Shown here in pieces: positions 1-64,000 of a DNA stretch of 64,000 nucleotides. Both the position numbers and the translations under genes were made by a program. The notes beneath the pieces were generated by a model. That model saw nothing but the letters and a program-made list of their open reading frames with translations. It was not told the origin of the DNA and ran no database searches. Position 1 is the first letter of the stretch; every line of letters begins with the position of its first letter. The stretch lies in the NCBI GenBank assembly GCA_000004985.1, contig GG738846.1. One strand, given 5' to 3'. This stretch comes from Naegleria gruberi. Lineage: Eukaryota.

Positions 1-488
1 TCAATTTGTTGTTTGGCGTATTCCTTTTCCTCGGTTGTTGCAGTTGGATTGATAAGAAGTTTAATGAAACGATCGAAACGATCATGATCCTTTATCCACC
101 ACCTAAGTTGTTGTCTCATTGTAATTTTTTTATATTCTGCAGTTTCGTCAACCTTTGATTGTTCCCAAGCTTTTTTGAATTCGTTTGGATCCAAATTGTT
201 GAAAAATTGTTTTTGGAATGAATCTTTAATTTCCTCTCTTCTTTGTTCAAAGTCCTCTGCCTCTAATTGTTCTTCTCTTTCTTGTTTCATCTTTTCATAT
301 GATGTTTGTGTTGGTGTATTATTCTTTTGAAGAGGGGATGGTGGTTGTGAGAGTGCAGATTTTCCTCCAAACATTGGTTTTCTATTTGATGCTGATGTTG
401 AATTTAATGTTGAACAATGATGATAAGAACATTTTAGAATGGCGGAACGTGGAAGCAAAATTTGCTTTCTGAGGGATGATTTAATCAT
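1..488 (-). CDS. Partial CDS (5' part only, about 162 codons). ATG at 486-488 and the open frame runs off the window start. Hypothetical protein with a basic/Ser-rich N-terminus that may be a mitochondrial presequence.
   Basis: Manual minus-strand translation from the ATG at 486-488 is open to position 1 (MIKSSLRKQILLPRSAIL...EEKEYAKQQI). It is missing from the ORF track because no stop lies within the window. No family recognised. Confidence 0.45.
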   Translation of the reverse strand, partial: MIKSSLRKQILLPRSAILKCSYHHCSTLNSTSASNRKPMFGGKSALSQPPSPLQKNNTPTQTSYEKMKQEREEQLEAEDFEQRREEIKDSFQKQFFNNLDPNEFKKAWEQSKVDETAEYKKITMRQQLRWWIKDHDRFDRFIKLLINPTATTEEKEYAKQQI

Positions 489-550
489 TTTTTTAAAATT
501 GTTTTTCAAAATTTAAAATAATTGTCGGCTTTTCTCTCAAGATGGCGAAA

Positions 551-2415
551 TTAATGATATAAAGACTTCAAATTGGATGAGTCAAGATTTTTCACCTTCT
601 TTGATTCTGACTGGGTTGGTAGATTGAGTGGATTTTCAATAGCAAATTTAAGGGCTCGATATGTGTTCTTCTTATCAGAAAGATTCGTCCTATAGAGATC
701 AACGTTTTCATTGTACAAGTTCAAATTTTGTTTTTCTTTCGAAATACAAACATTTTTCTTAATTTCCTCATTCATAGAATCATCAATATTACTTAAGGCA
801 ACATCTAAATCAAACCAATCCTTATTGAATTCATATCTGTCGGCTGGAGCTTTTAAGTTTTGTCTAAAATCTTTAACGTCATATGTCACATTTACTTTTC
901 TGCCAATATCTTTCATTCTGTCATAGGATTCTGTTATCTTCTTAATTTCTGCTGTAGATTGCTGGCTGAACAATTTTGTTGTTGGTGATCTAAATGGACT
1001 CTTTGGGGTAAGGATTTTATCTGCTGTGTTATTTTCTTTTTGGATGGCTTTGAGATCTAACCTAGGTACTGCTGTTATGAAGAATGAGCTCTCCTGCGTT
1101 TCCTCTTGTTCTACAACTTCTATTGACGTTAATGGTTCCTGTTCCTTTATCTGGGGTGTACTCTTCTTGTTAATCTTATTTATATTAATTACCTGATTCT
1201 TTTTGTAAAACTGAGCGACTGGTACCTTAGATGAAGGGAGTTGTATGTTGTTGTCAATTAAAAGATTGATTGAATTCTTTTCACAATTATATCTGGCCCG
1301 TTCAACATCTTTTGGTCTTGCAGATATTGGGTTCATGAATACGTCTAATACTTCCAGACACACAAAATCCATTACATACAGATCCTCATGAAAAGTAATA
1401 AAATTCTCTTGTAACGAGATATTTTTCAGGTTCTGGAATACTTCTTTCCTTATTCGTGGTATTCTCTCTATTTTGTTCTTATTAAGATTGGCCTGGACCA
1501 AACTATTATAATTTAATGTTAGAAACAACATCCAAACAACGTACGTTGAAATTGAGCTTAGGGAAAGGAACACTCCATGATCAAGAACATTGTCCTCTAA
1601 AATAATTTCTTCCAATTTAAAATGTGATAAATCATTTGGAAGACCTTGTAAATTATTTCCACTCAAATCCAATTTTTTCAAAGATTTCAATTTTCCCAAC
1701 TCGTGAAATAGGTAAGGATCTGAAAAAGTATTATAGGAAATATTAAGAACCTGGCATGTGTAATTCTCAGAGATATTGTGATATGCTTACCTCCAATTTT
1801 GAAAAGGCTCCCTCGATATTATCTGGAACAGTAACCTTATTTAAAGCATTACAACCAATATTTAAATCTCTAAGAGATGATAGTACAGCAAACTTCTCAA
1901 ATGGTAAATAATTTCCAGATACATCAATATAGTACAAGTTTTCAAAAAGAATCAACTCATTTTCATCCACATAATCCAAATCCTTGTCCCCAACAATACA
2001 TTCCAAAACTTCTGATTCTGTTTCCGCATGGGTAATCCTCAACTTTATACAATCTTTCTTAATTCCAAACAAAAAAACTTACAATTAGATACTTTGAGAG
2101 TGGCTTATATTTTCTTCCAATTGATTGATTAGATTTTGATCTAAGTTCGGGAAGGGCTACTTCATTCCTATTCATCACAATTTCTCTGTGTGCAACAGAT
2201 TCCTCGGTTAACTTGTATATGAGCGTCTCCGACTTGGCCGTATTGATGGCAGTGTTGTTCTTATTTTTCTCAATTACAAATGTGTTAGGTCCCATCATTT
2301 TTATTCCGTGAAGCCTCTTGGCGTAGCTTGATCCTGGAGGAATTTGAGGAAGTCCGTTAAAATCAAACTGAGGTAATTCAACTCTAGTTCTCAATAGCCT
2401 CACTTGATTGTCCAT
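551..2415 (-). CDS. Leucine-rich-repeat protein in three coding blocks, approximately 2083-2415, 1790-2058 and 551-1719. The C-terminal half is Ser/Thr/Lys-rich.
   Basis: ORFs 2059-2415, 1767-2072 and 551-1699 are in staggered frames. They are joined by a 70-nt GTAAGC..TTTCAG intron at about 1720-1789, and by either a 25-nt GTAAGT..TTAAG micro-intron or a 1-nt frameshift at about 2059-2083. LRR consensus LxxLxLxxN appears repeatedly (LKKLDLSGNNLQGLP, LEEIILEDNVL, LEVLDVFMNPI). ATG at 2413-2415. Confidence 0.65.
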
Positions 2416-2516
2416 TTTTTTTTAAAATTAAAAAGATGTTTATTCGTAGTATTTTTAGCGGGAGATGTAAAATGTTCTCCACCTCAGTAGAACTCTAACC
2501 AACCAACGCCATTTAT

Positions 2517-4094
2517 TTAATAATCCTTTGGCAATGAATTCATTGGATCTTCAAAATGGCTCTTCTTTTTTCTATATTCCTCCATTTCTTGCTCTGATAT
2601 TTGATAATTCGATTTTGAATATGGTGAACCAGTTTCTAACTTTCGCTTCTTTTCTTGTTGGATTGGATATGAGAATTCTGATTTTCTTATATTCTCATTT
2701 TGCTTACTATTAATTGTTATTGGCTCCTCTTTGGTCGTTGTGCTAGTTTCCAAAATATTATTATTGGAGTTACAAAAACATTTTCTATCAAATTGACGAC
2801 AACATCTAAATCCCCATCCTTTGTTTGGATCCCAATGTGAACCAAAGACACTCGTGTGTCCATTATAGAATACATCCTCTTCATATTTACTCTTTATAGT
2901 AGCTTGGTGTTTACCTCCAATAATTCTACCACTTGTAGAGTATTCAGCATAATTTTCAGTTTGAGCAGTTACGTATTCTTGAGGCTTGTTTAAGAATTTT
3001 TCTCCTCCATATCTTTCTACTATTGCTTTTTTCCTAGTTTCTTCCAATTCTCTCTTCTTTTGTTTGAAATGTGAGTGGGCCATAAAGGCTTGTGAAGGCA
3101 CTGACGCAATATTAATATCCTCTCCTCTATTGACAGCATCCCACATAAACTTTTGGGCTTGAATAAACTCATTATACTCTCCAGTTTTCTTAGTGGCATT
3201 GTCGCCAGTATATGGAGCTTCTGAAGGATCAACAAAAGGTAAAGGGTTACCTCTCATAGAACGAGTTTTAGAATCATAGTGAGCACTATCTAATTCGAGA
3301 TTGTATAAATACTTTGGAATATCCTCTCTGGTACGAATTGATTGTGACACACTGGTAGTTTTCACTTCTTTTTTTCCACTTCTTCCAGATTTATCCAAAT
3401 CTTCATCTCCAGAATCTGATGATGAAAAATATTCATCATCACTAGAATCACTATTATTATTTTGTTTGTTTTCATTATCCTTTTCTTGATTACGTTGTTC
3501 TTTTTTCCTTTGTTTTTCTATCATTTTTTCATGAAGTTGACGATCCTTATTCTTCTTTCTTTCTTTTTCCAATTCTTGATGTACTTCCACAACCTCCTTT
3601 GCGTATAGACTCGAGTCATACCCATTCCAATTATCTCTTTTGGCTTCAAAGCCCTTGACTTGAATATTGTGAATTAAATCATCGGGAGCAATGTCACTAT
3701 TAGTAAGAGCAGCACCTTTTCTTCTAGGTCTTTCAGTGCACTCTTTTTCTTTATGGGTCATAGATCCACAATTCTTACAAGCACCTTTTCTGTATTTGGT
3801 GGCAGCTTGAATTTTTATTCCGCGATTGTACCAATTTCCAAACTCATCTTTTTCTTTTTCGGAATACCTCTGATGGTCTAAACTAGGAGCACCACGATCC
3901 AAGTACCAAGGAGCTTGTTTAATGTATTGTGGAATGTGAGGATTGATGTCTCTTCCTTGTTCATCTTTTTCCGGCATTACGAGACCATTTTTACGAGCCT
4001 CTTCTATTAATTGTTGTTTTTTATATTCATCTCTACTCAGACGTTGTGATGAAGCACTGGCAGATGGATTGCTCTTATTATTTGATGATGACAT
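2517..4094 (-). CDS. SLU7: Pre-mRNA splicing factor SLU7, single exon, 525 aa.
   Basis: ORF 2517-4094. It carries the conserved Slu7 motifs DINPHIPQYIKQAPWY and the CCHC zinc knuckle YRKGACKNCGSMTHKEKEC, plus a Lys/Glu-rich C-terminus typical of SLU7. Confidence 0.9.
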   Translation of the reverse strand: MSSSNNKSNPSASASSQRLSRDEYKKQQLIEEARKNGLVMPEKDEQGRDINPHIPQYIKQAPWYLDRGAPSLDHQRYSEKEKDEFGNWYNRGIKIQAATKYRKGACKNCGSMTHKEKECTERPRRKGAALTNSDIAPDDLIHNIQVKGFEAKRDNWNGYDSSLYAKEVVEVHQELEKERKKNKDRQLHEKMIEKQRKKEQRNQEKDNENKQNNNSDSSDDEYFSSSDSGDEDLDKSGRSGKKEVKTTSVSQSIRTREDIPKYLYNLELDSAHYDSKTRSMRGNPLPFVDPSEAPYTGDNATKKTGEYNEFIQAQKFMWDAVNRGEDINIASVPSQAFMAHSHFKQKKRELEETRKKAIVERYGGEKFLNKPQEYVTAQTENYAEYSTSGRIIGGKHQATIKSKYEEDVFYNGHTSVFGSHWDPNKGWGFRCCRQFDRKCFCNSNNNILETSTTTKEEPITINSKQNENIRKSEFSYPIQQEKKRKLETGSPYSKSNYQISEQEMEEYRKKKSHFEDPMNSLPKDY

Positions 4095-4167
4095 TTTTTT
4101 GATAAAAAAATTTTAAAATAGAAATTTGGTTGAAGGGTAATCCCGCTAATTTCTATCTACAAAAAAA
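4095..4167. promoter_or_regulatory. 73-bp divergent intergenic spacer between the SLU7 (-) and LRR/FBXL-like (+) start codons. It is a putative compact bidirectional promoter.
   Basis: Both start codons face outward from this AT-rich spacer. This is an inference only; no motif was verified. Confidence 0.3.
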
Positions 4168-6045
4168 ATGCTCAACCAAAGACTTCCTCCAACGAGAGGA
4201 GGGCACAGAAGTAGAGCCTCTTCGGCTGCCAATCAAGAAAATGAATTACGACCTCCAAGTGTTGATCCTAGAGCACAAACTCCGGAAATACCTAACGATG
4301 ATTTGGTAGCATCAAGACATGCTAGTGCATCCTCCTCTCTTGTACAAGCCTACAACAGGGCCAATCTTTCTAATTTAATACCTGGAGAAGCCAAACCAGC
4401 AAAAACTCTTGGTTTATTAAAATCTCTTACTGCAGAACAAAAACCACAACGAGACTATATCAAGTATCCTTTTATGCTTTATGAAGATACAGATAGGTAT
4501 TACTATTCGGACAATGTTCAAGCTTTTTGGAATGAAACAAGATCAAATCTGGAGGAAAATCAAGAATCATTCAAGGATTTATCTTCTGGCGCTACTGATT
4601 TCGAGGATGGAGATGAACAATTGCGAGAGGAACTATTTTCTATTCATACCCAAACCAAAGCTAAAACACTCTGGGCAATTAGTAGTGGTATGTCTTCATT
4701 GGAAAAAACCTCTTCTCCCTTTACAAGGGAAGAGAAGGTTGTAAACTTGGATATGAGGGCAATTGTATCCTCTAGACCTGCTTCGTCTGGTTCAACAACA
4801 AGGTCAGCAAGAACTAGTCAATATATGGCAGGTCCATTTTCTGATTTAATTGATTCGGTTGATAATTCTGGAACTAAATTTAAACAAATTGATGACACAA
4901 AGGATCACACAAAAAGAAGTTATATTATTAATGCAAGTGGAAGATCAATCTCTTCGATTTATCATCCAAATACTAAACGACCAAGCAGAATATCTAATTT
5001 TGTTGAGAATATGAGTATAACTAATGAGTCTTTATTTACTTTTATTTCAACAGAAAATGTGATAACGTTAGACCTTGAAAGATGCGTTGAAATAGATAAT
5101 AAGGTGCTAAAAAGTATTGGAGAGTACTGTCCTAGGTTAAACTCTTTGAATTTACAACATTGTTCACAACTTCGTGACAGTACCATTAGAATCATTGTTA
5201 ATGGATGTTCTGATATTCAAAATCTAAATATTGGCATGTGTCATCTCGTTACAGATGAAAGTCTTGTTGAAATTTTCACACATTGCAGAAAACTAAGAGT
5301 GTTGTCTGTTCATTCATGTGAAATGATAACCGGAGAATTATCGTTCCGCATGACAAAGAATACGCCATTTTTGGAAGTATTGGATATTAGTTTTTGCACA
5401 AAATTTTCAGATATTGCACTTCAATTCTTGTCTGAGTACTGTACTAGATTGAAACATTTGGATGTAAGTGGTTGTCCTCTAATTCAAGATGAGGGACTGT
5501 TATCAATCTGCAAGCATTGTCCTCAAATTGTAACAATGAGAACTACTATTTTATCCCAACCTACCATCACAAGTGATTCTCTTTCTTTCCTAACTAACTA
5601 TGCCAGAAATTTAGAAGTTCTTGAACTTAGTGGAATATTTCAAATTAAGGATGAGTCTGTTGTGGAAATTTGTAAATATGGTCAACGCCTAGAATTTCTT
5701 TCTCTTAGTGGATGTCCAAATATTACAGACGATTCAATTAACGCAATTTCAGATCATTGCCAAAATTTACGTTGCTTAGAAGTTGCTGGGTGTAGGAAAA
5801 TTAGTGTACAGGCTCTATTGGAACTCATTCACAAAGTAACCAAGTTAAGAAGATTGGTTGTTACTAGATGTAATATTTCAATTGAGGAATTAGACATTCT
5901 TAGAAAATTCACAAACGGAAGAGTTAATGTTGTCAAGCAAGAACCAATACCAAAAGAAAAAATTAAGGAGTACTTTACTGTTATTAAGGAAAAAGCAGTG
6001 AAAAAGAAAATATCTAAAAAGAAAGGAGAAAAGAAGAAGAAATAA
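4168..6045 (+). CDS. Leucine-rich-repeat protein of the cysteine-containing subtype (FBXL/AMN1-like), single exon, 625 aa. The N-terminal 270 aa are low-complexity and Ser-rich.
   Basis: ORF 4168-6045 with ATG at 4168. It has repeated ~26-aa LRR_cc units (CPRLNSLNLQHCSQLRDSTI, CSDIQNLNIGMCHLVTDESL, CRKLRVLSVHSCEMITGE, CQNLRCLEVAGCRKISVQAL). A canonical F-box is not obvious. Confidence 0.7.
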   Translation: MLNQRLPPTRGGHRSRASSAANQENELRPPSVDPRAQTPEIPNDDLVASRHASASSSLVQAYNRANLSNLIPGEAKPAKTLGLLKSLTAEQKPQRDYIKYPFMLYEDTDRYYYSDNVQAFWNETRSNLEENQESFKDLSSGATDFEDGDEQLREELFSIHTQTKAKTLWAISSGMSSLEKTSSPFTREEKVVNLDMRAIVSSRPASSGSTTRSARTSQYMAGPFSDLIDSVDNSGTKFKQIDDTKDHTKRSYIINASGRSISSIYHPNTKRPSRISNFVENMSITNESLFTFISTENVITLDLERCVEIDNKVLKSIGEYCPRLNSLNLQHCSQLRDSTIRIIVNGCSDIQNLNIGMCHLVTDESLVEIFTHCRKLRVLSVHSCEMITGELSFRMTKNTPFLEVLDISFCTKFSDIALQFLSEYCTRLKHLDVSGCPLIQDEGLLSICKHCPQIVTMRTTILSQPTITSDSLSFLTNYARNLEVLELSGIFQIKDESVVEICKYGQRLEFLSLSGCPNITDDSINAISDHCQNLRCLEVAGCRKISVQALLELIHKVTKLRRLVVTRCNISIEELDILRKFTNGRVNVVKQEPIPKEKIKEYFTVIKEKAVKKKISKKKGEKKKK

Positions 6046-6124
6046 ATACTTTTTAAAAGTCAACTGCCTTACGTGAAAGTTTATTTTTGACCATTGTTGT
6101 ATTGTAGTTGTTCCCGCCAATGTT

Positions 6125-9100
6125 TTGCACAAAATAAAAAAAATGCTAAACAATGGTATGTTGATTAATGTTTGCCATTGTATTCATGACTTTATAGCCT
6201 GGCAACAGCCGTACGTAAACCTAGTAAAATTATGCTCCGAGAAGGGGAAACAACATTCTTGTGAAGGAGGAGTTACGCAAGAGATGGATCGAGACATCGG
6301 AAGAACAGTATTCAGAATTAAAGGTTCTGTGCCATCAAATAACTATATTTCCTTTCCATCATCTATTCCTAAAAATAAGGGTGATGTGCTTGGTTTAATT
6401 GGTCAATTTTGTTACGTAGAGTTGAGAGCTAATAGGGATGTATTTGTATTTCATGTTGAGATTATGACTAAGGATGAATTAACCTTTAGATTTTCTTTCG
6501 GAAACATTTCCAAACAATTCAAAGTAAGTTATCAAAGAGATCTCTTGTTTTAATTTCAATTAGAAAACTCATAATTCAATTTTCATACCCGTTGATTATC
6601 TGTCCGAGAGTTGGACTGTGCTTGCCATAGATTTTAAAGCTCTTGTTCAGACACACCTAGATAAAGTATTCAAATGTATTAGAGGCATAATTACTTGTTC
6701 AAACCTGTCATTGAAGAATGTATACACAAGTGACAATATCTATTCTACGGACACACTTACTAAAGACATGTTTCTTCCAGTTCCAAAAGGAAGTAGTTGG
6801 ACTGATCTTTATGAATGGCATTGGATTCCATCAGAACCAACAAATATCAAATTAGCATGTATTATTGACCCTCAAACTCTTAAAAAGCCTTCAACTAGTT
6901 TTAATACAAGTAGGACTTCATCAATTGGATCCGCCAACTCTAGACGATCAAAAATTACTGGTGTTTCTAATAAGAGTATGCTGACACCTTCTCCAATTTT
7001 GGATATCAAACGTTTTATTGGATACAATTGTTACTATAATTCCAACTTGTGTTGGACTTTGGATTCAAATTACTGTATTTTCCCAAGTGGCTCATCAATT
7101 ATCAAAATGGAAGTAGCTACAGGTAAGTAATTCTTTGATGGTGATGCTGAAAAATAATAGGAACCCAAACTGCTTTTCAAGGTCATACCCAATCCATCAC
7201 CTCTATTTGTACAGATTACAAATGTAGTATTATAGCAAGTATTCAGAATAATATTCCTCTGATTAGGTTATGGGATATCGAATCTGGGAGATGTTTATCT
7301 GTTTTAAAAGGTCAAGAGACTGAAATTAGTTGTGTTTGCATATCTGATAGTGGGAATGTAATGGTAACAATTGGAAAAGATAAATCTCTAAAGACTCAGT
7401 TTATTATTTGGGATATTTCAAATATTAGAGATTCTGGTGAAGATGTTCCTATTATTTCTAAATATGTATGCGATTATTCAGTTCAAAAGGTCAAATTTGC
7501 TCCCAATGAAGAAACTAAATTTGTTACTTGTGGAATGGAAAATATTAGATTGTGGAGATTGAAAGGTGGAATAGTTAGAGGTTGTTCACTCTCTCTGGAA
7601 AACTATAGTCTAACAAAACAAAACTTTCTTGATATTGCTTTCGAAAAGGCATTTCTTTCTCCTCATGTAAGTATTTCAGGTTGATGAAACTTAAATGTTA
7701 TTCTTAGTTAGGAGACAAAGACCACAGATTCTACTTAGGAACCGAATCAGGTGCTATTTATCAAGTAAATTATAATAAGAGAATAATAGAGTGTGTATTC
7801 CAACTTCATAACAGTGCAATCAATACTCTCTACATTAATGAAGGAATTTGTATTACAGGATCTGCTGATAAGTTTGTTAGAGTTTGGCCCCTAGATTTCT
7901 CTGATTTTTTCATAGAGGCTGAATTGGAAAACTCTGTCACCAGTGTTGTGACATCTAAGGATGGATTCAAAGCTCTTATAGGAGACTCAAATGGATCTAT
8001 TGGAATTTTGGAAATAAGTACTCAGATCTACAGATCAGTACTACGATCTCACACAAAAACTGTTTTGGACGTAGTTAGTGATCCTAGTAGAATGGAGTTT
8101 GCTTCTGTGTCTCTTGATAGAACAATCAGAATTTGGGATCTTACAACTTTAAATCAAAAATATCAATTCGATATTGACGGAGAGAGCCCAATTTGTGTGG
8201 ACTACCACAAGACAGAGTACATGATAGCATGTGGATTCGAGTCTGGTATTGTAAGAATCTTTGAAGTCAACACAACCCAAGTTCTCGAAGAGTACAAGGC
8301 ACACTTGTCTGATGTATTGGCCATAGCATACACATTTGATTCCAAGTGGCTAATCACCTCTTCCAAAGAATCTATTTGTATCTCAGATACCAAACACATG
8401 TACCAACCCGTCAAGGTTATTCCCTACACATGTGAATGCAAAAGGGTGTGTTTATCATTGAGCAGAGATGGAAGATTCTTTGCATTTATTGGACCAAATA
8501 GAAATATTATACATGTGTACAGCTGTAAAGACTTTGAAGAAGTTTATATTTTCGAAACTCCAACCGACTTGTTCGAAGGAATAGTCTTTTCCTCTGATTC
8601 TAAGGAAATAATTGCATCCACTTCAGACAACAAGCTAATGGCCATTTGTTTGGAAAAAGGAGAAATTATTTCAGAAACTGTAAGTAGGTCGATTAGTTTG
8701 AAATTTACATCTTTATCAAAGGAATATTCAAGTAAAAACTATGCTGTAACACTAGACACAAGTCAAAATGGAAAATATTTAGTTACTGGAGGTGACGATA
8801 AATTAATAAGGGTCTGGAACTCGAAAGACTTGGCCAACTTTAGCTGTCAAAAATTTGTTGGTCATTCTGGAGAAATTAAGAAGGTTCTTTTCAGTTCAGA
8901 TTATGGTCATGTCATTAGTTGCGGAGATAATGGTATAATTGTTTGGAACTTCTTAGGAGACAAATCAAGAGATATTAATCTAATGATCGAAACACACTTG
9001 GAAAGAAAGATGATGGAAAAGAAAAAAAAGGAAGATTTTGAAGTTGATGATTTACCAAATAGATATAATGATCTTTTCTCTAAAGCTTTAGAGGAAAAGA

Positions 9101-11289
9101 TGAGACATGATATTGAGACACTTAAAGATGATCCTGCTGTTAAGGAAGATCCAAAAGAGGATCCTAAAACAACCACTTTACCGTCAAATGAACATAATAA
9201 GAATATCATTACACCATTCAGACAATATAAGCTAAATAGACCTATCTCAAGAGTAACTGTGCGCGACAGAAATATGCCCACTGAAAACCCCTGCCTTAAA
9301 TTAGGAAGAATTACTGGATATAATGGAAATGCCAGAGAGAACTTGATTTGGGATGAACCAAACAAACGTTTGATTTACACATCTGGAAATGTTATTATTA
9401 TTGAAGATATCTTGACCAGACACCAACAATATCTTTTCGGTCATGAACATGAAATTAATGCACTAGCAATCCACCCAAACGGAAAAATATTGGCATCGTG
9501 TGGTGGGGTAAAAGGAATTACAATGGATTCACCAATTTTGTTTTGGAGTCTGGAAACAAACTCTGCTTTCAAGAAATTAGATTACCACAGATGGGGTGTT
9601 TTGGCAATGGACTTTTCTTATGACGGAAAGTATTTTGTTAGTGTTGGCGTCAATGAATATGATGAGAAAAACGTACTGGCTGTATGGTCTGTAGAAACTG
9701 GAAAAATGATTGTTAATGCTATGGTTTCAGAGATAATCCATGCTGTAAAATGGTTTCCAACCTCTCCTTCATCAGAGTTTATTACCACAGGCAAAAATTC
9801 CATCATTTTTTGGTATTTGAATCCAGAAGGGCAATTGCTAATGTCTCCAGCTAAGGTTGATGAAACATATGTGATAAGTGGAAATAGAGATGGAGAAACT
9901 ATTACTCACTATTCTTGCATTGGATTTAGTGAAGACTATAGAAGTGCTTGGGTTGGCTCAACACAAGGCTCAATTTATTGTTTTAATATTGAGACAAATG
10001 AACTCGAGTTCAAGTGGGTGGATGCTCACGATTCTGAGGTAGATTATGTTTATTGGAGGAAAAACACTGTTATCACAGCAGGAACAGACTGCCAAATCAA
10101 GAGGTGGAAGGTTAGCAAAAAAGACAAAATCTATACCATGATACTCAGGGAGCAAATGGAAGTTGATACACCAATTACTTCTGCTTATTTTGATAATGAC
10201 AAGTGTAATCAAGGAGTAGTTGGAACGGCATCTGGAACTATTTGGTATATTAATTGGGAGCAGCAACAGTGCATTAGATTGATCAGTTGCCATTCAAATT
10301 TTGTTACAGGAATTGTAAAGGTTAATGACTATCTTACTTCATGCTCTCATGATGGTTCTCTACGTATTTGGTCCAGAGTTGATGAAAATCAAGTAGTATC
10401 CTATAACCAAATTCTTGAACTAAAGAGAGGAGAGACTAATCCCACCCCTGCACTCTGTATGTGTAACAGTACAACTAGTAACCTTGTAGCAGTAGGATTT
10501 TTGGATGGATCGATCTATATTAATTATCTTAATGATCTCGAAAATGTTTTAAAGAACAAGATAAGACCTCATGAAGAAGCAATAACATGTATAGCTCTAA
10601 CACCAAGCAACAGAATCATCACAGGAAGTGCAGGTGGTTTAATTACTATTGTTGATAATTTAGTTAATATTTCAGAAGATACCTCACTGGCACCTACAGA
10701 ATTTTTGGAAAATAGATTTGTATTTATCAAGGAGTTTTTAGGTCACAGATTATGTTCTCTTGATTATGATGCTAAATCAAGACGATTTGTAAATACAACT
10801 GCCACAGGCCTCGTGTCTGTTTGGAATGAGAATGACTTGTCTCAAGTTGCCAAGTTTGCCCCACATATTTATACCAGAAAGGTTGCAGAAAAGGAAAAGT
10901 ATGAAGTGGATATCATTGCCAAATTCTCTCCTTTTGATTCAGATTTATTATTGATTACTGCTCCTTCTAAAGGTACCCCCAAGATTGAGTTTTACAATTA
11001 TAAGAGGGAATATTGTGTTAAAGTTGTCGACTTGAATAGATTTGTCAGTTGTTTTGCTGTGTCTGTAAAACACAAATTAATTGCATTTGGTTCTAGAGAA
11101 AGAATGGTAGCTATAATGGACTATGATAGTGGTGAGTTTGAAGAATATGAAGCTCATGGAGATTGTGTTAAATCTATCATGTTCGATGATACTACCGATC
11201 AAGTCTTATCCTCTGGGTTTTCTGATTTGGTTGTGTGGAAAGTCGGCTCATCAAGACCATCAGGTAAAAATATCAACACAACAAACTAA
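6125..11289 (+). CDS. WDR90: WDR90/POC16 homologue: N-terminal DUF667 (CFAP20-like) domain followed by many WD40 repeats, about 1,680 aa. A centriole/ciliary-base protein.
   Basis: Four exons joined manually: 6125-6523, 6564-7122, 7161-7666 and 7708-11289. Introns are 40, 38 and 41 nt, all GTAAGT..YAG, and phases are consistent. The spliced protein matches WDR90 segment by segment (VFRIKGSVPSNNYISFP, MFLPVPKGSSWTDLY, IRLWRLKGGIVRGCSLSLE..LDIAFEKA, VRVWPLDFSDFFIEAE). The start may be the ATG at 6125 or at 6143. Confidence 0.85.
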
Positions 11290-11294
11290 AAAAT

Positions 11295-12978
11295 TTATTC
11301 ATTCTTCTGCTTTTTGAGATAATTAATTTCTTTTGAATTGGCATGGAAGGAGTTTCGTTTTCTTTTAGAAAAGCTTTGCTCTTCAGATGTTGGAGTGGTT
11401 GCATCACTATTCGATGCAGTATCACTCTCTTCATTTGGTGGATTGGGCACCAAACGATCAAATAAAGACCATTCAAATAAATCAGATGCCCTTTTACAGA
11501 ACTCTACACCTCTAACACTGTTTCCTCTTGGATCTAGACGAGGAGAAAACAAGCACATTCCCATAACAGAAGGAATAACAATGCATATTGCCCCTGCAAC
11601 ACCAGACTTGGCTGGCAACCCAACTGTGCAGGACCAATTACCAGAAAAATCATACATTCCACAAGACAGCTAAATTTGAAATGTTAATACAAAAACATTT
11701 GAAACATACCATTAACTGAAGTGCACATTTTACCGTGTCATTTGATACAATTCTATTATTTGTTAGAGGGCAAGTTCCACCGTTTGCCAATGTTGCAGAC
11801 ATTGTAGCTAAACTGTTAGAATTGACAAGAATGGAACAAATTTGAAAATATAAATCTAGTGTGTCTTCCAATCTAGATTCTTCTGGAAATACATTATTTT
11901 CCTGCATATAATAAGCAAGAGCAAAATTACGATCTCCTGTTGATTTCTCACTTAGAAAGGTAGCATTATCAAAACCAATTTTACTGCCACCAGCAAATTT
12001 GGAAAATTTACTGGAAACATATGTAAATCTCTTTGATGGTGACAAGTCTGGTTTTACGAGTGAACATACAGTAATAGCTCCTGCATTAATCATTGGATTG
12101 TGTGGCTTATTTTCATCATCAAGTGTGAAAGCATTGAAACTTCCACCACTTGGTTCAAATCCAACATATTGATGAACATTGTCTGCTCCAATATCTTCAC
12201 AAACAATACAGTAGGTGAAAACTTTTGAGCAAGACTGAATAGTAAAATCAACATCACTATCCCCCAATGAAAAACGTTGACCATCTACTGTACAAATAGC
12301 CAATCCATATAATTCTGGATCCACTTCAGCTAATTGAGGGATATATGTAGCCACATTACCACCTTTGATTTCCTTTGTTTGTTCGAATATTTCTTTAATT
12401 TTAGAACAAAAGTTAGACCAATCTGGAATTGCCAATCTTCCAGTTAATGCCCTACTGATAATATTTGTATTTTCTCCGACAATATTATAAAAAGCATCAA
12501 AATCAATTACAACCTTCTTGTACTCATCAGAGTTTTCATCATAATTTCCATTATTAATACCAAGTATAATTTCTTTTATCAAATTTTTCAACTCTGGGTT
12601 ATTCTTGGAATCCAATCCTTCTTTTTTGAGAGCCATTTCCAAATCTCCAACAGTAATAAAACCTTGTTTTTTAACATCCAAATCCGAATATAATTTTGAA
12701 ATTAATTTACGTTCTTGTTCAAATTTTGTTTGAATTAAAACATCTGGTGATCTACCAAGACCGTTTAAAGAACCAATCGTTGGTGATGGAACTTCCGAAG
12801 ATGTTGATGCATTGAATACAGCATCATAAATTGTTTGTTCGGCCATGGCAGAGTCGTTATCAATTGTTGTTACTGGTGTATTATTGTTTTGAAGGGGATG
12901 TGATCGTGGATGATGAACAAGATGTAATGGAGTATCTGTTTCCTCTGGATAAACAAAAGGGTTTTTACTGTCTTTCAT
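11295..12978 (-). CDS. GLS: Kidney-type (GLS-like) glutaminase, about 547 aa, two exons. It has an EF-hand-like N-terminal region and no C-terminal ankyrin repeats.
   Basis: Exons 11710-12978 and 11295-11669 are joined across a 40-nt GTATGT..TTTAG intron (11670-11709). Splicing restores the conserved junction ...CALQLM|LSCGMYDFSG. The protein has strong glutaminase signatures (YIPQLA, CTVDGQRFSLGD, KPHNPMINAGAI, GDRNFALAYY, VGLPAKSGVAGAI). Confidence 0.85.
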
Positions 12979-13033
12979 TTTTTTTGTTGTGTTATGATTT
13001 TTATCAGAGCTATTCTTTAATAAAAATACAATA

Positions 13034-14666
13034 TTATTTTCTCTTCAGATTAAAATAGGAAAAAATTGGGTTACCAAGAACTGGTTCTTTTGGAATGGTA
13101 ACTGTTTGATTTTGAGGTTGATAACCATCCTTTGATACTTGAATAGTAAAGGTTCCAGGAGGTAACAATCTCCAGAAAAATCCATTAGAATTAGAATTAA
13201 TAATCTTTGCATTATTAATTACAGTTACATTAGCTCCAATAACTGCATTTCCAATATCATCTGAAACAATACCAACTGCAGAATACTTCAATTGATCCAT
13301 ATAAGCAATTAGAGCGTCCTTATTTTGATCCCAATATCCATCTAAGTGATCTTCAGGAGCAATATACTCCTCAGTCAACTCTAAAGTAAGTTCATAACAA
13401 TTAGCTCCAAAGTAATTATAATCGGCCATGGAATGTCTGAATAAAATTCGAATTAATCTAAAAATGAAAAAGAAAAGCTTACCTAACAACCCACCATTGG
13501 GCACCATTGGTAATACCTCCTGGGAATCTCTTACTCAAGTGCATAACAGTGTTAGTGTCTGCATAAACTGATGCAACTTGTTTGAAGAAGGTATCATCAG
13601 GTGTGGCAGAATAATTACAATCCTTTGACAAGGCAGTATCGAAAGGATAGTTAGCAACAACTACACCTCCATGTAGATTGGCTGACAAAATAAATGATTC
13701 CTTTGAAATCCAGTTCAAAACTGCAATAGTTTCTGGTTGGAATGGATCATCAGGCTTACCAAAATAAAAGTCTGGGAAGTTTCTATTCAAATCAACACCG
13801 TTTGCATTTCTTCTTTGTTTAAGCTCATAACCATCAGGGTTCATAGATGGCATAATATAAACATCCATATAATCAAGAATGGAAGTTACTCTTACATCAC
13901 CAGCATTATACAAGTTCAAGAGATATTCAATAAAATAGAGAATTACTTCTCTTCCAACAGTTTCGTTACCGTGCATGTTTGCAATATATTTGAACTTTGG
14001 TTTTTCATATCTCAAGTTTGTATTTGGTCTACCAATAACTTTTGTACCAAAAAGTTTCATAACCCATAATTCTCTTTGTTGGACTGATTGACCAACAGAG
14101 AAGAGTACAGATAAATGAGGATTGGCAGCGTTGAGAGCCTTCAATTTAGCTGTCATTTGCACATAGTCATGATTTGAAAGCAAATTCTTTGCTGCTCTTT
14201 TGTCAAGGGAGGATTTTCTTGTTGTGGTATTGAATAATCTTTTAACAATGATTGGAGTCTTGCTCTTACTTTCTGCATTAATTTCATCAATTTGATGTTC
14301 CAATCTGTGTACTTGATTTTCATTCTTCATTTCAACAATGAACATTCTTTCTTTTTGTAATTGTTGAGCGAGAGATGAAAGAAAGTCATTTCCATTCCCA
14401 ATTAACATCTTGTCGAGTGGTTTTCTAATTCTAATAGAGGCCTTATCAAACATTTTTGCGTGTCTTCCTTCAACAAAAACTTTTTCTAATTCTTGTCTAT
14501 TTAATCCCATTACTAGTACAGAAAATTCAGACAACATTCCTGCACTGCTAGTGCCCGTATGTAATGTTATCTTTGTAGAGGATGAGTGAATTAAAATCAT
14601 CACGGTCATCATCATTATTATGCCCTTCATCAGATGCACTGATGAAAATCGTTGTTGTTGTTTCAT
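13034..14666 (-). CDS. Zinc metallocarboxypeptidase of the M14 family (CPD/CPE-like N/E subfamily). It has a signal-peptide-like N-terminus and a C-terminal transthyretin-like beta domain, about 528 aa.
   Basis: Exons 13483-14666 and 13034-13436 are joined by a 46-nt GTAAGC..TTCAG intron. The junction ...GGITNGAQWWVVR|HSMADYNYFGANCYELTLEL matches CPE/CPD. It has the HGNE zinc-binding motif and the NRNFPD motif, and the C-terminus LLPPGTFTIQVSKDGYQP is transthyretin-like. N-terminus: MKGIIMMMTVMILIHSS. Confidence 0.8.
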
Positions 14667-15124
14667 TGGTTCTGTGAAAGAAACGAGAATCTCTCTTTGT
14701 TATCCCGAGTTGTTTATGACGGAGCGGTTTGTTGTTCTTTTTTCTGAGCAATTTGTTTGAAAATTACAATCTAAGCTCTGCTCAGAGCTAGGACTCCACA
14801 ACAATTCGGAAGCAATTACCAAATTATTATTGCTAATGAAATAATTGGAAGCGTGTTTACAAAATTTGGCTCCTTCAGGAGTTAACAACTCCCTTAAAAA
14901 TCTTGAACGTTTGTCTCAGTTAATAAAAGAAACAATAAGTTTCCAATGACATTCAATTTTTAATCTTCGTCTGAAAATTATCAAATCCAATAATTGACCA
15001 ATAGGATACCTACATATTAACCAAACAAGTATTGATATTTTGCTTTTTGTTTGCCTTTAAGTTTTTAACAACAGGTTAAATGAATTATTTATTCTATTTA
15101 AATTTTAAATAATTCTATTTAAAA
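14667..15124. promoter_or_regulatory. 458-bp divergent intergenic region between the carboxypeptidase (-) and SAC3 (+) start codons. It contains short perfect hairpins.
   Basis: Both flanking ATGs point outward. It holds the palindrome AGCTCTG-C-TCAGAGCT at about 14774-14789 and the stem-loop GGAGTT-AACA-ACTCC at about 14878-14892. The small ORFs here (14548-14751, 14700-14888) look spurious. Confidence 0.3.
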
Positions 15125-18100
15125 ATGCCACCAAGAGAAGCAAGAGGAAATTCCAACCCATCATCTGGCTCTTCTCGATACCACAGATCATTTAAGAATA
15201 CATCGGATAATACCGATGAACAACAACATAAACCTTCAAGAGGGAATTATAGAGGGGGATATAGAGGAAACTCTCGTTCAAATTCTTCTTCAAGAACAGA
15301 GGAAACAAATGACACAAACACACAAAAATCGACTTCTCACAGAGGAGGACACAATACACAAAGAGGACCTTACATACCAAGAAATTCAGAGGATTTATCG
15401 GAAGGTTTACCTAAAACAAGAGTTAAGCCATACAAACCTGGTTTTATTAAAAAACAAAAATCCGAAACACTTCCCAATTTTCAAATAGTAGCAAGAAATG
15501 ATGAAGATGAGGAAAGTTCACAAACATCAAATAGGACAAAAAAACAACCATTTAAAAAACCGAATCCAAAAGATTTAGTTTGGGAAAGATCTGCTGAAAG
15601 AGATGATGAGCAGGCTCCAAAACCTCCAAAACAAACTTTTCAAAAACAACCATTTAAAAAACCGAACCCAAAAGATTTGGTTTGGGAAAGGCCTGCTGAA
15701 AGAGATGATGAACAGATTCCAAAACAAAAATTAAAGAAACAACCATTTAAAAAACCGAATCCAAAAGATTTGGTTTGGGAAAGGCCTCCCGAAAAGGATA
15801 ATCAAAGATTTAAAGAAGGAAAAAATCTACATTTACAAATTTTCAAATAGTAGCAAATAATGACGACAAGGACGAGGAGCAAAATACTCAAAAACCACAT
15901 AGAAAGCAACCATTTCAAAAACCAAATCCAAAAGATTTAGTTTGGGAAAGGCCTGCTGAAAGAGATGATGAACAGATTCCAAAACAAACTTTCCAAAAAC
16001 AACCATTTAAAAAACCGAATCCTAAAGATTTGGTTTGGGAAAGACCTGTAGATAAGGATGAGCCAACTCTAACAAATAGAATTGCAAAAAAACAACCATT
16101 TAAAAAACCAAATCCAAAAGATTTAGTTTGGGAAAGGCCTGCTGAGAGAGACGATGAGCAGGCTCCAAAACAAACTTTTCAAAAACAACCATTTAAAAAA
16201 CCGAATCCAAAAGATTTGGTTTGGGAAAGGCCTGCTGAAAGAGATGATGAAGAATCCGAACACTCTCATACACCATCTGGAATTCACAAATATTTAGATG
16301 ATTTATCACATGGCCCAAATATATTTACCCTACCACAAGGATTTTCTGGATTTGGCTCTTACAGAGATTCTAATTTACCAGATAATAATTTATTCGAAAT
16401 TTCTAAACCAAAAATTGTAAATATCAACGAGGATGAAGAGGATAATATAATCAAATCTGACGAGAAAGGGGTATTATTTGAGGATGAAGAACAAGACGAA
16501 GAGTATTATGTAGAAAAAGACCAAACAGACAATGAGCAAGATGAAGAGGATAATCATGACGAGGAAGATCAAGAAGAAGACTATAATAATTTTGTTATTG
16601 AAAGAAAATCTTCCTCATCGTATGATGAAAACGACAGTGAAAGACAAATCCTAACAATTCCCCCTAAAACACATGAAAAGAATGAAAAGGACATTATCTA
16701 CTCGAAACTGAAAACTATGGAATCAAAGACAAAAATTTGGGAAAAAAGCTATCCAATCAAGGCTAACTCAATTATTGGTACATGTCAGGACAAATGCCCA
16801 AAACAAGAGATTACCAACAGAGAAAAGGATAACGATCTCAGTTTATTTGAAAAGACAGGAAAGATCATTATAGACGAGCATGGTATTAAGATGTACAAAG
16901 CAGATCCTAATGCTTGCGTGAAAAAGTATGCCAGATCTGCTGCAGCCGTTCATGCTGATCCTTCACTAATTCGTCCTCCTCTAATACTCAAGAAAACATT
17001 GGAATATTTGACCCATAATATTTTAGAACGTAAAGAAGAGTATCATACTATATATTTTTTTATTAGAGACAGAGCTAGAAGTATTATCCAAGACCTAACA
17101 ATACAAGACATCAGAGATGAACGAAGTGTAGACTTACATGAAATAATTTCAAGGTTTCACATAATGAGTCATCACTTACTAGCAGATGTAGGAGAAGAAT
17201 TATCAGATCCTCATCAAAATCTTGAATTAATGAGCAAATGGCTTAAAAGCTTACAGGAGCTCTATTTTGAATTAAGATCTAATGGAATTGAATGTCCAAA
17301 TGAGTCAGAGTTCACTGCTTACTATATACTTGTAAAGATTACTTCAGATCAAGAAGTTGCCAAGTGTTTGAGAAACCTTCCTTCCAAAGTCAGCAAGTCT
17401 CCAGAGGTATTGTTCGCCCTTAAGGTTTACGGAGCATTTTCTACTAAAAATTATGTACGATATTTTGAATTGGTCAAGCAAGCAAGTTACCTAAGTGCAT
17501 GTCTAATGCACATGTATTTTGCACATATCAGAGAAGAAGCTCTCAGAATTATGAATACAGCATTTAATATTAAGGTCACTGATATTTCCAAGGCTGGTAG
17601 ATATCCAATATCTAAACTCGTAGATATTTTGGCATTTGAAACTAAAGGAGAGTGCACAGATTTTTGCAAAGCCCACGGTATTTATATTGACGGGGATGAT
17701 GTATTATTCAAATACTCCACGTTCGTAACACCTGACAAGAAAATCAAATCAAAGAGGTCATTGAGGTTGATTGAATCAAAGGTTGCTGGCATTAGATACT
17801 CTGATCTTGTAAATTTAAATTTTCGGATAGCTCCAGAACCTTCCAAAACACCGCCGAAAGAATTAGAAACTAAAATCAATGAGTCACCTCAGAAAATCGA
17901 GATAATCAATCCACCAACTCAAGTGCAAATAGTTCCTCCAGCTTCCCAACCAAAACCACCAACACCTGCTCTTATTCAGAGTGCTATTCCAAAGGAAGTA
18001 ATAAGAGAACCTGAAACAAAAATACCATTGGTAACTCAGCAACCACCATCTAGGTATGATGTTCCACATGTCAATCCACCCTCCACTTTTGTTCCACCCA

Positions 18101-20181
18101 AACCAACTACACAAGAAAATAGACCAATCTTTCCTCCAATTGTTTTTAGTCCTTCCCAGATGCCACCTTTTAACATAATCAAGTCACCAAATCCTCCAAT
18201 TCCACCTACTCTAATTCAACCACAACCACCTGTAGCTTTTAAAACTCAATCACATAGAAACGAAATTTCTATTGATCCCTTGATTCCTCAAATCCCAGTC
18301 TCCCCAATTAAACCCCTAGGTCCGACTGAGGAGGAAACCAAAAAAGAACTGAAAAGCAAATATTTTTCATTATTGAAGAAATATGCAGAAAGGAAAAAGA
18401 GAATTCGTGCAAGTAGGAAACAACACATCAGCAATGCAATGGACTTTGTACTCCAAGAAAATATTATGTCAGATGATTATGAAGAAGATCAATCAATGTG
18501 CAAATATTACAAACACATATTCAAGAAGAGATATCTCAGCCAATTATACCAACCTCTTGACTTGGCTTCTCTTATCTTTAATTCACCTGTTACTGACAAG
18601 ATTGATACATTTTTCAGCTTTTTTTGGAAACTAATGATAGTACCAGGAACAAACAGCACTCATCTTAATGAATGGATTGCGGCAAAATTTTCTCGCCCAA
18701 ATAGTGATGACTATTTGTGTAATTTTATAGTAAACGGTAAGGACGTGGATTCCCTACCAAGACCCAAGAAAAACACAGAACTACATATTTGTGCACGAAC
18801 CCCCAAAGACTCAAGGTCATGGAGAGGTACTTCCTCAATAATTTTCATATTGGATAATCCCAACAATACCGATTTACAGACATATTTCTCACTAGAAAAA
18901 AAGAGGTTACACCAACATTTTTCAAATTTAGGCTTATTTAATGATACTCATATCCCTATTCTAATTCTCTTTGATAAGAGCTGGTTTCACAATAGCAGTG
19001 AAAATATGCTAAAGGAGCATTTCCTTCACATTATCTATGAAGATTTTAAATGCTTTTCAAATGTGGAATATGTAGGCATTAATTTTACTCACCTACTAAA
19101 CTTTCCCTCATCAGAAGAAATTGCTATTTTAAATCAAGTTTTAGAAAATTACACCTTGTGGCTTGCAAATAACTCCTCCGATCCACCTCTTCTCCACACA
19201 TATTCTATTAGAGATTTGATAGAAGAAACAACTTTTTCACACATTCGAAAATTGTTGATCGATATTGATCCAAATGCTAGAAATGGTATAACTGTTAAGG
19301 ATTTGATACTTGTATACAATGATGTGTGTGAATCGCTATCCCATCAGACTATTTCAGAGACTGAAAGAATGAGAAAACTAAATTGGCCAGCTCCAGAGTT
19401 TGAAAAGTATTGCGATTGGAACACAGATGAAAATGCAATACTTCAAAAAGAGCTTTTAGGTCAATTATCATTACCAACCATTGATCTAACTCTCTACAAC
19501 TCTAAACATATTGTTGACAATTTGTATAGCTCATGTAAGCAGTATGTGACAACCCTGTATACAAAACGTAAGATTTATCATCCAGCCATTTCCAGTCAAT
19601 CCATCAAGCAGTTGGTTAAGGAACTTGTTAACGGTGGTGGATATGCTGCTAGTATCAAAATCTTTGAAATGTTCATTGAGATACATTTAACCTTGCTCTT
19701 TGATAAGGATCCACTTTATAGTTTTGTTTTCACCACAGCAGAATTCAAAAGTATTGCCAATTCAGTTTTGGAGAGGCTCAGATATAGCTCAAACCCATTC
19801 ATCGAATCGTCATTAAGGGCTTCGTATGGGTTAAAAATGTCTCTCAATTCAGACAAGACTAATTTTGAGACTTTTAGAAATCTTAAACGTATTATCAAAG
19901 AATCCACTCAAGAAAAAAACCAAGATTGTAAGAAGAGAAAACTTGTTACCTATATTGATATTAATCAATGTATAGGGATGCACACCCAATTATCAAACAA
20001 AATTAGTGAGCAAAGAAGTCTATTTTCTCATCTCGAATCAGCCCCATCCGATCTTAGTTACCACTCTATTGTAGATACAGATATGAGTGACACAGTATCC
20101 ACCAGTGACAGTTGTCAGTCCTGCATTGATTCCCTCAAATTACTACAAGAAAAACTTGAAATGTATAGAAAGGGTATTTAA
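15125..20181 (+). CDS. SAC3: SAC3/GANP-domain protein (TREX-2 / nuclear mRNA export scaffold). The N-terminal region is built from tandem ~31-aa repeats, and the gene model has a frame break near 15845.
   Basis: ORF 16030-20181 (its frame is open from about 15822) contains the SAC3/GANP homology region (CPKQEITNREKDNDLSLFEK..MYKADPNACVKKYARSAA..IRPPLILKKTLEYL..YFFIRDRARSIIQDLTIQ). ORF 15125-15850 (ATG at 15125) carries the same QPFKKPNPKDLVWERPAERDDEQ repeats in a frame shifted by +1. No GT..AG pair reconciles the two frames, so this is either an indel or an assembly error inside the repeats. Confidence 0.65.
15541..16260 (+). repeat. In-frame coding tandem repeat array. About 7 copies of an ~93-nt unit (periods 86-168 nt) encode QPFKKPNPKDLVWERPAERDDEQ(A/I)PKQTFQK.
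   Basis: Near-identical DNA copies of caaccatttaaaaaaccgaatccaaaagatttRgtttgggaaagg start at about 15547, 15651, 15737, 15905, 15998, 16093 and 16186. Confidence 0.8.
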
Positions 20182-20189
20182 TAAAGTGC

Positions 20190-21425
20190 TCAGATTTTGA
20201 ACGTTTGGTAAATATTTTCCTTATTGAGTTCAGTTAGAGGAGACAATCCACTTGTCATATCAACCGATTTTGTTTGTTTTTGTTTTTCAAATTCTGTCTT
20301 TTCTTTAAGGAAAGCCAATCTTTCTTTTTCTAATTGTTTTTCCTTTTCTTCTAATTTTTCTTCCTTCTTCTTTATGAATTGTTCTCTTTTTTCTAATGCC
20401 TTTTCTTTTTCCTTGAGGATCTTGTAGCGTTGTTTGATATAGGTATCGAAAATATTAAATCTCACAATAGATGTTTCACAAATTTCAACAATGGAAATTC
20501 TTTTTTTTGGCTTCAATTAAATGTAAGAGGTTGGTAGTTGAAACACTATACTTACATCTACACAAATCATTCTATTGATTAATTCAGAAACCTCCTTACT
20601 GTAACAAGATGGAATTGGATTGAATTTTCCAGCTGCAATCTTCTTTTCAAGTAACACAGCATTTGGAGCTTTAAAAGGAGGCTCCAAGGTGCACAACTCA
20701 TACAAAATACATCCCAGAGACCAGATATCACAACTTTCGTCATACCCTTGATCACTCAATTGATCTGACAATAATTCAGGAGGCATATAGTAAGGTGTTC
20801 CAAGTCTTGTGTGAGCAAACTTTGATTGGTCCGATAAAATTCTTGCCAATCCAAAATCACCCAACTTTACATTCAAATCTTTATCCAAGAAAATATTTCC
20901 TGGTTTCAAATCTCTATGAATAACTTTTCCACTCTTTCTTGTGTGACATTCTTTTAATGCACAACAAACTTCGGAAAAGATTTTCAGAACTGTTGCTTCT
21001 TCAATTTTACCAGATGTTTTCTTAATGGATTGTATAAATTTACCCAAATCTCCACCCTCACAGCACTCCATCAAAATGTACAATTTTCTCTTGTTTTTAT
21101 CAATGTACCTATTAAAATATTTAACTATATTCTTGTTTTCCAAATCTTTGAGAATGTTAACCTCTAAATAAATGTATGTTTTTTATCACCCTCAAGTCTC
21201 TTACTTACCAGTGACTATTAATTGCTTTTCCTTCTCCGACATTCGGCCATAATCAATCTCTTTCCACACATATATCCTATGATCCTTCTTGGATTTAACC
21301 TTATACTTTTTATAGGGATAGAATTATAGTTAAAATTTATGGAAATGATTTAAACCTACCACACTTCCAAAGCTACCATGCCCTAATTGTTCTACAACAT
21401 CAAAATCGGCTAATCCTGTCTCCAT
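20190..21425 (-). CDS. NIMA-related Ser/Thr protein kinase (NEK2-like), about 363 aa, with a C-terminal coiled coil. Four exons.
   Basis: Exons 21360-21425, 21209-21305, 20556-21163 and 20190-20510 are joined by introns of 54, 45 and 45 nt (GTAGGT/GTAAGT..AG). The spliced sequence reads METGLADFDVVEQLGHGSFGSV|YKVKSKKDHRIYVWKEIDYGRMSEKEKQLIVT|EVNILKDL... It has the catalytic loop HRDLKPGNIFLD and the DFG motif (DFGLAR), followed by GTPYYMPPE. The NEK2-like C-terminus PKKRISIVEI is followed by a Glu/Lys coiled coil. Total CDS length is divisible by 3. Confidence 0.8.
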
Positions 21426-21535
21426 ATTGCTGTTAATGAAATGTTGTATTTTTTTTAACAATGTGTAACGTTTCGATTCTAGAAATATTGAGCGGTTAAG
21501 GAACATTTGGCGGGAAAAATAAAAATTTTACTTGC

Positions 21536-23077
21536 TTAAATATTAAATTGTTTCTTATCAACAACAAGTTCATTTCTTCCGTACCATTCAAATTCACCAA
21601 ACAAGTTATCAAATTTACCCAATTGTAAACTTTGTAATCGGAAAGTAACACGAGGTCCAACTTCTTGAATTTTTACACCCTTAGTTACAGTTACAGACTT
21701 GGCACGATCTTTTACACCCTGTTCAATGTTATTTTCGTCACACTCTTCTTCTTCACTTTCGTCTTCATCATCTGATTGTTGAATGTCCATTTCATTATTG
21801 ACAACTTTCAATTGGTTATTCAATTTTTCAATCTCTTGTTTAACATTCTTGGCCAAATAGACATCATCACGGTCATACTCTGAATGGTCATTACCTTTGT
21901 TCTTTTCATCAACATCATAGAAATTATAAATGTGGTGTCTGAAGAATATAAAGTCACGTTGATTGTGCATGGTCACAACTCTTCTACCAGTAAAATTAGG
22001 TTTTTGTGGGAAAATTGCTTGGAACATTCTAGCAACTCTATAACCCAATCTTGTGGTAAAGTTATTTAAAATCAATTCTGGATAAAACTTTTGACAATAG
22101 TTTCTATCCACTTTGGCAATATTTCTCAAATCCTTCTTAAGTTTTGGGAATGAAAGTCTAAATGTAGCACATGGTCCAGTTGGTAAGTGAATGAGTAAAC
22201 ATGATGAAGGCTTGTTGTTTCTTTCTCCAATAACAATCACATCTGTAAAATCATTCTTTTCGGCGTATTCAATAACTTGCTTCACATAATAGTGTTTTCT
22301 TTTCATGTAAAAACTATTTGGAATACAGTTCAATAACTCCTTAATAAATGTCATTGTGAACTTTGAGGCGTTCTTGGCCTTATCCAACATGGCATTATAT
22401 TGAGTCGTAATGAGAACCTTTGGTTCTTTTCCATTTTTAAAATATTCTTCAAATTCGTCAATATCTTCTTCCTCTGCCAAAGTTTCTTGTTTTGATTTAT
22501 GAACCTGTTCATCAAAATTTTTCAAATATTCCAAATCATTTTCAGGATGGTAATTTGTCTTGTAAGGTGTAATAATAGATGGGTCATAGATACGTTTATC
22601 TTCTTGTGTTTTTGGTTGTTGGATTGGTACGCCCAAATCTCTTCTTTCTTTTCTATTCTTGTTTTGTAATAATCTTCTCAATTTACGTTGTTTGGTAATT
22701 ATTTCATGTTTGTGGTCACTGTTTTTAATTCTCTTTGCATTTATTCTAAGAATAGGATACTTGTCAACCAATTCTTGTCTTTCAACATAGGGTGTTGATT
22801 CATCAACATCAGGTACAATCTTTGCAGCTTCATGAATATTCTTCTTGTACTTTTTTTTGAATTCTTTCTTTTTTGCTTCCGAATCCTCTTCAGTATTTAA
22901 ATACTTGCTGACATTATAGTCCACTGTTTTGGTGTACCCATGTTGATTTTTATAATAGTGATCCTTCATCTTGTACAATTGATTCACATCGGTAATCACT
23001 TGGTTTTTCTTTTCCTCCTTTGAATTATTTGTTTTCTTTGGCATTGTTGTTATTTTTTCTTTTAAAATTATTTTCAA
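21536..23077 (-). CDS. RPF1: Brix-domain ribosome biogenesis protein of RPF1 type with a long basic N-terminal extension, 513 aa, single exon.
   Basis: ORF 21536-23077. The Brix region aligns closely with RPF1 (KVLITTQYN..LLNCIPNSFYMKRK..VIEYAEKNDFTDVIVIGERNNKP..LLIHLPTGPCATFRLS..LILNNFTTRLGYRVARMF..GRRVVTMHNQRDFIFFRHHIY). Confidence 0.8.
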   Translation of the reverse strand: MKIILKEKITTMPKKTNNSKEEKKNQVITDVNQLYKMKDHYYKNQHGYTKTVDYNVSKYLNTEEDSEAKKKEFKKKYKKNIHEAAKIVPDVDESTPYVERQELVDKYPILRINAKRIKNSDHKHEIITKQRKLRRLLQNKNRKERRDLGVPIQQPKTQEDKRIYDPSIITPYKTNYHPENDLEYLKNFDEQVHKSKQETLAEEEDIDEFEEYFKNGKEPKVLITTQYNAMLDKAKNASKFTMTFIKELLNCIPNSFYMKRKHYYVKQVIEYAEKNDFTDVIVIGERNNKPSSCLLIHLPTGPCATFRLSFPKLKKDLRNIAKVDRNYCQKFYPELILNNFTTRLGYRVARMFQAIFPQKPNFTGRRVVTMHNQRDFIFFRHHIYNFYDVDEKNKGNDHSEYDRDDVYLAKNVKQEIEKLNNQLKVVNNEMDIQQSDDEDESEEEECDENNIEQGVKDRAKSVTVTKGVKIQEVGPRVTFRLQSLQLGKFDNLFGEFEWYGRNELVVDKKQFNI

Positions 23078-23183
23078 TAGTTTGTTGATTTAAATAATTC
23101 AAACATATTTTTGATGTCAAGCATTACTACTATCGGAATCAACCATTATATACAATTATTTATTATTTACACTACTATTTACA

Positions 23184-23531
23184 TTAATCCTCTTCTTGTT
23201 CTACAGAGGTGTCCATATTAGAGTATTGGGCAGTGAAAAGATCTGGATTCTCTCTAAACGCCTTTGCCCTACTGTCCATGATGCTAATTTGTTTAGAGTA
23301 CATTTGATTGATGAGTGATTGTCTTTGGACAATTCCCAAATTCTTTATTCCCTTCTCATATAATTGTTTAATCTTTTCCTTGTCAGTGATTGTTTTGTTC
23401 TTTTTAAAATCTTCTCTTGTACACCTTAGAGTATATTCTCTAAAGTTATAATCGGAGAACTGTTTACCACCTTTTAATAGTCCTTTGTAGAGGGAGAGAA
23501 TTTGTGATTTTGGTATTATTGATGAAGACAT
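23184..23531 (-). CDS. LYRM4: LYR-motif protein ISD11/LYRM4, a partner of the mitochondrial Fe-S cluster cysteine desulfurase. 115 aa.
   Basis: ORF 23184-23531. SLYKGLLKGGKQFSDYNFREYTLRCTREDFKKNK..LGIVQRQSLINQMYS parallels ISD11 ([48 protein letters not shown]). Confidence 0.8.
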   Translation of the reverse strand: MSSSIIPKSQILSLYKGLLKGGKQFSDYNFREYTLRCTREDFKKNKTITDKEKIKQLYEKGIKNLGIVQRQSLINQMYSKQISIMDSRAKAFRENPDLFTAQYSNMDTSVEQEED

Positions 23532-23735
23532 TTTTTAAACAGAATTCGGTACTCCATACCACGGATTTAATGGAGAAGTGTAAAAAGAATCGTTAATAAT
23601 ACGAGTGCATAATTAATAAGCATAATATTTGCTTTCACCCACATGGTACATGTAATAATAAATAAATTAAAATCACAAATTCATTTTTAATTGTTGTTAA
23701 TAACCGAATATTTATTTAAATAAATTTATTAAAAA

Positions 23736-26700
23736 ATGTCTTCTATTGATGTTGTGGGATGTCAACTTGGAGTAGTTACCAATACTCTTATCCGTATTGC
23801 AATATTTCCCATCGGTAAAATTAATGCCTCAACATTTAAAAAGTTTGTATCAATGATACAAGCTTGTGATTCAAAGCCGATCAAAAGTTTGACCAGATTC
23901 AGAGATGATAATTTAAAAAGTCCTTTTCAAAAGCAGGATTGGTCTCGATCTGTTTTAAAATTTCAATTTGTTGACGAAACAAGTATTAATACAGGATATT
24001 CGGATTTCCATCAATATAGAAACGTTCACGGAGTGATTGGTATTATGAGTTGCTTGAGTGAGGAATCTGTTGCTAGTGGATTTACAAAATACAAAAAGCA
24101 AAAATTACAACTATACGGAAAGAATATTGTGGGAAGATGCTTTGCAGTAGAGCAAGATCCTGAAACAATGGCTCCTGAGGATGAAGAATTGGTGGTAATT
24201 CCTAATCAAGATGAAAATCATGTTGGATGTCATATTGATTATTTATTTTCTGATTTGGCAAGACAAATACTGATCAGATTTGAAAAAATTGTTTCAAATC
24301 CTTCTGCCTATTTCAATGAATTATCAAATACGTATTTAATGACCTCTCCATCTGGTCTTTTCCCAACAAGTAATAATAGTAGTAATAATACCAAAAAGCC
24401 AGCAACCCCAGCCAAAACAAAAGTTGATACACAAACCATTCCCACTTCACAATCGTCAACCAATCTTTCCCTTGGAGATGAGAAAAATTTACAAAACATG
24501 AAATTATTTGCAGATTCCTCTCTTTTAATTTGCGATTATGAGGATGCCATGACTACCTATCAAGAAATTAGTAACATTTGTAAGATGCAATTGAACAATA
24601 CTACAAGTGCAGCTATCAACTACCCTTTATATCAGGCTGGTGCAGCCGAAGGTATGGCTTCCATCATTTTTGTAAAGTCAAGACTTGCACAAAAGTCTGA
24701 GGTTGATAGCTCCATAGTTCAACAAATCTATGATTTGATTCAAGAATCTATTCAATTTTATGAAAAATCTAAAAAGAAAGATCTTTTAGTGGAAACCTAC
24801 ATTAAAATGGCTGTATTCATCTCAGGGTATTGCGAAAAAAAGAAGAGAAAGGAAGCACTAGACTGTCTAACAAAGGCTGTTCAATCTGCTGATTCTTTAA
24901 CAACTCAAGAGAAGGTATGTTTAAATTTTTAGAATCCAATAATTCATATTAATGAAATAATAACAGATTGTTGTTTCTGGGTTTGCAGCCAAAATTTGCA
25001 AGCAAATGAAATGTAAAAGAAAGTTTGGATTTTTCTTGAGACAAGTAGCAGTTCTTCATCATGAATTGTGCAACCAAGGTGTTTCAATTAGATTGGGATC
25101 CCAATTTATGGATGCTTATAACATTCCAATTGAGCTAACATCACGTACAGGTTAGTATTACAATATTCCAATTAATTGTGCTATATTGTACTTTGTTATT
25201 GTCTTTATTAATATAGAATGGAAAACAAAAAAGAATTTTTCACTCAAAGGATGGCATTTTATTCAAATGGATGTTATCAAAAGCATGATTGATTTTGCAC
25301 AATCAATGAGTCCAGCTGATTATTGCACAGAAATTCAATTTAGATTTTATCTCTTATCAGAGTATGGACAAATTATGTCTAAAACAACTCAAGAGGAACA
25401 TTTGAAGCGTATATTATCTGTTTCTCACCAAATACCTAAAGGCATAAATATTCTGTTAAAGCCTCTTCCAATCATCAAAATGGTTGCTCCTCAAAAATTA
25501 CCTTCACACTTGGAACCAAAGTCACTGGAAATCAAAGATAACAGACCTCAATTGTTTATTTATTCTCCATTTGACAAGAAGGATGAAAGATTGGTAACTT
25601 TAAATTGGGCAAAAAATGAAACTGCACAAACACTAGTTGAATTTTACAATCCATACAAGATTGATTTACGCTTAAAGAATGTATCGGTAAAGTACAAACC
25701 TGAGATTTCTCCAATTAATGAAAGTGGAGAACCTATTTGTGACGTATTTGTTCACTCAGCTGTGGTTGCGAGTGGGCAATCTCAAAAGGTTTTTGTAGCA
25801 ACTAAACCTAGAGCAGTTGGAAGTATTATTCTTGATTCAATTGGAATAGAATTTGAAGAAGGTAGATTTAAATCACCAGTCTATCTTCCAATAACAACCC
25901 AACACCTCGTAAATGAAAAAAAAGAAAGGAGAGACTATGATATCACCGTTGTAGAGACTGTTCCACTTCTTAATGTAACTCTTTCAACACCTCAACTATC
26001 TCTTGTTGATGGAGAAACAACTACACTCTTTGCAAAGCTTCATAACACTGGTAATTGTGAGATTACCTTCCTTGAAATTACATTTAACAATCAAACAGCA
26101 AACACTGTTTCAATTAAGGACGAAATTATCAAAAAGTATCTTCCGCTTGTTCCAGATGCTGATGTTGTAACAATTCCAATTGAAGTAGTTGGAGTATGGA
26201 AAGGATCAAGTGATCTAGGTATTATTAATATTCATATCAAATATGGTATTGAAAAACAAGATCCTAATGAAAAATCTTATTATAGAGAGATGGACCTTTC
26301 CATTAAAACAACAGTAATGAGGGCTGTTGCTGTTGAAGATTGTATAACAGTTAACGAATCATTCAATAAGAAGATTGTGGCTAAAATTCACAACTATTCC
26401 AATTCTTCCTTTATGTTATTGTCTAGCCTCTCCCAACATTTAAAGGATGAGCAATTTGATACAGGAATACCTTTTGGTGCTCAGTCTACCAAAATGATTC
26501 TTGTTGATCCTTCCATTCTTCATGATATCAATTTTGAAGATTTGAATATTCCATACACATCAGATATCAATAGATATAAGGGAACAATAGCAAATGCAAT
26601 GAGATGGAAATCTGTAAGTAATTATTCTAATATATCATAATAGTTAATCATTCATAGTATGTCAACACGATTGGTATTGTTGGTTGTAAGAAAGAGAGTG

Positions 26701-27206
26701 AAGAAGTAAAACAAAATAGCCAATCAAAAGAAAGAGTACATTCCAGAAAACAAACCATCATTTCTGCACCTCCCATTATGAATGAATTCTTGAATATTAA
26801 ACAAGAAATGATTGCCAATGTAAATAATCAAATTATAGGCCACAAAGAACTGGCTATTCAACAAGTTCCTGTACAATTAGGCATTAGCGAACAAGTAGAG
26901 TTCACAATTAATGTAACACTTAGCTCAGTTAATAATCAACAAATTTTAAATAAGATTGCAAGTTTAATTTTAAGAGTTTATCAAGATGGAGAAAATGGTA
27001 CAAGAATACCTGCAACAAACCGACAATTTTGTTATTCTGGTAGATTGAATACTTGTTTGGAATTGACGTCATCGAGTCCTTCCCAAATAACTCTAAAACT
27101 TTTCTTTTTAGAAAAGGGGACATTTAAATTATCAGTTCTTTGTAATGATGAACAAACTCAAGATATGCTTACCTCTCCAATAGAGGCAGTTCTTGTAATT
27201 AAATAA
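23736..27206 (+). CDS. TRAPPC9: TRAPP II-specific subunit TRAPPC9/Trs120 homologue, about 1,100 aa, four exons.
   Basis: Exons 23736-24914, 24967-25150, 25217-26613 and 26658-27206 are joined by introns of 52, 66 and 44 nt (GTATGT/GTTAGT/GTAAGT..AG). Phases are consistent and total length is divisible by 3. The N-terminus (RNVHGVIGIMSC, NYPLYQAGAAEGMASI) and internal blocks (KRKFGFFLRQVAVLHHEL, PQLFIYSP, IDLRLKNV) parallel TRAPPC9. Confidence 0.75.
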
Positions 27207-27295
27207 ATTGTGGAGTATTGAATTATTATTTAACTCGATAGATAATATCACCCAACCGTATTGTATTTAATTGCTTGGTTACCACTTCAAAAAAA

Positions 27296-27865
27296 ATGAG
27301 TTCAAATCAACCTGTTGACGAAAGAAGAGAAAAGATTAAATCCCTCATCAGAACTGTTCCAGACTACCCTCAAAAGGGTATCATGTTCAGAGATATCAGT
27401 ACATTGTTGGCTGACTCTGAAGGATTGGCTCTTGTTGCTGATTTATTTTATGAACAATACAAGGATAAAAAGATTGATGCCGTTATCGGTATTGAAGCCA
27501 GAGGTTTCATTTTAGGATCCTTGTTGGCCTATAAAATTGGAGCTGGTTTTGTTATGATTAGAAAGGAAGGAAAGATGCCAGTCGGTTCTGGTGTTACAGT
27601 ACTGAAGGAATCATATCAAATGGAATATAGAAGTGCTACCACTATTGAAATGCACTCCGATTCTCTCAAAGCAGGACAACGTGTTGTTATTATTGATGAC
27701 TTGTTGGCAACTGGTGGTACTTTGTTGGCTAGTATTAAACTTGTTGAAAGACTTGGAGCCGAAGTTGTTGAATTGGCTTGTATTGTTGAATTGCCAGCTC
27801 TTGGTGGTAGATCCAAACTCGCTGCTTATCCACTCTATCATATGGTTGAATTTGAAGGAGATTAA
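27296..27865 (+). CDS. APRT: Adenine phosphoribosyltransferase, 189 aa.
   Basis: The ORF track starts at a TTG at 27275. The first ATG at 27296 gives MSSNQPVDERREKIKSLIRTVPDYPQKGIMFRDIS..VVIIDDLLATGGTL, with the PRPP-binding motif and overall APRT colinearity. Confidence 0.9.
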   Translation: MSSNQPVDERREKIKSLIRTVPDYPQKGIMFRDISTLLADSEGLALVADLFYEQYKDKKIDAVIGIEARGFILGSLLAYKIGAGFVMIRKEGKMPVGSGVTVLKESYQMEYRSATTIEMHSDSLKAGQRVVIIDDLLATGGTLLASIKLVERLGAEVVELACIVELPALGGRSKLAAYPLYHMVEFEGD

Positions 27866-27957
27866 ATGCTTGTATTATTAATAATTGCAATTAAATAATT
27901 TTCAAATCTATCCAACAAAAAGGAGTGAAAAATCTAACATCTAATTACTTTAAAAAA

Positions 27958-30571
27958 ATGGAAGATTCACTCCAAACCAATGAGTCCCCAAGTTCCGTCA
28001 CTGCAAAACAAAGGAACATTCCATTGATCATTCCAAAAGGTTTAAATGTTGATGACAAAACTCTCTTTCGTAAGAAGAGTGTTACTTTTAATTCACCGTC
28101 ATCAACAGGGCAATCATCTCCTCCTCCTTCAATAGTAATTACAAAAACAACAACTGATAACAGTGTACCAGTGATAGATATTCAAGAGGAAGAGCCAACA
28201 AGTAAATATTATCAGATGGAGGAAGATGAAACTCCTAGAAGCATTTTGACTTCATCGGAAATCAAATCAAGAAGAAACAGTATCAAGTCATCCCGTAGAA
28301 AGTCAATAAAACAACAACCACCCAAACTTAAGCACGCAATGATGACATGGTTCAGAACCCAAAAAGAATCATTGAAACAAAAAGCAAAATCTGCCACTCC
28401 AGAAGCAATGTTAACAACAGGTCCTATTGTTAAATTGTTTAAATATGGAAAGTAAGTTCTCATTTGTAATAATATTTGTTTAATATTAAATGATTATATC
28501 TTGATCAATACTAGAATTCCATGGAAGTTACTCATACAGTGTCTTCTTTTAATTTTAATAACTACTAAGGTTGTTTTATTATCAGAAAAAAGAAATAACT
28601 ATTTCATTAATAATGACATTACCTTTGCAACATCCTTTTTGAAGGATGGATTTGAGAATTATGAGGCAAATGTTGATGGCTTTTTTAGTAGCTACTTTTA
28701 TTCTACTGATGATGTAATTGCAGATATCAGCAATACTGTTTCTTCTGTAAGTATTCATAAATTATAAGATGACAATCAATACTATTCATAATGTAGTATT
28801 ATTTATTTCCTAGAAAGAATGTTGATGTTTGGGTATTTCCAAGAGACCTTTCAAGAGGAGATCTTATCAGTCCTGTTGAGGCAAAGCTCTCCCTCTTTAC
28901 GGAAAGCCCAAGGGACTTTATTTTAAATGGTTCTGATACGACGTTTAGTCGTGAACCTCTAATAGAGGGTATGTAAAAAAATTCCCATTTCAACTAACGT
29001 GAGAAGAATCTGATTTATTGACTCTTGATAAGCCTTTAGGATCAGTATTGGAAGGGTATTTTGCTAATAATTCAAGATCATTATTTGATAGACTTGACAA
29101 ACTTACTCTAAAATTTAGTATTATTGGTTTGGATAGAAGTAATTATGTTGTGAATGGGTTTGCAGAATGTGTATTTTGGACTATTACCAAGACATACAGA
29201 AACAATGAAGGTGGTAAACTTACTTCTTTTATTCTAAGAGATTATGACATTTGCAATAGAACAGACAGAAAAGCAGTCATGGAATTTTACAAACCATCCA
29301 TATGGGTTTCCTTAGTAATATCTTTTGCAAGTGCTCTTGCTCTTGCTCTAGACGTTAAGTCTGTGATTTTTAGACTCAGAATGTTCAAAAAGATAAGAGA
29401 TCTTGAAACACTAAAGCATGTTGGTCAGGTGTAAGTTTTTAAAAACAAATTTTATATACTATTTGATAATAGTATACCAATCAACTCTGATGACAATTTT
29501 ATCAAGCAAAAAATCAAGAGAATCATTTATCATAGATATAAGAATATTTGCTTAGCCGATTTACCTGGTGTTCTATCGTACTGGTTCATTTTCTCCTTTT
29601 CACAACACATGACAAACATGTTCTCATTCATTTTTGAATTGCTTACTCCAGGTAATATACAAATTAATAGCTTTTTCATTGGTATGAGTTGTATGCTTAC
29701 ATATTCAAGTACTATGAGATTTTTCCAATTTCACAATGAATTTTACATGTTCAGTAAAGCATTTGAGAGAGGTTTACCCCAAGTGATTAGATTTATTATT
29801 ACAACATTACCTCTATATATTGGATTTGGTGTTTTGGGAACCGTGATGGTATGTATTCTTAATTTCATAAGTTTATTAATTCATCTCTAGTTTGGTGAAT
29901 ATTCTAGATATTTCTTAGATTTGAATGAATCACTGGTAACTCTATTTTCCCTAATTTTCCAAGACAACATGCACGATACTTTTGACAGTGTTTTTGGTAA
30001 CAAGACATTTACGGCATACTTTTCCAGACTTTACATTTATGTTTATACAGCTATTTTTATTTGTGTAATAGCCAACGTTTTTACCAGTATCATGGAAGAT
30101 GCCTTCTTCTCGTTGAAAGAAAATCAAGAAAATCTTAATAATCAGGTTCAAGAGGAAGAAAAGAAAAATACCACCACTTCCACTTCAGTTCCTAACAATA
30201 ATGAGGATGATAGCGATTACGATACAGAATCTAATGTGTCCGTTATGGATGTATCTCTAGCAGACATAACTGATGAAGAAGAAATTTATTGGAATCAAGC
30301 TATTGAAAGAGAGCAAAAGAAGGAAAATAATCTCGTTGAAACAAAGAACAAATACTTCCCAAATGAACCAAAAAGTTTGAGTTATATTCTAGACGAGGAA
30401 AGTATTGAGGATAACATTGATCGTATTCTTTTTATTGTAAAGGAAGCTTGTAATGGTAAGGTACTAACGGAAGAACAACAATCTCTGTTGGAAGAAATTG
30501 AAAGAAATGCCCAATCTGTCTATTCAAATAGAACATTTGTAGAACTTGATGAAGTTAATAAAGAAGAATAA
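27958..30571 (+). CDS. TRPML (mucolipin)-type cation channel, about 776 aa, six exons, with an acidic C-terminal tail.
   Basis: Exons are approximately 27958-28451, 28515-28746, 28818-28968, 29034-29430, 29473-29848 and 29891-30571. Introns are 63, 71, 65, 42 and 42 nt, and total CDS length is divisible by 3. The spliced protein matches mucolipin (TM1 IPWKLLIQCLLLILITTKVV; TM3/4 SFFIGMSCMLTYSSTMRFFQF; pore region FGEYSRYFLDLNESLVTLFSLIFQDNMHDTF; TM6 YIYVYTAIFICVIANVFTSIMEDAF). The exon 2/3 junction is the least certain. Confidence 0.8.
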
Positions 30572-30601
30572 GGAAAAGAATAAAAAATTACACAATTAAA
30601 A

Positions 30602-33390
30602 ATGAAGCAACTTGTTAAATGTAGGAAGCCGTTCTTTTCCTACCCTAACAAACACAATATCAAAGCAGCAACTCTTCAGCCATCCTGTAGAGTATTCGGA
30701 AGGAGAACAAAAACAATTAACATAATAGATAATCTCCCTTCTGAAAAAAATAAATGGATAAATACTAGACATTTACTTGTAAAGGACCATCTCATCGGAA
30801 AACCAACTCTACTGATCAATATTAATTATTTCCCCTCTGTATTGAATTATTTGATGAGTTTGGAGTAAGTGGACTTTGAAATTCGAATTCTAATACTGGA
30901 TAGTTTTACATTGGAAAACAGAGCAAATATTATTGGATTTGGAGGCGATTTGCAGAGTATTGATACTCTTCGTGATTATGTTCTCTACCACGAATTTCCA
31001 TACCCTGTATTCAAGACAGATTCTTGTGATTTCATACTGCAATTATTAGACCAAGAGGGAAATTTATTCTCAACATATTACGATGAAATGGAAATATTTG
31101 AGAGGCTGGTTAGAGGTAATTATTGAAATGAATTTAAATTATTAATATGATTAATAGATACTGATGATATTATTGAGAAGTCAATTCACATTCAGATGAA
31201 GGAGTTTGAATGGCAGAGATTGGACAAACCAATTGAACGGTTACTTCAACCTCAAACTCTCTTTCAGTATCCAACTTTTTTGGAGAAAGCAGACAAACAT
31301 TTATTTATTTCGGATACGTTTCATAATAGAATAGTAAAGATGAAACCTGATGGACATGTGGAATATGTTGTAAGTTAAAAAATTCCATTTATTTACAATT
31401 TAAAACAGTTTGGTGATGGCTTTGCTGGACTTAAGGATGGAATATTTTCTGATTGTAAATTTTATAGACCTCAAGGTCTATTTCATGACATTCAACAAAA
31501 TCAAATAATTGTGGCTGATACTAATAATAATACAATTAGAAGAATCAATCTCAATGAAAATTTTGTTTCAACCCTTATTCAAAACAACTTGGGACAAGGT
31601 ACTGATTTGGAAAGTTATCTTCTTAGAGATGACACTACACGAATTATGCTCACAGAAGAATATATTGAAAAACAATTTATTTTCGAAAGAGAAAAAGAAT
31701 GGTTAAAGAATACTCCTAAACCACTAACTGTTGATTTTACTGCATGCTCCAAAGCCATAAGCAAACCTGTAGACCTTTTTATCAATTATGATGAAAATTG
31801 CTTATATGTTGCAGAAACGGGATATAGACATATATGGAAAATAAGGTTGGAAAATGGACTTGTTGAGGATGTATTACCAATAATGATACACAAATATTTG
31901 AGAAATGATTTCAGCAAATACATCTCTCAGGTATTTCCCTCACTAGAACTTAACAGTAGAGCTAACCAATCTCGGAAGAATTTATTTGCGGAATTTAGCT
32001 TTTTAAAGCATAGATCTTCAATTCAACAAAACAAAACCCCCTCCTTCCATTATATCATTGAGAGCCCAACCGCTCTTTATCGACCACATTCAGATAATGA
32101 ATACAAATTCAGACAAATTAAGGTGACACCCTCTTCAACTCTCACATCCACAACAATCGGTAATGATGGTATAATAGAATCTGTAGCTTGTAAAACTATT
32201 TTTACTTCTACAGGAATTGGATTCAAAAATGGTTCAATCGTCGGAAAAGAAAAACCAGAGTTTAATCACCCTATTTCAATCGTAAAGATTGAAAATGATC
32301 TGTTCATTTCTGATTCTTGTAAGTAAATTGTTAAAGTATGAATATATTTTAACTCTATACAGTCAACCATGGAATGAGGAAATTAAGTACGATTAGTGGA
32401 CAAGTTGAAACTGTACAACCAAGCAATCTAAGGGAGTTTGGTGTAGTAGCATCTGAAAACCATCCAAACATACTTGAAGATGGAAATTTAGATGAAAATA
32501 ATAGATGTGGAAGGTTAATTAGAGCTGAAAAGATGAACTTTGTGAGTGGTAGCTGTCTTATCAAACTTTGCTTGAAAGCACCTAAAAATTTCAAATTTAT
32601 TGAAAAAATCTCATCCCAAAACATAGACATCAAGTTTAAAAATAATGGTAGTTTTACAAGTCAACACACCGCATATGTTCACAATAGGGAATTATTTAAT
32701 CCTGAATCGTTCTCTATTTCTGATGATTCTGATTGGAAAAGTATAAAGAGAAAAAACAGAGGGTATAACTCTCTGCCAGAATTAGTAGAAGCCTCTAAAG
32801 ATGATGAAATGCTACTTAATATTCCATTCGAATTAGCAGAGAAAGTCTCTAAGAATGAAAATTTAGAACTGGACATTACATTTACAACATTTATTGGAAG
32901 CTCTCTTGCAAGTTCAATTCATACAAAACCTTTTACACTTCAAGAAGATCTAAACACTGTCTCATATATTCCATTTAATTTACAAACATGTAAATTGGAT
33001 CAGTTACTTAATTTTAGAGAAATTCCAGAATTGGAAGTATCTGATAGAAAAGAAATAAGACACAAAGTATCACAACTTTTAGAATGGGACCTACAAGAAA
33101 GTATCACACCTCCTTTCTTGAGAGAGAATGTTTTAGCAAATATACACAATATACCTGAAAATGAAGAAATGAGGCACGAGGTAATAGAATGCAATGACTC
33201 TTCACAAGTTTTTATTGATTGTGTAACTTTAAGAATTCCAATCCAACTTGTTGAAGATTCAAAAATGTCTACAGAAAAGAAGCGCAAACTTTTGGTTCAC
33301 ACTTTAACTATTCCTGTTTCTCCTTCCCCTCCTCTATTTAAGCAAAACCATCACAAGCATCAATATGTAGCTACAACAAGTAATATTTAA
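30602..33390 (+). CDS. NHLRC2: NHL-repeat protein NHLRC2-like: thioredoxin-like N-domain, 6-bladed NHL beta-propeller and a C-terminal domain. About 868 aa, five exons.
   Basis: Exons 30602-30864, 30922-31115, 31158-31369, 31409-32318 and 32363-33390 are joined by introns of 57, 42, 39 and 44 nt, with consistent phases. The match to NHLRC2 is strong (KPDGHVEYVFGDGFAGLKDGIFSDCKFYRPQGLFHDIQQNQIIVADTNNNTIRRINLNENFVST; LFISDSFNHGMRKLSTISGQVETV). The Trx-like CxxC motif is replaced (NYFPSV). Confidence 0.75.
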
Positions 33391-34481
33391 TTTTTACTAC
33401 CACTTTGGAAATTTCTACTAGCATTTCGTTTTCTTTCACTGGCCTCTGTTATCCCACTCACATCTGTGGAATAGTTGTTGATTAAATTCGATCTGTCATT
33501 TTCAATTCTCAACTCCAATCTTCTTATTTTATCTATGAGTTGATCATTGGTTGTTTGAAAATCCAAAACCTCCTTACTTATCTTGTCAAGTTTTTGCTCA
33601 ATACTCTTAAAAGCTTCTTCTCTCTGCACAAGTGTTTGTTTGAAAATTTTTTCATTTGTTTCATAAGATTGCATAAGTGTCACGGAATCTTCGTATTCAG
33701 CTACCACTTTTGTCACAAATCCAGATAGTAATTGTTTTTGGACTGGTTTTTGTGAATTTTTAGAGTATAATGGAGTCGAAGAGGTGGATTTACGGGTTTC
33801 AATTGATGGTTTGGGCAGCTGGTTAACTCGTTCATCGAATAGTGGAGCATTCTTGGAAACGGTTGGGGTATCTTGAATTGAATTATTAGAATAATTTGTT
33901 GGGTGCGTTTGTTGTTGTGGATTAAGTGGTAGGGCTGGTGCAGTTGAGGTTACAATTTGTTTTGACTGAGATGCATTGGCTTTTTGAGAATTGGACGTTT
34001 TTGATTGTTTGGAAGGAGATTGGTGGCTCTTTAATTGAGATTCAATATTGTTAATCCTATCCAACTTTTCCAATTGTTTGTTTGAAGATGCGGTAGCCAC
34101 TGTGTTCTCGTTAAGAGGATTGGAACCTGTGCTATTTGATGAATTATTGCTTGTTGTGTTGATCGAAGATTGTTTGTTTTTTCGTTTTTCATCACTGGCT
34201 GGTGGTTGTTGTGTTTGTTGAATTATAACAGGTTCATTAATACTTGTAACTGATGAAGTGAGGCTGTTGGCCTTACTATTATCGTATGATGAATTTTTGA
34301 TGATTGTTATGTATAGAGTCGGAACAAAACCTTTTTGGAAGGGTTTGCTCACCTTTTCTACCATCATCCATTCTCCATGGGCACTAATTAACTTTACAAC
34401 TTCTCCCTTAGTGACTGAGAGCTCATTATGACCATCAGCCTTAAAATCATACAACACACGACAATACTCCTCTTGGTTCAT
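33387..34481 (-). CDS. SH3-domain protein, 364 aa: N-terminal SH3, Ser/Asn/Thr-rich linker and a C-terminal coiled coil.
   Basis: ORF 33387-34481 with ATG at 34479-34481. The SH3 signature is YCRVLYDFKADGHNELSVTKGEVVKLISAHGEWMMVEK..GFVPTLYI. The C-terminus (ELRIENDRSNL, IEQKLDKISKEVLD) predicts a coiled coil. Its stop codon overlaps the NHLRC2 stop on the opposite strand. Confidence 0.6.
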   Translation of the reverse strand: MNQEEYCRVLYDFKADGHNELSVTKGEVVKLISAHGEWMMVEKVSKPFQKGFVPTLYITIIKNSSYDNSKANSLTSSVTSINEPVIIQQTQQPPASDEKRKNKQSSINTTSNNSSNSTGSNPLNENTVATASSNKQLEKLDRINNIESQLKSHQSPSKQSKTSNSQKANASQSKQIVTSTAPALPLNPQQQTHPTNYSNNSIQDTPTVSKNAPLFDERVNQLPKPSIETRKSTSSTPLYSKNSQKPVQKQLLSGFVTKVVAEYEDSVTLMQSYETNEKIFKQTLVQREEAFKSIEQKLDKISKEVLDFQTTNDQLIDKIRRLELRIENDRSNLINNYSTDVSGITEASERKRNASRNFQSGSKN

Positions 34482-34529
34482 TTTTTCAAAGTGAAACTAG
34501 TACAGTATTTTTAACGGCTAGTATTTATT
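34482..34529. promoter_or_regulatory. 48-bp divergent spacer between the SH3-protein (-) and membrane-protein (+) start codons. Putative minimal bidirectional promoter.
   Basis: The two start codons face outward. Inference only. Confidence 0.3.
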
Positions 34530-36005
34530 TTGTATGAACAAGGCAGACAAAGCGCCAAAAAAATGTATGGAAATCAACCAAGGGAAGAAAGAGTAAAGAC
34601 ACCACTTCCCGAGAAGTTGAAAAATTCTTTTTCTTTCGCTAATCAGAATCAAGAAGAGCAATTAAATGAGGATGAATTGGAACAAGTTATGGACAATGGA
34701 AACTATTTGGAGAGGGCTAATTTAGATCTCTTCAATCAACCAGTTGAGGAGGTAGAGCAATTTGTAGTGCAAGATGTTGTTCCGACAAATTCAATGCCTT
34801 CATACAATAGAAATAAATTAAGGGATGAAATGATGGAAAACAATCAAGAGGAATCTGCTGAACCACCTGTAGAGGAAACCAAAAAAAAGAGAAAGAAAAG
34901 GAAACCCAAAAAAACTGATGACGAATGGAACGAAGAAGGAAACAAACATGAATCAAATTTACCCACACTCCACGAAAAAGAACAAGAAGAAAACACTACA
35001 GATGTTTTACAACCAAAAAAGGAGGTAATTAGGACTCTGGAGAAGGATCTGTTTGCTGACATGGCAAGAACTCATTACCTCTCTATTTCACCAAATGATA
35101 TCATTGTTGGAAAGGAAAATGAGGAAGCAGAAGAAGTGACAGATGAACCAATTGAATCAAAGAATTTAAAAGTTGGAGGACCTCTCTCTCTTAGACAGAA
35201 AACTATTTTCATTGAAAGTATGTAGTTTATAACTGTTCAAATTCTAAAAAGGTAAGATCCTGTTAGTGGGCAATTTAGAAAGGTCAAGGAAACTGATTTT
35301 AGTAATAACAAAAACGAAACTGAAGAAATAATTGAAGATGAGCAGGAAATAATTCAAAGAGAGATTAGCTCTTATAATTCAACAGTTCTAATTACAAACA
35401 ATAACTTATTTGTACTTTTACTTTTTGTACAGGGTATTCTAGTAGGGTTTTGCACCCTTCACGTACTAATTAACATACCACTTTACTCCAATTTGATTGA
35501 CTTTGTAGAATGGTACTCACCAATTTCAACAATACTTCAAAAAATTTACATGGTCTTTACATGTATTTGTTCTGTTCTGTCAATATACATTCTGTCAATT
35601 GAACTAAGGCCACCACTTCCAAAAGGGACCCTATTTACTGAACTGTTGATTATTCAATCACCAGTACAAAGAAAATCGAGAATGATTTCATCGTTTCTGG
35701 TAAGAACATTTTTAATTGTAGGGGCAGCCTCGTATACGATTTCCTTTCTTTGTAGTGTTGTGATTGGTTTTGCTGATGAATTTTTTGCATTTCAATATTC
35801 AACAAGCGGAAAAGGGTGGACAAGCAATTTGGCAGGTACAACTTCAGAAAAGGTGTCAAGAAATGCTATCGGATGGCACATTGTTAATGGGATGAGAACA
35901 TTGTGTAGTATAATTGGTTGGATATCTGTTGTAATTCTTTTCAGAACTTTAAGAAGACAATCGGAAACAAGTTTCCAACAATTACTAAAAGACCAATCAA
36001 ATTAA
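34530..36005 (+). CDS. Predicted multi-pass membrane protein. It has an acidic/Lys-rich, disordered N-terminal ~230 aa, then four hydrophobic segments. Tentatively TMEM237-like in architecture.
   Basis: ORF 34530-35225 (ATG at 34530) and ORF 35493-36005 are probably joined by a ~225-nt intron: donor GTATGT at about 35218 and acceptor ...ctttttgtacagggtattctag at about 35442. The frame is continuous: ..RQKTIFIE|I|GFCTLHVLINIPLY... Hydrophobic stretches are GFCTLHVLINIPLY, MVFTCICSVLSIYILSI, FLVRTFLIVGAASYTISFLCSVVIGF and LCSIIGWISVVILF. The family assignment is weak, and the two ORFs could be separate genes. Confidence 0.45.
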
Positions 36006-36079
36006 TCAAGTCCTTTTAAAAAGATCGGTTTTATTAATGAACATGATAAATAAAAAAACTGATGATGAGAAGAATAAAA

Positions 36080-36289
36080 TTACAACTTTTCTTCTGGTTG
36101 TTGGGTTGGTAAAAGTCCGTACTTTCTCTTCAAGTCAATTCTATATTGAGAGTAGGTATCAGCTGGAGAGAAACGGGCTGGGTGAGCTGGACGAGTTGCA
36201 ACTGGGTTCTTTTCACAAGTTGTGCTCTTATTGTCGCAGACGTATTTGATGGTGTATGTTTGACAAGCTTCACAGTATCTCAGTCTCAT
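36080..36289 (-). CDS. NOP10: H/ACA snoRNP subunit NOP10, 69 aa, with four cysteines in the N-terminal segment.
   Basis: From an internal ATG of ORF 36080-36307: [63 protein letters not shown]. The C-terminal half matches Nop10 ([28 protein letters not shown]). Confidence 0.7.
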
Positions 36290-36403
36290 TTTTTTTTGAA
36301 AAACCAAAAGAGAAATTATTTAATTTTACAGCCTACATTTTTTATTTGAACAACCTCTTTAAATCAAGATGTACACAGAACAATTTTATTTTTGAAAATT
36401 ATT

Positions 36404-37228
36404 TTACATTCTTCTTCTTTTATTACCTGGATCGGAGTCATCTTCAGTTGTAGATGTATTATCATTATTTGAACTCTCTGAAATATAATTTTTATCACCA
36501 TACTGCAGTTTGTAGGTGCCAAGTGATTTGTGTTTCCAATCTATGAAGGATGTTTCTTCTAATTGAATCATTTGTAAAATGGTTAATTCGCTATTGCACA
36601 ATTTTGACTTGAATTCCGAGTATTGTTCAGTGAGCCAGCTGCTGGTACTCTTCTGATTACTGGCAATATAGCCTTGTCGTAAAAAGACCTTAAATCTATG
36701 TACAAGTGTATCTATTAGAGTATACCTTTTTCGAATATAGAGAGACTCTAATTCTTGATCTTGTTTGATTGATTCTGCAATTTCAGCCATTAATTTGAAT
36801 AGACTTGTGCCAAAATCATAAAAGTATCTGTTAACTTTTGATAGAGATGCTTTTTCAAAGTTGGATGTGACATAGTTCAAGTCTGTAAAAACTCTAGGTA
36901 CCTCAACTTCAACAAATCCCTCTTTTCCACACACAGAAGCCAACCAAAACGGTACCTCAACTTTAGTTCCTCTTTCAATTATATATTTTTCAATAAATTT
37001 AATGGAATTGTTATTTTCCTCTTCTATTTCATCTTCGGAATGATCTTGATTTCCATTGGTTATTTGACGAAGATGTTCTTTTTGCATAGCTGCTGCAGTT
37101 TTAATATATTTTCCAATGTTTGGAATGGTGAAATTAAATATCACAGCAACACGTTCTTCACTTGCAAGAATATCATCAATGTCAAAGTAGTCCCTTCCAT
37201 TGTTCAATCCATCAACGGCAGACATTTT
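36404..37228 (-). CDS. GINS3: GINS complex subunit PSF3/GINS3, about 274 aa.
   Basis: ORF 36404-37318, trimmed to the ATG giving MSAVDGLNNGRDYFDIDDILASEERV. VEVPFWLASVCGKEGFVEVEVPRVF parallels GINS3 LELPLWLAKGLF..LSVELPKIY. YFYDFGTSLFKL matches HFYGFGSQLL. The C-terminus is acidic. Confidence 0.75.
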   Translation of the reverse strand, partial: KMSAVDGLNNGRDYFDIDDILASEERVAVIFNFTIPNIGKYIKTAAAMQKEHLRQITNGNQDHSEDEIEEENNNSIKFIEKYIIERGTKVEVPFWLASVCGKEGFVEVEVPRVFTDLNYVTSNFEKASLSKVNRYFYDFGTSLFKLMAEIAESIKQDQELESLYIRKRYTLIDTLVHRFKVFLRQGYIASNQKSTSSWLTEQYSEFKSKLCNSELTILQMIQLEETSFIDWKHKSLGTYKLQYGDKNYISESSNNDNTSTTEDDSDPGNKRRRM

Positions 37229-37392
37229 TTTATTATTACTAACTGTTAAAATTGGCGCCACATCTCTTCCGCCAAAATAAAACTCTTTTAAAAAAAAATT
37301 AAATAATACTGGTTTCAATCACACAACGTCTTCATCATCACAATACATTTTATATATACAGGAACAATTGAGGATAATAATATTATTATTTA

Positions 37393-40300
37393 ATGGACAT
37401 TACCCCTATTATTGAGCAAATACAGACCAAAGGTAACTATTTTTAATTGTTACATTATTTTACTGAGCAATGTATTATCGGAACAAAAAAGATCCAACCG
37501 AAAGGATCCAAGGATTGACACACCTAACGAATTCCATGCTCGACATTGCATTGGTATGTTATGAAAAAATATGTTTGTGTTTTAATGTAGAATTTAGGAT
37601 GACATTTCAAGTGTAATGAATGCAATAAGGCCTACATTGAAGGATAACAACTTTAAAGTTTGTGAGGCATCACTAACTTTCCTTTGCACTTTTTTGGAGC
37701 ACATTGATGCAAAAATCTTTCAACCATATTTTATTGATTTTGTAAATTTGCTTTTGGAAAGATTTGGAGACACTAAAGTGTCAGTTAGAGATAAGGCCTT
37801 TGAGGCTATAATTATGGTCGCTAGACACTACTCTGCAAGTACAGTGCTTGATAGTATTAGAGAAGGATTTATCCATAAGAGCTGGAGAGTGAGAGAGGGT
37901 GTATGCTTGTCTTTTGTTCAGATCTTACAAACCTTTGGACCCAAGACTATTTCACTTGCAAAATTTTTGCCAGATATTGTAAGTCTATTGGATGATTCCA
38001 CACCAAGCGTAAGGGATTCTGCAATATTGGGTATATGTGAAATTTATCGCTTTGTTGGAGCTGACTTATTCCAGGAATTGTCCAATTACAAATTAAGGAC
38101 TTCGCAAATTAAGGCCATTGAAGATAGAGCATGCGAAATTATGGTCGACACTGAAAACCTCGTTTCTCTAAAACCTAAAGCAAAAAGCCCTCTGAAACCT
38201 CCTAGATCAAGACAAACCATTCATACAAACATTACTACTAATGGAAAATCAGCAACTGATGATACAGAAGAAACAGATGTACAACCAATTTACATCAAAG
38301 AGAACGATATTCAAAAAGAAACAGAGCAATCCCTTGAAATTTTGAATGACACCAAAAATCTTGATTGGAAAAAAAGATTAAATTGCATTAGACGCTGGAG
38401 GGGTATAGTTTATGGAGGAGCAACGGATTTTTCATCATTTATTGGAGAATTTCTTAGATTAAGGGAGGCCATTTCAAAGCAAGTAGTTGATTTACGTTCT
38501 ACAATTGTTAAAGAAAGTTGCATGTTACTCAATCTTATTGCAAAAACCATGGGCTCCAAGTTTGAACCACTCTCTGATTACTTTGTTCCAATACTACTCA
38601 AGAGCACTGTAGTGACAGTTCAGGTTATTTCTGATTCGGTAAATACTTGTATAAGAACTCTTATAATTCACGCAAAATTGAATAGAGGTATTTCTGTAAT
38701 AGTAGAGAGACTAACAGACTCTAAAACTCATGCAACCATGAGATCTAGGTGTGCAGAATACTTGGTTTTAATTTTTCAACATGTTGACACTGGATTTTTA
38801 TCCAAAATAATTGACGAATTATGCAAAGCTCTCAAGTCTGCTATTAATGATGCCAGCCCTTCAGCTAGACAGGCTGGAAGGCAGGCATTCATGGCATTCA
38901 AGGAAGTGTTTCCTGATAGAGCAACAAAAATTTTCAGCGAGCTAGATCCAAGTACTCAAAAAAAACTTAATGAAGAGTCTAACAAGTCTGGACAAATTTC
39001 CCCAAGATCAACTACTTCAAGTCTGAGTGGAGCAGCATCAGTAACATCATATGTTTCGTCAGGTTCTACAATAAGAAGAACAAAATCTGTCATTACAAGA
39101 AAGCTACCAACCAAACCTGAATCCAGTACAACACTTATCACAGAAAAAAAGTTAATTTCTAAACCCGTCATACCTTCTATTCCACTTTCCACAACATATC
39201 CTCCTTCTCCAAAAAAGATTTCTCTTCCTGTTAGGCCAGTATCTGTTGCAGGAAAAAACTCGCCATCTTCCCCAAAAAAGAGTCCTAATTCAACTAATCT
39301 AATCAAATCTAGTAGAACTGATTCCGTATTGATTCCAAAAAAACTAGTATTTGGTTCTGATCCTATGGATGTTGGAGAAGATTTGGCAATAGTACAAGAG
39401 GTAGAGACAGTGTCTACAATTTTGAGAGAATCTAAAAATCTCGATTGGAAAGCCAAAATTACAGTTTTTGAAAAATTAGAATCAATTATCAACAGTGGTA
39501 GAAGTTCTGAAATTAAGAATACTTTTCTGCAAGTAATCAATTTGTATATTGACAGATTATCTGATACTTATCAAAAAGTTGTTGAAAAGGCTCTCACTTC
39601 ACTCATCAAGCTAATAGATCATTTACCAGAAAATGTTGAACCTTACTTGGAACGTATTTTATCCAAATTATTTTTACTGTTGACCGAAGAAAAAACAAAG
39701 ACTCTAGCTGAACATTTATTAACCAAGATTGGTAATTCTTATTCTGGTGATATTCTGTTACCAAGAATTTTTAAAATTGTAGATACATTCAATTCAAGAG
39801 TAAGGGTAGCTTGTTTAGAGTTTTTGATGCATATTGTACAAAGTAGTTCTGCCTATCTCAGCTATCCAGGGCATATGAGATCGAGCATTAAGAAGATTAT
39901 TGCCCTTATTCAACAGAATACCTCAAAATCATGTGATGCAGCTCTCACAAGTATTATGATATCACTTTATACAATTAACTCGACTAATTTCATGGAGCAA
40001 CTTTTATCTTTACCTTCGTTAGAGCAAAATCCTATCAAAAATTTGCTTAGAGAGCGAGTTAGTGATTTTGATCAACATCTTACTTTGTAAGTTTTATTAG
40101 CGAGTTAGTAGTGCTTAATATTGTAAATTAACTGACTTTAGAATTTCTAAAAAATCATCCCCTACCACTTCCACAACCACCGTTCTAACTTCAAAACCGA
40201 CCCTTCCTAACAGAAACGTTGAAAACATTATTTCCTTACCAATAAGAAACACTGACAGAGAATATCAAACTACTGATACTCTCGATGAAATCTCCTCCTC

Positions 40301-40973
40301 ACTAACATCAATAGCCAAATACAAGATTGATAAAAATCCGCATCAGGTATACCGATGCCTATTCGAAATATCAGAAATAGCTAGACTAAAGCCCTCCACA
40401 GATAATGTTTGGCAGATATCATTTGCAAAATTATTATTTTATTTATTTGATCTCTTTTTTGATGATGATGAAATTATAAGGGAAAAGGCCTTATTGAGTG
40501 TTGCCTCTCTATTGAGATATCAAATTGAACATTGTATCAAGTTTACAGACATTACTTTTAGAAAGATTATGGAAAAACTAAACGATAATGTTCCAGCTGT
40601 GCAAAGAACTGCAGAGAGAGTGGCTGAACAATTTGTTGAATCTATTGAGCCAATCAAAACTTTGGAACTTTTAAAACCACAAATTATTAATAATAGCGAA
40701 AAAGAGCAAATCTTACTTGGAGGCTTACGTCTTCTCACCAAACTAATCAAACTGATAAGTCCAGATATTCTTTTAGGTCATGTTCCAAGCATTTTACCTG
40801 GAGTTTATGAAGCTTTTAAACACAGCAATGTAGATGTACGGAAATCCGTTGTCTATTTAATGGTAGATTTACATTTCTCTCTTGGAGAGTTGTTTGAGCC
40901 ATATCTGAAGAGGTTATCTATTGAACAGCAAAAACTTATTCAAATTTACATAAAAAAGAACGAAGTGAGATAG
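37393..40973 (+). CDS. CLASP: CLASP (CLIP-associating protein; TOG-domain microtubule plus-end regulator), about 1,148 aa, four exons.
   Basis: Exons 37393-37432, 37468-37553, 37598-40086 and 40142-40973 are joined by introns of 35, 44 and 55 nt, with consistent phases and total length divisible by 3. Spliced N-terminus: MDITPIIEQIQTK|AMYYRNKKDPTERIQGLTHLTNSMLDIAL|DDISSVMNAIRPTL... TOG2 (REGFIHKSWRVREGVCLSFVQIL..LLDDSTPSVRDSAILGICEIYRFVGADL) and the C-terminal CLIP-binding TOG (VVYLMVDLHFSLGELFEPYLKRLSIEQQKLIQIYIKK) both match CLASP closely. Confidence 0.85.
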
Positions 40974-41200
40974 TTTAACAGAGAAATATTCCAATTCTTT
41001 TAATTCACGTTATTACTCGACTCTCTCATGTTGAGTTCTCATATATTTCTCCAAACAAAACAATAAATAATCGTTGATAAACCAATAAATAGAAACTCAA
41101 CATTGTCCCGAGTTAATATAGTTGTTTACAAAATCGAGATTGAAGTTGAACTCCTCTATAAAAAAACCAGAGGAAAACACTCTTTTTCAATTTCTCAATT

Positions 41201-43727
41201 TTATTGTTTACAATTTGTCGAAAATACTATCGTTCCATTGAGTTGCTCAATTACTTTTCCTAGTCTAAACATTAAACCACCCAACCTTGGTAAAAGGTAT
41301 TTAGGATATTTGTGGGTTAGAATTTGAATTGCATTTCTTTCAGCTTCTAGAAGAGGTTTTAGTCTATTCAATTGTTCAATTTTAAACGAATACATAATTT
41401 GATCTTGAAATGTGTTTTGCAAAAGTACCTCTGCTTGCATGATGTGAATATCTGAAACTCTCTCCAAAATACTCATATCACCGTTATTGAAAAGTAGTGA
41501 TTCTTGACTGATATGGGTTAGTAAAAAAAAAGAATTGAACTTACTTGAAATATTTCAAATTGTCCACATATTTGTCGCAATATATAACTAACAACTTGTC
41601 CAAAGTTGATTTGATAGAAGTTGGAGATCTTGATTGACTAGGAGAGTTTGGTTCCTCACTTGAAAGAATTGAAAAGATGGAAGGATGGTTGGGAGCAGTG
41701 CCATTCATAATTTGTTGAGATTCTTTTTCTGTTATATTGTTAAATGAGACAAGTAATCTACTCAATTCACCTGTAATTGCATTCTCAAAATTTTTGAAAA
41801 TGGTTTCTAATTTTAAAACAGCCATGTTGTTAAATTGATATACTCTGTCTTCTTCTGTACATTGTTCCAACATTTTCTCAAGGAGTGATACTGTAGTGCT
41901 ATAAATTGAAAATTTTCTCAAGAGTTGAATAATACCAAACGTTGATGGATCCATACTAACTAGTCCTGTATATGTTGATTCCTTTTGAAAAATGCAATTA
42001 AAAAAATCCAGTTTCAAAATCAACCTACCTTAGTCATTAAAATAATAATCATTAAATAAATTTCAATATTATCTACAGTCAATCTTTTTACATTCTTCAA
42101 GGTTGTAATAGTTAGTAACTCAGAAGGCAATTTACCTCTTGCTGAAAGATAAAGGCTTGTAGCAAGTCGCATACAATTTAAATCAAATAATTGATGGATA
42201 TCTTCTCTGAGATTAATACTAGTTCTTGTTAATTGAATGGGAGGTAAATTGTTATTGATACGTTGAATATTTTCTGACTTTTGAATGTAGTAACGAAATG
42301 TATCGAATGTCATTCCAACTATTAACCTGTATTTGTAAACACATAGCAAATACACATTTTCAACTCTGTAAAGAGAATAATCTGAATTGATTCGAGCTTC
42401 CTCAGCAATTGAGTAATTAATAAATACTCTATCTCTATAGTTTGGAGAATGTAAATCCAGCATTTCATCTGCTTTTAACAAAAAATACCTCGATAACCCT
42501 AAATTACTATCTCCCATAAAATAAAAAGATGCCAACAAGTATCTTCCACTTCTAATCATGAAAAATCTATCCTCAACATCACTAATAATTAAATTGCTGA
42601 CATGTCGTGCATGTTTTCCAACTAATAGATCAATTAGTTGTTCGTTGGTTGTGGGATTTTCATAGAGGTGCTGTACATCATCTTTAACATATCCTTCGAA
42701 TCCCAATTCTATTGAACGTTTAATTGAAGACTCTGCCTGATCTAAAAAACCATTGGATGCACATGTCACTCCATGTAATGTATACAAAAGTGAGAGAACT
42801 TCTGTTTTTCTATATTGGGTAACATATTCTCCAGCATGTTTTGAAAAATCAGGTAACTCAAAAACACTGTTAGGATTTCTGAATATTTCATTCATTGAAT
42901 TTTTTAAATCATTTCCAAATATTGATTGTTCAATGAGTTCTTCAGGAAAGATTTTGAAGCCATAAACAATATGTCTGTAAAAATTATTTATCAATTAGGC
43001 CTAATGTTGTAATGTTACCTACCTATGATAATATTCGAATGAATTGATTTTTACAAATGATGTGACTATCATATCTTGCATTAACATTTCCTCTAATTCT
43101 TTAGAATTTTGATTTGAATCCTCATCTCTTCTTTCATTATTGTCCAAGAAAGTATGAAGTTTTTGTAAAATCTTTGAGGATGAAGGATCAAAACCAAACG
43201 CATCCACAAAATTATCTATATACTGAGTTGAGTAGGCAATATTTGAGTTTTTTTGGAGAGCAATATTTTGATTGTAGGGATGATATCGTGTTGAGAGTTC
43301 CGAATTGTTGACATCAGAAGATGATTTTGCACTTGATGAGGATGATTGCAGCTCCAGTCTTGATCTTGTTGCATTATTAAAGATAACAGTATCACCTTGC
43401 TTTTTTTTACGTCCGGTTGTTTCGTATCGGAATGAATGTATTTCGAAATCCTTCTTCTTTTGTTTGTTGGGAACAGGTTTTTGCACTTGTCCAGTTAGAA
43501 GCATCTTTTGAAGATATTCTTTCTTAGGTTGTAAATATACACATACATAGCCCTTCTTTAAGCATTCTTGACATTGTGGTAGCGTTCTTGAGCATTTTGT
43601 ATGCTTTTTCCGACAATTTTCACCTAGATTTCTTGATGAATGGATTGTGTGAGCAAAAAGTGGTTTACTTACAGGCAATTGGGTGGTATTGGTTGTTTTT
43701 ATCAGCCTCAACCTCGGATGAAGACAT
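41201..43727 (-). CDS. Fungal-type Zn(II)2Cys6 binuclear-cluster transcription factor with a fungal-specific transcription-factor middle homology region, about 781 aa, five exons.
   Basis: Exons 43673-43727, 43023-43623, 42029-42974, 41545-41981 and 41201-41507 are joined by introns of 49, 48, 47 and 37 nt (GTAAGT/GTAGGT..AG). The last intron contains TACTAAC. The first intron splits the codon of the first cysteine. The spliced N-terminus MSSSEVEADKNNQYHPIACENCRKKHTKCSRTLPQCQECLKKGYVC fits the Gal4-type CX2CX6CX6CX2CX6C pattern. Total length is divisible by 3. Confidence 0.75.
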
Positions 43728-43965
43728 TTTTTTGAGTTCTACTTGATTGTACGAATAAATTTAGTCTCTCTTTGCAAATCATCAAAATTTGTTGGAATAT
43801 TGAGTGATATTTCAGCAATGTCTAATATTGTGATAATTTTTAAATTCTCCAAGGAAATTCCAAATTTGATTGTAGTAAGTTTGTAAGGTTGATTTATTCC
43901 ATTAAAGATATCAAAATGAAATTAAATCTCTGTAGATAATTTATGAGATTAAAAATTTAGAAAAA

Positions 43966-45482
43966 ATGTCGTCATTTCTGCCTTGTTCTGGCTCTGAATA
44001 TCTGACCCTAATGACAACATGTGCTCCGGGCCTGGAAAAATCATCAGCCGACGAAATTGAAGAAAAATTAAATAATTTACGGAAGAGAAGTGACTTGGCA
44101 ATTAATATTTATCACATTTATTCAAAGTTTGAAAATATTGATGATGATAATTTCAAGGAAATTATTAGAATATTTCAGAGGCGAGATATCAAGTCAATGC
44201 TGCAAGGAAAAATTATTATTCAATTCCATTTTTCTTCCACCTCTGAGAAATTGAAAATATCTGTATTTAATGAAACTATTTCCTCACTTCTTGAATGTCT
44301 ATCAATTGTCAAAATTCACATTCTAGTTTATGTTTTGGAAAATCTTTCTTTTCCCTCTTCAAGTACTTCCACTCAGGAAAAATCCTCTCCAAACGATTCA
44401 ACTGGAGATAGTTTTGAAGAAAAAGAAAGAGAATGGGCTAGAAGATTGAAAAATGATCCAAACTTTAATTATTTTTTGGAATGCCATCAACATGCATTGC
44501 CAGAAAGCAAATGTTGGAAAGAATCGTTAGAAAAGTGGGTTGACATGAGAAATATATTATTTGAAAATTCCACAAAAGATAAAATAACAAGTGTGGAGGC
44601 ACTTAAATTCAGAATCACATCAAGAAGGTTTGTTTCATTTGATGTTCTAATTTATTAACTAAATTAAGGTCTGGACAACATAACTTCAAATCGAGTGATA
44701 TGTTATCGTGGTTTGGATTATTGGTATCTCACAAGTTAATGGGTGAGGAGATTAGCAACATTGGAAAAACTTGGAAAGCAGATTTAACAAATTATGATCT
44801 CGATATTTTTCAAATCCTCTACAATGATACTCTCTTTCTCTCATTCACTCTGTGTGAGGAAACCATTTGTTTACAAACGTTTTCTAAACAATTCAAAAAT
44901 GAATTGTTCTTAAACTCAACATCTTTGAGACCCAATATTGCTTTTGGATTAATTAATCTTGCAAATATCAAAAAAGGAGATGTATTTTGTGATATCTGCT
45001 CTGGTACTGGAATAATTTCACTGATGGCTTTACACTTATTTAAAAATAATATTCAAATTATTTCTGGAGAATTATCTGAGGAAATTTTACAGAACCACCT
45101 AATCAACAATATTGACAATTACAGGTATTCAAATAATACAATACAACCTCTGAAATGGGACTTCACTCGCCTCCCTTTAAAAACAGCCACTGTTGACGTC
45201 ATTTGCTCAAATTTACCTTTCGGAAAGCAGATTGGATCACATTCATTAAATAAGGAAATTTACCCTCCCATGTTTTCAGAATTATGCAGGGTTTTGAGAC
45301 CTGAAGGAAGAATTGTTATTCTCACATCTGAAAAACACTTGATGCAAAAAGTTCTACAAGAAAATAAGGTATTCATATCATTTTTTTCACGAATTTCTAT
45401 TCATCAAGGTGGTTCAGATGTTTTTGTTTACATTCTCACAAGAAAAAGTAAAGCATTTTTTGTAAAGAAACAAAAACAATAA
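43966..45482 (+). CDS. THUMPD3: THUMP-domain RNA (guanine-N2) methyltransferase, THUMPD3/Trm14-like, about 491 aa, two exons.
   Basis: Exons 43966-44627 and 44669-45482 are joined by a 41-nt GTTTGT..AATTAAG intron. The junction ..KFRITSRR|SGQHNFKSSDMLSWFGL..KTWKADLTNYDLDIF matches THUMPD3 (KFRVTCNRAGEKHCFTS..YFKWKADMTNFDVEV). The SAM-binding motif is DICSGTGIISLMA, and the catalytic motif is SNLPFGKQIGS (NPPFG-like). Confidence 0.75.
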
Positions 45483-45615
45483 AAACATTAAAAAAAAATT
45501 AAAGTCATCTGTGATCTGCGTGCTTGGAAGCTATTGAAATTTTTCGGATCAAAATTGTACATTAAAATTATTTATTAAATAGAGTCTTCACATAAATACA
45601 TCCATCAGATTAGAA

Positions 45616-46347
45616 ATGGTTAGGTTTACAAATTTTAAATCTTCTCCACAAACAAAAGATTACCACAAGTATGAAATGAGTGGAATATTATTCAAGATGG
45701 GAGAAGTTAACAAATCATGGAAGGAAAGGTTTTTCATTCTGGAAGAGGACAAATTATTTTACTATAAAAATTCGGAAAGCTCCAAAGCTATTGCATACAT
45801 ACCTTTGAACGATGCATATGTTAGAGTATCTCCTGAATTTTATCCTAAACAAGCATGTTTTGAAATTGTCACATCACAAAGAATATACAAATTAATGGCT
45901 GCAAATTTTGAATTGATGAAAACATGGATACATCACTGCCAGACATTTAGTAAAATAAGTATGGAAAATGAGCTGATACGACAAGCAGATATTCAAATTC
46001 ATGATGTTGAATCTGGACTAACAAAAAAAGCCTTGGAAGAATTACATTTCGAACCAATATCATTAGAAAATTTTTATTTTTCATGTAGATATAATAGAGA
46101 AGAAGACTATTCAAATAGTTTGGAATTTGATTTAATAAGAGGATTGAATAATACATCGATAACGAACAGAATGAATAATGCAAGTAGTGTGGTACTATCA
46201 AATCAACTATCTGACGATGAAGACTCTTTACAAATGGTTGATAAAAAGAATATTGACCTCTCAAAAAAACACTCTCCATCCATAGCCTCCCAAACACCTG
46301 CAACTGAAGAAAATCAAGAATTGATTGATAGGATTGGAACAGAATAA
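45616..46347 (+). CDS. PH-domain protein, 243 aa, with an acidic/Ser-rich C-terminal tail.
   Basis: ORF 45616-46347 with ATG at 45616. A PH-like core is present (GILFKMGEVNKSWKERFFILEEDKLFYYKNSES..CFEIVTSQRIYKLMAANFELMKTWI). The specific family is not recognised. Confidence 0.55.
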   Translation: MVRFTNFKSSPQTKDYHKYEMSGILFKMGEVNKSWKERFFILEEDKLFYYKNSESSKAIAYIPLNDAYVRVSPEFYPKQACFEIVTSQRIYKLMAANFELMKTWIHHCQTFSKISMENELIRQADIQIHDVESGLTKKALEELHFEPISLENFYFSCRYNREEDYSNSLEFDLIRGLNNTSITNRMNNASSVVLSNQLSDDEDSLQMVDKKNIDLSKKHSPSIASQTPATEENQELIDRIGTE

Positions 46348-46394
46348 ATTATTGTTCCTTGTTCTTATTCCAATATTTTATTTAAATAAAAAAA

Positions 46395-47576
46395 ATGGTA
46401 AATGTAATAGTCAGAGGATCCCGAGCAGACGACATTGAAAATATTGATTTACTTGGACAACCAATGAAATCAATCACATCAGGTTTTGGCCATGTGTTAA
46501 TATTATCAGAGAATGAGAAATTATTTAGTTTTGGTCGTAACGATTGTGGTCAACTTGGTTTTGAATCGGAAAATCCTGATGAAGTTGATGTTTTGAAAAT
46601 CACCCCCATACCTTGGAGCAATTCTATTAAATCAATTCATTGTGGTTCCTTGCACTCTATGATTTTAAGTGATGATAATTGTCTATTTTCTTGTGGTAGC
46701 AACGCATTTGGGCAATGTAGTCAACCAACTCTCTCTGGCCCTATTATTGCTCAGTTTACCCTTATTGAAATAGATGAAATTGTACGGAATAAGATAGCTA
46801 CAATAATTTGTAAATTTGCACATAGTGGTTTCGTCACTTCCGATAGAGAGTTATATTGTTGCGGGAGGAATCATGATTTGGAAATTGGTATACAAAACAG
46901 TGATAATGTAAACAAATTTACAAAAGTGCCAAATATTCCTCCTGTAAAGCTGGTAGATTTTGCTTGGAAATATACGGTTATTGTAACGATGGAAAATGAA
47001 ATATATTCCTCCAAGCATGGCATTCTGAGAACAGAATGTACACTTAACCCGTGCATTGGTAAATATTGTGGATGGAATCCTTCTATCAATGGAGAAATTG
47101 TCAAACTCCAATGTGGAAATGAGCATACAATACTGCTTACACAAAATATGGAACTTTTTGGGTTTGGATATTCACCCAATGGAGAAATTGGAGTCTCTCA
47201 AAGTTCAATAATTAAGGAGGTTGTAAGAATCGGAGGATCCATCCTGGACAGAGTTTGTAACTTTGTTACATCATATAATCAATTAATTGTTTTTACAACT
47301 GGTGGAACCATTTATGTTTCTGGTCTAAACACTAGAGGGCAATTGAATTTCTCTCTAAATAATAACATGATAGATTCTAAAGATCCAGTGGAAACGCTCA
47401 CACCTGTATCTCAATCCAGATATTTCAATTCAGCTTGTATTGGTAATCAATTTACCATATTATATCACAGAACAGAAGGGCAATTCAAAATTGAAAAATT
47501 ATTCAAGCAACAATTATTTTCACTCGCCTTACATGAATACTTTTTTGATACGAGCATTGTCTTTTGTAAAGAGTAA
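46395..47576 (+). CDS. RCC1-repeat (regulator of chromosome condensation-like) beta-propeller protein, 393 aa.
   Basis: ORF 46395-47576. Repeated RCC1 motifs are FGRNDCGQLGF, SCGSNAFGQCS, CCGRNHDLEIG, GFGYSPNGEIG and SGLNTRGQLN. Confidence 0.65.
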   Translation: MVNVIVRGSRADDIENIDLLGQPMKSITSGFGHVLILSENEKLFSFGRNDCGQLGFESENPDEVDVLKITPIPWSNSIKSIHCGSLHSMILSDDNCLFSCGSNAFGQCSQPTLSGPIIAQFTLIEIDEIVRNKIATIICKFAHSGFVTSDRELYCCGRNHDLEIGIQNSDNVNKFTKVPNIPPVKLVDFAWKYTVIVTMENEIYSSKHGILRTECTLNPCIGKYCGWNPSINGEIVKLQCGNEHTILLTQNMELFGFGYSPNGEIGVSQSSIIKEVVRIGGSILDRVCNFVTSYNQLIVFTTGGTIYVSGLNTRGQLNFSLNNNMIDSKDPVETLTPVSQSRYFNSACIGNQFTILYHRTEGQFKIEKLFKQQLFSLALHEYFFDTSIVFCKE

Positions 47577-47960
47577 TTAATTGATTATTGTGTTGATTGA
47601 TTGCACGACGACATGCGTACAAATCGGGAAATGCAAACATCAACAATCACAACTTGTGTATTTTGTTTGTAGAATACAATCATCTCTTATTGCTTCAAGA
47701 TGAAAATAATTTGATATTCTCATCTAATTAATTCCTTTCATTAAATCTTGCTAAATAACATTCGTTGTGAAGTGATGGTTGTGTCCTTTAGGAAGGAAGT
47801 GAAAAGAGTACAAGATAAAAACTCATTTAAACTTTTATAAAAAAAATCAAAACCATTGCGATTTTTGATACACAGAGCGTGAGAGTTTTGACCGTTTTTA
47901 CTGCATATCATCAATCCTATTTTTCAAACCTTCTAATTGTACACTTATTAAAACTCTTCA

Positions 47961-49278
47961 ATGCCTCCTCCACCTCCACCTCCACCATCTAATGTTCCAC
48001 CACCAGTTGCCTATAAGCCACCAAAAGAAGTTTCTACAGCTGGCAGAGGTGATCTGTTAGATTCTATTCGTAAAGGAAACAAGTTAAAGAGGGTACCAGA
48101 AAGTGAAAAGAAGGAAAAATCAGGTGATGTTGTTGGTAAAGTTCTTGATCGTAATGCTCCAAAGAAGCCTGCAAGTGAGAGTACACCACCAAAACCTGCC
48201 AAGTAAGTAATTTTAAATCCTTTAATTTTCTTAACAATAATTCAATTAATTAATATTAATTTAAAGTACTGGTTTTGTTCCAACAGGAAATCCAATGATG
48301 GATGAAATTCTCAAGAAGAGACAAGGCTTAGGAAATAATTCTGGAAGTGGATCCTCTACAGCTACTACTAACACTCCACCAACAAGAGCCACACCACCAA
48401 CTGTTCCTTCAAACAGACCACCTTCATCATCAAGTACAATACCAACCAGAACTGCTCCTACTTTACCATCACGAGCTGGTACCGGTTCATCTCAAACAAC
48501 TAGTACACCTCCACCAGTTGTTTCTTCAACAACACCAAGTGTACCAACAAGAACAACTCCTTCTTTACCAACAAGAACAACTCCATCAGTTCCAACAACA
48601 AGTTCAAATCCACCTTCAGGAGAAACAGGAAGAAGAGCTCCACCACCACTCCCTCAAAAGACTGGAGGTGATACAACAGGAAGAAGAGTCCCTCCACCAC
48701 TCCCTCAAAAGACTGGAGGAACTCAACAACCATCTCTTCCTTCGAGAAATCCTCCTCAAACAACTAGTACACCTCCACCAGTTGTTTCCACACCACCACC
48801 AGTGGTTGAAAAGAAACCACCTCCACCTCCAAGAAATGAGGTCAAGACTGAAACATCATCACCAACATTGCCTCCTGTCAGAAAACAACCACCAGTGTCA
48901 ACACCTCCAGTTGTGGAATCACCAAATGAATCATCAAATATTCAAACTGAAGGACGTTTCCAATTCCGAACTGACCTTCCACCTGTTCCTCCATTTACTG
49001 GAAAGCCTAAAGTTTACAAAACAAAAGGAGGATCAAGCTCATCATCATCACAAGCTAATGCTCCAAGTGTTCCCCCACCAAGACCAACTAAACCAAAGAG
49101 AGATATTGAAAAGGAAAAGAAGGAATTGGAAGCTCAAGCTAATGCATTAATGCAAGATTTTGTTAAAAGAATGATGTTTGAAAAATGCGTTCCTTTGAGA
49201 GATTTGTTGGAAAAGATTAGTAAGGCTAATGATGAGGCTACACTTGATAATATCAAAGAACAACTCTTAAACATGTAA
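47961..49278 (+). CDS. Verprolin/WIP-family actin regulator: N-terminal WH2 motifs, long proline-rich core and a C-terminal WASP-binding region. Two exons; the intron position is uncertain.
   Basis: The first block (47961-48174, possibly to 48203) reads MPPPPPPPPSNVPPPV..GRGDLLDSIRKGNKLKRV, a WH2 motif at the extreme N-terminus as in Vrp1/WIP. The second block (48287-49278) has a second WH2-like motif MMDEILKKRQ, then a proline-rich region, then GRFQFRTDLPPVPPF, which resembles the WIP WASP-binding motif ESRFYFHPISDLPPPEPY. The two blocks are in different frames. Only the donor GCAA|GTGAGA (about 48175) with the acceptor ..TTCCAACAG (48286) gives an in-frame join. The canonical GTAAGT at 48203 cannot be spliced in frame. 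Confidence 0.6.
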
Positions 49279-49322
49279 TCTATTTAGTACCTTTAATAAA
49301 TCTTGTAAATTACCTAATATGT

Positions 49323-50654
49323 TTAATTACATCCAGGACAATTATGAAGAGACTCATGAATAAAAGCGTCACATTCAACACAGAAAATATTACTGCAACT
49401 TGGACATTGTAAACTAATAAATGATTCTTTTGGCAATGATTTCTGACATCCATAACAGTAGGGTTCTTCTCCCTCTCTTGGTTGATAATCAATGAATTGT
49501 TGTACTGGGAAAAGATGGTGGTATGAACGAGCCAAATGAGGAGAGGAAACAAGCATTAATCCACAGGTTGAGCACTCAACCGGCAAGTCACAATATTTAC
49601 TTTTACAGCGAGGGCAGATATATCCACCAGGTGTAATCTTTTTGTGACATAAACACATAGAGTAGAGAGTCTGAGCTCTTCTCTGAGGGAAACCCATTCT
49701 CATGGATGGAGGAGCTACAATTTTTGTAGAAGAAGAGGATGTAGTTGGGGGAGGAGCTGCATGTGCCATTAATACTTCTTTGAAATGTTCATCATCTGTT
49801 GGTACACTATAAGTACCTTGGGTTTGTTTTGCAATTTGTTTGCAAACAAACACCTCAGCATCCAAACTAATTAATGAAACTCTAATATTATTATCTTTGA
49901 GTTGTTTGATTGTCGAGAAAATATTATCAGGATCACAGGACGATAATGAACAATAGATTACCACAACTTCCTTAGAACCATAATTGGGTATTTGATGAAG
50001 TGAATCATAACTTAGGTTCAATACATTTTGAAGTGATGGATCTCCCCCAAAAGACCTTGTTGGATGGCTTGATGTATGTCTATTGGCATCTTCATATAAC
50101 TTTTTCAATTCTGATACTAGTTGCTTTACATTTCCTGTTAGTTCTTTTAAAATTTTTGCAACACCATTCTTTGTGGTAATAATTCCCAATTGTGAGAGTG
50201 GATTTTGATCAAAATATTCCTTGATGAATTCCTTTGCTGTTGAAATAACGGATTGTGCTCGGGATGTTTTCTCATCATGTTGTGATGGTAACATTATTCC
50301 ATTACTGCAATCAATGACAAGATATAAAAATCTAATAATTCCCTTCTTGATGATTGTTTTTTCCTGTGGAATTAATGATTTTGTTGAATTAGTACTATTA
50401 GCGGCATTCCAATACATCAATTGATGTCTTTTAACAATACGTTCTCTTTTACTTTTTTGTTTGGAGAGTGAAAGTTTGTTAACCAGTTGGTCATATGGTT
50501 GCTCTACAATATCGTCCACTCCTCCAGTATCATACTTTTTTTCCCAATTGTATGTATTAGAATCTTGTTTGTGAGCATTGAATGTTGTCAATTCGTTTTC
50601 ATCGTGATCATCCATGCCATCATCATCTACTAACGGTCTCTTGTGTGAGGACAT
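49323..50654 (-). CDS. GTF2H2: TFIIH core subunit p44 (GTF2H2/Ssl1): vWA domain plus C-terminal C4 zinc finger and RING-like C1_4 finger, about 443 aa.
   Basis: ORF 49323-50675, trimmed to the ATG at 50652-50654 (the track start is a TTG). vWA region: RFLYLVIDCS..LGIITTKNGVAKIL. Zinc-binding regions: YICPRCKSKYCDLPVECSTCGLMLVSSPHLARSYHHLFP and CPSCSNIFCVECDAFIHESLHNCPGC. Confidence 0.85.
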   Translation of the reverse strand: MSSHKRPLVDDDGMDDHDENELTTFNAHKQDSNTYNWEKKYDTGGVDDIVEQPYDQLVNKLSLSKQKSKRERIVKRHQLMYWNAANSTNSTKSLIPQEKTIIKKGIIRFLYLVIDCSNGIMLPSQHDEKTSRAQSVISTAKEFIKEYFDQNPLSQLGIITTKNGVAKILKELTGNVKQLVSELKKLYEDANRHTSSHPTRSFGGDPSLQNVLNLSYDSLHQIPNYGSKEVVVIYCSLSSCDPDNIFSTIKQLKDNNIRVSLISLDAEVFVCKQIAKQTQGTYSVPTDDEHFKEVLMAHAAPPPTTSSSSTKIVAPPSMRMGFPQRRAQTLYSMCLCHKKITPGGYICPRCKSKYCDLPVECSTCGLMLVSSPHLARSYHHLFPVQQFIDYQPREGEEPYCYGCQKSLPKESFISLQCPSCSNIFCVECDAFIHESLHNCPGCN

Positions 50655-50704
50655 TTTTTTGAAAAATATGTACAACTAATTTTAAATTAAAATTAGATTA
50701 AAAA
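50655..50704. promoter_or_regulatory. 50-bp divergent spacer between the TFIIH-p44 (-) and MCAT (+) start codons. Putative minimal bidirectional promoter.
   Basis: Outward-facing ATGs at 50652-50654 and 50705. Inference only. Confidence 0.3.
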
Positions 50705-51892
50705 ATGTTCAAGCGTAACCAAAGGCTTTCACTTTGTATGAGACTTAAAAACTATCAACAAATTGGTGGTGGAACTATCAATTATTGTTACTCTACTGAT
50801 TTGAAGAGTAAGGTTTTAACTGTGTACATGTTTACAGGTCAGGGATCACAACATTCAAGAATGTTTTCCGATATAGATTCAATTCATCCTTTGATGAAAA
50901 CAAAAACATGTCAATCTATTTTTTTCAATGGAACTGAAAGTGATGAGGAAATTATGAACAGTTTTAGGGATTTCTCTTTTCCTGTATTAAGAAATTTGAA
51001 TGTTGAAAATATTGAAAATCCACCTACAAGCTTGGCCCAACCTTTAATTTTAATACAATCTATTTTACTTTTTGAAAGGTATAGAGAATTACTTTCTAAA
51101 ACTAGTAGGAATGAAGAAATAGCTTGTATGCTTGGACATTCTTTAGGAGAATTTACAGCTTTAGCAGCTTGTGGAGGCGTTTCTATTGAAGAGGCTATTA
51201 AACTTGTTAACGTTAGAGGAAAATCAATGGAAAGAAACATTACAAAGGAACAAGAAACTGATATGGGTATGAGAGCAATAATTAATATTCCTTTACAATT
51301 AATGAGTGATATTGAGAAATACTTTACATCCACTAATCAGAAAGAATCTCTATGTCCTTGTTGTGACATGGCTAATATTAATACACCTCAACAGGTTGTT
51401 TTGAGTGGACTCAAATCGGATATGGATAGACAAATTTCAATGTGGCAAGAAAATTATAAATGTAAACTAAGAGCCATTCCACTAAATGTACACTTGCCAT
51501 TCCACTCAAAGTATCTAGAACCTGTTTCTATTGATATTTCTAATGCATATGATGAAATTGATACTGGAAATATTGTAAGAAAATTACAACATCCAATAGT
51601 TGCCAATACCAATGCCAAATTTGTAAATACCTTTGCAGAAATTAAAGCATTATCCATCCATCAAGTACACAAACCAGTTTTGTGGAACATGTCCATTCAA
51701 TCTATTATTGAACATGTTAGGCGGGAATACCATACAAAAGACACAACACCAACAACTCTCAGATTCATTGAATTTGGACCACAGAAAAAACTTGAACCCA
51801 TGATAAGCAAATGTTGCAGTGGAGGAAATGGTTTGAACATTGAAAGTTTATCCTTCAATACTTTGTCAGATGTTAATAATTATTTTCAATAA
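50705..51892 (+). CDS. MCAT: Malonyl-CoA:ACP transacylase (FabD/MCAT), probably for mitochondrial type-II fatty-acid synthesis. 395 aa.
   Basis: ORF 50705-51892. It has the GQGSQ motif and the active-site GHSLGEFTALAACGG, and overall acyltransferase colinearity. The N-terminus MFKRNQRLSLCMRLKNYQQIG is presequence-like. Confidence 0.85.
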   Translation: MFKRNQRLSLCMRLKNYQQIGGGTINYCYSTDLKSKVLTVYMFTGQGSQHSRMFSDIDSIHPLMKTKTCQSIFFNGTESDEEIMNSFRDFSFPVLRNLNVENIENPPTSLAQPLILIQSILLFERYRELLSKTSRNEEIACMLGHSLGEFTALAACGGVSIEEAIKLVNVRGKSMERNITKEQETDMGMRAIINIPLQLMSDIEKYFTSTNQKESLCPCCDMANINTPQQVVLSGLKSDMDRQISMWQENYKCKLRAIPLNVHLPFHSKYLEPVSIDISNAYDEIDTGNIVRKLQHPIVANTNAKFVNTFAEIKALSIHQVHKPVLWNMSIQSIIEHVRREYHTKDTTPTTLRFIEFGPQKKLEPMISKCCSGGNGLNIESLSFNTLSDVNNYFQ

Positions 51893-51954
51893 CTTGTTCT
51901 TTATTAAAAAACCATCACACAATGAAAAAATATTATTTAATTTTTAAAAAAAAA

Positions 51955-54900
51955 ATGCATCTCTACCACTTTACACTCGTCAAACCGGGAAGTATTAACC
52001 AGGCGATCAGTGGTTGTTTTTCTGGTAAAAAGTATGATATTTTAACGGAAAAGCACTACAGACCAACAGAGATTGTGATGGCCAAAGGAAATATTCTAGA
52101 GTTGTATGAATGCGAGGAAAATGGAAATCTTAAATGTTTAATATCACAAGATGTCTTTGGAGTAATTAGATCCATCACATCTTTCAAGTTTAGTAATACT
52201 GTAGAGAAGGATTATATTGCCATTGGATCCGATTCAGGAAGTATTGTTATTTTGGAGGTCAATAGCAACTTGAACAAATTTACACAAATTCATCACGAGA
52301 CATACGGAAAGACTGGCTGCAGAAGAATTGTTCCAGGACAATATTTGGCTGCTGATCCAAAGGGTAGGGCTTTGATGATTGGAGCAGTTGAAAAACAAAA
52401 ATTTGTCTATGTTTTGAATATGGATGGGGACCATTTGACAATATCATCACCATTGGAAGGTCACTCACAAAATACTCTAGTTTATTCTATGGTAGGCTTG
52501 GATGTAGGGTTTGACAATCCTGCCTTTGCTTGTATTGAAGTTAATTATGAAGGTGCTGATGAATCTGATGTAGCTTATCAATCTTTGAAAAAGATGCTTA
52601 CTATTTATGAATTGGATCTAGGAAAAAACACTATAGTTAAAAAATCATCAGAAGAAATTGACAGATCAGCAAATTTATTGATTCAAATACCAGAACCATT
52701 GGGGGGTGTGTTGGTTTGTTCTGAAAATTATATTACATATAAGAAAGAAGGTCAAGATGATGTAAGATCTCCTATTCCAAGAAGAAGTGGCATGCCACAA
52801 GAAAGAGGGCTTATGATCATCAATTCTAATCTCAAAGTCAAAAAAGGAGGTGATATTTTCCTTCTTGCTCAAAATGAATTGGGTGATCTCTATAGAGTTT
52901 CATTTAACAAGGATGGCAATAGAGTAAGCAGTGTATCACTCCAATACTTTGATACTATTCCTGTTTCCAACTCATTCTTGGCATTGAAAAATGGAAATTT
53001 GTTTTGTGCCTCTGAATTTGGTGATCACAAGTGTTACAAAATTACAAAGATTGAACCAAATGAATATCCAGAAACTTATGAGTCTATTGGAAGTGAAACC
53101 TTCCCAACATTTACTCCACCAATGAATAGATTTGAGGCATTAATGAGCGATAATGATCAACCATCAACAACAAATGTCACATGCCTTGAACTTGTCAATG
53201 AAATTAAGAGTTTAGCTCCAGTTACTGATATGAAAGTTACAGATTTAATGGGAGAAGGAACTCCACAGATTTATTGTCTTAATGGTAGAGGACCAACCTC
53301 CTCATTGAGATCTTTGAGATATGGTTTACCTGTAAATGAAGAAGTTGCTGCTCCTTTGGATCAACAAGCAACAGCCATATTTACAGTCAAAGAATCGATG
53401 AATGACACATTTGACAAGTATATCATTCTTTCATTTTCCGAGTTCACAATGGTACTTTCTGTTGGTGAAAATGTTGCAGAAGTGACTGAATCTGGTTTTT
53501 TGACTACAACAAAGACTATTTATGCTTCAAATATTGGAGAATCTGGAGAGTTTGTACAAGTACATCCAAAGGGTATCAGACATATTCACCCTGATAGAGT
53601 TAACGAATGGAACTCTGGTAACAAGATAATTGAAAAAGCTGCCGTTAATGGTTATCAAATTGTTGTATCGTTGAGTGGAGGAGAAATTATTTATTTTGAA
53701 TATGACACTAGTTCTGGAAATTTGATTGAAACCGAAAGAAATGACTTGTCACAAGATGTAGCCTGTTTAGCATTGAGCCCTATTCAAGATGGTCGTACCA
53801 GAGGTCGTTTCTTGGCAGTAGGATTTTATGACAAGACTGTAAGATTAATATCCTTGGGAGAATATGATATGATGTCAATTTTATCAAGACAAGCCCTACC
53901 TGCTGATCCTGAATCTCTTAGCTTGATTGAGCTTCAAAGTGGCCACTCAAGAGATGAAACCAGTCTTTACTTAAATATTGGTTTGAGTAATGGTATTCTA
54001 TTAAGATCAACTGTGGACTCCTCTACAGGAGAATTGTCAGATACAAGATCTAGGTTTTTAGGTACAAAGGGCGTTAAATTAAGAAATGTTAAAGTTCGTG
54101 GAGACAATGCAATTCTTGCCCTTTCCAGCAAACCTTGGCTTGGTAATAGTATTAATGGAAAGATTGAAATGACACCTCTTTCTTATCCAGCCCTTAATAG
54201 CGCATGCAATTTTTCATCAGAGCAAATTAGGGATGGACTAGTCTCTATCACTGCAGAACATTTGAGAATTATTACCATTTCTTCACTTCTAGACAAGTTT
54301 ACTCCAGAAATTATTCCTCTCAATTATACACCAAGAAAATTTGTAGTACACGATGAAACTTCACACATGATTATTTTGCAAACTGATCACAACGTTTCAA
54401 AGGAAAATTCAACTGATAGACCTGACTATATCAAAGTAGACGAAAGTCAAAAGGATCCTTCTCTCTCCAAAGATGTAGAATATGGAGCTATTAAAACCAA
54501 GCCAAAATCTAATCTTTGGGCTTCATACATCAGAGTTTACTCACCAAAAAAGCAAGCAAATTTGGACGAATTTGAAATTGAAGACAATGAGGCTGCTTTT
54601 AGTATTACAACTTGTAAATTTTCCACTTCCTTGTCTGGGGCAAAATCAAATGAGAGCCTCATTATTGTTGGTACAGCTAAAAACATGAAGTTATACCCTA
54701 CTAGAACATGTGATTGTGGTTACATTAATGTATTCCAAATAAGCGAAGATGGAAAGTTGCAATTAATTCACAAGACAGAAGTTGAGGATGTTCCATACGC
54801 ACTTCATGCATTCCGTGGCAGACTATTGGTCGGTGTAAAGAACATGTTGAGAATTTATGATTTGGGTAAGAAGAAATTACTGAGAAAATGTGAAAATAAG

Positions 54901-55605
54901 TCATTCCCTAATTTCATTACCTCCATTGCAGTAGATGGAAATAGAATTTTCGTTGGTGATATTACTGAATCTTTCCATTTTGTCAAATTTAATTCTTCAG
55001 AAAACTCTCTGACAATATTTGCTGACAATACAACACCAAGATGGCTCACCGCCTCTGCACTTGTTGATCACAATACTATTGCAGGTGGTGACAAGTTTGG
55101 AAACTTTTTCATATCCAGATTACCAAGTGATGTTTCTGATGAGCTAGAAGATTCAAGCACTGGTAAAGAAAAATGGATTTGGGAAAGAGGATTATTGAAC
55201 GGAGCACCCCAAAAAGCAACTGAAATTGTCAAGTTTTATGTTGGCTCCATGATAACAAGTATTTACAAAACAAGTCTTATTGCTGGTGGACCGTCCATTC
55301 TTATTTACACAACCATTACTGGTGCAGTTGGAGTATTCTTCCCATTTACATCAAAGAAGGATATCGAATTCTTTACTCAACTCGAAATGCACCTGAGAGA
55401 GAAAAATCCACCATTGTGTGGAAGAGACCACCTTGCTTACCGTTCCTATTACTTCCCTGTTAAGAGTGTTGTTGATGGTGATTTAATTGAACAATTCAAC
55501 GATGTCGACTTGCAAACAAAAACTAAAATTTCAGAAGACCTGCAAAGAACCATCAACGAAATTGCTAAAAAGATTGAAGATATGAAGAACCAAACTGGTT
55601 TGTAA
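51955..55605 (+). CDS. SF3B3: Splicing factor 3b subunit 3 (SF3B3/SAP130/Rse1), 1,216 aa, single exon.
   Basis: ORF 51922-55605, trimmed to the second ATG at 51955. MHLYHFTLVKPGSINQAISGCFSGKK..ILELYECEENGNLKCLISQDVFGVIRSITSFKF..DYIAIGSDSGSIVILEV matches SF3B3 (MFLYNLTLQRATGISFAIHGNFSGTK..). The length is equal to SF3B3. Confidence 0.9.
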   Translation: MHLYHFTLVKPGSINQAISGCFSGKKYDILTEKHYRPTEIVMAKGNILELYECEENGNLKCLISQDVFGVIRSITSFKFSNTVEKDYIAIGSDSGSIVILEVNSNLNKFTQIHHETYGKTGCRRIVPGQYLAADPKGRALMIGAVEKQKFVYVLNMDGDHLTISSPLEGHSQNTLVYSMVGLDVGFDNPAFACIEVNYEGADESDVAYQSLKKMLTIYELDLGKNTIVKKSSEEIDRSANLLIQIPEPLGGVLVCSENYITYKKEGQDDVRSPIPRRSGMPQERGLMIINSNLKVKKGGDIFLLAQNELGDLYRVSFNKDGNRVSSVSLQYFDTIPVSNSFLALKNGNLFCASEFGDHKCYKITKIEPNEYPETYESIGSETFPTFTPPMNRFEALMSDNDQPSTTNVTCLELVNEIKSLAPVTDMKVTDLMGEGTPQIYCLNGRGPTSSLRSLRYGLPVNEEVAAPLDQQATAIFTVKESMNDTFDKYIILSFSEFTMVLSVGENVAEVTESGFLTTTKTIYASNIGESGEFVQVHPKGIRHIHPDRVNEWNSGNKIIEKAAVNGYQIVVSLSGGEIIYFEYDTSSGNLIETERNDLSQDVACLALSPIQDGRTRGRFLAVGFYDKTVRLISLGEYDMMSILSRQALPADPESLSLIELQSGHSRDETSLYLNIGLSNGILLRSTVDSSTGELSDTRSRFLGTKGVKLRNVKVRGDNAILALSSKPWLGNSINGKIEMTPLSYPALNSACNFSSEQIRDGLVSITAEHLRIITISSLLDKFTPEIIPLNYTPRKFVVHDETSHMIILQTDHNVSKENSTDRPDYIKVDESQKDPSLSKDVEYGAIKTKPKSNLWASYIRVYSPKKQANLDEFEIEDNEAAFSITTCKFSTSLSGAKSNESLIIVGTAKNMKLYPTRTCDCGYINVFQISEDGKLQLIHKTEVEDVPYALHAFRGRLLVGVKNMLRIYDLGKKKLLRKCENKSFPNFITSIAVDGNRIFVGDITESFHFVKFNSSENSLTIFADNTTPRWLTASALVDHNTIAGGDKFGNFFISRLPSDVSDELEDSSTGKEKWIWERGLLNGAPQKATEIVKFYVGSMITSIYKTSLIAGGPSILIYTTITGAVGVFFPFTSKKDIEFFTQLEMHLREKNPPLCGRDHLAYRSYYFPVKSVVDGDLIEQFNDVDLQTKTKISEDLQRTINEIAKKIEDMKNQTGL

Positions 55606-55704
55606 TAAAAGCTAATAGTATAATTTATACTATTGATGCGAAATTATGAAAATAATACTAAAAATTATATTACTTCCGAGTTGTTGTTTAATTGTTGTTG
55701 TTAT

Positions 55705-56127
55705 TTAATTTTCTCCATTTTGATTGAGTTCCTTATTGTATCGGGTTAAACCTGCACAGTTTAGCCACAATTGTGGAATAAATAGTCCTTGTACTGATGG
55801 ATTTTTAGTTAACTTGGCAAATCCAATCTTTTTGGCTTTATCACCCCATTGTGATTTAATATTGTGGAGTTTTTGGGAAATTTCAGTAGAGTCCATGTTT
55901 TTGCAATCATGAACATGTTCTCTTCCGTTCTTATAAATTGCCTTCATGTATGGATGTCTACCTCTACGTAATTGTACAACAAATTTAACATCAGGCGATA
56001 ATTTAGCCATTTCCCAGAAAGCACCAGATGATTGGTCCAAAAAATTTCTCATTCCGGATGAGCTTCCTCCCCAATCACAGAAATAAACACAAACTTGTTT
56101 CAACTGTGTCACACCGTTCCTAGACAT
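55705..56127 (-). CDS. MRPL43: Mitochondrial ribosomal protein L43 (yeast Mrpl51; L51/S25/CI-B8 thioredoxin-like fold), 140 aa.
   Basis: ORF 55705-56127. QVCVYFCDWGGSSSGMRNFLDQSSGAFWEMAKLSPDVKFVVQLRRGRHPYMKAIYKNGREHVHDCKNMDSTEISQKL parallels MRPL43 ([37 protein letters not shown]..). Confidence 0.75.
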   Translation of the reverse strand: MSRNGVTQLKQVCVYFCDWGGSSSGMRNFLDQSSGAFWEMAKLSPDVKFVVQLRRGRHPYMKAIYKNGREHVHDCKNMDSTEISQKLHNIKSQWGDKAKKIGFAKLTKNPSVQGLFIPQLWLNCAGLTRYNKELNQNGEN

Positions 56128-56232
56128 TTTTTTTTATTCAATATTTTTTTAATAAATTAATTTAAATTACTTTTTTAAAAAATATGATAAGTTTTTGAAT
56201 GGTAGCCTATTAATGTCAAAATAATTATTGGT

Positions 56233-58368
56233 TTACTTATGATAATCACGATGTTCAATAAATTGATCTTTTGTAATTTTCCTTTCCTTTGTTGTGTAAG
56301 GCATAAGGCATGGCTGTCTAAGGTAAACCTGCACATGCTCATTTGTGTGCACTTCAAATGTCATCTCACCAACACCTGTAATAGAAATCCAACCAATACC
56401 ACCAATACAAATATCCAAAATGCTTTCTCTTCTAGTTGTTCCATTAACTTTGAATTTAAGAGATTTGTTCAGTCCATAAATCAATGAGTCTTTTCCATCA
56501 ATTGGAGGAACAATTTGGTATTCAGGAGTAGCGTTTCTACCAACATGCTTTTCATAGAATTCGTCAGCCTTCTCTATACCTGTACAATGGATTGAAAGTC
56601 TGGAAGAGGTGAATACAGAAAATATGCAACGATTCCAATCTTCGTTTTGAACGTTATCTTCAATATAGTCCAATCTAAAGAGACCAGATAAGAAGAAACA
56701 CCTTCCAGGTCTTAATCTTACAAATCTTGGATCAATGACATCACCATCAGGAATGATATATTTCCAATCCTCATATTTCAAATAATCTGTGAAAAGTTTT
56801 TGATGTTGGTTCAATACTCCAGGTGTATCAAATAAGTTTGCTCGTTCACCTGTAGCAGTTGTAATTGGGAATGATATGGTTTTGAGTGTTGTTCCTGGTA
56901 AGGTTGAGGTGGTGATTGAAATGTTGGACTTTCTGCTTTCGTATTGTTGTTTAAATAGTTGATTAATAAAAGTTGATTTACCAACATTTGTACATCCGAT
57001 TACATAGACATCACCTCCTTTTCTATAGCTATTCATCTTTTCGTGTAGCTGCTTCATATTTGTACCTGTTGTACTGCTTACAACCTCGATGCCTACAAGT
57101 TGTGACCTCTCTTCTGTAGTTAAGAATAATTCAAAATCCTTCTTCAATATTCTTCTCACCCATTCTTCAAGTCTTCTGTAAATTAATGCTTTAGTCCTCT
57201 CTTTTTCAGTATCTGGTCTTCGATCATAGGAACTTCTTCCCTTTAAAAGTAAATCCACCTTATTGGCAACCACCAAGACATTATGGTGAGATCCAATAAT
57301 ATCTTTAAAATTAGGTATGATTGAACCATGAGTATCGAATAAATCAATAACATAAATAATGAGTGCCTTCTTTTTCAATTGAGATATTCTTTCAAATACC
57401 TGTCTGGCAGCCTCTTGATCCACTTGAACTGTACTGTATACACCATAATTTCTCAATTGGTGACATCTTTGACATACCAATTCAGATAAGCTTTCATCAA
57501 TAAGTTGTTGCGAGGTTTTCCCTTTGTGTTTGAGGAATTTCTTATAAAGATTAAATTCATCCATATCCATTACCAAAAACCCTTCTGGTGGTGGTTGGTT
57601 CTTGCCAACTGGAGAATTTCTTACATTTTCAATTGTTGAAATAGCCTCCTCCTCTGTCATTCCTTCGTTTTTGTCTTGCATTTCTTGAACCTTTTCCTTT
57701 AACACTCGCTGTTTTTCTAATTCCAATTTTTGCATTTCCTCTTCAAGTTTTGAAAATTTTTCTTGTTCTGAAATTCTCTTTTCAACAGATTTTGGATGAA
57801 TAAATCCAGGTTTTTCAGTACTTTCAGTTTGAAGAGTTGCTCCACAACCAGTACAGTGAGCATTTCCTGCTTGTATTTCAGTCAAATCTGATAACATGAC
57901 ATGCTTAATTTTAAAATCATGTTCATGGATGGCCTTTTTGGTTTCGTCATGTTGTCCTATCAATTCATCCAAATGAGCTCTTCTGTTTCTAGATCTTTGG
58001 GCCACTTGTTTTGGAGATTCTTCGGAACTTTCTTGGATATTATTTCTGTTGGAATATTTAGATTTGTAGTCGTAGGATGATTTTCTTCCACCTCTTTTTA
58101 CTTCCTTTTGCTTTTGAAATTCTTTTTGATATTCTTTAAAAGAACGTCCAATTAAATCGGTTGAAAAATTGTTACTTCCGAATATTCCTAGCTTTAATGG
58201 ATAACCTTGAAGACTTGATGACACAAGGTAGGGAGAAAAGCTTGTCTTACCAATCAATTTCCTCATTTTTTTAATTTCAATTTTTATTCCACTGCAATAT
58301 TTTTCAGCCTCTTTTCTTATTAAACGACAAGTTGCTGTAATGGTTGCCGTACAACCAACTTGAACCAT
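56233..58368 (-). CDS. NOA1: Circularly permuted YqeH/NOA1-type GTPase (mitochondrial ribosome assembly; fungal Gep3/Mtg3-like), about 711 aa.
   Basis: ORF 56233-58395, trimmed to the ATG at 58366-58368 (the track start is a TTG). N-terminal zinc-finger-like CTGCGATLQ. Circularly permuted order of G motifs: NKVD (VVANKVDLL) precedes the P-loop (VIGCTNVGKSTFIN). A long Lys/Glu coiled linker is present. Confidence 0.75.
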   Translation of the reverse strand: MVQVGCTATITATCRLIRKEAEKYCSGIKIEIKKMRKLIGKTSFSPYLVSSSLQGYPLKLGIFGSNNFSTDLIGRSFKEYQKEFQKQKEVKRGGRKSSYDYKSKYSNRNNIQESSEESPKQVAQRSRNRRAHLDELIGQHDETKKAIHEHDFKIKHVMLSDLTEIQAGNAHCTGCGATLQTESTEKPGFIHPKSVEKRISEQEKFSKLEEEMQKLELEKQRVLKEKVQEMQDKNEGMTEEEAISTIENVRNSPVGKNQPPPEGFLVMDMDEFNLYKKFLKHKGKTSQQLIDESLSELVCQRCHQLRNYGVYSTVQVDQEAARQVFERISQLKKKALIIYVIDLFDTHGSIIPNFKDIIGSHHNVLVVANKVDLLLKGRSSYDRRPDTEKERTKALIYRRLEEWVRRILKKDFELFLTTEERSQLVGIEVVSSTTGTNMKQLHEKMNSYRKGGDVYVIGCTNVGKSTFINQLFKQQYESRKSNISITTSTLPGTTLKTISFPITTATGERANLFDTPGVLNQHQKLFTDYLKYEDWKYIIPDGDVIDPRFVRLRPGRCFFLSGLFRLDYIEDNVQNEDWNRCIFSVFTSSRLSIHCTGIEKADEFYEKHVGRNATPEYQIVPPIDGKDSLIYGLNKSLKFKVNGTTRRESILDICIGGIGWISITGVGEMTFEVHTNEHVQVYLRQPCLMPYTTKERKITKDQFIEHRDYHK

Positions 58369-58394
58369 TTTGAAAAAAATGAATAAATACAACA
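58369..58394. promoter_or_regulatory. 26-bp divergent spacer between the NOA1-like (-) and hypothetical (+) start codons.
   Basis: ATG on the minus strand at 58366-58368 and ATG on the plus strand at 58395-58397. This is a 26-bp spacer if these ATGs are the true starts, or about 90 bp if the plus gene uses the next ATG. Confidence 0.3.
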
Positions 58395-59234
58395 ATGCGT
58401 TTGTTCATACCAAATTCAACTCAAAACAAATATCATAATACATCAACAACACTAACAATGAACAACCATGAAACTGTACTCTGTGAAGGAACTTTAGACA
58501 TGTTTGATGCTCCATCTTTTACTAGCATCAATATTAGTAGTAATTCTTCATCTTCTCCGTCATCTAATTCTCCATCACTTGTTTTTCATCTTTCAACATC
58601 ATCCGACTTTCAAACATCTGAACAAACCAAACAAAGTTCAAGTGGAAAAAGATCTAAATCAAAGGCAAAGAAGAGGAAAGTTATTTTGGATGAGGATGAT
58701 GAACGTGATTATGAGGAGTGTGATTTTATTTTGGAAAAGGGAGTTTATTCATATGCACCAAAGTATCAATGTTGGACAGATATTTCAAGTGAGGTAAAAC
58801 AGGTTTATAGAGTGGTTTGGGATATGTTTGCCAAGTGTGCCCGTTCTATCATTAATGATCATTTGGAAATGAGAAACACTAGTAGAGTCCACCATCTTAC
58901 TCTTGGTTCATGTCTACCAACAGTCTTTTACTTGATATTGAAGGAAACAAATGGTGTATTCAATCAATGGTTCCAAGTTGTTAAGAAGCATGGTATTAAA
59001 GTTAAGGAAGAATGTATCCAATTTCGATTCAAGAATTGTCTTCCATGTTTGGATAAGTATGATGATTGGGGCAACTTTCAGGTTAAGCTTATCAACAACA
59101 CGTGCAAATTTGGCCAAAAAGTTTTGTTACATAGGATGAAAATTAACTACATCTCCCTTACCTGCAATGTAAGATCCAATCAAGTCTACTCATCATTCAA
59201 ATTCGAGAAAGACATGGAAATTGTTGTTCAATAA
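58395..59234 (+). CDS. Hypothetical protein, 279 aa. It has a Ser-rich N-terminus, a basic patch and a Cys/Trp-containing C-terminal domain. No family recognised.
   Basis: ORF 58395-59234 with ATG at 58395. Codon usage is similar to its neighbours. A shadow ORF (58504-58797) sits in another frame. Confidence 0.4.
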   Translation: MRLFIPNSTQNKYHNTSTTLTMNNHETVLCEGTLDMFDAPSFTSINISSNSSSSPSSNSPSLVFHLSTSSDFQTSEQTKQSSSGKRSKSKAKKRKVILDEDDERDYEECDFILEKGVYSYAPKYQCWTDISSEVKQVYRVVWDMFAKCARSIINDHLEMRNTSRVHHLTLGSCLPTVFYLILKETNGVFNQWFQVVKKHGIKVKEECIQFRFKNCLPCLDKYDDWGNFQVKLINNTCKFGQKVLLHRMKINYISLTCNVRSNQVYSSFKFEKDMEIVVQ

Positions 59235-59264
59235 ATATAGCCGTTTCAATTTAAATTCAAAAAA

Positions 59265-59859
59265 ATGAATCAACAATTCAACCATCAAGTAATCATCAAC
59301 CAACCTCAATCCTACAGATCACCCTTACTCTACAGCCCATTCCTTTATCAACCAGCAACATCCCCAATATCAAGCCTTCAACACAACACCACATCTCAAA
59401 TACCAATCCACATAACCTCTCCAAACTATGTGGTGTCTCCGAGTCCAACACCTATCCTTCAACACATTATTCCTACCTCAAATCATGTAAGATACTTTCA
59501 ACAACGAGTTAACATTGGTCAACATGAAACAACAACAACTCCAACATCAAACTTCCAACAACGAGTCAACATTCAACATGTGACAACTCCTTTCAATAAC
59601 ACATCTCCAATTTCAAATACCCAAAGACTCAATTTGACTCAAGATTCAAATGTTGATGTATTAAGCACCCAGTCGTCTTTTTTACCATCTTCTTTTTTAG
59701 AAAATTCTGAACCAACACCTCAGGAATCTAATAAACGAGCTGCTTCTTCTGAATTAGGTTCACCAAAAAAAAAGGCACCAAAGAAGGCCTTGGAGAATAT
59801 TGATTATTCTTTGGAATATGGAGAAATGGACTTCTCACAATTTGTAGAAAAAGACCACC
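59265..59859 (+). CDS. 5' fragment of a gene truncated by the assembly gap. It is Gln/Asn/Thr/Pro-rich and low-complexity (MNQQFNHQVIINQPQSYRSPLLYSPF...), with an internal QQRVNI.. duplication.
   Basis: ORF 59265-... with ATG at 59265. It is open until the N run begins at 59860. Translation across the N run in the ORF track is meaningless. Confidence 0.35.
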
Positions 59860-61936
59860 NNNNNNNNNNNNNNNNNNNNNNNNNNNNNNNNNNNNNNNNN
59901 NNNNNNNNNNNNNNNNNNNNNNNNNNNNNNNNNNNNNNNNNNNNNNNNNNNNNNNNNNNNNNNNNNNNNNNNNNNNNNNNNNNNNNNNNNNNNNNNNNNN
60001 NNNNNNNNNNNNNNNNNNNNNNNNNNNNNNNNNNNNNNNNNNNNNNNNNNNNNNNNNNNNNNNNNNNNNNNNNNNNNNNNNNNNNNNNNNNNNNNNNNNN
60101 NNNNNNNNNNNNNNNNNNNNNNNNNNNNNNNNNNNNNNNNNNNNNNNNNNNNNNNNNNNNNNNNNNNNNNNNNNNNNNNNNNNNNNNNNNNNNNNNNNNN
60201 NNNNNNNNNNNNNNNNNNNNNNNNNNNNNNNNNNNNNNNNNNNNNNNNNNNNNNNNNNNNNNNNNNNNNNNNNNNNNNNNNNNNNNNNNNNNNNNNNNNN
60301 NNNNNNNNNNNNNNNNNNNNNNNNNNNNNNNNNNNNNNNNNNNNNNNNNNNNNNNNNNNNNNNNNNNNNNNNNNNNNNNNNNNNNNNNNNNNNNNNNNNN
60401 NNNNNNNNNNNNNNNNNNNNNNNNNNNNNNNNNNNNNNNNNNNNNNNNNNNNNNNNNNNNNNNNNNNNNNNNNNNNNNNNNNNNNNNNNNNNNNNNNNNN
60501 NNNNNNNNNNNNNNNNNNNNNNNNNNNNNNNNNNNNNNNNNNNNNNNNNNNNNNNNNNNNNNNNNNNNNNNNNNNNNNNNNNNNNNNNNNNNNNNNNNNN
60601 NNNNNNNNNNNNNNNNNNNNNNNNNNNNNNNNNNNNNNNNNNNNNNNNNNNNNNNNNNNNNNNNNNNNNNNNNNNNNNNNNNNNNNNNNNNNNNNNNNNN
60701 NNNNNNNNNNNNNNNNNNNNNNNNNNNNNNNNNNNNNNNNNNNNNNNNNNNNNNNNNNNNNNNNNNNNNNNNNNNNNNNNNNNNNNNNNNNNNNNNNNNN
60801 NNNNNNNNNNNNNNNNNNNNNNNNNNNNNNNNNNNNNNNNNNNNNNNNNNNNNNNNNNNNNNNNNNNNNNNNNNNNNNNNNNNNNNNNNNNNNNNNNNNN
60901 NNNNNNNNNNNNNNNNNNNNNNNNNNNNNNNNNNNNNNNNNNNNNNNNNNNNNNNNNNNNNNNNNNNNNNNNNNNNNNNNNNNNNNNNNNNNNNNNNNNN
61001 NNNNNNNNNNNNNNNNNNNNNNNNNNNNNNNNNNNNNNNNNNNNNNNNNNNNNNNNNNNNNNNNNNNNNNNNNNNNNNNNNNNNNNNNNNNNNNNNNNNN
61101 NNNNNNNNNNNNNNNNNNNNNNNNNNNNNNNNNNNNNNNNNNNNNNNNNNNNNNNNNNNNNNNNNNNNNNNNNNNNNNNNNNNNNNNNNNNNNNNNNNNN
61201 NNNNNNNNNNNNNNNNNNNNNNNNNNNNNNNNNNNNNNNNNNNNNNNNNNNNNNNNNNNNNNNNNNNNNNNNNNNNNNNNNNNNNNNNNNNNNNNNNNNN
61301 NNNNNNNNNNNNNNNNNNNNNNNNNNNNNNNNNNNNNNNNNNNNNNNNNNNNNNNNNNNNNNNNNNNNNNNNNNNNNNNNNNNNNNNNNNNNNNNNNNNN
61401 NNNNNNNNNNNNNNNNNNNNNNNNNNNNNNNNNNNNNNNNNNNNNNNNNNNNNNNNNNNNNNNNNNNNNNNNNNNNNNNNNNNNNNNNNNNNNNNNNNNN
61501 NNNNNNNNNNNNNNNNNNNNNNNNNNNNNNNNNNNNNNNNNNNNNNNNNNNNNNNNNNNNNNNNNNNNNNNNNNNNNNNNNNNNNNNNNNNNNNNNNNNN
61601 NNNNNNNNNNNNNNNNNNNNNNNNNNNNNNNNNNNNNNNNNNNNNNNNNNNNNNNNNNNNNNNNNNNNNNNNNNNNNNNNNNNNNNNNNNNNNNNNNNNN
61701 NNNNNNNNNNNNNNNNNNNNNNNNNNNNNNNNNNNNNNNNNNNNNNNNNNNNNNNNNNNNNNNNNNNNNNNNNNNNNNNNNNNNNNNNNNNNNNNNNNNN
61801 NNNNNNNNNNNNNNNNNNNNNNNNNNNNNNNNNNNNNNNNNNNNNNNNNNNNNNNNNNNNNNNNNNNNNNNNNNNNNNNNNNNNNNNNNNNNNNNNNNNN
61901 NNNNNNNNNNNNNNNNNNNNNNNNNNNNNNNNNNNN
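59860..61936. other. Assembly gap: 2,077 consecutive N.
   Basis: An uninterrupted n run in the sequence. Its length is probably arbitrary or estimated, so frames on either side are unrelated. Confidence 1.
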
Positions 61937-62221
61937 AAGATTATTTTCGAATGTATGGGCAAAAGTATTGAGAGAAATAAGAACAAGCTTACCAAGTACA
62001 AGAATGTTTTTAGAACAATCAAGAGCAAAGCTAAAGCAAAATTGGAGGGTGAGAATTCAAATAGTGAATCCACTGTAAATGAAGTTGAAGAGATCTCTAA
62101 GAAGAAATCGAAGAAAGGTGATAATGAATCAAAGAAGAAGAATGAAAAGAACAACAGTAAGAAGAGAGTTAGAGAGGAAATTTCAACAGACTCAAACAGT
62201 TCTACTGATTCTGATAATTAA
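61937..62221 (+). CDS. 3' fragment of a coding region open from the gap edge: a Lys/Ser/Glu-rich tail (..KIIFECMGKSIERNKNKLTKYKNVFRTIKSKAKAKLEGEN..SKKRVREEISTDSNSSTDSDN). It is probably the C-terminus of the gap-interrupted gene.
   Basis: The frame is open from 61937 to the TAA at 62219-62221. It appears in the ORF track as 61955-62221. Confidence 0.3.
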   Translation, partial: KIIFECMGKSIERNKNKLTKYKNVFRTIKSKAKAKLEGENSNSESTVNEVEEISKKKSKKGDNESKKKNEKNNSKKRVREEISTDSNSSTDSDN

Positions 62222-62419
62222 TTGTAAACAATCACGTCCTTTCGGAATTTAATTTAATAAAAAAAATGGGAAGACACACATTTTAACTTCCTTGCAACAA
62301 TTTCGGTTAGTTGTTTTATTAGATTATTCACTCTGAATTCATCATCATTTTAGAATGTGTTTCTTCATGTAATTGTGTTGGTAATTGTTATTATGTAAAA
62401 TTGAATGTAAAGAGGGCCC

Positions 62420-62760
62420 AAAGTAATGGTAATTTGTTATTTAATTTATTTATGTAGGTTGATTTGATGAAGATTTTAATGCAATAGGTGAGTCGGAGTA
62501 CTACAATAATTTAATGGTAATTTGTTTAATTTGTTTAATTTATTTACAATTATTCAATTTAAATACAATAATATTAATTGATATTCAACAGTTTAATTAA
62601 TCAGCAATGGTATTTGCAGAGGTTGATTTGATGAAGATTTTAATTCAATCGAGTGAGTCACGAGTATTACAATAATTTAATGGTAATTTGTTTAATTTAT
62701 TTAATTTATTTACAGTTATTCAATTTAAATGCAATAGATTTATTGGATAATGATGAATAA
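62420..62760. repeat. Non-coding tandem repeat: about 2.2 copies of a ~162-bp AT-rich unit.
   Basis: The unit aggttgatttgatgaagattttaatKcaat..gtgagtc..gagtaYtacaataatttaatggtaatttgtttaatttRtttaatttatttacaRttattcaatttaaatRcaata starts at about 62457 and about 62619. A partial copy lies at about 62420-62456. Confidence 0.6.
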
Positions 62761-62929
62761 TTTAATGGTAAGTAGCTTGTTGGTGTTTCATTTCTGATGA
62801 ATTAGATGAGAGGAAGTGAACGCTTTTAGTTGGAAGCAGGAAGTGAGTGAGTATATTTTTTTTCAGATGGATTTAGTCGGAATTTCGGAACTTGGATTGA
62901 CTACAACTCGACTTGGAATTTTATTAGAG

Positions 62930-63135
62930 TTGTGTGTAAATCATTAACAGTTTTTCGTTAATGATTGATGACAATTATGAGTCAAATTTTATTGTGAAAT
63001 ATTGACGATTTTTCGCTAATGATTAACGTTTTTTGATAACAATTTTTCAATAATATTTAACGTTAAACATTATTGAAAAATCGTCAATAATTTACGATAA
63101 AATTTAGCGTTAATTTACCTGTAAATTTGAAATTT
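62930..63135. repeat. AT-rich foldback / imperfect palindrome cluster built on TTAACG/CGTTAA cores.
   Basis: Short hairpin tcattaac-agtttttc-gttaatga at about 62941-62964. A 13-bp perfect inverted repeat ttgacgatttttc ... gaaaaatcgtcaa is nested around ttttcaataat-atttaacgttaaac-attattgaaaa, centred on AACGTT at about 63046-63051. Further cgttaa/ttaacg copies extend to about 63200. Confidence 0.5.
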
Positions 63136-63325
63136 TTTTCCCAACAAACGTTTACGTTTTTATTTCGTTTTTTTTGTTAATTATTAACGAAAATCAATAA
63201 AGTTTGACTTGAATTTTTGTTAACAAAAGTGCGAAAAAATTTATGAAAAAATAAAAATATTTACGTGGAAATATTTTAGCGGGTTAAGTTTGATTAATAA
63301 TAATGTAGGACAAAAAATCAATTTG

Positions 63326-64000
63326 TTAGGCAATATATTGATACCAACTCGAATCCTCACTGACTCTTTTGATGTATTCTTGTTGGAGGAGAGAATCAAT
63401 AGCTCTCTTAATATCACTATTTGTTGGTTTAAAGTTTGAAGAGAGTTGAGCAAGCAATAGATTCACCAATTGTTTGTGTTCAATTTGTTTTCTAGTTTTT
63501 AGAATACGCACTATTGCAGCCTGTAGTGTATATTTTCTATCCTCCTTGATTTGTGCTAGAATTTTTTGGTTGGCTGGATTGGATTTTCCCTCTTCATAGT
63601 ATTGCTTGATTGAGTGTTGGAAAAGAGAAATCTTATTTCTTTGATAGTTAAAACTGTCATTGATTGTTATGATACTGCTTTGATCTAAACTGGTAATAGC
63701 AGAAGAAGAGGTAAATATTTTAAAATTAATAATAGGAACAAGAGTTTGGATCAACTCTTCTATTGGAATACCAACTGCCAGACTCAAATCTTGTATTGTT
63801 TTAGAATTTTCTCCATTATTAAATTGTAAAAAAATAGATAATTGAATAAGGGAAACAGTAATATCATAGTAAGGCATTGAAGAGTTTGTGAAATGACCTC
63901 TTACAACACCTTTTGAAAGAATATTCAACCAGGTTAAATGTCTTCCATTATAGAGTTTTGGATAATACTCTGTGAATGAATTCATTCTCTCACTAATTGT
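63326..64000 (-). CDS. Cullin, C-terminal part (cullin-homology region and neddylation/winged-helix domain). The CDS continues upstream beyond the window end.
   Basis: ORF 63326-63985. Its frame remains open to 64000 (..TISERMNSFTEYYPKLYNGRHLTW). The C-terminus KYTLQAAIVRILKTRKQIEHKQLVNLLLAQLSSNFKPTNSDIKRAIDSLLQQEYIKRVSEDSSWYQYIA matches the cullin consensus (IDAAIVRIMKMRK..LV.EV..QL...F.P....IKKRIE.LI.REY..R......Y.Y.A). Confidence 0.8.
   Translation of the reverse strand, partial: TISERMNSFTEYYPKLYNGRHLTWLNILSKGVVRGHFTNSSMPYYDITVSLIQLSIFLQFNNGENSKTIQDLSLAVGIPIEELIQTLVPIINFKIFTSSSAITSLDQSSIITINDSFNYQRNKISLFQHSIKQYYEEGKSNPANQKILAQIKEDRKYTLQAAIVRILKTRKQIEHKQLVNLLLAQLSSNFKPTNSDIKRAIDSLLQQEYIKRVSEDSSWYQYIA

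Follow-up and report, generated by a model that had tools for sequence, protein, structure and literature searches.

Tightly spaced genes in a stretch of Naegleria gruberi nuclear DNA

Introduction

Mean spacers of ~100 bp, occasional gene overlap and signals forced into neighbouring genes are known from microsporidia (e.g. Encephalitozoon) and from the nucleomorphs of cryptomonads and chlorarachniophytes, which are drastically reduced parasite or endosymbiont genomes of 0.4-3 Mb that have lost genes and whose transcripts are known to overlap or to span several genes. A/T-rich initiators adjoining the ATG and very short 5′UTRs are found in Giardia and Entamoeba. At the 3′ end Giardia lamblia and Entamoeba histolytica resemble Naegleria gruberi in having ultrashort 3′UTRs: the median is 22 nt in E. 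histolytica, stop codons double as poly(A) signals in G. lamblia, and nanopore direct RNA sequencing of N. gruberi gave a median of 39 nt, with 11-13% dual-use stops whose UTRs measure 22 nt (PMC11529991). The signals themselves differ, however, Giardia using WGURAA 8-9 nt from the cleavage site without auxiliary elements, whereas in N. gruberi a canonical AAUAAA stands 15-20 nt from it and is joined by UGUA and U-rich auxiliary elements (PMC11529991).

N. gruberi is a free-living amoeboflagellate of 41 Mb and 15,708 genes (Fritz-Laylin 2010 statistics tabulated in PMC8296547), and its genome is therefore not a reduced one. The published coding fraction is 57.8% in N. gruberi and 71-73% in N. 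fowleri (PMC8296547), and the gene density of the latter has been termed prokaryotic-range in published genome work. Here we describe gene spacing in a window of 64,000 nucleotides (the whole stretch analysed; contig GG738846.1), which we read, at a probability of roughly 0.8, as normal gene-dense N. gruberi nuclear architecture, in which individually transcribed and randomly oriented genes lie ~90 bp apart and all non-coding parts are pared down.

Methods

Gene models were rebuilt from open reading frames and GT-AG introns, guided by Pfam boundaries and by deposited proteins that matched exactly. The 3′ ends were predicted by combining stop-embedded or stop-proximal A[AT]TAAA hexamers with the published signal-to-cleavage distance of 15-20 nt. 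Spacing, motifs with their statistics, organism and orientation pattern were read from the window itself, while 3′UTR length, the poly(A) signal and the signal-to-cleavage distance were taken from the literature.

Results

Judged by protein identity, the window is nuclear DNA of N. gruberi NEG-M. Its SLU7 is 100% identical to NAEGRDRAFT_34959, which sits on a 1.0-Mb scaffold, and exact identities were also found with NAEGRDRAFT_62117 (the SH3 protein), _62126 (malonyl-CoA ACP transacylase, MCAT), _77994 (a 279-aa protein encoded on the + strand) and _62122. GC content (~33%; 0.30-0.39), short GT-AG introns and AAUAAA signals near or overlapping the stop in dual use likewise fit the N. gruberi nuclear genome. 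A preliminary description of this DNA had likened its architecture to the reduced genomes of microsporidia and nucleomorphs, and the likeness holds for spacer size but not for reduction. Spacer sizes and short introns similar to those of such genomes would suit an origin from a nucleomorph, a microsporidian or a similar endosymbiont or parasite, but the assignment to a 41-Mb genome of ~15,700 genes refutes this source, to which we give practically no weight. Gene content speaks against it too, since flagellar/centriolar WDR90/POC16, CLASP, TRAPPC9 and a polycystin-type channel are among the encoded functions that typify a complex free-living cell. Several of the N. gruberi models deposited in 2010 are truncated in the window.

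In positions 1-59859 we rebuilt 32 gene models separated by 31 coding-to-coding spacers (Table 1). Their median length is 89 bp and their mean ~110 bp, 19 being shorter than 100 bp; medians per class are ~95 bp (tandem), ~124 bp (divergent) and 44 bp (convergent), and 94% of 551-59234 lies inside ATG-to-stop spans. The extreme compaction first claimed across the window is thus real: its genes are truly about 90 bases apart. These values are close to those of microsporidia and nucleomorphs and, as in those genomes, a gene overlap occurs, here a single one of 4 bp; unlike them, the window has common though tiny introns (at least 23 in 32 genes). Scanning the gaps between genes for tRNAs and Rfam RNAs returned none.

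Twelve of the thirteen spacers listed in the preliminary description were reproduced exactly: the divergent ones of 73, 50 and 26 bp, the tandem ones of 62 (twice), 30 (twice) and 47 bp, and the convergent ones of 5, 44 and 74 bp together with the TTAA overlap of two stops. The thirteenth, a divergent spacer of 48 bp at 34482-34529, had to be redrawn to 81 bp, as position 34530 opens a TTG and the first ATG stands at 34563. Two further short spacers, the convergent one of 8 bp between SAC3 and NEK and the tandem one of 55 bp at 12979-13033, had been absent from that list.

Table 1. Spacers and overlap between neighbouring coding sequences, by position in the window
Feature	Positions	Strand or flanking genes	Remarks
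62-bp tandem spacer	489-550	-	LRR gene stop (551) to following gene's ATG (488); ATG context TTTTAAAAAAatg
101-bp tandem spacer	2416-2516	-	SLU7 stop (within taaATAAA) to LRR ATG (2415)
73-bp divergent spacer	4095-4167	SLU7 (-) / F-box-LRR (+)	A-run before both ATGs
97-bp tandem spacer	6046-6142	+	F-box-LRR stop (AAtaaA) to WDR90/POC16 ATG (6143)
5-bp convergent spacer	11290-11294	WDR90/POC16 (+) / glutaminase (-)	Glutaminase stop within AATAAA
55-bp tandem spacer	12979-13033	-	Carboxypeptidase stop to glutaminase ATG; ATTAAA at +12; context CAAAAAAAatg
8-bp convergent spacer	20182-20189	SAC3/GANP (+) / NEK-like kinase (-)	Palindromic TTTAATAAA poly(A) core
110-bp tandem spacer	21426-21535	-	Brix stop to corrected NEK ATG (21425)
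89-bp tandem spacer	27207-27295	+	TRAPPC9 stop to APRT ATG
92-bp tandem spacer	27866-27957	+	APRT stop to polycystin/TRPML-type channel ATG
30-bp tandem spacer	30572-30601	+	Channel gene stop to NHL-repeat gene ATG; AATAAA at +7
4-bp TTAA overlap of two convergent stop codons	33387-33390	NHL-repeat gene (+) / SH3 gene (-)	
81-bp divergent spacer	34482-34562	SH3 gene (-) / membrane protein (+)	ATG 34563, AAAAAA context, GCGCCAAAAAAatg
74-bp convergent spacer	36006-36079	Membrane protein (+) / Nop10 (-)	Own AATAAA each, at +43 and +44
114-bp tandem spacer	36290-36403	-	PSF3/GINS3 stop to Nop10 ATG
47-bp tandem spacer	46348-46394	+	PH-domain gene stop (AAtaaA) to RCC1 gene ATG
44-bp convergent spacer	49279-49322	WH2 protein (+) / TFIIH Ssl1 (-)	TTTAATAAA core at 49292 common to both
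50-bp divergent spacer	50655-50704	Ssl1 (-) / MCAT (+)	10% GC; central palindrome CTAATTTTAAATTAAAATTAG
62-bp tandem spacer	51893-51954	+	MCAT stop to SF3B3 ATG (51955); context AAAAAAAAAatg
99-bp convergent spacer	55606-55704	SF3B3 (+) / mitoribosomal L51-S25-CI-B8 protein (-)	Both stops within A[AT]TAAA
105-bp tandem spacer	56128-56232	-	YqeH-like GTPase stop to L51-S25-CI-B8 gene ATG
26-bp divergent spacer	58369-58394	YqeH-like GTPase (-) / NAEGRDRAFT_77994 (+)	
30-bp tandem spacer	59235-59264	+	NAEGRDRAFT_77994 stop (AAtaaA) to following ATG

Could the close spacing be a product of the gene models, with wrong starts or missed terminal exons hiding true spacers of several hundred bp? The TTG start, the several deposited models that differ from simple ORFs and three genes with missed 5′ exons lend this some colour, yet we hold it to be highly improbable. 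The preliminary description had named corrected models that restore spacers of several hundred bp as an unlikely refutation, and in fact every correction either shrank a spacer or shifted it by just 33 bp: adding missed 5′ exons narrowed the gap upstream of the NEK gene from 464 to 110 bp, and adding missed 5′ exon(s) narrowed those of the Zn2Cys6 gene from 461 to 238 bp and of the CLASP gene from 390 to ~167 bp. For five ORF or spliced models the product is identical to a deposited protein, many ATGs have an in-frame stop only a few codons 5′ of them, and Pfam/PDB alignments reach the termini. The CFA20 domain begins at residue 19 of the WDR90/POC16 model starting at 6143, whose fourth propeller extends to profile position 310/312, close to the C-terminus; Nop10 matches from residue 1 (profile positions 3-51/52); the C1_4 domain of Ssl1 reaches the final residue, and the alignment of the N. 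fowleri homologue covers 97% of the Ssl1 model; and the corrected NEK model with its upstream kinase exons covers Pkinase profile positions 2-261/263. For SF3B3 the second ATG (51955) is the right start, since Met-51955 lines up with the first residue of the full-length human protein. The spliced channel model after 27957 matches PKD_channel.

The gene ends are further backed by two signals that were unused in picking them, the highly non-random A-run at starts (p=5e-30, for starts chosen simply as the first ATG) and AATAAA at stops (p=6e-6). A metagenome assembly made independently and 99.7-99.9% identical agrees letter for letter at the 33387-33390 overlap and in the 46348-46394 spacer, and these two junctions are therefore not assembly artefacts.

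An A precedes 31 of the 32 start codons at -1, and AAAA occupies -4 to -1 at 24 of 32, compared with 55 of all 2158 ATGs (2.5%); the A-run is also present at starts in N. fowleri and Willaertia loci. 5′ of the window's ATGs we saw A-runs only and nothing resembling an acceptor consensus. Among TTTAAA sites within 120 nt upstream of an ATG, 15/25 sit within 30 nt of it. The ATG follows an A-run, often as TTTAAAAAA-ATG, and the 5′UTR is probably very short; we infer a likeness here to the 5′ ends of Giardia and Entamoeba. With so short a leader and spacers of 26-62 bp, part of the transcription machinery would have to sit on the neighbouring gene as it assembles. The spacers are enriched in GC-rich boxes that resemble transcription-factor sites. 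Individual boxes noted were the E2F-like AGCGGGAG at 2458 (spacer 2416-2516), ATCCCGCTAA at 4142 (4095-4167), TTTGGCGGGAAAAA at 21510 (21426-21535) and AAAGCGCCAAA at 34552 (34482-34562).

Stop codons are TAA in 29 of 31 genes. AATAAA overlaps the stop in 10/31 (32%, against 6.1% of all TAA trinucleotides), a larger share than the 11-13% of dual-use stops reported genome-wide (PMC11529991), and A[AT]TAAA does so in 14/31 (p=4e-7). An A[AT]TAAA lies within 200 nt past the stop in 28 of the 29 genes scanned, the exception being Brix, for which no canonical hexamer was found within 200 nt; in WDR90 and the NHL-repeat gene the first 90 nt also lack one, the earliest standing at +171 and +90 respectively. 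Counted over 55 kb of gene bodies, AATAAA is present 10 times in sense and 78 times in antisense orientation, and hexamers of the same composition 22-96 times. Such a sense-strand purge would render the signal at the stop unambiguous, and stops that often lie inside A[AU]UAAA, or are followed by the signal within ~20 nt, would yield 3′UTRs of ~20-40 nt.

Predicted cleavage falls inside the gene's own spacer for 21 of 29 3′ ends and in the neighbour's coding sequence for the other 8; each of the three convergent pairs less than 10 bp apart contributes both its genes to these 8. In these pairs, with -4, 5 and 8 bp between stops, cleavage is predicted at least 11-25 nt inside the partner: for glutaminase 11-16 nt inside WDR90, and for SAC3 and NEK 11-25 nt inside one another. 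At the SAC3/NEK junction the + strand AATAAA overlaps the - strand ATTAAA at 20177-20185. Convergent neighbours can abut or overlap, some with one palindromic TTTAATAAA core that spells a signal on either strand, and where stops are less than 10 bp apart the two mRNAs would have to overlap tail-to-tail by tens of nucleotides. In the 30-bp tandem spacers the predicted 3′UTR of the upstream gene leaves 0 to ~10 nt before the next ATG: the AATAAA at +7 of the channel gene places its cleavage at or just beyond the ATG of the NHL-repeat gene, and for NAEGRDRAFT_77994 ~10 nt remain. For the LRR gene at 551 the earliest A[AT]TAAA past the stop is at +65, within the first codons of the next gene.

These junctions bear on a second reading, namely that transcript overlap and read-through are pervasive, most genes having too little space for a promoter, UTRs and a poly(A) signal of their own, so that transcripts would routinely start within the upstream gene, run into the downstream one or be multigenic, as in microsporidia and nucleomorphs. 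The eight cleavage sites inside neighbours, the nearly filled 30-bp tandem spacers, the 26-bp divergent spacer (too small for two conventional core promoters) and the distant or absent hexamers of WDR90 (171 nt), the NHL-repeat gene (90 nt) and Brix (200 nt) all point that way. We nonetheless find this reading doubtful: 21 of the 29 predicted 3′ ends fit their own spacer, the published median 3′UTR is only 39 nt (PMC11529991), the purge of sense AATAAA and its placement at stops favour precise gene-by-gene 3′ end formation, and random gene orientation speaks against multigene units. The view taken in the preliminary description, that signals must be embedded in neighbours or shared, stands for the tightest junctions, among them the convergent ones of -4, 5 and 8 bp, but fails for most, and its interpretation as a whole is partly supported. 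Under individual transcription, the sequence suggests that short 5′UTRs, promoters overlapping neighbouring genes and tail-to-tail mRNA overlap would all be features of this locus.

Gene orientation in the window is random. The 32 genes form 16 same-strand runs, or 2.0 genes per run as expected by chance, the longest run is of 4 genes, and the strand switches at 15 of 31 junctions; this speaks against operons, and long same-strand runs of the Euglenozoan polycistronic type were not found in the window. Polycistronic, operon-like units resolved by trans-splicing, in which tandem spacers need no promoters of their own, would be a natural comparison given that Naegleria belongs to the same supergroup (Discoba) as kinetoplastids and euglenids, that the window has short same-strand spacers as they do, and that some 4-gene same-strand runs have spacers of 30-133 bp. 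We nevertheless judge such units very unlikely. In addition to the orientation pattern, the tandem spacers are not systematically shorter than the divergent ones, most tandem genes carry their own A-run start and poly(A) hexamer, and the spacers hold promoter-like motifs, unlike the kinetoplastid/euglenozoan arrangement. A comparative preprint likewise gives Heterolobosea ~2 genes per directon, as in yeast, and finds that spacer length between directons relative to that within them is also similar to yeast. Taken together, random orientation, own hexamers (28/29), A-run starts (24/32), the purge of sense AATAAA and ~2 genes per directon make multigene transcripts unlikely as the main mode.

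The window also contains 23 short GT-AG introns of 37-64 nt (median 42), mostly with GTAAGT donors. Near-minimal introns of this kind would be part of the paring-down of all non-coding sequence that we propose for these individually transcribed genes.

Discussion

What we describe has largely been published, and tight spacing is mostly a documented trait of N. gruberi, permitted by very short UTRs and by poly(A) signals that lie within stop codons. The published N. gruberi and N. fowleri genomes are, like the window, gene-dense, with short introns, AAUAAA signals, ultrashort 3′UTRs and dual-use stops; in the Naegleria literature consulted we found neither convergent coding sequences that abut or overlap nor the A-run before start codons described. 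The difference lies in degree, with 94% of the window in ATG-to-stop spans compared with 57.8% coding in the published N. gruberi genome. The latter figure corresponds to spacers averaging close to 900 bp, so that the window must be far above the usual density unless genes are missing from the 2010 annotation. In loci sampled from N. fowleri and Willaertia the annotated spacers are wider (medians 197-456 bp), and the two largest N. fowleri gaps held no hidden ORFs when checked for them, leaving extreme spacing across the genus unsupported.

Although speculative, and in our estimation somewhat improbable, microsporidian-grade packing (median spacer <100 bp) might extend throughout the genome of this free-living, ~16,000-gene eukaryote without reduction, the 57.8% coding fraction then being an annotation artefact. 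Such packing would be achieved through near-leaderless mRNAs that start at an element of the TTTAAAAAA-ATG type, poly(A) signals placed within stops and obligatory tail-to-tail overlap at a large share (here 3/7) of convergent pairs, some with a single two-way palindromic TTTAATAAA. If this were true, compaction of this extent would not depend on reductive evolution, and N. gruberi would possess abundant natural sense-antisense RNA pairs.

Gene content and origin of the window

Stop-to-stop ORFs were scored with a codon table trained on the window, joined through GT-AG introns and named by Pfam, which yielded 32 genes in positions 1-59859 and a cullin fragment beyond an assembly gap of 2,077 N (59860-61936). 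The GC content is ~33%, and no tRNA or Rfam RNA was found in the window, including the larger gaps, which were searched for hidden RNA genes.

Genes of the window in order, with positions and remarks where available
Gene	Product	Position	Strand	Remark
1	unknown		-	
2	LRR		-	
3	SLU7	2517-4094	-	100% NAEGRDRAFT_34959
4	F-box/LRR		+	
5	WDR90/POC16		+	CFA20 domain at residue 19
6	glutaminase		-	
7	M14 carboxypeptidase		-	
8	SAC3/GANP	15125-20181	+	
9	NEK-like kinase	ATG 21425	-	full Pkinase domain
10	Brix		-	
11	LYR		-	
12	TRAPPC9	blocks 23736-24932 and 25267-27206	+	
13	APRT		+	complete in Pfam
14	polycystin/TRPML-type channel		+	
15	NHL-repeat protein		+	
16	SH3 protein		-	
17	membrane protein		+	
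18	Nop10		-	
19	PSF3/GINS3		-	
20	CLASP	probable start 37393	+	
21	Zn2Cys6 protein	ATG 43727	-	
22	methyltransferase		+	
23	PH protein		+	
24	RCC1		+	
25	WH2 protein	47961-49278	+	
26	TFIIH Ssl1		-	
27	malonyl-CoA ACP transacylase (MCAT)		+	
28	SF3B3	ATG 51955	+	
29	mitoribosomal L51/S25/CI-B8 protein		-	
30	YqeH-like GTPase		-	
31, 32	two unknown genes		+ +	

The preliminary description had likened this architecture to that of reduced genomes such as nucleomorphs and microsporidia, which proved to be the wrong kind of genome. In a homology search the 525-aa SLU7 ORF was identical to N. gruberi NAEGRDRAFT_34959, located on a 1,001,995-bp scaffold, and four further models equal N. gruberi deposits residue for residue (NAEGRDRAFT_62117, _62126, _77994 and _62122). 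These identities make the window nuclear DNA of N. gruberi, a free-living amoeboflagellate of the Heterolobosea whose 41-Mb genome holds ~15,700 genes (PMC8296547), and a nucleomorph or microsporidian source is thereby ruled out. An exact-sequence look-up of 20 gene models returned matches for six, four of them deposited N. gruberi proteins; because deposited and rebuilt models frequently differ, such a look-up is an inefficient way of validating gene ends.

Several gene structures deserve comment. TRAPPC9 consists of two ORF blocks joined across 24915-25266 (+) by an intron, or poorly resolved stretch, of ~240-350 nt, versus 37-64 nt for the other 23 introns. A model in which a weak GTAATT intron linked TRAPPC9 and APRT was rejected, as Pfam recognizes a separate, complete APRT, which has its own ATG preceded by an A-run (a stretch of A directly 5' of the start codon). 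In SAC3/GANP the frame shifts within a tandem KKQPFKKPNPKDLVWERP repeat at 15800-15870 (+) with no convincing intron, the probable cause being either an assembly error of 1 nt within the repeat or an unusual intron. For the proline-rich WH2 gene, codon-bias score and local GC (0.39) are the highest of the window, the upstream spacer (384 bp) is among the largest, and the ATG lacks an A-run.

Spacer lengths and the reality of the gene ends

Twelve of the 13 tiny spacers previously listed between neighbouring coding ends were reproduced to the base in our rebuilt models. The exception, a supposed 48-bp divergent spacer, is 33 bp off, since the triplet at 34530 reads TTG; counting to the first ATG, at 34563, gives 81 bp. 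The 62-bp spacer upstream of SF3B3 presumes a start at the second ATG (51955); this choice is right, as full-length human SF3B3 aligns to that Met with its residue 1. Two junctions had been overlooked, one convergent (20182-20189, 8 bp) and one tandem (12979-13033, 55 bp). Across the 31 corrected spacers the median length is 89 bp and the mean ~110 bp; 19 are shorter than 100 bp, and 94% of 551-59234 falls within ATG-to-stop spans. An independent assembly, composed of short contigs from metagenomes with genes called in prokaryotic style and used only for assembly comparison, is 99.7-99.9% identical and shows no difference at the 33387-33390 overlap or the 46348-46394 spacer. The compaction itself is real and well supported, and its scale had been judged correctly.

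Starts were chosen solely as the first ATG of each ORF. Position -1 was nevertheless A in 31 of 32 starts and positions -2 to -4 were A in 27-28; AAAA at -4 to -1 marks 24/32 starts versus 55/2158 of all ATGs (p=5e-30). TAA terminates 29 of 31 genes, and 10 of the 31 stops overlap AATAAA; among TAA trinucleotides as a whole the share is 6.1% (p=6e-6). Protein alignments likewise extend to the termini: from residue 1 in Nop10 and SF3B3, to the last residue in Ssl1 (C1_4), and to near the C-terminus in WDR90 (fourth propeller). Taken together, these signals and matches close the possibility that corrected gene models would restore larger spacers, which had been considered unlikely from the outset; every correction found tightened the packing or changed a spacer by no more than 33 bp.

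Three seemingly large gaps hold missed 5' exons, namely those of the NEK kinase, the Zn2Cys6 gene and CLASP. First-ATG models of the NEK kinase and CLASP had missed short exons at the 5' end, set off by introns of ~35-55 nt. Adding the NEK exons (in 21072-21425) moves the start from 21071 and regains a complete Pkinase domain, while the CLASP addition (37393-37615) lengthens the modelled N-terminus by ~47 residues and may restore what the shorter model lacks of the first TOG domain. The deposited NAEGRDRAFT_62122 (723 aa, ATG 43504, minus strand) lacks its first exon and is truncated at the N-terminus; in the Zn2Cys6 gene the upstream exon, followed by an intron of ~50 nt, completes the fungal-type motif ACENCRKKHTKCSRTLPQCQECLKKGYVC. 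The 2010 gene models are often truncated in this window, and coding density is understated as a result.

Control regions at the 5' ends

The only strong 5' feature in common is the A-run, frequently lengthened to TTTAAAAAA-ATG. Of 25 TTTAAA sites in the 120 nt upstream, 15 are no more than 30 nt away from the ATG. Out-of-frame ATGs precede the starts at 58395 and 34563 by 16 and 29 nt, respectively, which fits with very short leaders, and in spacers of 26-62 bp the transcription machinery would have to sit partly over the neighbouring gene. No usable start-site or 5'UTR data for Naegleria were found in the accessible literature.

GC-rich boxes similar to the E2F consensus (e.g. TTTGGCGGGAAAAA, TTCCCGCCAATG, AAAGCGCCAAA and TTGGCGCCAC) occur in otherwise very AT-rich spacers at 2458, 4142, 6113, 21510, 34552 and 37254; among the genes downstream of them are the NEK kinase, WDR90/POC16 and PSF3/GINS3. 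The promoter spacers (3.2 kb) contain 8 copies of CGCCA/TGGCG, against 7 in 56 kb (OR 21, p=2.4e-7), and 4 of CCCGC, against 2. This enrichment within AT-rich spacers points to gene-specific control. The strand switches at 15 of 31 junctions, and the resulting 16 same-strand runs for 32 genes equal random expectation; according to a comparative preprint on Discoba, Heterolobosea likewise have ~2 genes per directon, with spacer ratios similar to those of yeast. Strand runs, directon size and GC-rich boxes together argue against operons.

The divergent Ssl1/MCAT spacer (50655-50704; 50 bp, 10% GC) carries a near-perfect 21-nt palindrome, CTAATTTTAAATTAAAATTAG, midway between the two ATGs, which may be a two-way promoter element.

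Signals at the 3' ends

Nanopore direct-RNA data for N. gruberi gave a median 3'UTR of 39 nt, with AAUAAA 15-20 nt 5' of cleavage, auxiliary UGUA and U-rich elements, and 11-13% of stops overlapping AAUAAA, for which UTRs shrink to 22 nt (PMC11529991). The same stop-overlap system is seen in the window at a higher frequency (32%). Within 55 kb of gene bodies (551-59234) AATAAA is ~8-fold rarer in sense (10 versus 78 antisense); ATTAAA is mildly skewed (35 versus 52), and hexamers of the same composition as AATAAA show no sense-strand depletion (22-96 occurrences).

Promoters, UTRs and poly(A) signals had been proposed to be necessarily embedded in neighbouring genes or shared. This need was overstated, given that the published spacing places predicted cleavage inside the spacer for 21 of 29 genes, but the tightest junctions do force overlap. 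The eight remaining predictions comprise both partners of the convergent pairs at -4, 5 and 8 bp, where tail-to-tail mRNA overlap would be nearly unavoidable; the LRR gene, whose first hexamer lies within the opening codons of the next gene; and the channel gene 5' of the 30-bp spacer, which falls outside only marginally. At two convergent junctions a TTTAATAAA core (20177 and 49292) reads as AATAAA in one direction and as ATTAAA in the opposite one.

In a relative from Logan SRR636569 (L004 1808-1811), whose SLU7 is 65% identical, an opposite-strand ORF is called 2 bp past the SLU7 stop; should this ORF prove genuine, convergent genes that nearly abut would occur in another heterolobosean as well.

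How typical is the window?

The N. gruberi genome is listed as 57.8% coding and that of N. fowleri as 71-73% (PMC8296547), and N. fowleri gene density has been termed prokaryotic-range in the literature. At 57.8% coding the average spacer would be close to 900 bp, well above that of the window; part of this difference is annotation, because several deposited models here are truncated. Willaertia and N. fowleri loci around the SLU7 and Ssl1 homologues have larger annotated spacers (medians 197-456 bp), and an ORF scan of the two largest N. fowleri gaps gave no convincing missed genes. The regions around SLU7 and Ssl1 in Willaertia, N. fowleri and the SRR636569 relative showed no synteny with the window, which makes spacer-by-spacer comparison impossible. 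The pre-ATG A-run is common to Willaertia, N. fowleri and our window.

The underlying phenomenon (gene-dense Naegleria genomes, ultrashort 3'UTRs and dual-use stops) is already published; what this window adds is local detail in the form of abutting convergent genes, the strand-specific AATAAA purge, the A-run, two-way poly(A) cores and truncated deposited models. The A-run at starts and the stop-embedded AATAAA are cheap and useful signals for re-annotation, and promoter or knock-in design in Naegleria as an emerging model must deal with control regions of 26-100 bp that overlap neighbouring genes. The main value of these findings is corrective. Since a large free-living protist genome can locally resemble a microsporidian one, tiny spacers by themselves are no indicator of genome reduction.

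Follow-up and report, generated by a model that had tools for sequence, protein, structure and literature searches.

A one-base frame break and a doubtful intron in the repeat-bearing Sac3/GANP gene of Naegleria gruberi

How should one annotate a gene whose internal repeats change reading frame partway through? The question is raised by a locus of Naegleria gruberi (contig GG738846.1) lying in a stretch of 64,000 nucleotides that was analysed as a whole and is referred to here as the window. The gene itself is already known and present in the public annotation (XP_002682760.1 / D2UZY9, 1652 aa), the N. gruberi NEG-M SAC/GANP protein being a 100% match to the product of the locus. The cluster of this public protein has one member, and look-ups for an exact product, with the public model and with the upstream reading frame (ORF1), found no record. 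The features that frame the question are as follows:

14666 (ATG), minus strand: M14 carboxypeptidase gene, identified with Pfam
14667-15124, no strand: non-coding spacer (from the ORF list, the sequence and Pfam on the neighbour), separating the divergent M14 carboxypeptidase gene from the Sac3 ATG at 15125
15125-15850, plus strand: ORF1, 241 aa, comprising a low-complexity N-terminus, leader copy L1, repeat units 1-3, nine out-of-frame codons and the TAG at 15848-15850
15773-15870, plus strand: sole 'intron' of XP_002682760.1, 98 nt (3x32+2), GTTTGG...ACAAG
15814-20181, plus strand: downstream open frame, 1455 codons to the stop, opening after the TAA at 15811-15813
16339-16362, plus strand: GFSGFGSY motif, the sole FG-type element, read from the protein sequences and the DNA
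16795-17688 (approximately), plus strand: SAC3/GANP domain (PF03399), E = 1.9e-91

Membership of the SAC3/GANP family is evident from PF03399, which scored 306.9 bits (cut-off 27) and aligned over profile positions 2-287 of 289, and the nearest relatives of the protein are SAC3/GANP proteins from N. lovaniensis and fungi. Like yeast Sac3 and human GANP (MCM3AP), the TREX-2 mRNA-export scaffold, the Naegleria protein has a lengthy N-terminal region of low complexity ahead of this domain and a long extension at the C-terminus, and it carries one GFSGFG element N-terminal to the domain, which is also seen in N. lovaniensis Sac3 (as LPAGFSGFGSY). The multiple FG repeats that precede the SAC3 domain in the yeast and human proteins were not found, there being 0 FG dipeptides in the 31-aa units described below and only GFSGFG elsewhere in this region. 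A collinear match between the ORF1 leader and the N-terminus of N. lovaniensis Sac3 was not significant (E = 0.63) and was not used. The putative promoter of the gene could plausibly lie nowhere but in the spacer.

Upstream of the domain a sequence-only reading of the locus had noticed about seven near-identical units; there are indeed seven, encoding QPFKKPNPKDLVWERP…, with a period of 93 nt and starts at 15545, 15647, 15740, 15907, 16000, 16093 and 16186. Together with two leader sequences they are arranged as follows:

15440-15544, plus strand: leader copy L1, 35 codons, GFIKKQKSETLPNFQIVARNDEDEESSQTSNRTKK
15545-15646, plus strand: repeat unit 1, 102 nt, ORF1 frame
15647-15739, plus strand: repeat unit 2, 93 nt, ORF1 frame
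15740-15805, plus strand: repeat unit 3, conserved core QPFKKPNPKDLVWERPPEKDNQ, ORF1 frame
15806-15906, plus strand: leader copy L2, 101 nt, starting in the ORF1 frame (RFKEG) and going on in the -1 frame (KKSTFTNFQIVANNDDKDEEQNTQKPHRK)
15812-15825, plus strand: interval of the 1-nt deficit, where the anchors TTT and TC[TC] enclose 14 nt in L2 and 15 nt in L1
15907-16278, plus strand: repeat units 4-7, 93 nt each, -1 frame

The array is far above chance (TRF scores of 284 and 473, 15 invariant protein columns), and the columns QPF.KPNPKDLVWER do not vary. The extra length of unit 1 comes from 9 nt duplicated in tandem and in frame (CTCCAAAAC x2, 15615-15632). As the same reading had stated, the units are carried by two ORFs in frames offset by 1. 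Three of them lie in ORF1 and four in the -1 frame that opens at 15814, and the 93-nt periodicity is unbroken on either side of the frame break. Calculated over 22 codons of seven non-independent and possibly gene-converted units, pN/pS comes to 0.18 on the upstream side of the break, to 0.17 on the downstream side and to 0.18 when the comparison spans it, with the two wrong-frame controls giving 1.79 and 0.99; the units on both sides have therefore evolved as translated sequence.

The sequence-only reading did not recognise the motif from Sac3 or GANP and proposed an HMM search with the 31-aa unit. That unfamiliarity was borne out: a profile built from the seven units was run against 1.84 billion representative proteins and, apart from the protein itself, gave a single marginal match, with no Sac3/GANP counterpart. 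The marginal match, a 153-aa protein with GTLVTERPAEKD three times (E = 5.4e-4), was judged to be due to chance or composition. Of 78 pattern matches to the repeat motif in a metagenome scan, tblastn confirmed 0, and an exact 25-nt tag adjoining the break gave 0 matches. Unlike the domain, the array has no counterpart in other Sac3/GANP proteins, including the Sac3 of N. lovaniensis, the only close relative found. Judged from these searches, the array is species-specific or lineage-specific, without relatives among the proteins searched.

The frame break does not fall in the near-identical unit sequence, but in the diverged leader L2. Aligning L1 (...NFQIVARNDEDEE...) with L2 (...NFQIVANNDDKDEE...) gives an identity of about 60-70%, and the offset between the two copies is 366 nt upstream of 15812, which keeps the frame, and 362 nt downstream of 15838; on this alignment the leader-plus-units block is duplicated in frame at the 366-nt offset. 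The longer duplicated segment with a 4-nt indel that had been pointed out earlier corresponds to this pair of leaders, L2 being a net 4 nt shorter than L1 upstream of NFQIVA, which amounts to one codon plus one base. With one base restored, L2 becomes 102 nt, or 34 codons, and adding 1 base anywhere in 15811-15849 yields an uninterrupted ORF of 1685 aa. An A6 run occupies 15820-15825, inside the deficit interval, and is most likely the site of the missing base, to judge from the paralogous copy. A run of six is short for a Sanger homopolymer error, an observation that counts against an error in the consensus.

The public model bridges the frames with the intron at 15773-15870, and this sequence does not have the character of an intron. 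Eighteen reference introns, inferred from this window only and chosen partly by donor motif, are 38-64 nt long, begin with GTAAGT, GTATGT or GTAAGC, and score 7.7-11.6 bits at the donor and 2.8-7.8 at the acceptor; they are supported by an unbiased junction scan, and Pfam domain continuity validates 3 of the 18. The 98-nt sequence, by comparison, is 34 nt longer than the longest of them, its donor GTTTGGGA, which is no extended 5' splice site, has a score of -4.8 bits, corresponding to the 49th percentile among random exonic GTs, and its acceptor scores 0.5. Its purine content of 0.64 exceeds that of every reference intron and resembles that of the flanking exons. The donor context, GATTTG before the junction and GTTTGGGAAAG after it, is found in all seven units and would be spliced in only one, the other six being translated through. 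Removing 15773-15870 would also delete the invariant VWERP core of unit 3 together with the NFQIVA segment, whose paralogue in L1 is translated, so that the content of the supposed intron is coding; at every point of the sequence one of the two frames is open, and after 1 nt is added it is open over its full length. Read through, the product would run ...FKEGKKSTFTNFQIVANNDDK..., whereas the public model gives ...PNPKDLDEEQNTQK....

No other intron serves better. The sequence-only reading held that no GT..AG pair could reconcile the frames, and arithmetically this is wrong, as 223 GT/GC..AG pairs do so, among them the GT 15773...AG 15870 of the public model; it was right only in spirit, since no frame-reconciling pair resembles a genuine intron. 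The best of the 223 scored pairs totals 5.1 bits, the 15 best-scoring alternatives have donors of 0.0 or below and lengths of 134-632 nt, and all 223 were rejected; in 15000-16619 there are no GTAAG or GTATG donors and none of U12 type or with ATATCC. The annotated intron has the 3n+2 length, and the continuity of the ORF through it after one added base, that mark a false intron compensating for a frameshift, and it is almost certainly such an annotation patch rather than genuine. That it is real, with the 1652-aa XP_002682760.1 as the true product, is very unlikely, even though it is the public gene model, has GT..AG ends, restores the frame without a stop codon and has an AT content (0.68) within the range of the reference introns (0.62-0.88).

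What, then, happened at the locus? Most probably the frame break is an artefact of sequencing or annotation, or else a trivial mutation, and not new biology. The explanation that we prefer, to which we assign a probability of about 0.5, is that this is a single gene, the N. gruberi Sac3/GANP orthologue, and that a base missing from the draft Sanger consensus and a spurious intron explain its present appearance. An in-frame 366-nt segmental duplication would have produced the arrangement [leader L1 + 3 units][leader L2 + 4 units] in a disordered N-terminal region; one base would then have been dropped from L2 within 15812-15825, the A run that reads A6 most likely being A7 in truth; and the gene caller would have compensated with the 98-nt intron, giving the 1652-aa model in place of a product of about 1685 aa reading ...VWERPPEKDNQRFKEGKKSTFTNFQIVANNDDKDEE.... 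There is a close precedent in the Sanger assembly of E. histolytica, in which single bases missing from the consensus shifted the frame of coding sequences and predicted 3n+2 introns made up for the shift; in about 80% of cases the ORF continued through the 'intron' once the base was put back (Roy & Penny 2007, Nucleic Acids Res 35:4737, PMC1950532). The two situations share an AT-rich protist with an intron-poor genome, a draft Sanger assembly, one missing coding base, a 3n+2 intron and an ORF that is continuous once the base is added; they differ in that the bases missing from E. histolytica were verified in individual reads, whereas the Naegleria base is deduced from internal paralogy. We infer, as the more probable cause, an assembly error rather than a real allele.

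The anatomy would be identical if the 1-nt deletion were real in NEG-M DNA and had arisen by replication slippage in the A run, either as a heterozygous null allele picked by a collapsed consensus or as a recent loss of function in a long-cultured clonal laboratory strain; the allele as sequenced would then yield a repeat-only peptide of 241 aa and hardly any Sac3, if any at all. Other slippage-type events in the array (the 9 nt duplicated in frame in unit 1 and 3 nt lost beside the break) speak for it, and the coding constraint on both sides is compatible with it on the understanding that any real break must then be recent. As a core subunit of TREX-2, however, Sac3 normally exists in single copy, and a homozygous null is therefore unlikely on general grounds. 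Naegleria has been described as mainly a heterozygous diploid, with heterozygosity reported for N. gruberi itself (PMC9928731), which counts for a real deletion, but assembly errors of the missing-base kind with exactly this 3n+2 signature have a high documented base rate (PMC1950532), and a real deletion is on balance the unlikely, if serious, alternative. The earlier suggestion of mis-assembly has survived in part: a one-base sequence error is well supported as a possibility, whereas a collapse or chimeric mis-join is not, the defect being a single base in the diverged L2 with exact periodicity on both sides. Near-identical tandem 93-nt units are admittedly difficult to assemble, and there is an N gap on the scaffold, which had been taken as a hint of local trouble; it lies at 59860-61936, 44 kb away, and is uninformative for this locus. 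Nor do we favour the proposal of a functional split gene with a SAC3 product initiated downstream. An in-frame ATG does precede the SAC3 domain, but it is the first of the downstream ORF and lies at 16717, 870 nt beyond the ORF1 stop, so that units 4-7, with their pN/pS of 0.17, and the conserved GFSGFGSY would be left untranslated; furthermore, the two ORFs overlap, leaving no room for a separate promoter. Collapse and split gene, even taken together, are highly improbable.

Programmed recoding of a genuinely frameshifted gene, by a ribosomal -1 shift on A_AAA_AAU (15820-15826) or by a polymerase adding one A at G2A6, would also join the frames; the A6 of the genomic sequence would then be correct. 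The X_XXY_YYZ heptamer is indeed in the 0-frame register (GGA AAA AAU, 15818-15826), a -1 shift would resume at UCU 15826 in the downstream frame, the 0-frame stop follows 24 nt downstream, and coding constraint is present on both sides. In-frame heptamers of this kind are nevertheless common, numbering 80 in 12,487 codons (17 of the 80 being A_AAA_AAH), and this one arises automatically from any deletion in an A7 run. No stimulatory hairpin or pseudoknot was found 5-9 nt downstream in folds computed without an explicit pseudoknot model: the minimum free energy over 104 nt is -4.6 kcal/mol (z = +0.11), with 96 of 200 shuffles at least as stable, a 201-nt fold gives z = -0.22, and an Rfam scan returned only a sub-threshold miRNA match, whose 23.5 bits fall short of the gathering score of 59. 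Slippage at G1-2A6-7 is exemplified by potyvirus P3N-PIPO; the runs at which cellular polymerases are known to slip efficiently are longer than A6. The Naegleria site thus shares with canonical -1 frameshift sites and with P3N-PIPO the in-register heptamer, the G2A6 and a shift of exactly -1, equivalent to one added A; it differs from them in having no downstream stimulatory structure and a motif that is common by chance, and from P3N-PIPO-type systems in that their polymerases are viral. If recoding did operate, a regulated ratio of 241-aa repeat-only peptide to full-length TREX-2 scaffold would be expected in a heterolobosean, and a real break bypassed in this manner would be a rare cellular example; nothing in the present evidence supports this, and we regard it as extremely improbable. 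A ciliate or Euplotes-type code was rejected, as were tandem +1 shifts at AAA-TAG / AAA-TAA, the organism being Naegleria, the window being filled with long standard-code ORFs and the L1/L2 paralogy placing the frame change upstream of 15838.

For the curator, the preferred explanation of a missing base has a direct consequence: XP_002682760.1 / D2UZY9 probably lacks 33 residues (1652 aa against an expected length of about 1685). We recommend that the single "intron" of this record be treated as a frameshift patch; similar patches in N. gruberi could be picked out with the same test, namely a 3n+2 intron longer than about 65 nt, without a GTAAGT-type donor, through which the ORF is open after one base is added. 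What is left is an orphan array, N-terminal in a scaffold protein of TREX-2, in which PNPKDLVWERP, a motif centred on tryptophan, occurs seven times and is subject to purifying selection. The N-terminal region of yeast Sac3 and human GANP makes contacts with the export receptor. By analogy, the repeats in this part of Sac3 would probably serve as multivalent short linear motifs, and the PNPKDLVWERP array could be a lineage-specific multivalent docking site.

The description given by the sequence-only reading, of a repeat array, two offset frames and a SAC3/GANP domain downstream, was accurate (seven units, frames 1 nt apart, a Pfam SAC3_GANP match), and its interpretation held only in part. 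Naegleria gruberi strain NEG-M has a 1652-aa "SAC/GANP domain-containing protein" (XP_002682760.1, EFC50016.1, UniProt D2UZY9) to which the downstream ORF is 100% identical; the next relative, N. lovaniensis Sac3, shows 36% identity. G+C content in the window is 33%, and long standard-code ORFs are densely packed along it.

Features of the Sac3 locus
15125-15850 (+): ORF1, 241 aa, no domain match in Pfam; shares its frame with units 1-3
15440-15544 (+): leader L1, the 105 nt before unit 1, GFIKKQKSETLPNFQIVARNDEDEE...
15773-15870 (+): annotated 98-nt GT..AG intron (GTTTGGGAAAGG...GACGACAAG) over which XP_002682760.1 joins its two exons, 15125-15772 and 15871-20181
15806-15906 (+): leader L2, between units 3 and 4, RFKEG followed by KKSTFTNFQIVANNDDKDEE...
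15814-20181 (+): downstream ORF, 1 nt behind ORF1, with units 4-7
16430-16600 (+): acidic tract rich in Asp and Glu, located past the repeats and ahead of the SAC3 domain
about 16795-17688 (+): SAC3_GANP domain (Pfam, E = 1.9e-91)
17830-18300 (+): long Pro-rich tract (PPxxQP-like), after the SAC3 domain

The seven units start at 15545, 15647, 15740, 15907, 16000, 16093 and 16186, as located by Tandem Repeats Finder together with a motif scan; aligned as protein, they share 15 invariant columns (QPF.KPNPKDLVWER...D). The spacing is 93 nt, with the exception of unit 1 (102 nt), where an in-frame 9-nt tandem duplication at 15615-15632 (CTCCAAAAC twice, giving PKPPKQ versus PKQ) indicates that slippage-type indels arise in the array and are retained when in frame. 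Between units 3 and 4 the step is 167 nt, which equals 2 mod 3. Since L1 and L2 are paralogous, the array can be written as (L1 + 3 units)(L2 + 4 units). The two leaders are offset by 366 nt (122 codons, in frame) at their 5' ends and by 362 nt from NFQIVA on, L2 being shorter by one codon and one base. The stretch bounded by the anchors TTT and TC[TC] measures 15 nt in L1 and 14 nt in L2, which confines a 1-nt deficit to 15812-15825, an interval containing an A6 run (15820-15825); one base inserted at any point of 15811-15849 yields an uninterrupted ORF of 1685 aa. The coding paralogy follows the ORF1 frame to about 15811 and the -1 frame from about 15820, and no intron fits between these points, the shortest reference intron (see below) being 38 nt.

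Over the 22-codon unit core, a small sample of non-independent units, pN/pS is 0.18 among units 1-3, 0.17 among units 4-7 and 0.18 between units on opposite sides of the break, against 1.79 and 0.99 in wrong-frame controls on the same DNA. By this measure, differences between units clearly fall mainly at synonymous sites, before the break as well as after it, and the repeat is kept under purifying selection. A functional split gene, as had been proposed, is unlikely given this constraint on both halves, a first in-frame ATG in the downstream ORF only at 16717 (past units 4-7 and the GFSGFGSY motif common to both Naegleria Sac3 proteins), and the overlap of the two ORFs, which leaves no space for a second promoter; the sole non-coding spacer, 14667-15124, lies upstream of ORF1. 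The locus evolved as a single reading frame until very recently, or is still such a frame today.

It had also been claimed that no GT..AG pair reconciles the frames. This is wrong, as the public model uses 15773-15870 and, by arithmetic, 223 GT/GC..AG pairs do so. Genes, introns and a gap noted elsewhere in the window are as follows.

Other features of the window
6077-11289 (+): large WDR90/POC16-like gene, CFA20 domain and several WD40 beta-propellers; GTAAGT introns of 38-41 nt at 6524-6563, 7123-7160 and 7667-7707; of basal-body or flagellar type, which fits Naegleria amoeba-to-flagellate biology
13034-14666 (-): M14 carboxypeptidase D-like gene whose product has a CarboxypepD_reg domain at the C-terminus; interrupted by a 46-nt intron (13482-13437, GTAAGC...TTCAG) and divergent from Sac3 over a 458-nt spacer
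25156-27865 (+): a single gene or two genes; near 27290 an APRT-like phosphoribosyltransferase starts with its own Met
26600-32400 (+): very short introns (38-63 nt; GTAAGT, or GTAATT in putative cases) at ORF junctions: 26614-26657, 27195-27241, 28452-28514, 29431-29472, 30865-30903, 31116-31157, 31370-31408, 32319-32362
37616-40973 (+): CLASP/TOG-domain microtubule regulator gene, one 55-nt GTAAGT intron (40087-40141)
59860-61936: scaffold gap of 2077 N, the only one, 44 kb from the Sac3 frame break; spanning ORFs 59265-62078 (+) and 59728-62154 (-) are artefacts of N read as open frame

Reference introns (18) were taken from the window at junctions of two abutting long open frames on one strand, the frames being joined in each case by a very short intron that begins with GTAAGT, GTATGT or GTAAGC. 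A tight-junction scan without a donor filter yields the same motif, and of all GT-hexamers in the window only 0.47% are GTAAGT. Three are backed by domain continuity: removal of 13482-13437 extends the Peptidase_M14 match from 1-238 to 1-285 of 286 profile positions (175.8 to 205.8 bits), and the CFA20 and EML-propeller domains of the WDR90/POC16-like gene continue over their junctions. The set spans 38-64 nt, with donors of 7.7-11.6 bits, acceptors of 2.8-7.8 and purine contents of 0.35-0.61; 6 of the 18 are multiples of 3 nt. The annotated Sac3 intron has 98 nt, a donor of -4.8 (49th percentile of random GTs within coding ORF), an acceptor of 0.5 and a purine content of 0.64, like its flanking exons. 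Its donor context, GATTTG followed by GTTTGGGAAAG, is found in 7/7 units and spliced in just one under the public model, and unit 3 would lose its invariant VWERP core on splicing. No GTAAG, GTATG or U12-type donor occurs in 15000-16619. From this combination, with splice scores at random level, we conclude that the intron is a frame-compensating patch.

As to the missing base, we give a consensus error a probability of about one half, on the precedent of Roy & Penny in E. histolytica. The locus signature (one coding base missing in an AT-rich draft Sanger assembly, a compensating 3n+2 predicted intron, and an ORF that reads through once the base is restored) is the one demonstrated there against reads; 81% of gaps were bases absent from the assembly, and correction carried the ORF through the "intron" about 80% of the time (PMC1950532). 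Those cases were confirmed with reads, whereas the base missing from Sac3 is deduced from the L1/L2 paralogy. The mechanism is ordinary, a single gene with one base missing and a spurious intron in its annotation. A real slippage deletion is less likely but plausible, and the other slippage-type indels in the array, which kept the frame, speak for it; it could be a heterozygous null allele, given a heterozygous diploid background (PMC9928731), or a lesion acquired recently by a clonal laboratory strain. For recoding, in which a -1 ribosomal slip or transcriptional slippage bypasses the break, there is no positive evidence: formally, GGA AAA AAU (15818-15826) qualifies as a -1 slippery heptamer placed in the right register, and the G2A6 run resembles a transcriptional slippage motif, but such a heptamer arises automatically when A7 loses one A, and the window holds 80 in-frame heptamers of this type per 12,487 codons. 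Folding of the 104 nt that follow reaches only -4.6 kcal/mol (z = +0.11), a 201-nt window gives z = -0.22, and an Rfam search at the site found no element. XP_002682760.1 merits a curation note, and a simple screen could be run for patches of this kind in the N. gruberi annotation.

A profile search with the 31-aa unit, suggested by the sequence-only reading, was run with all seven units against 1.84 billion representative proteins. The only matches were the Sac3 protein itself (E = 1e-105, in seven stretches) and, marginally, a 153-aa protein that looks unrelated; N. lovaniensis Sac3, unlike that of N. gruberi, is without the motif. The array is therefore a lineage-specific expansion within the disordered stretch that precedes the SAC3 domain on its N-terminal side. 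The equivalent region of yeast Sac3 and human GANP contacts the export receptor or the nuclear pore, and it is a reasonable guess that the repeats act as putative multivalent short linear motifs. The acidic and Pro-rich tracts are both present at equivalent positions in N. lovaniensis Sac3.
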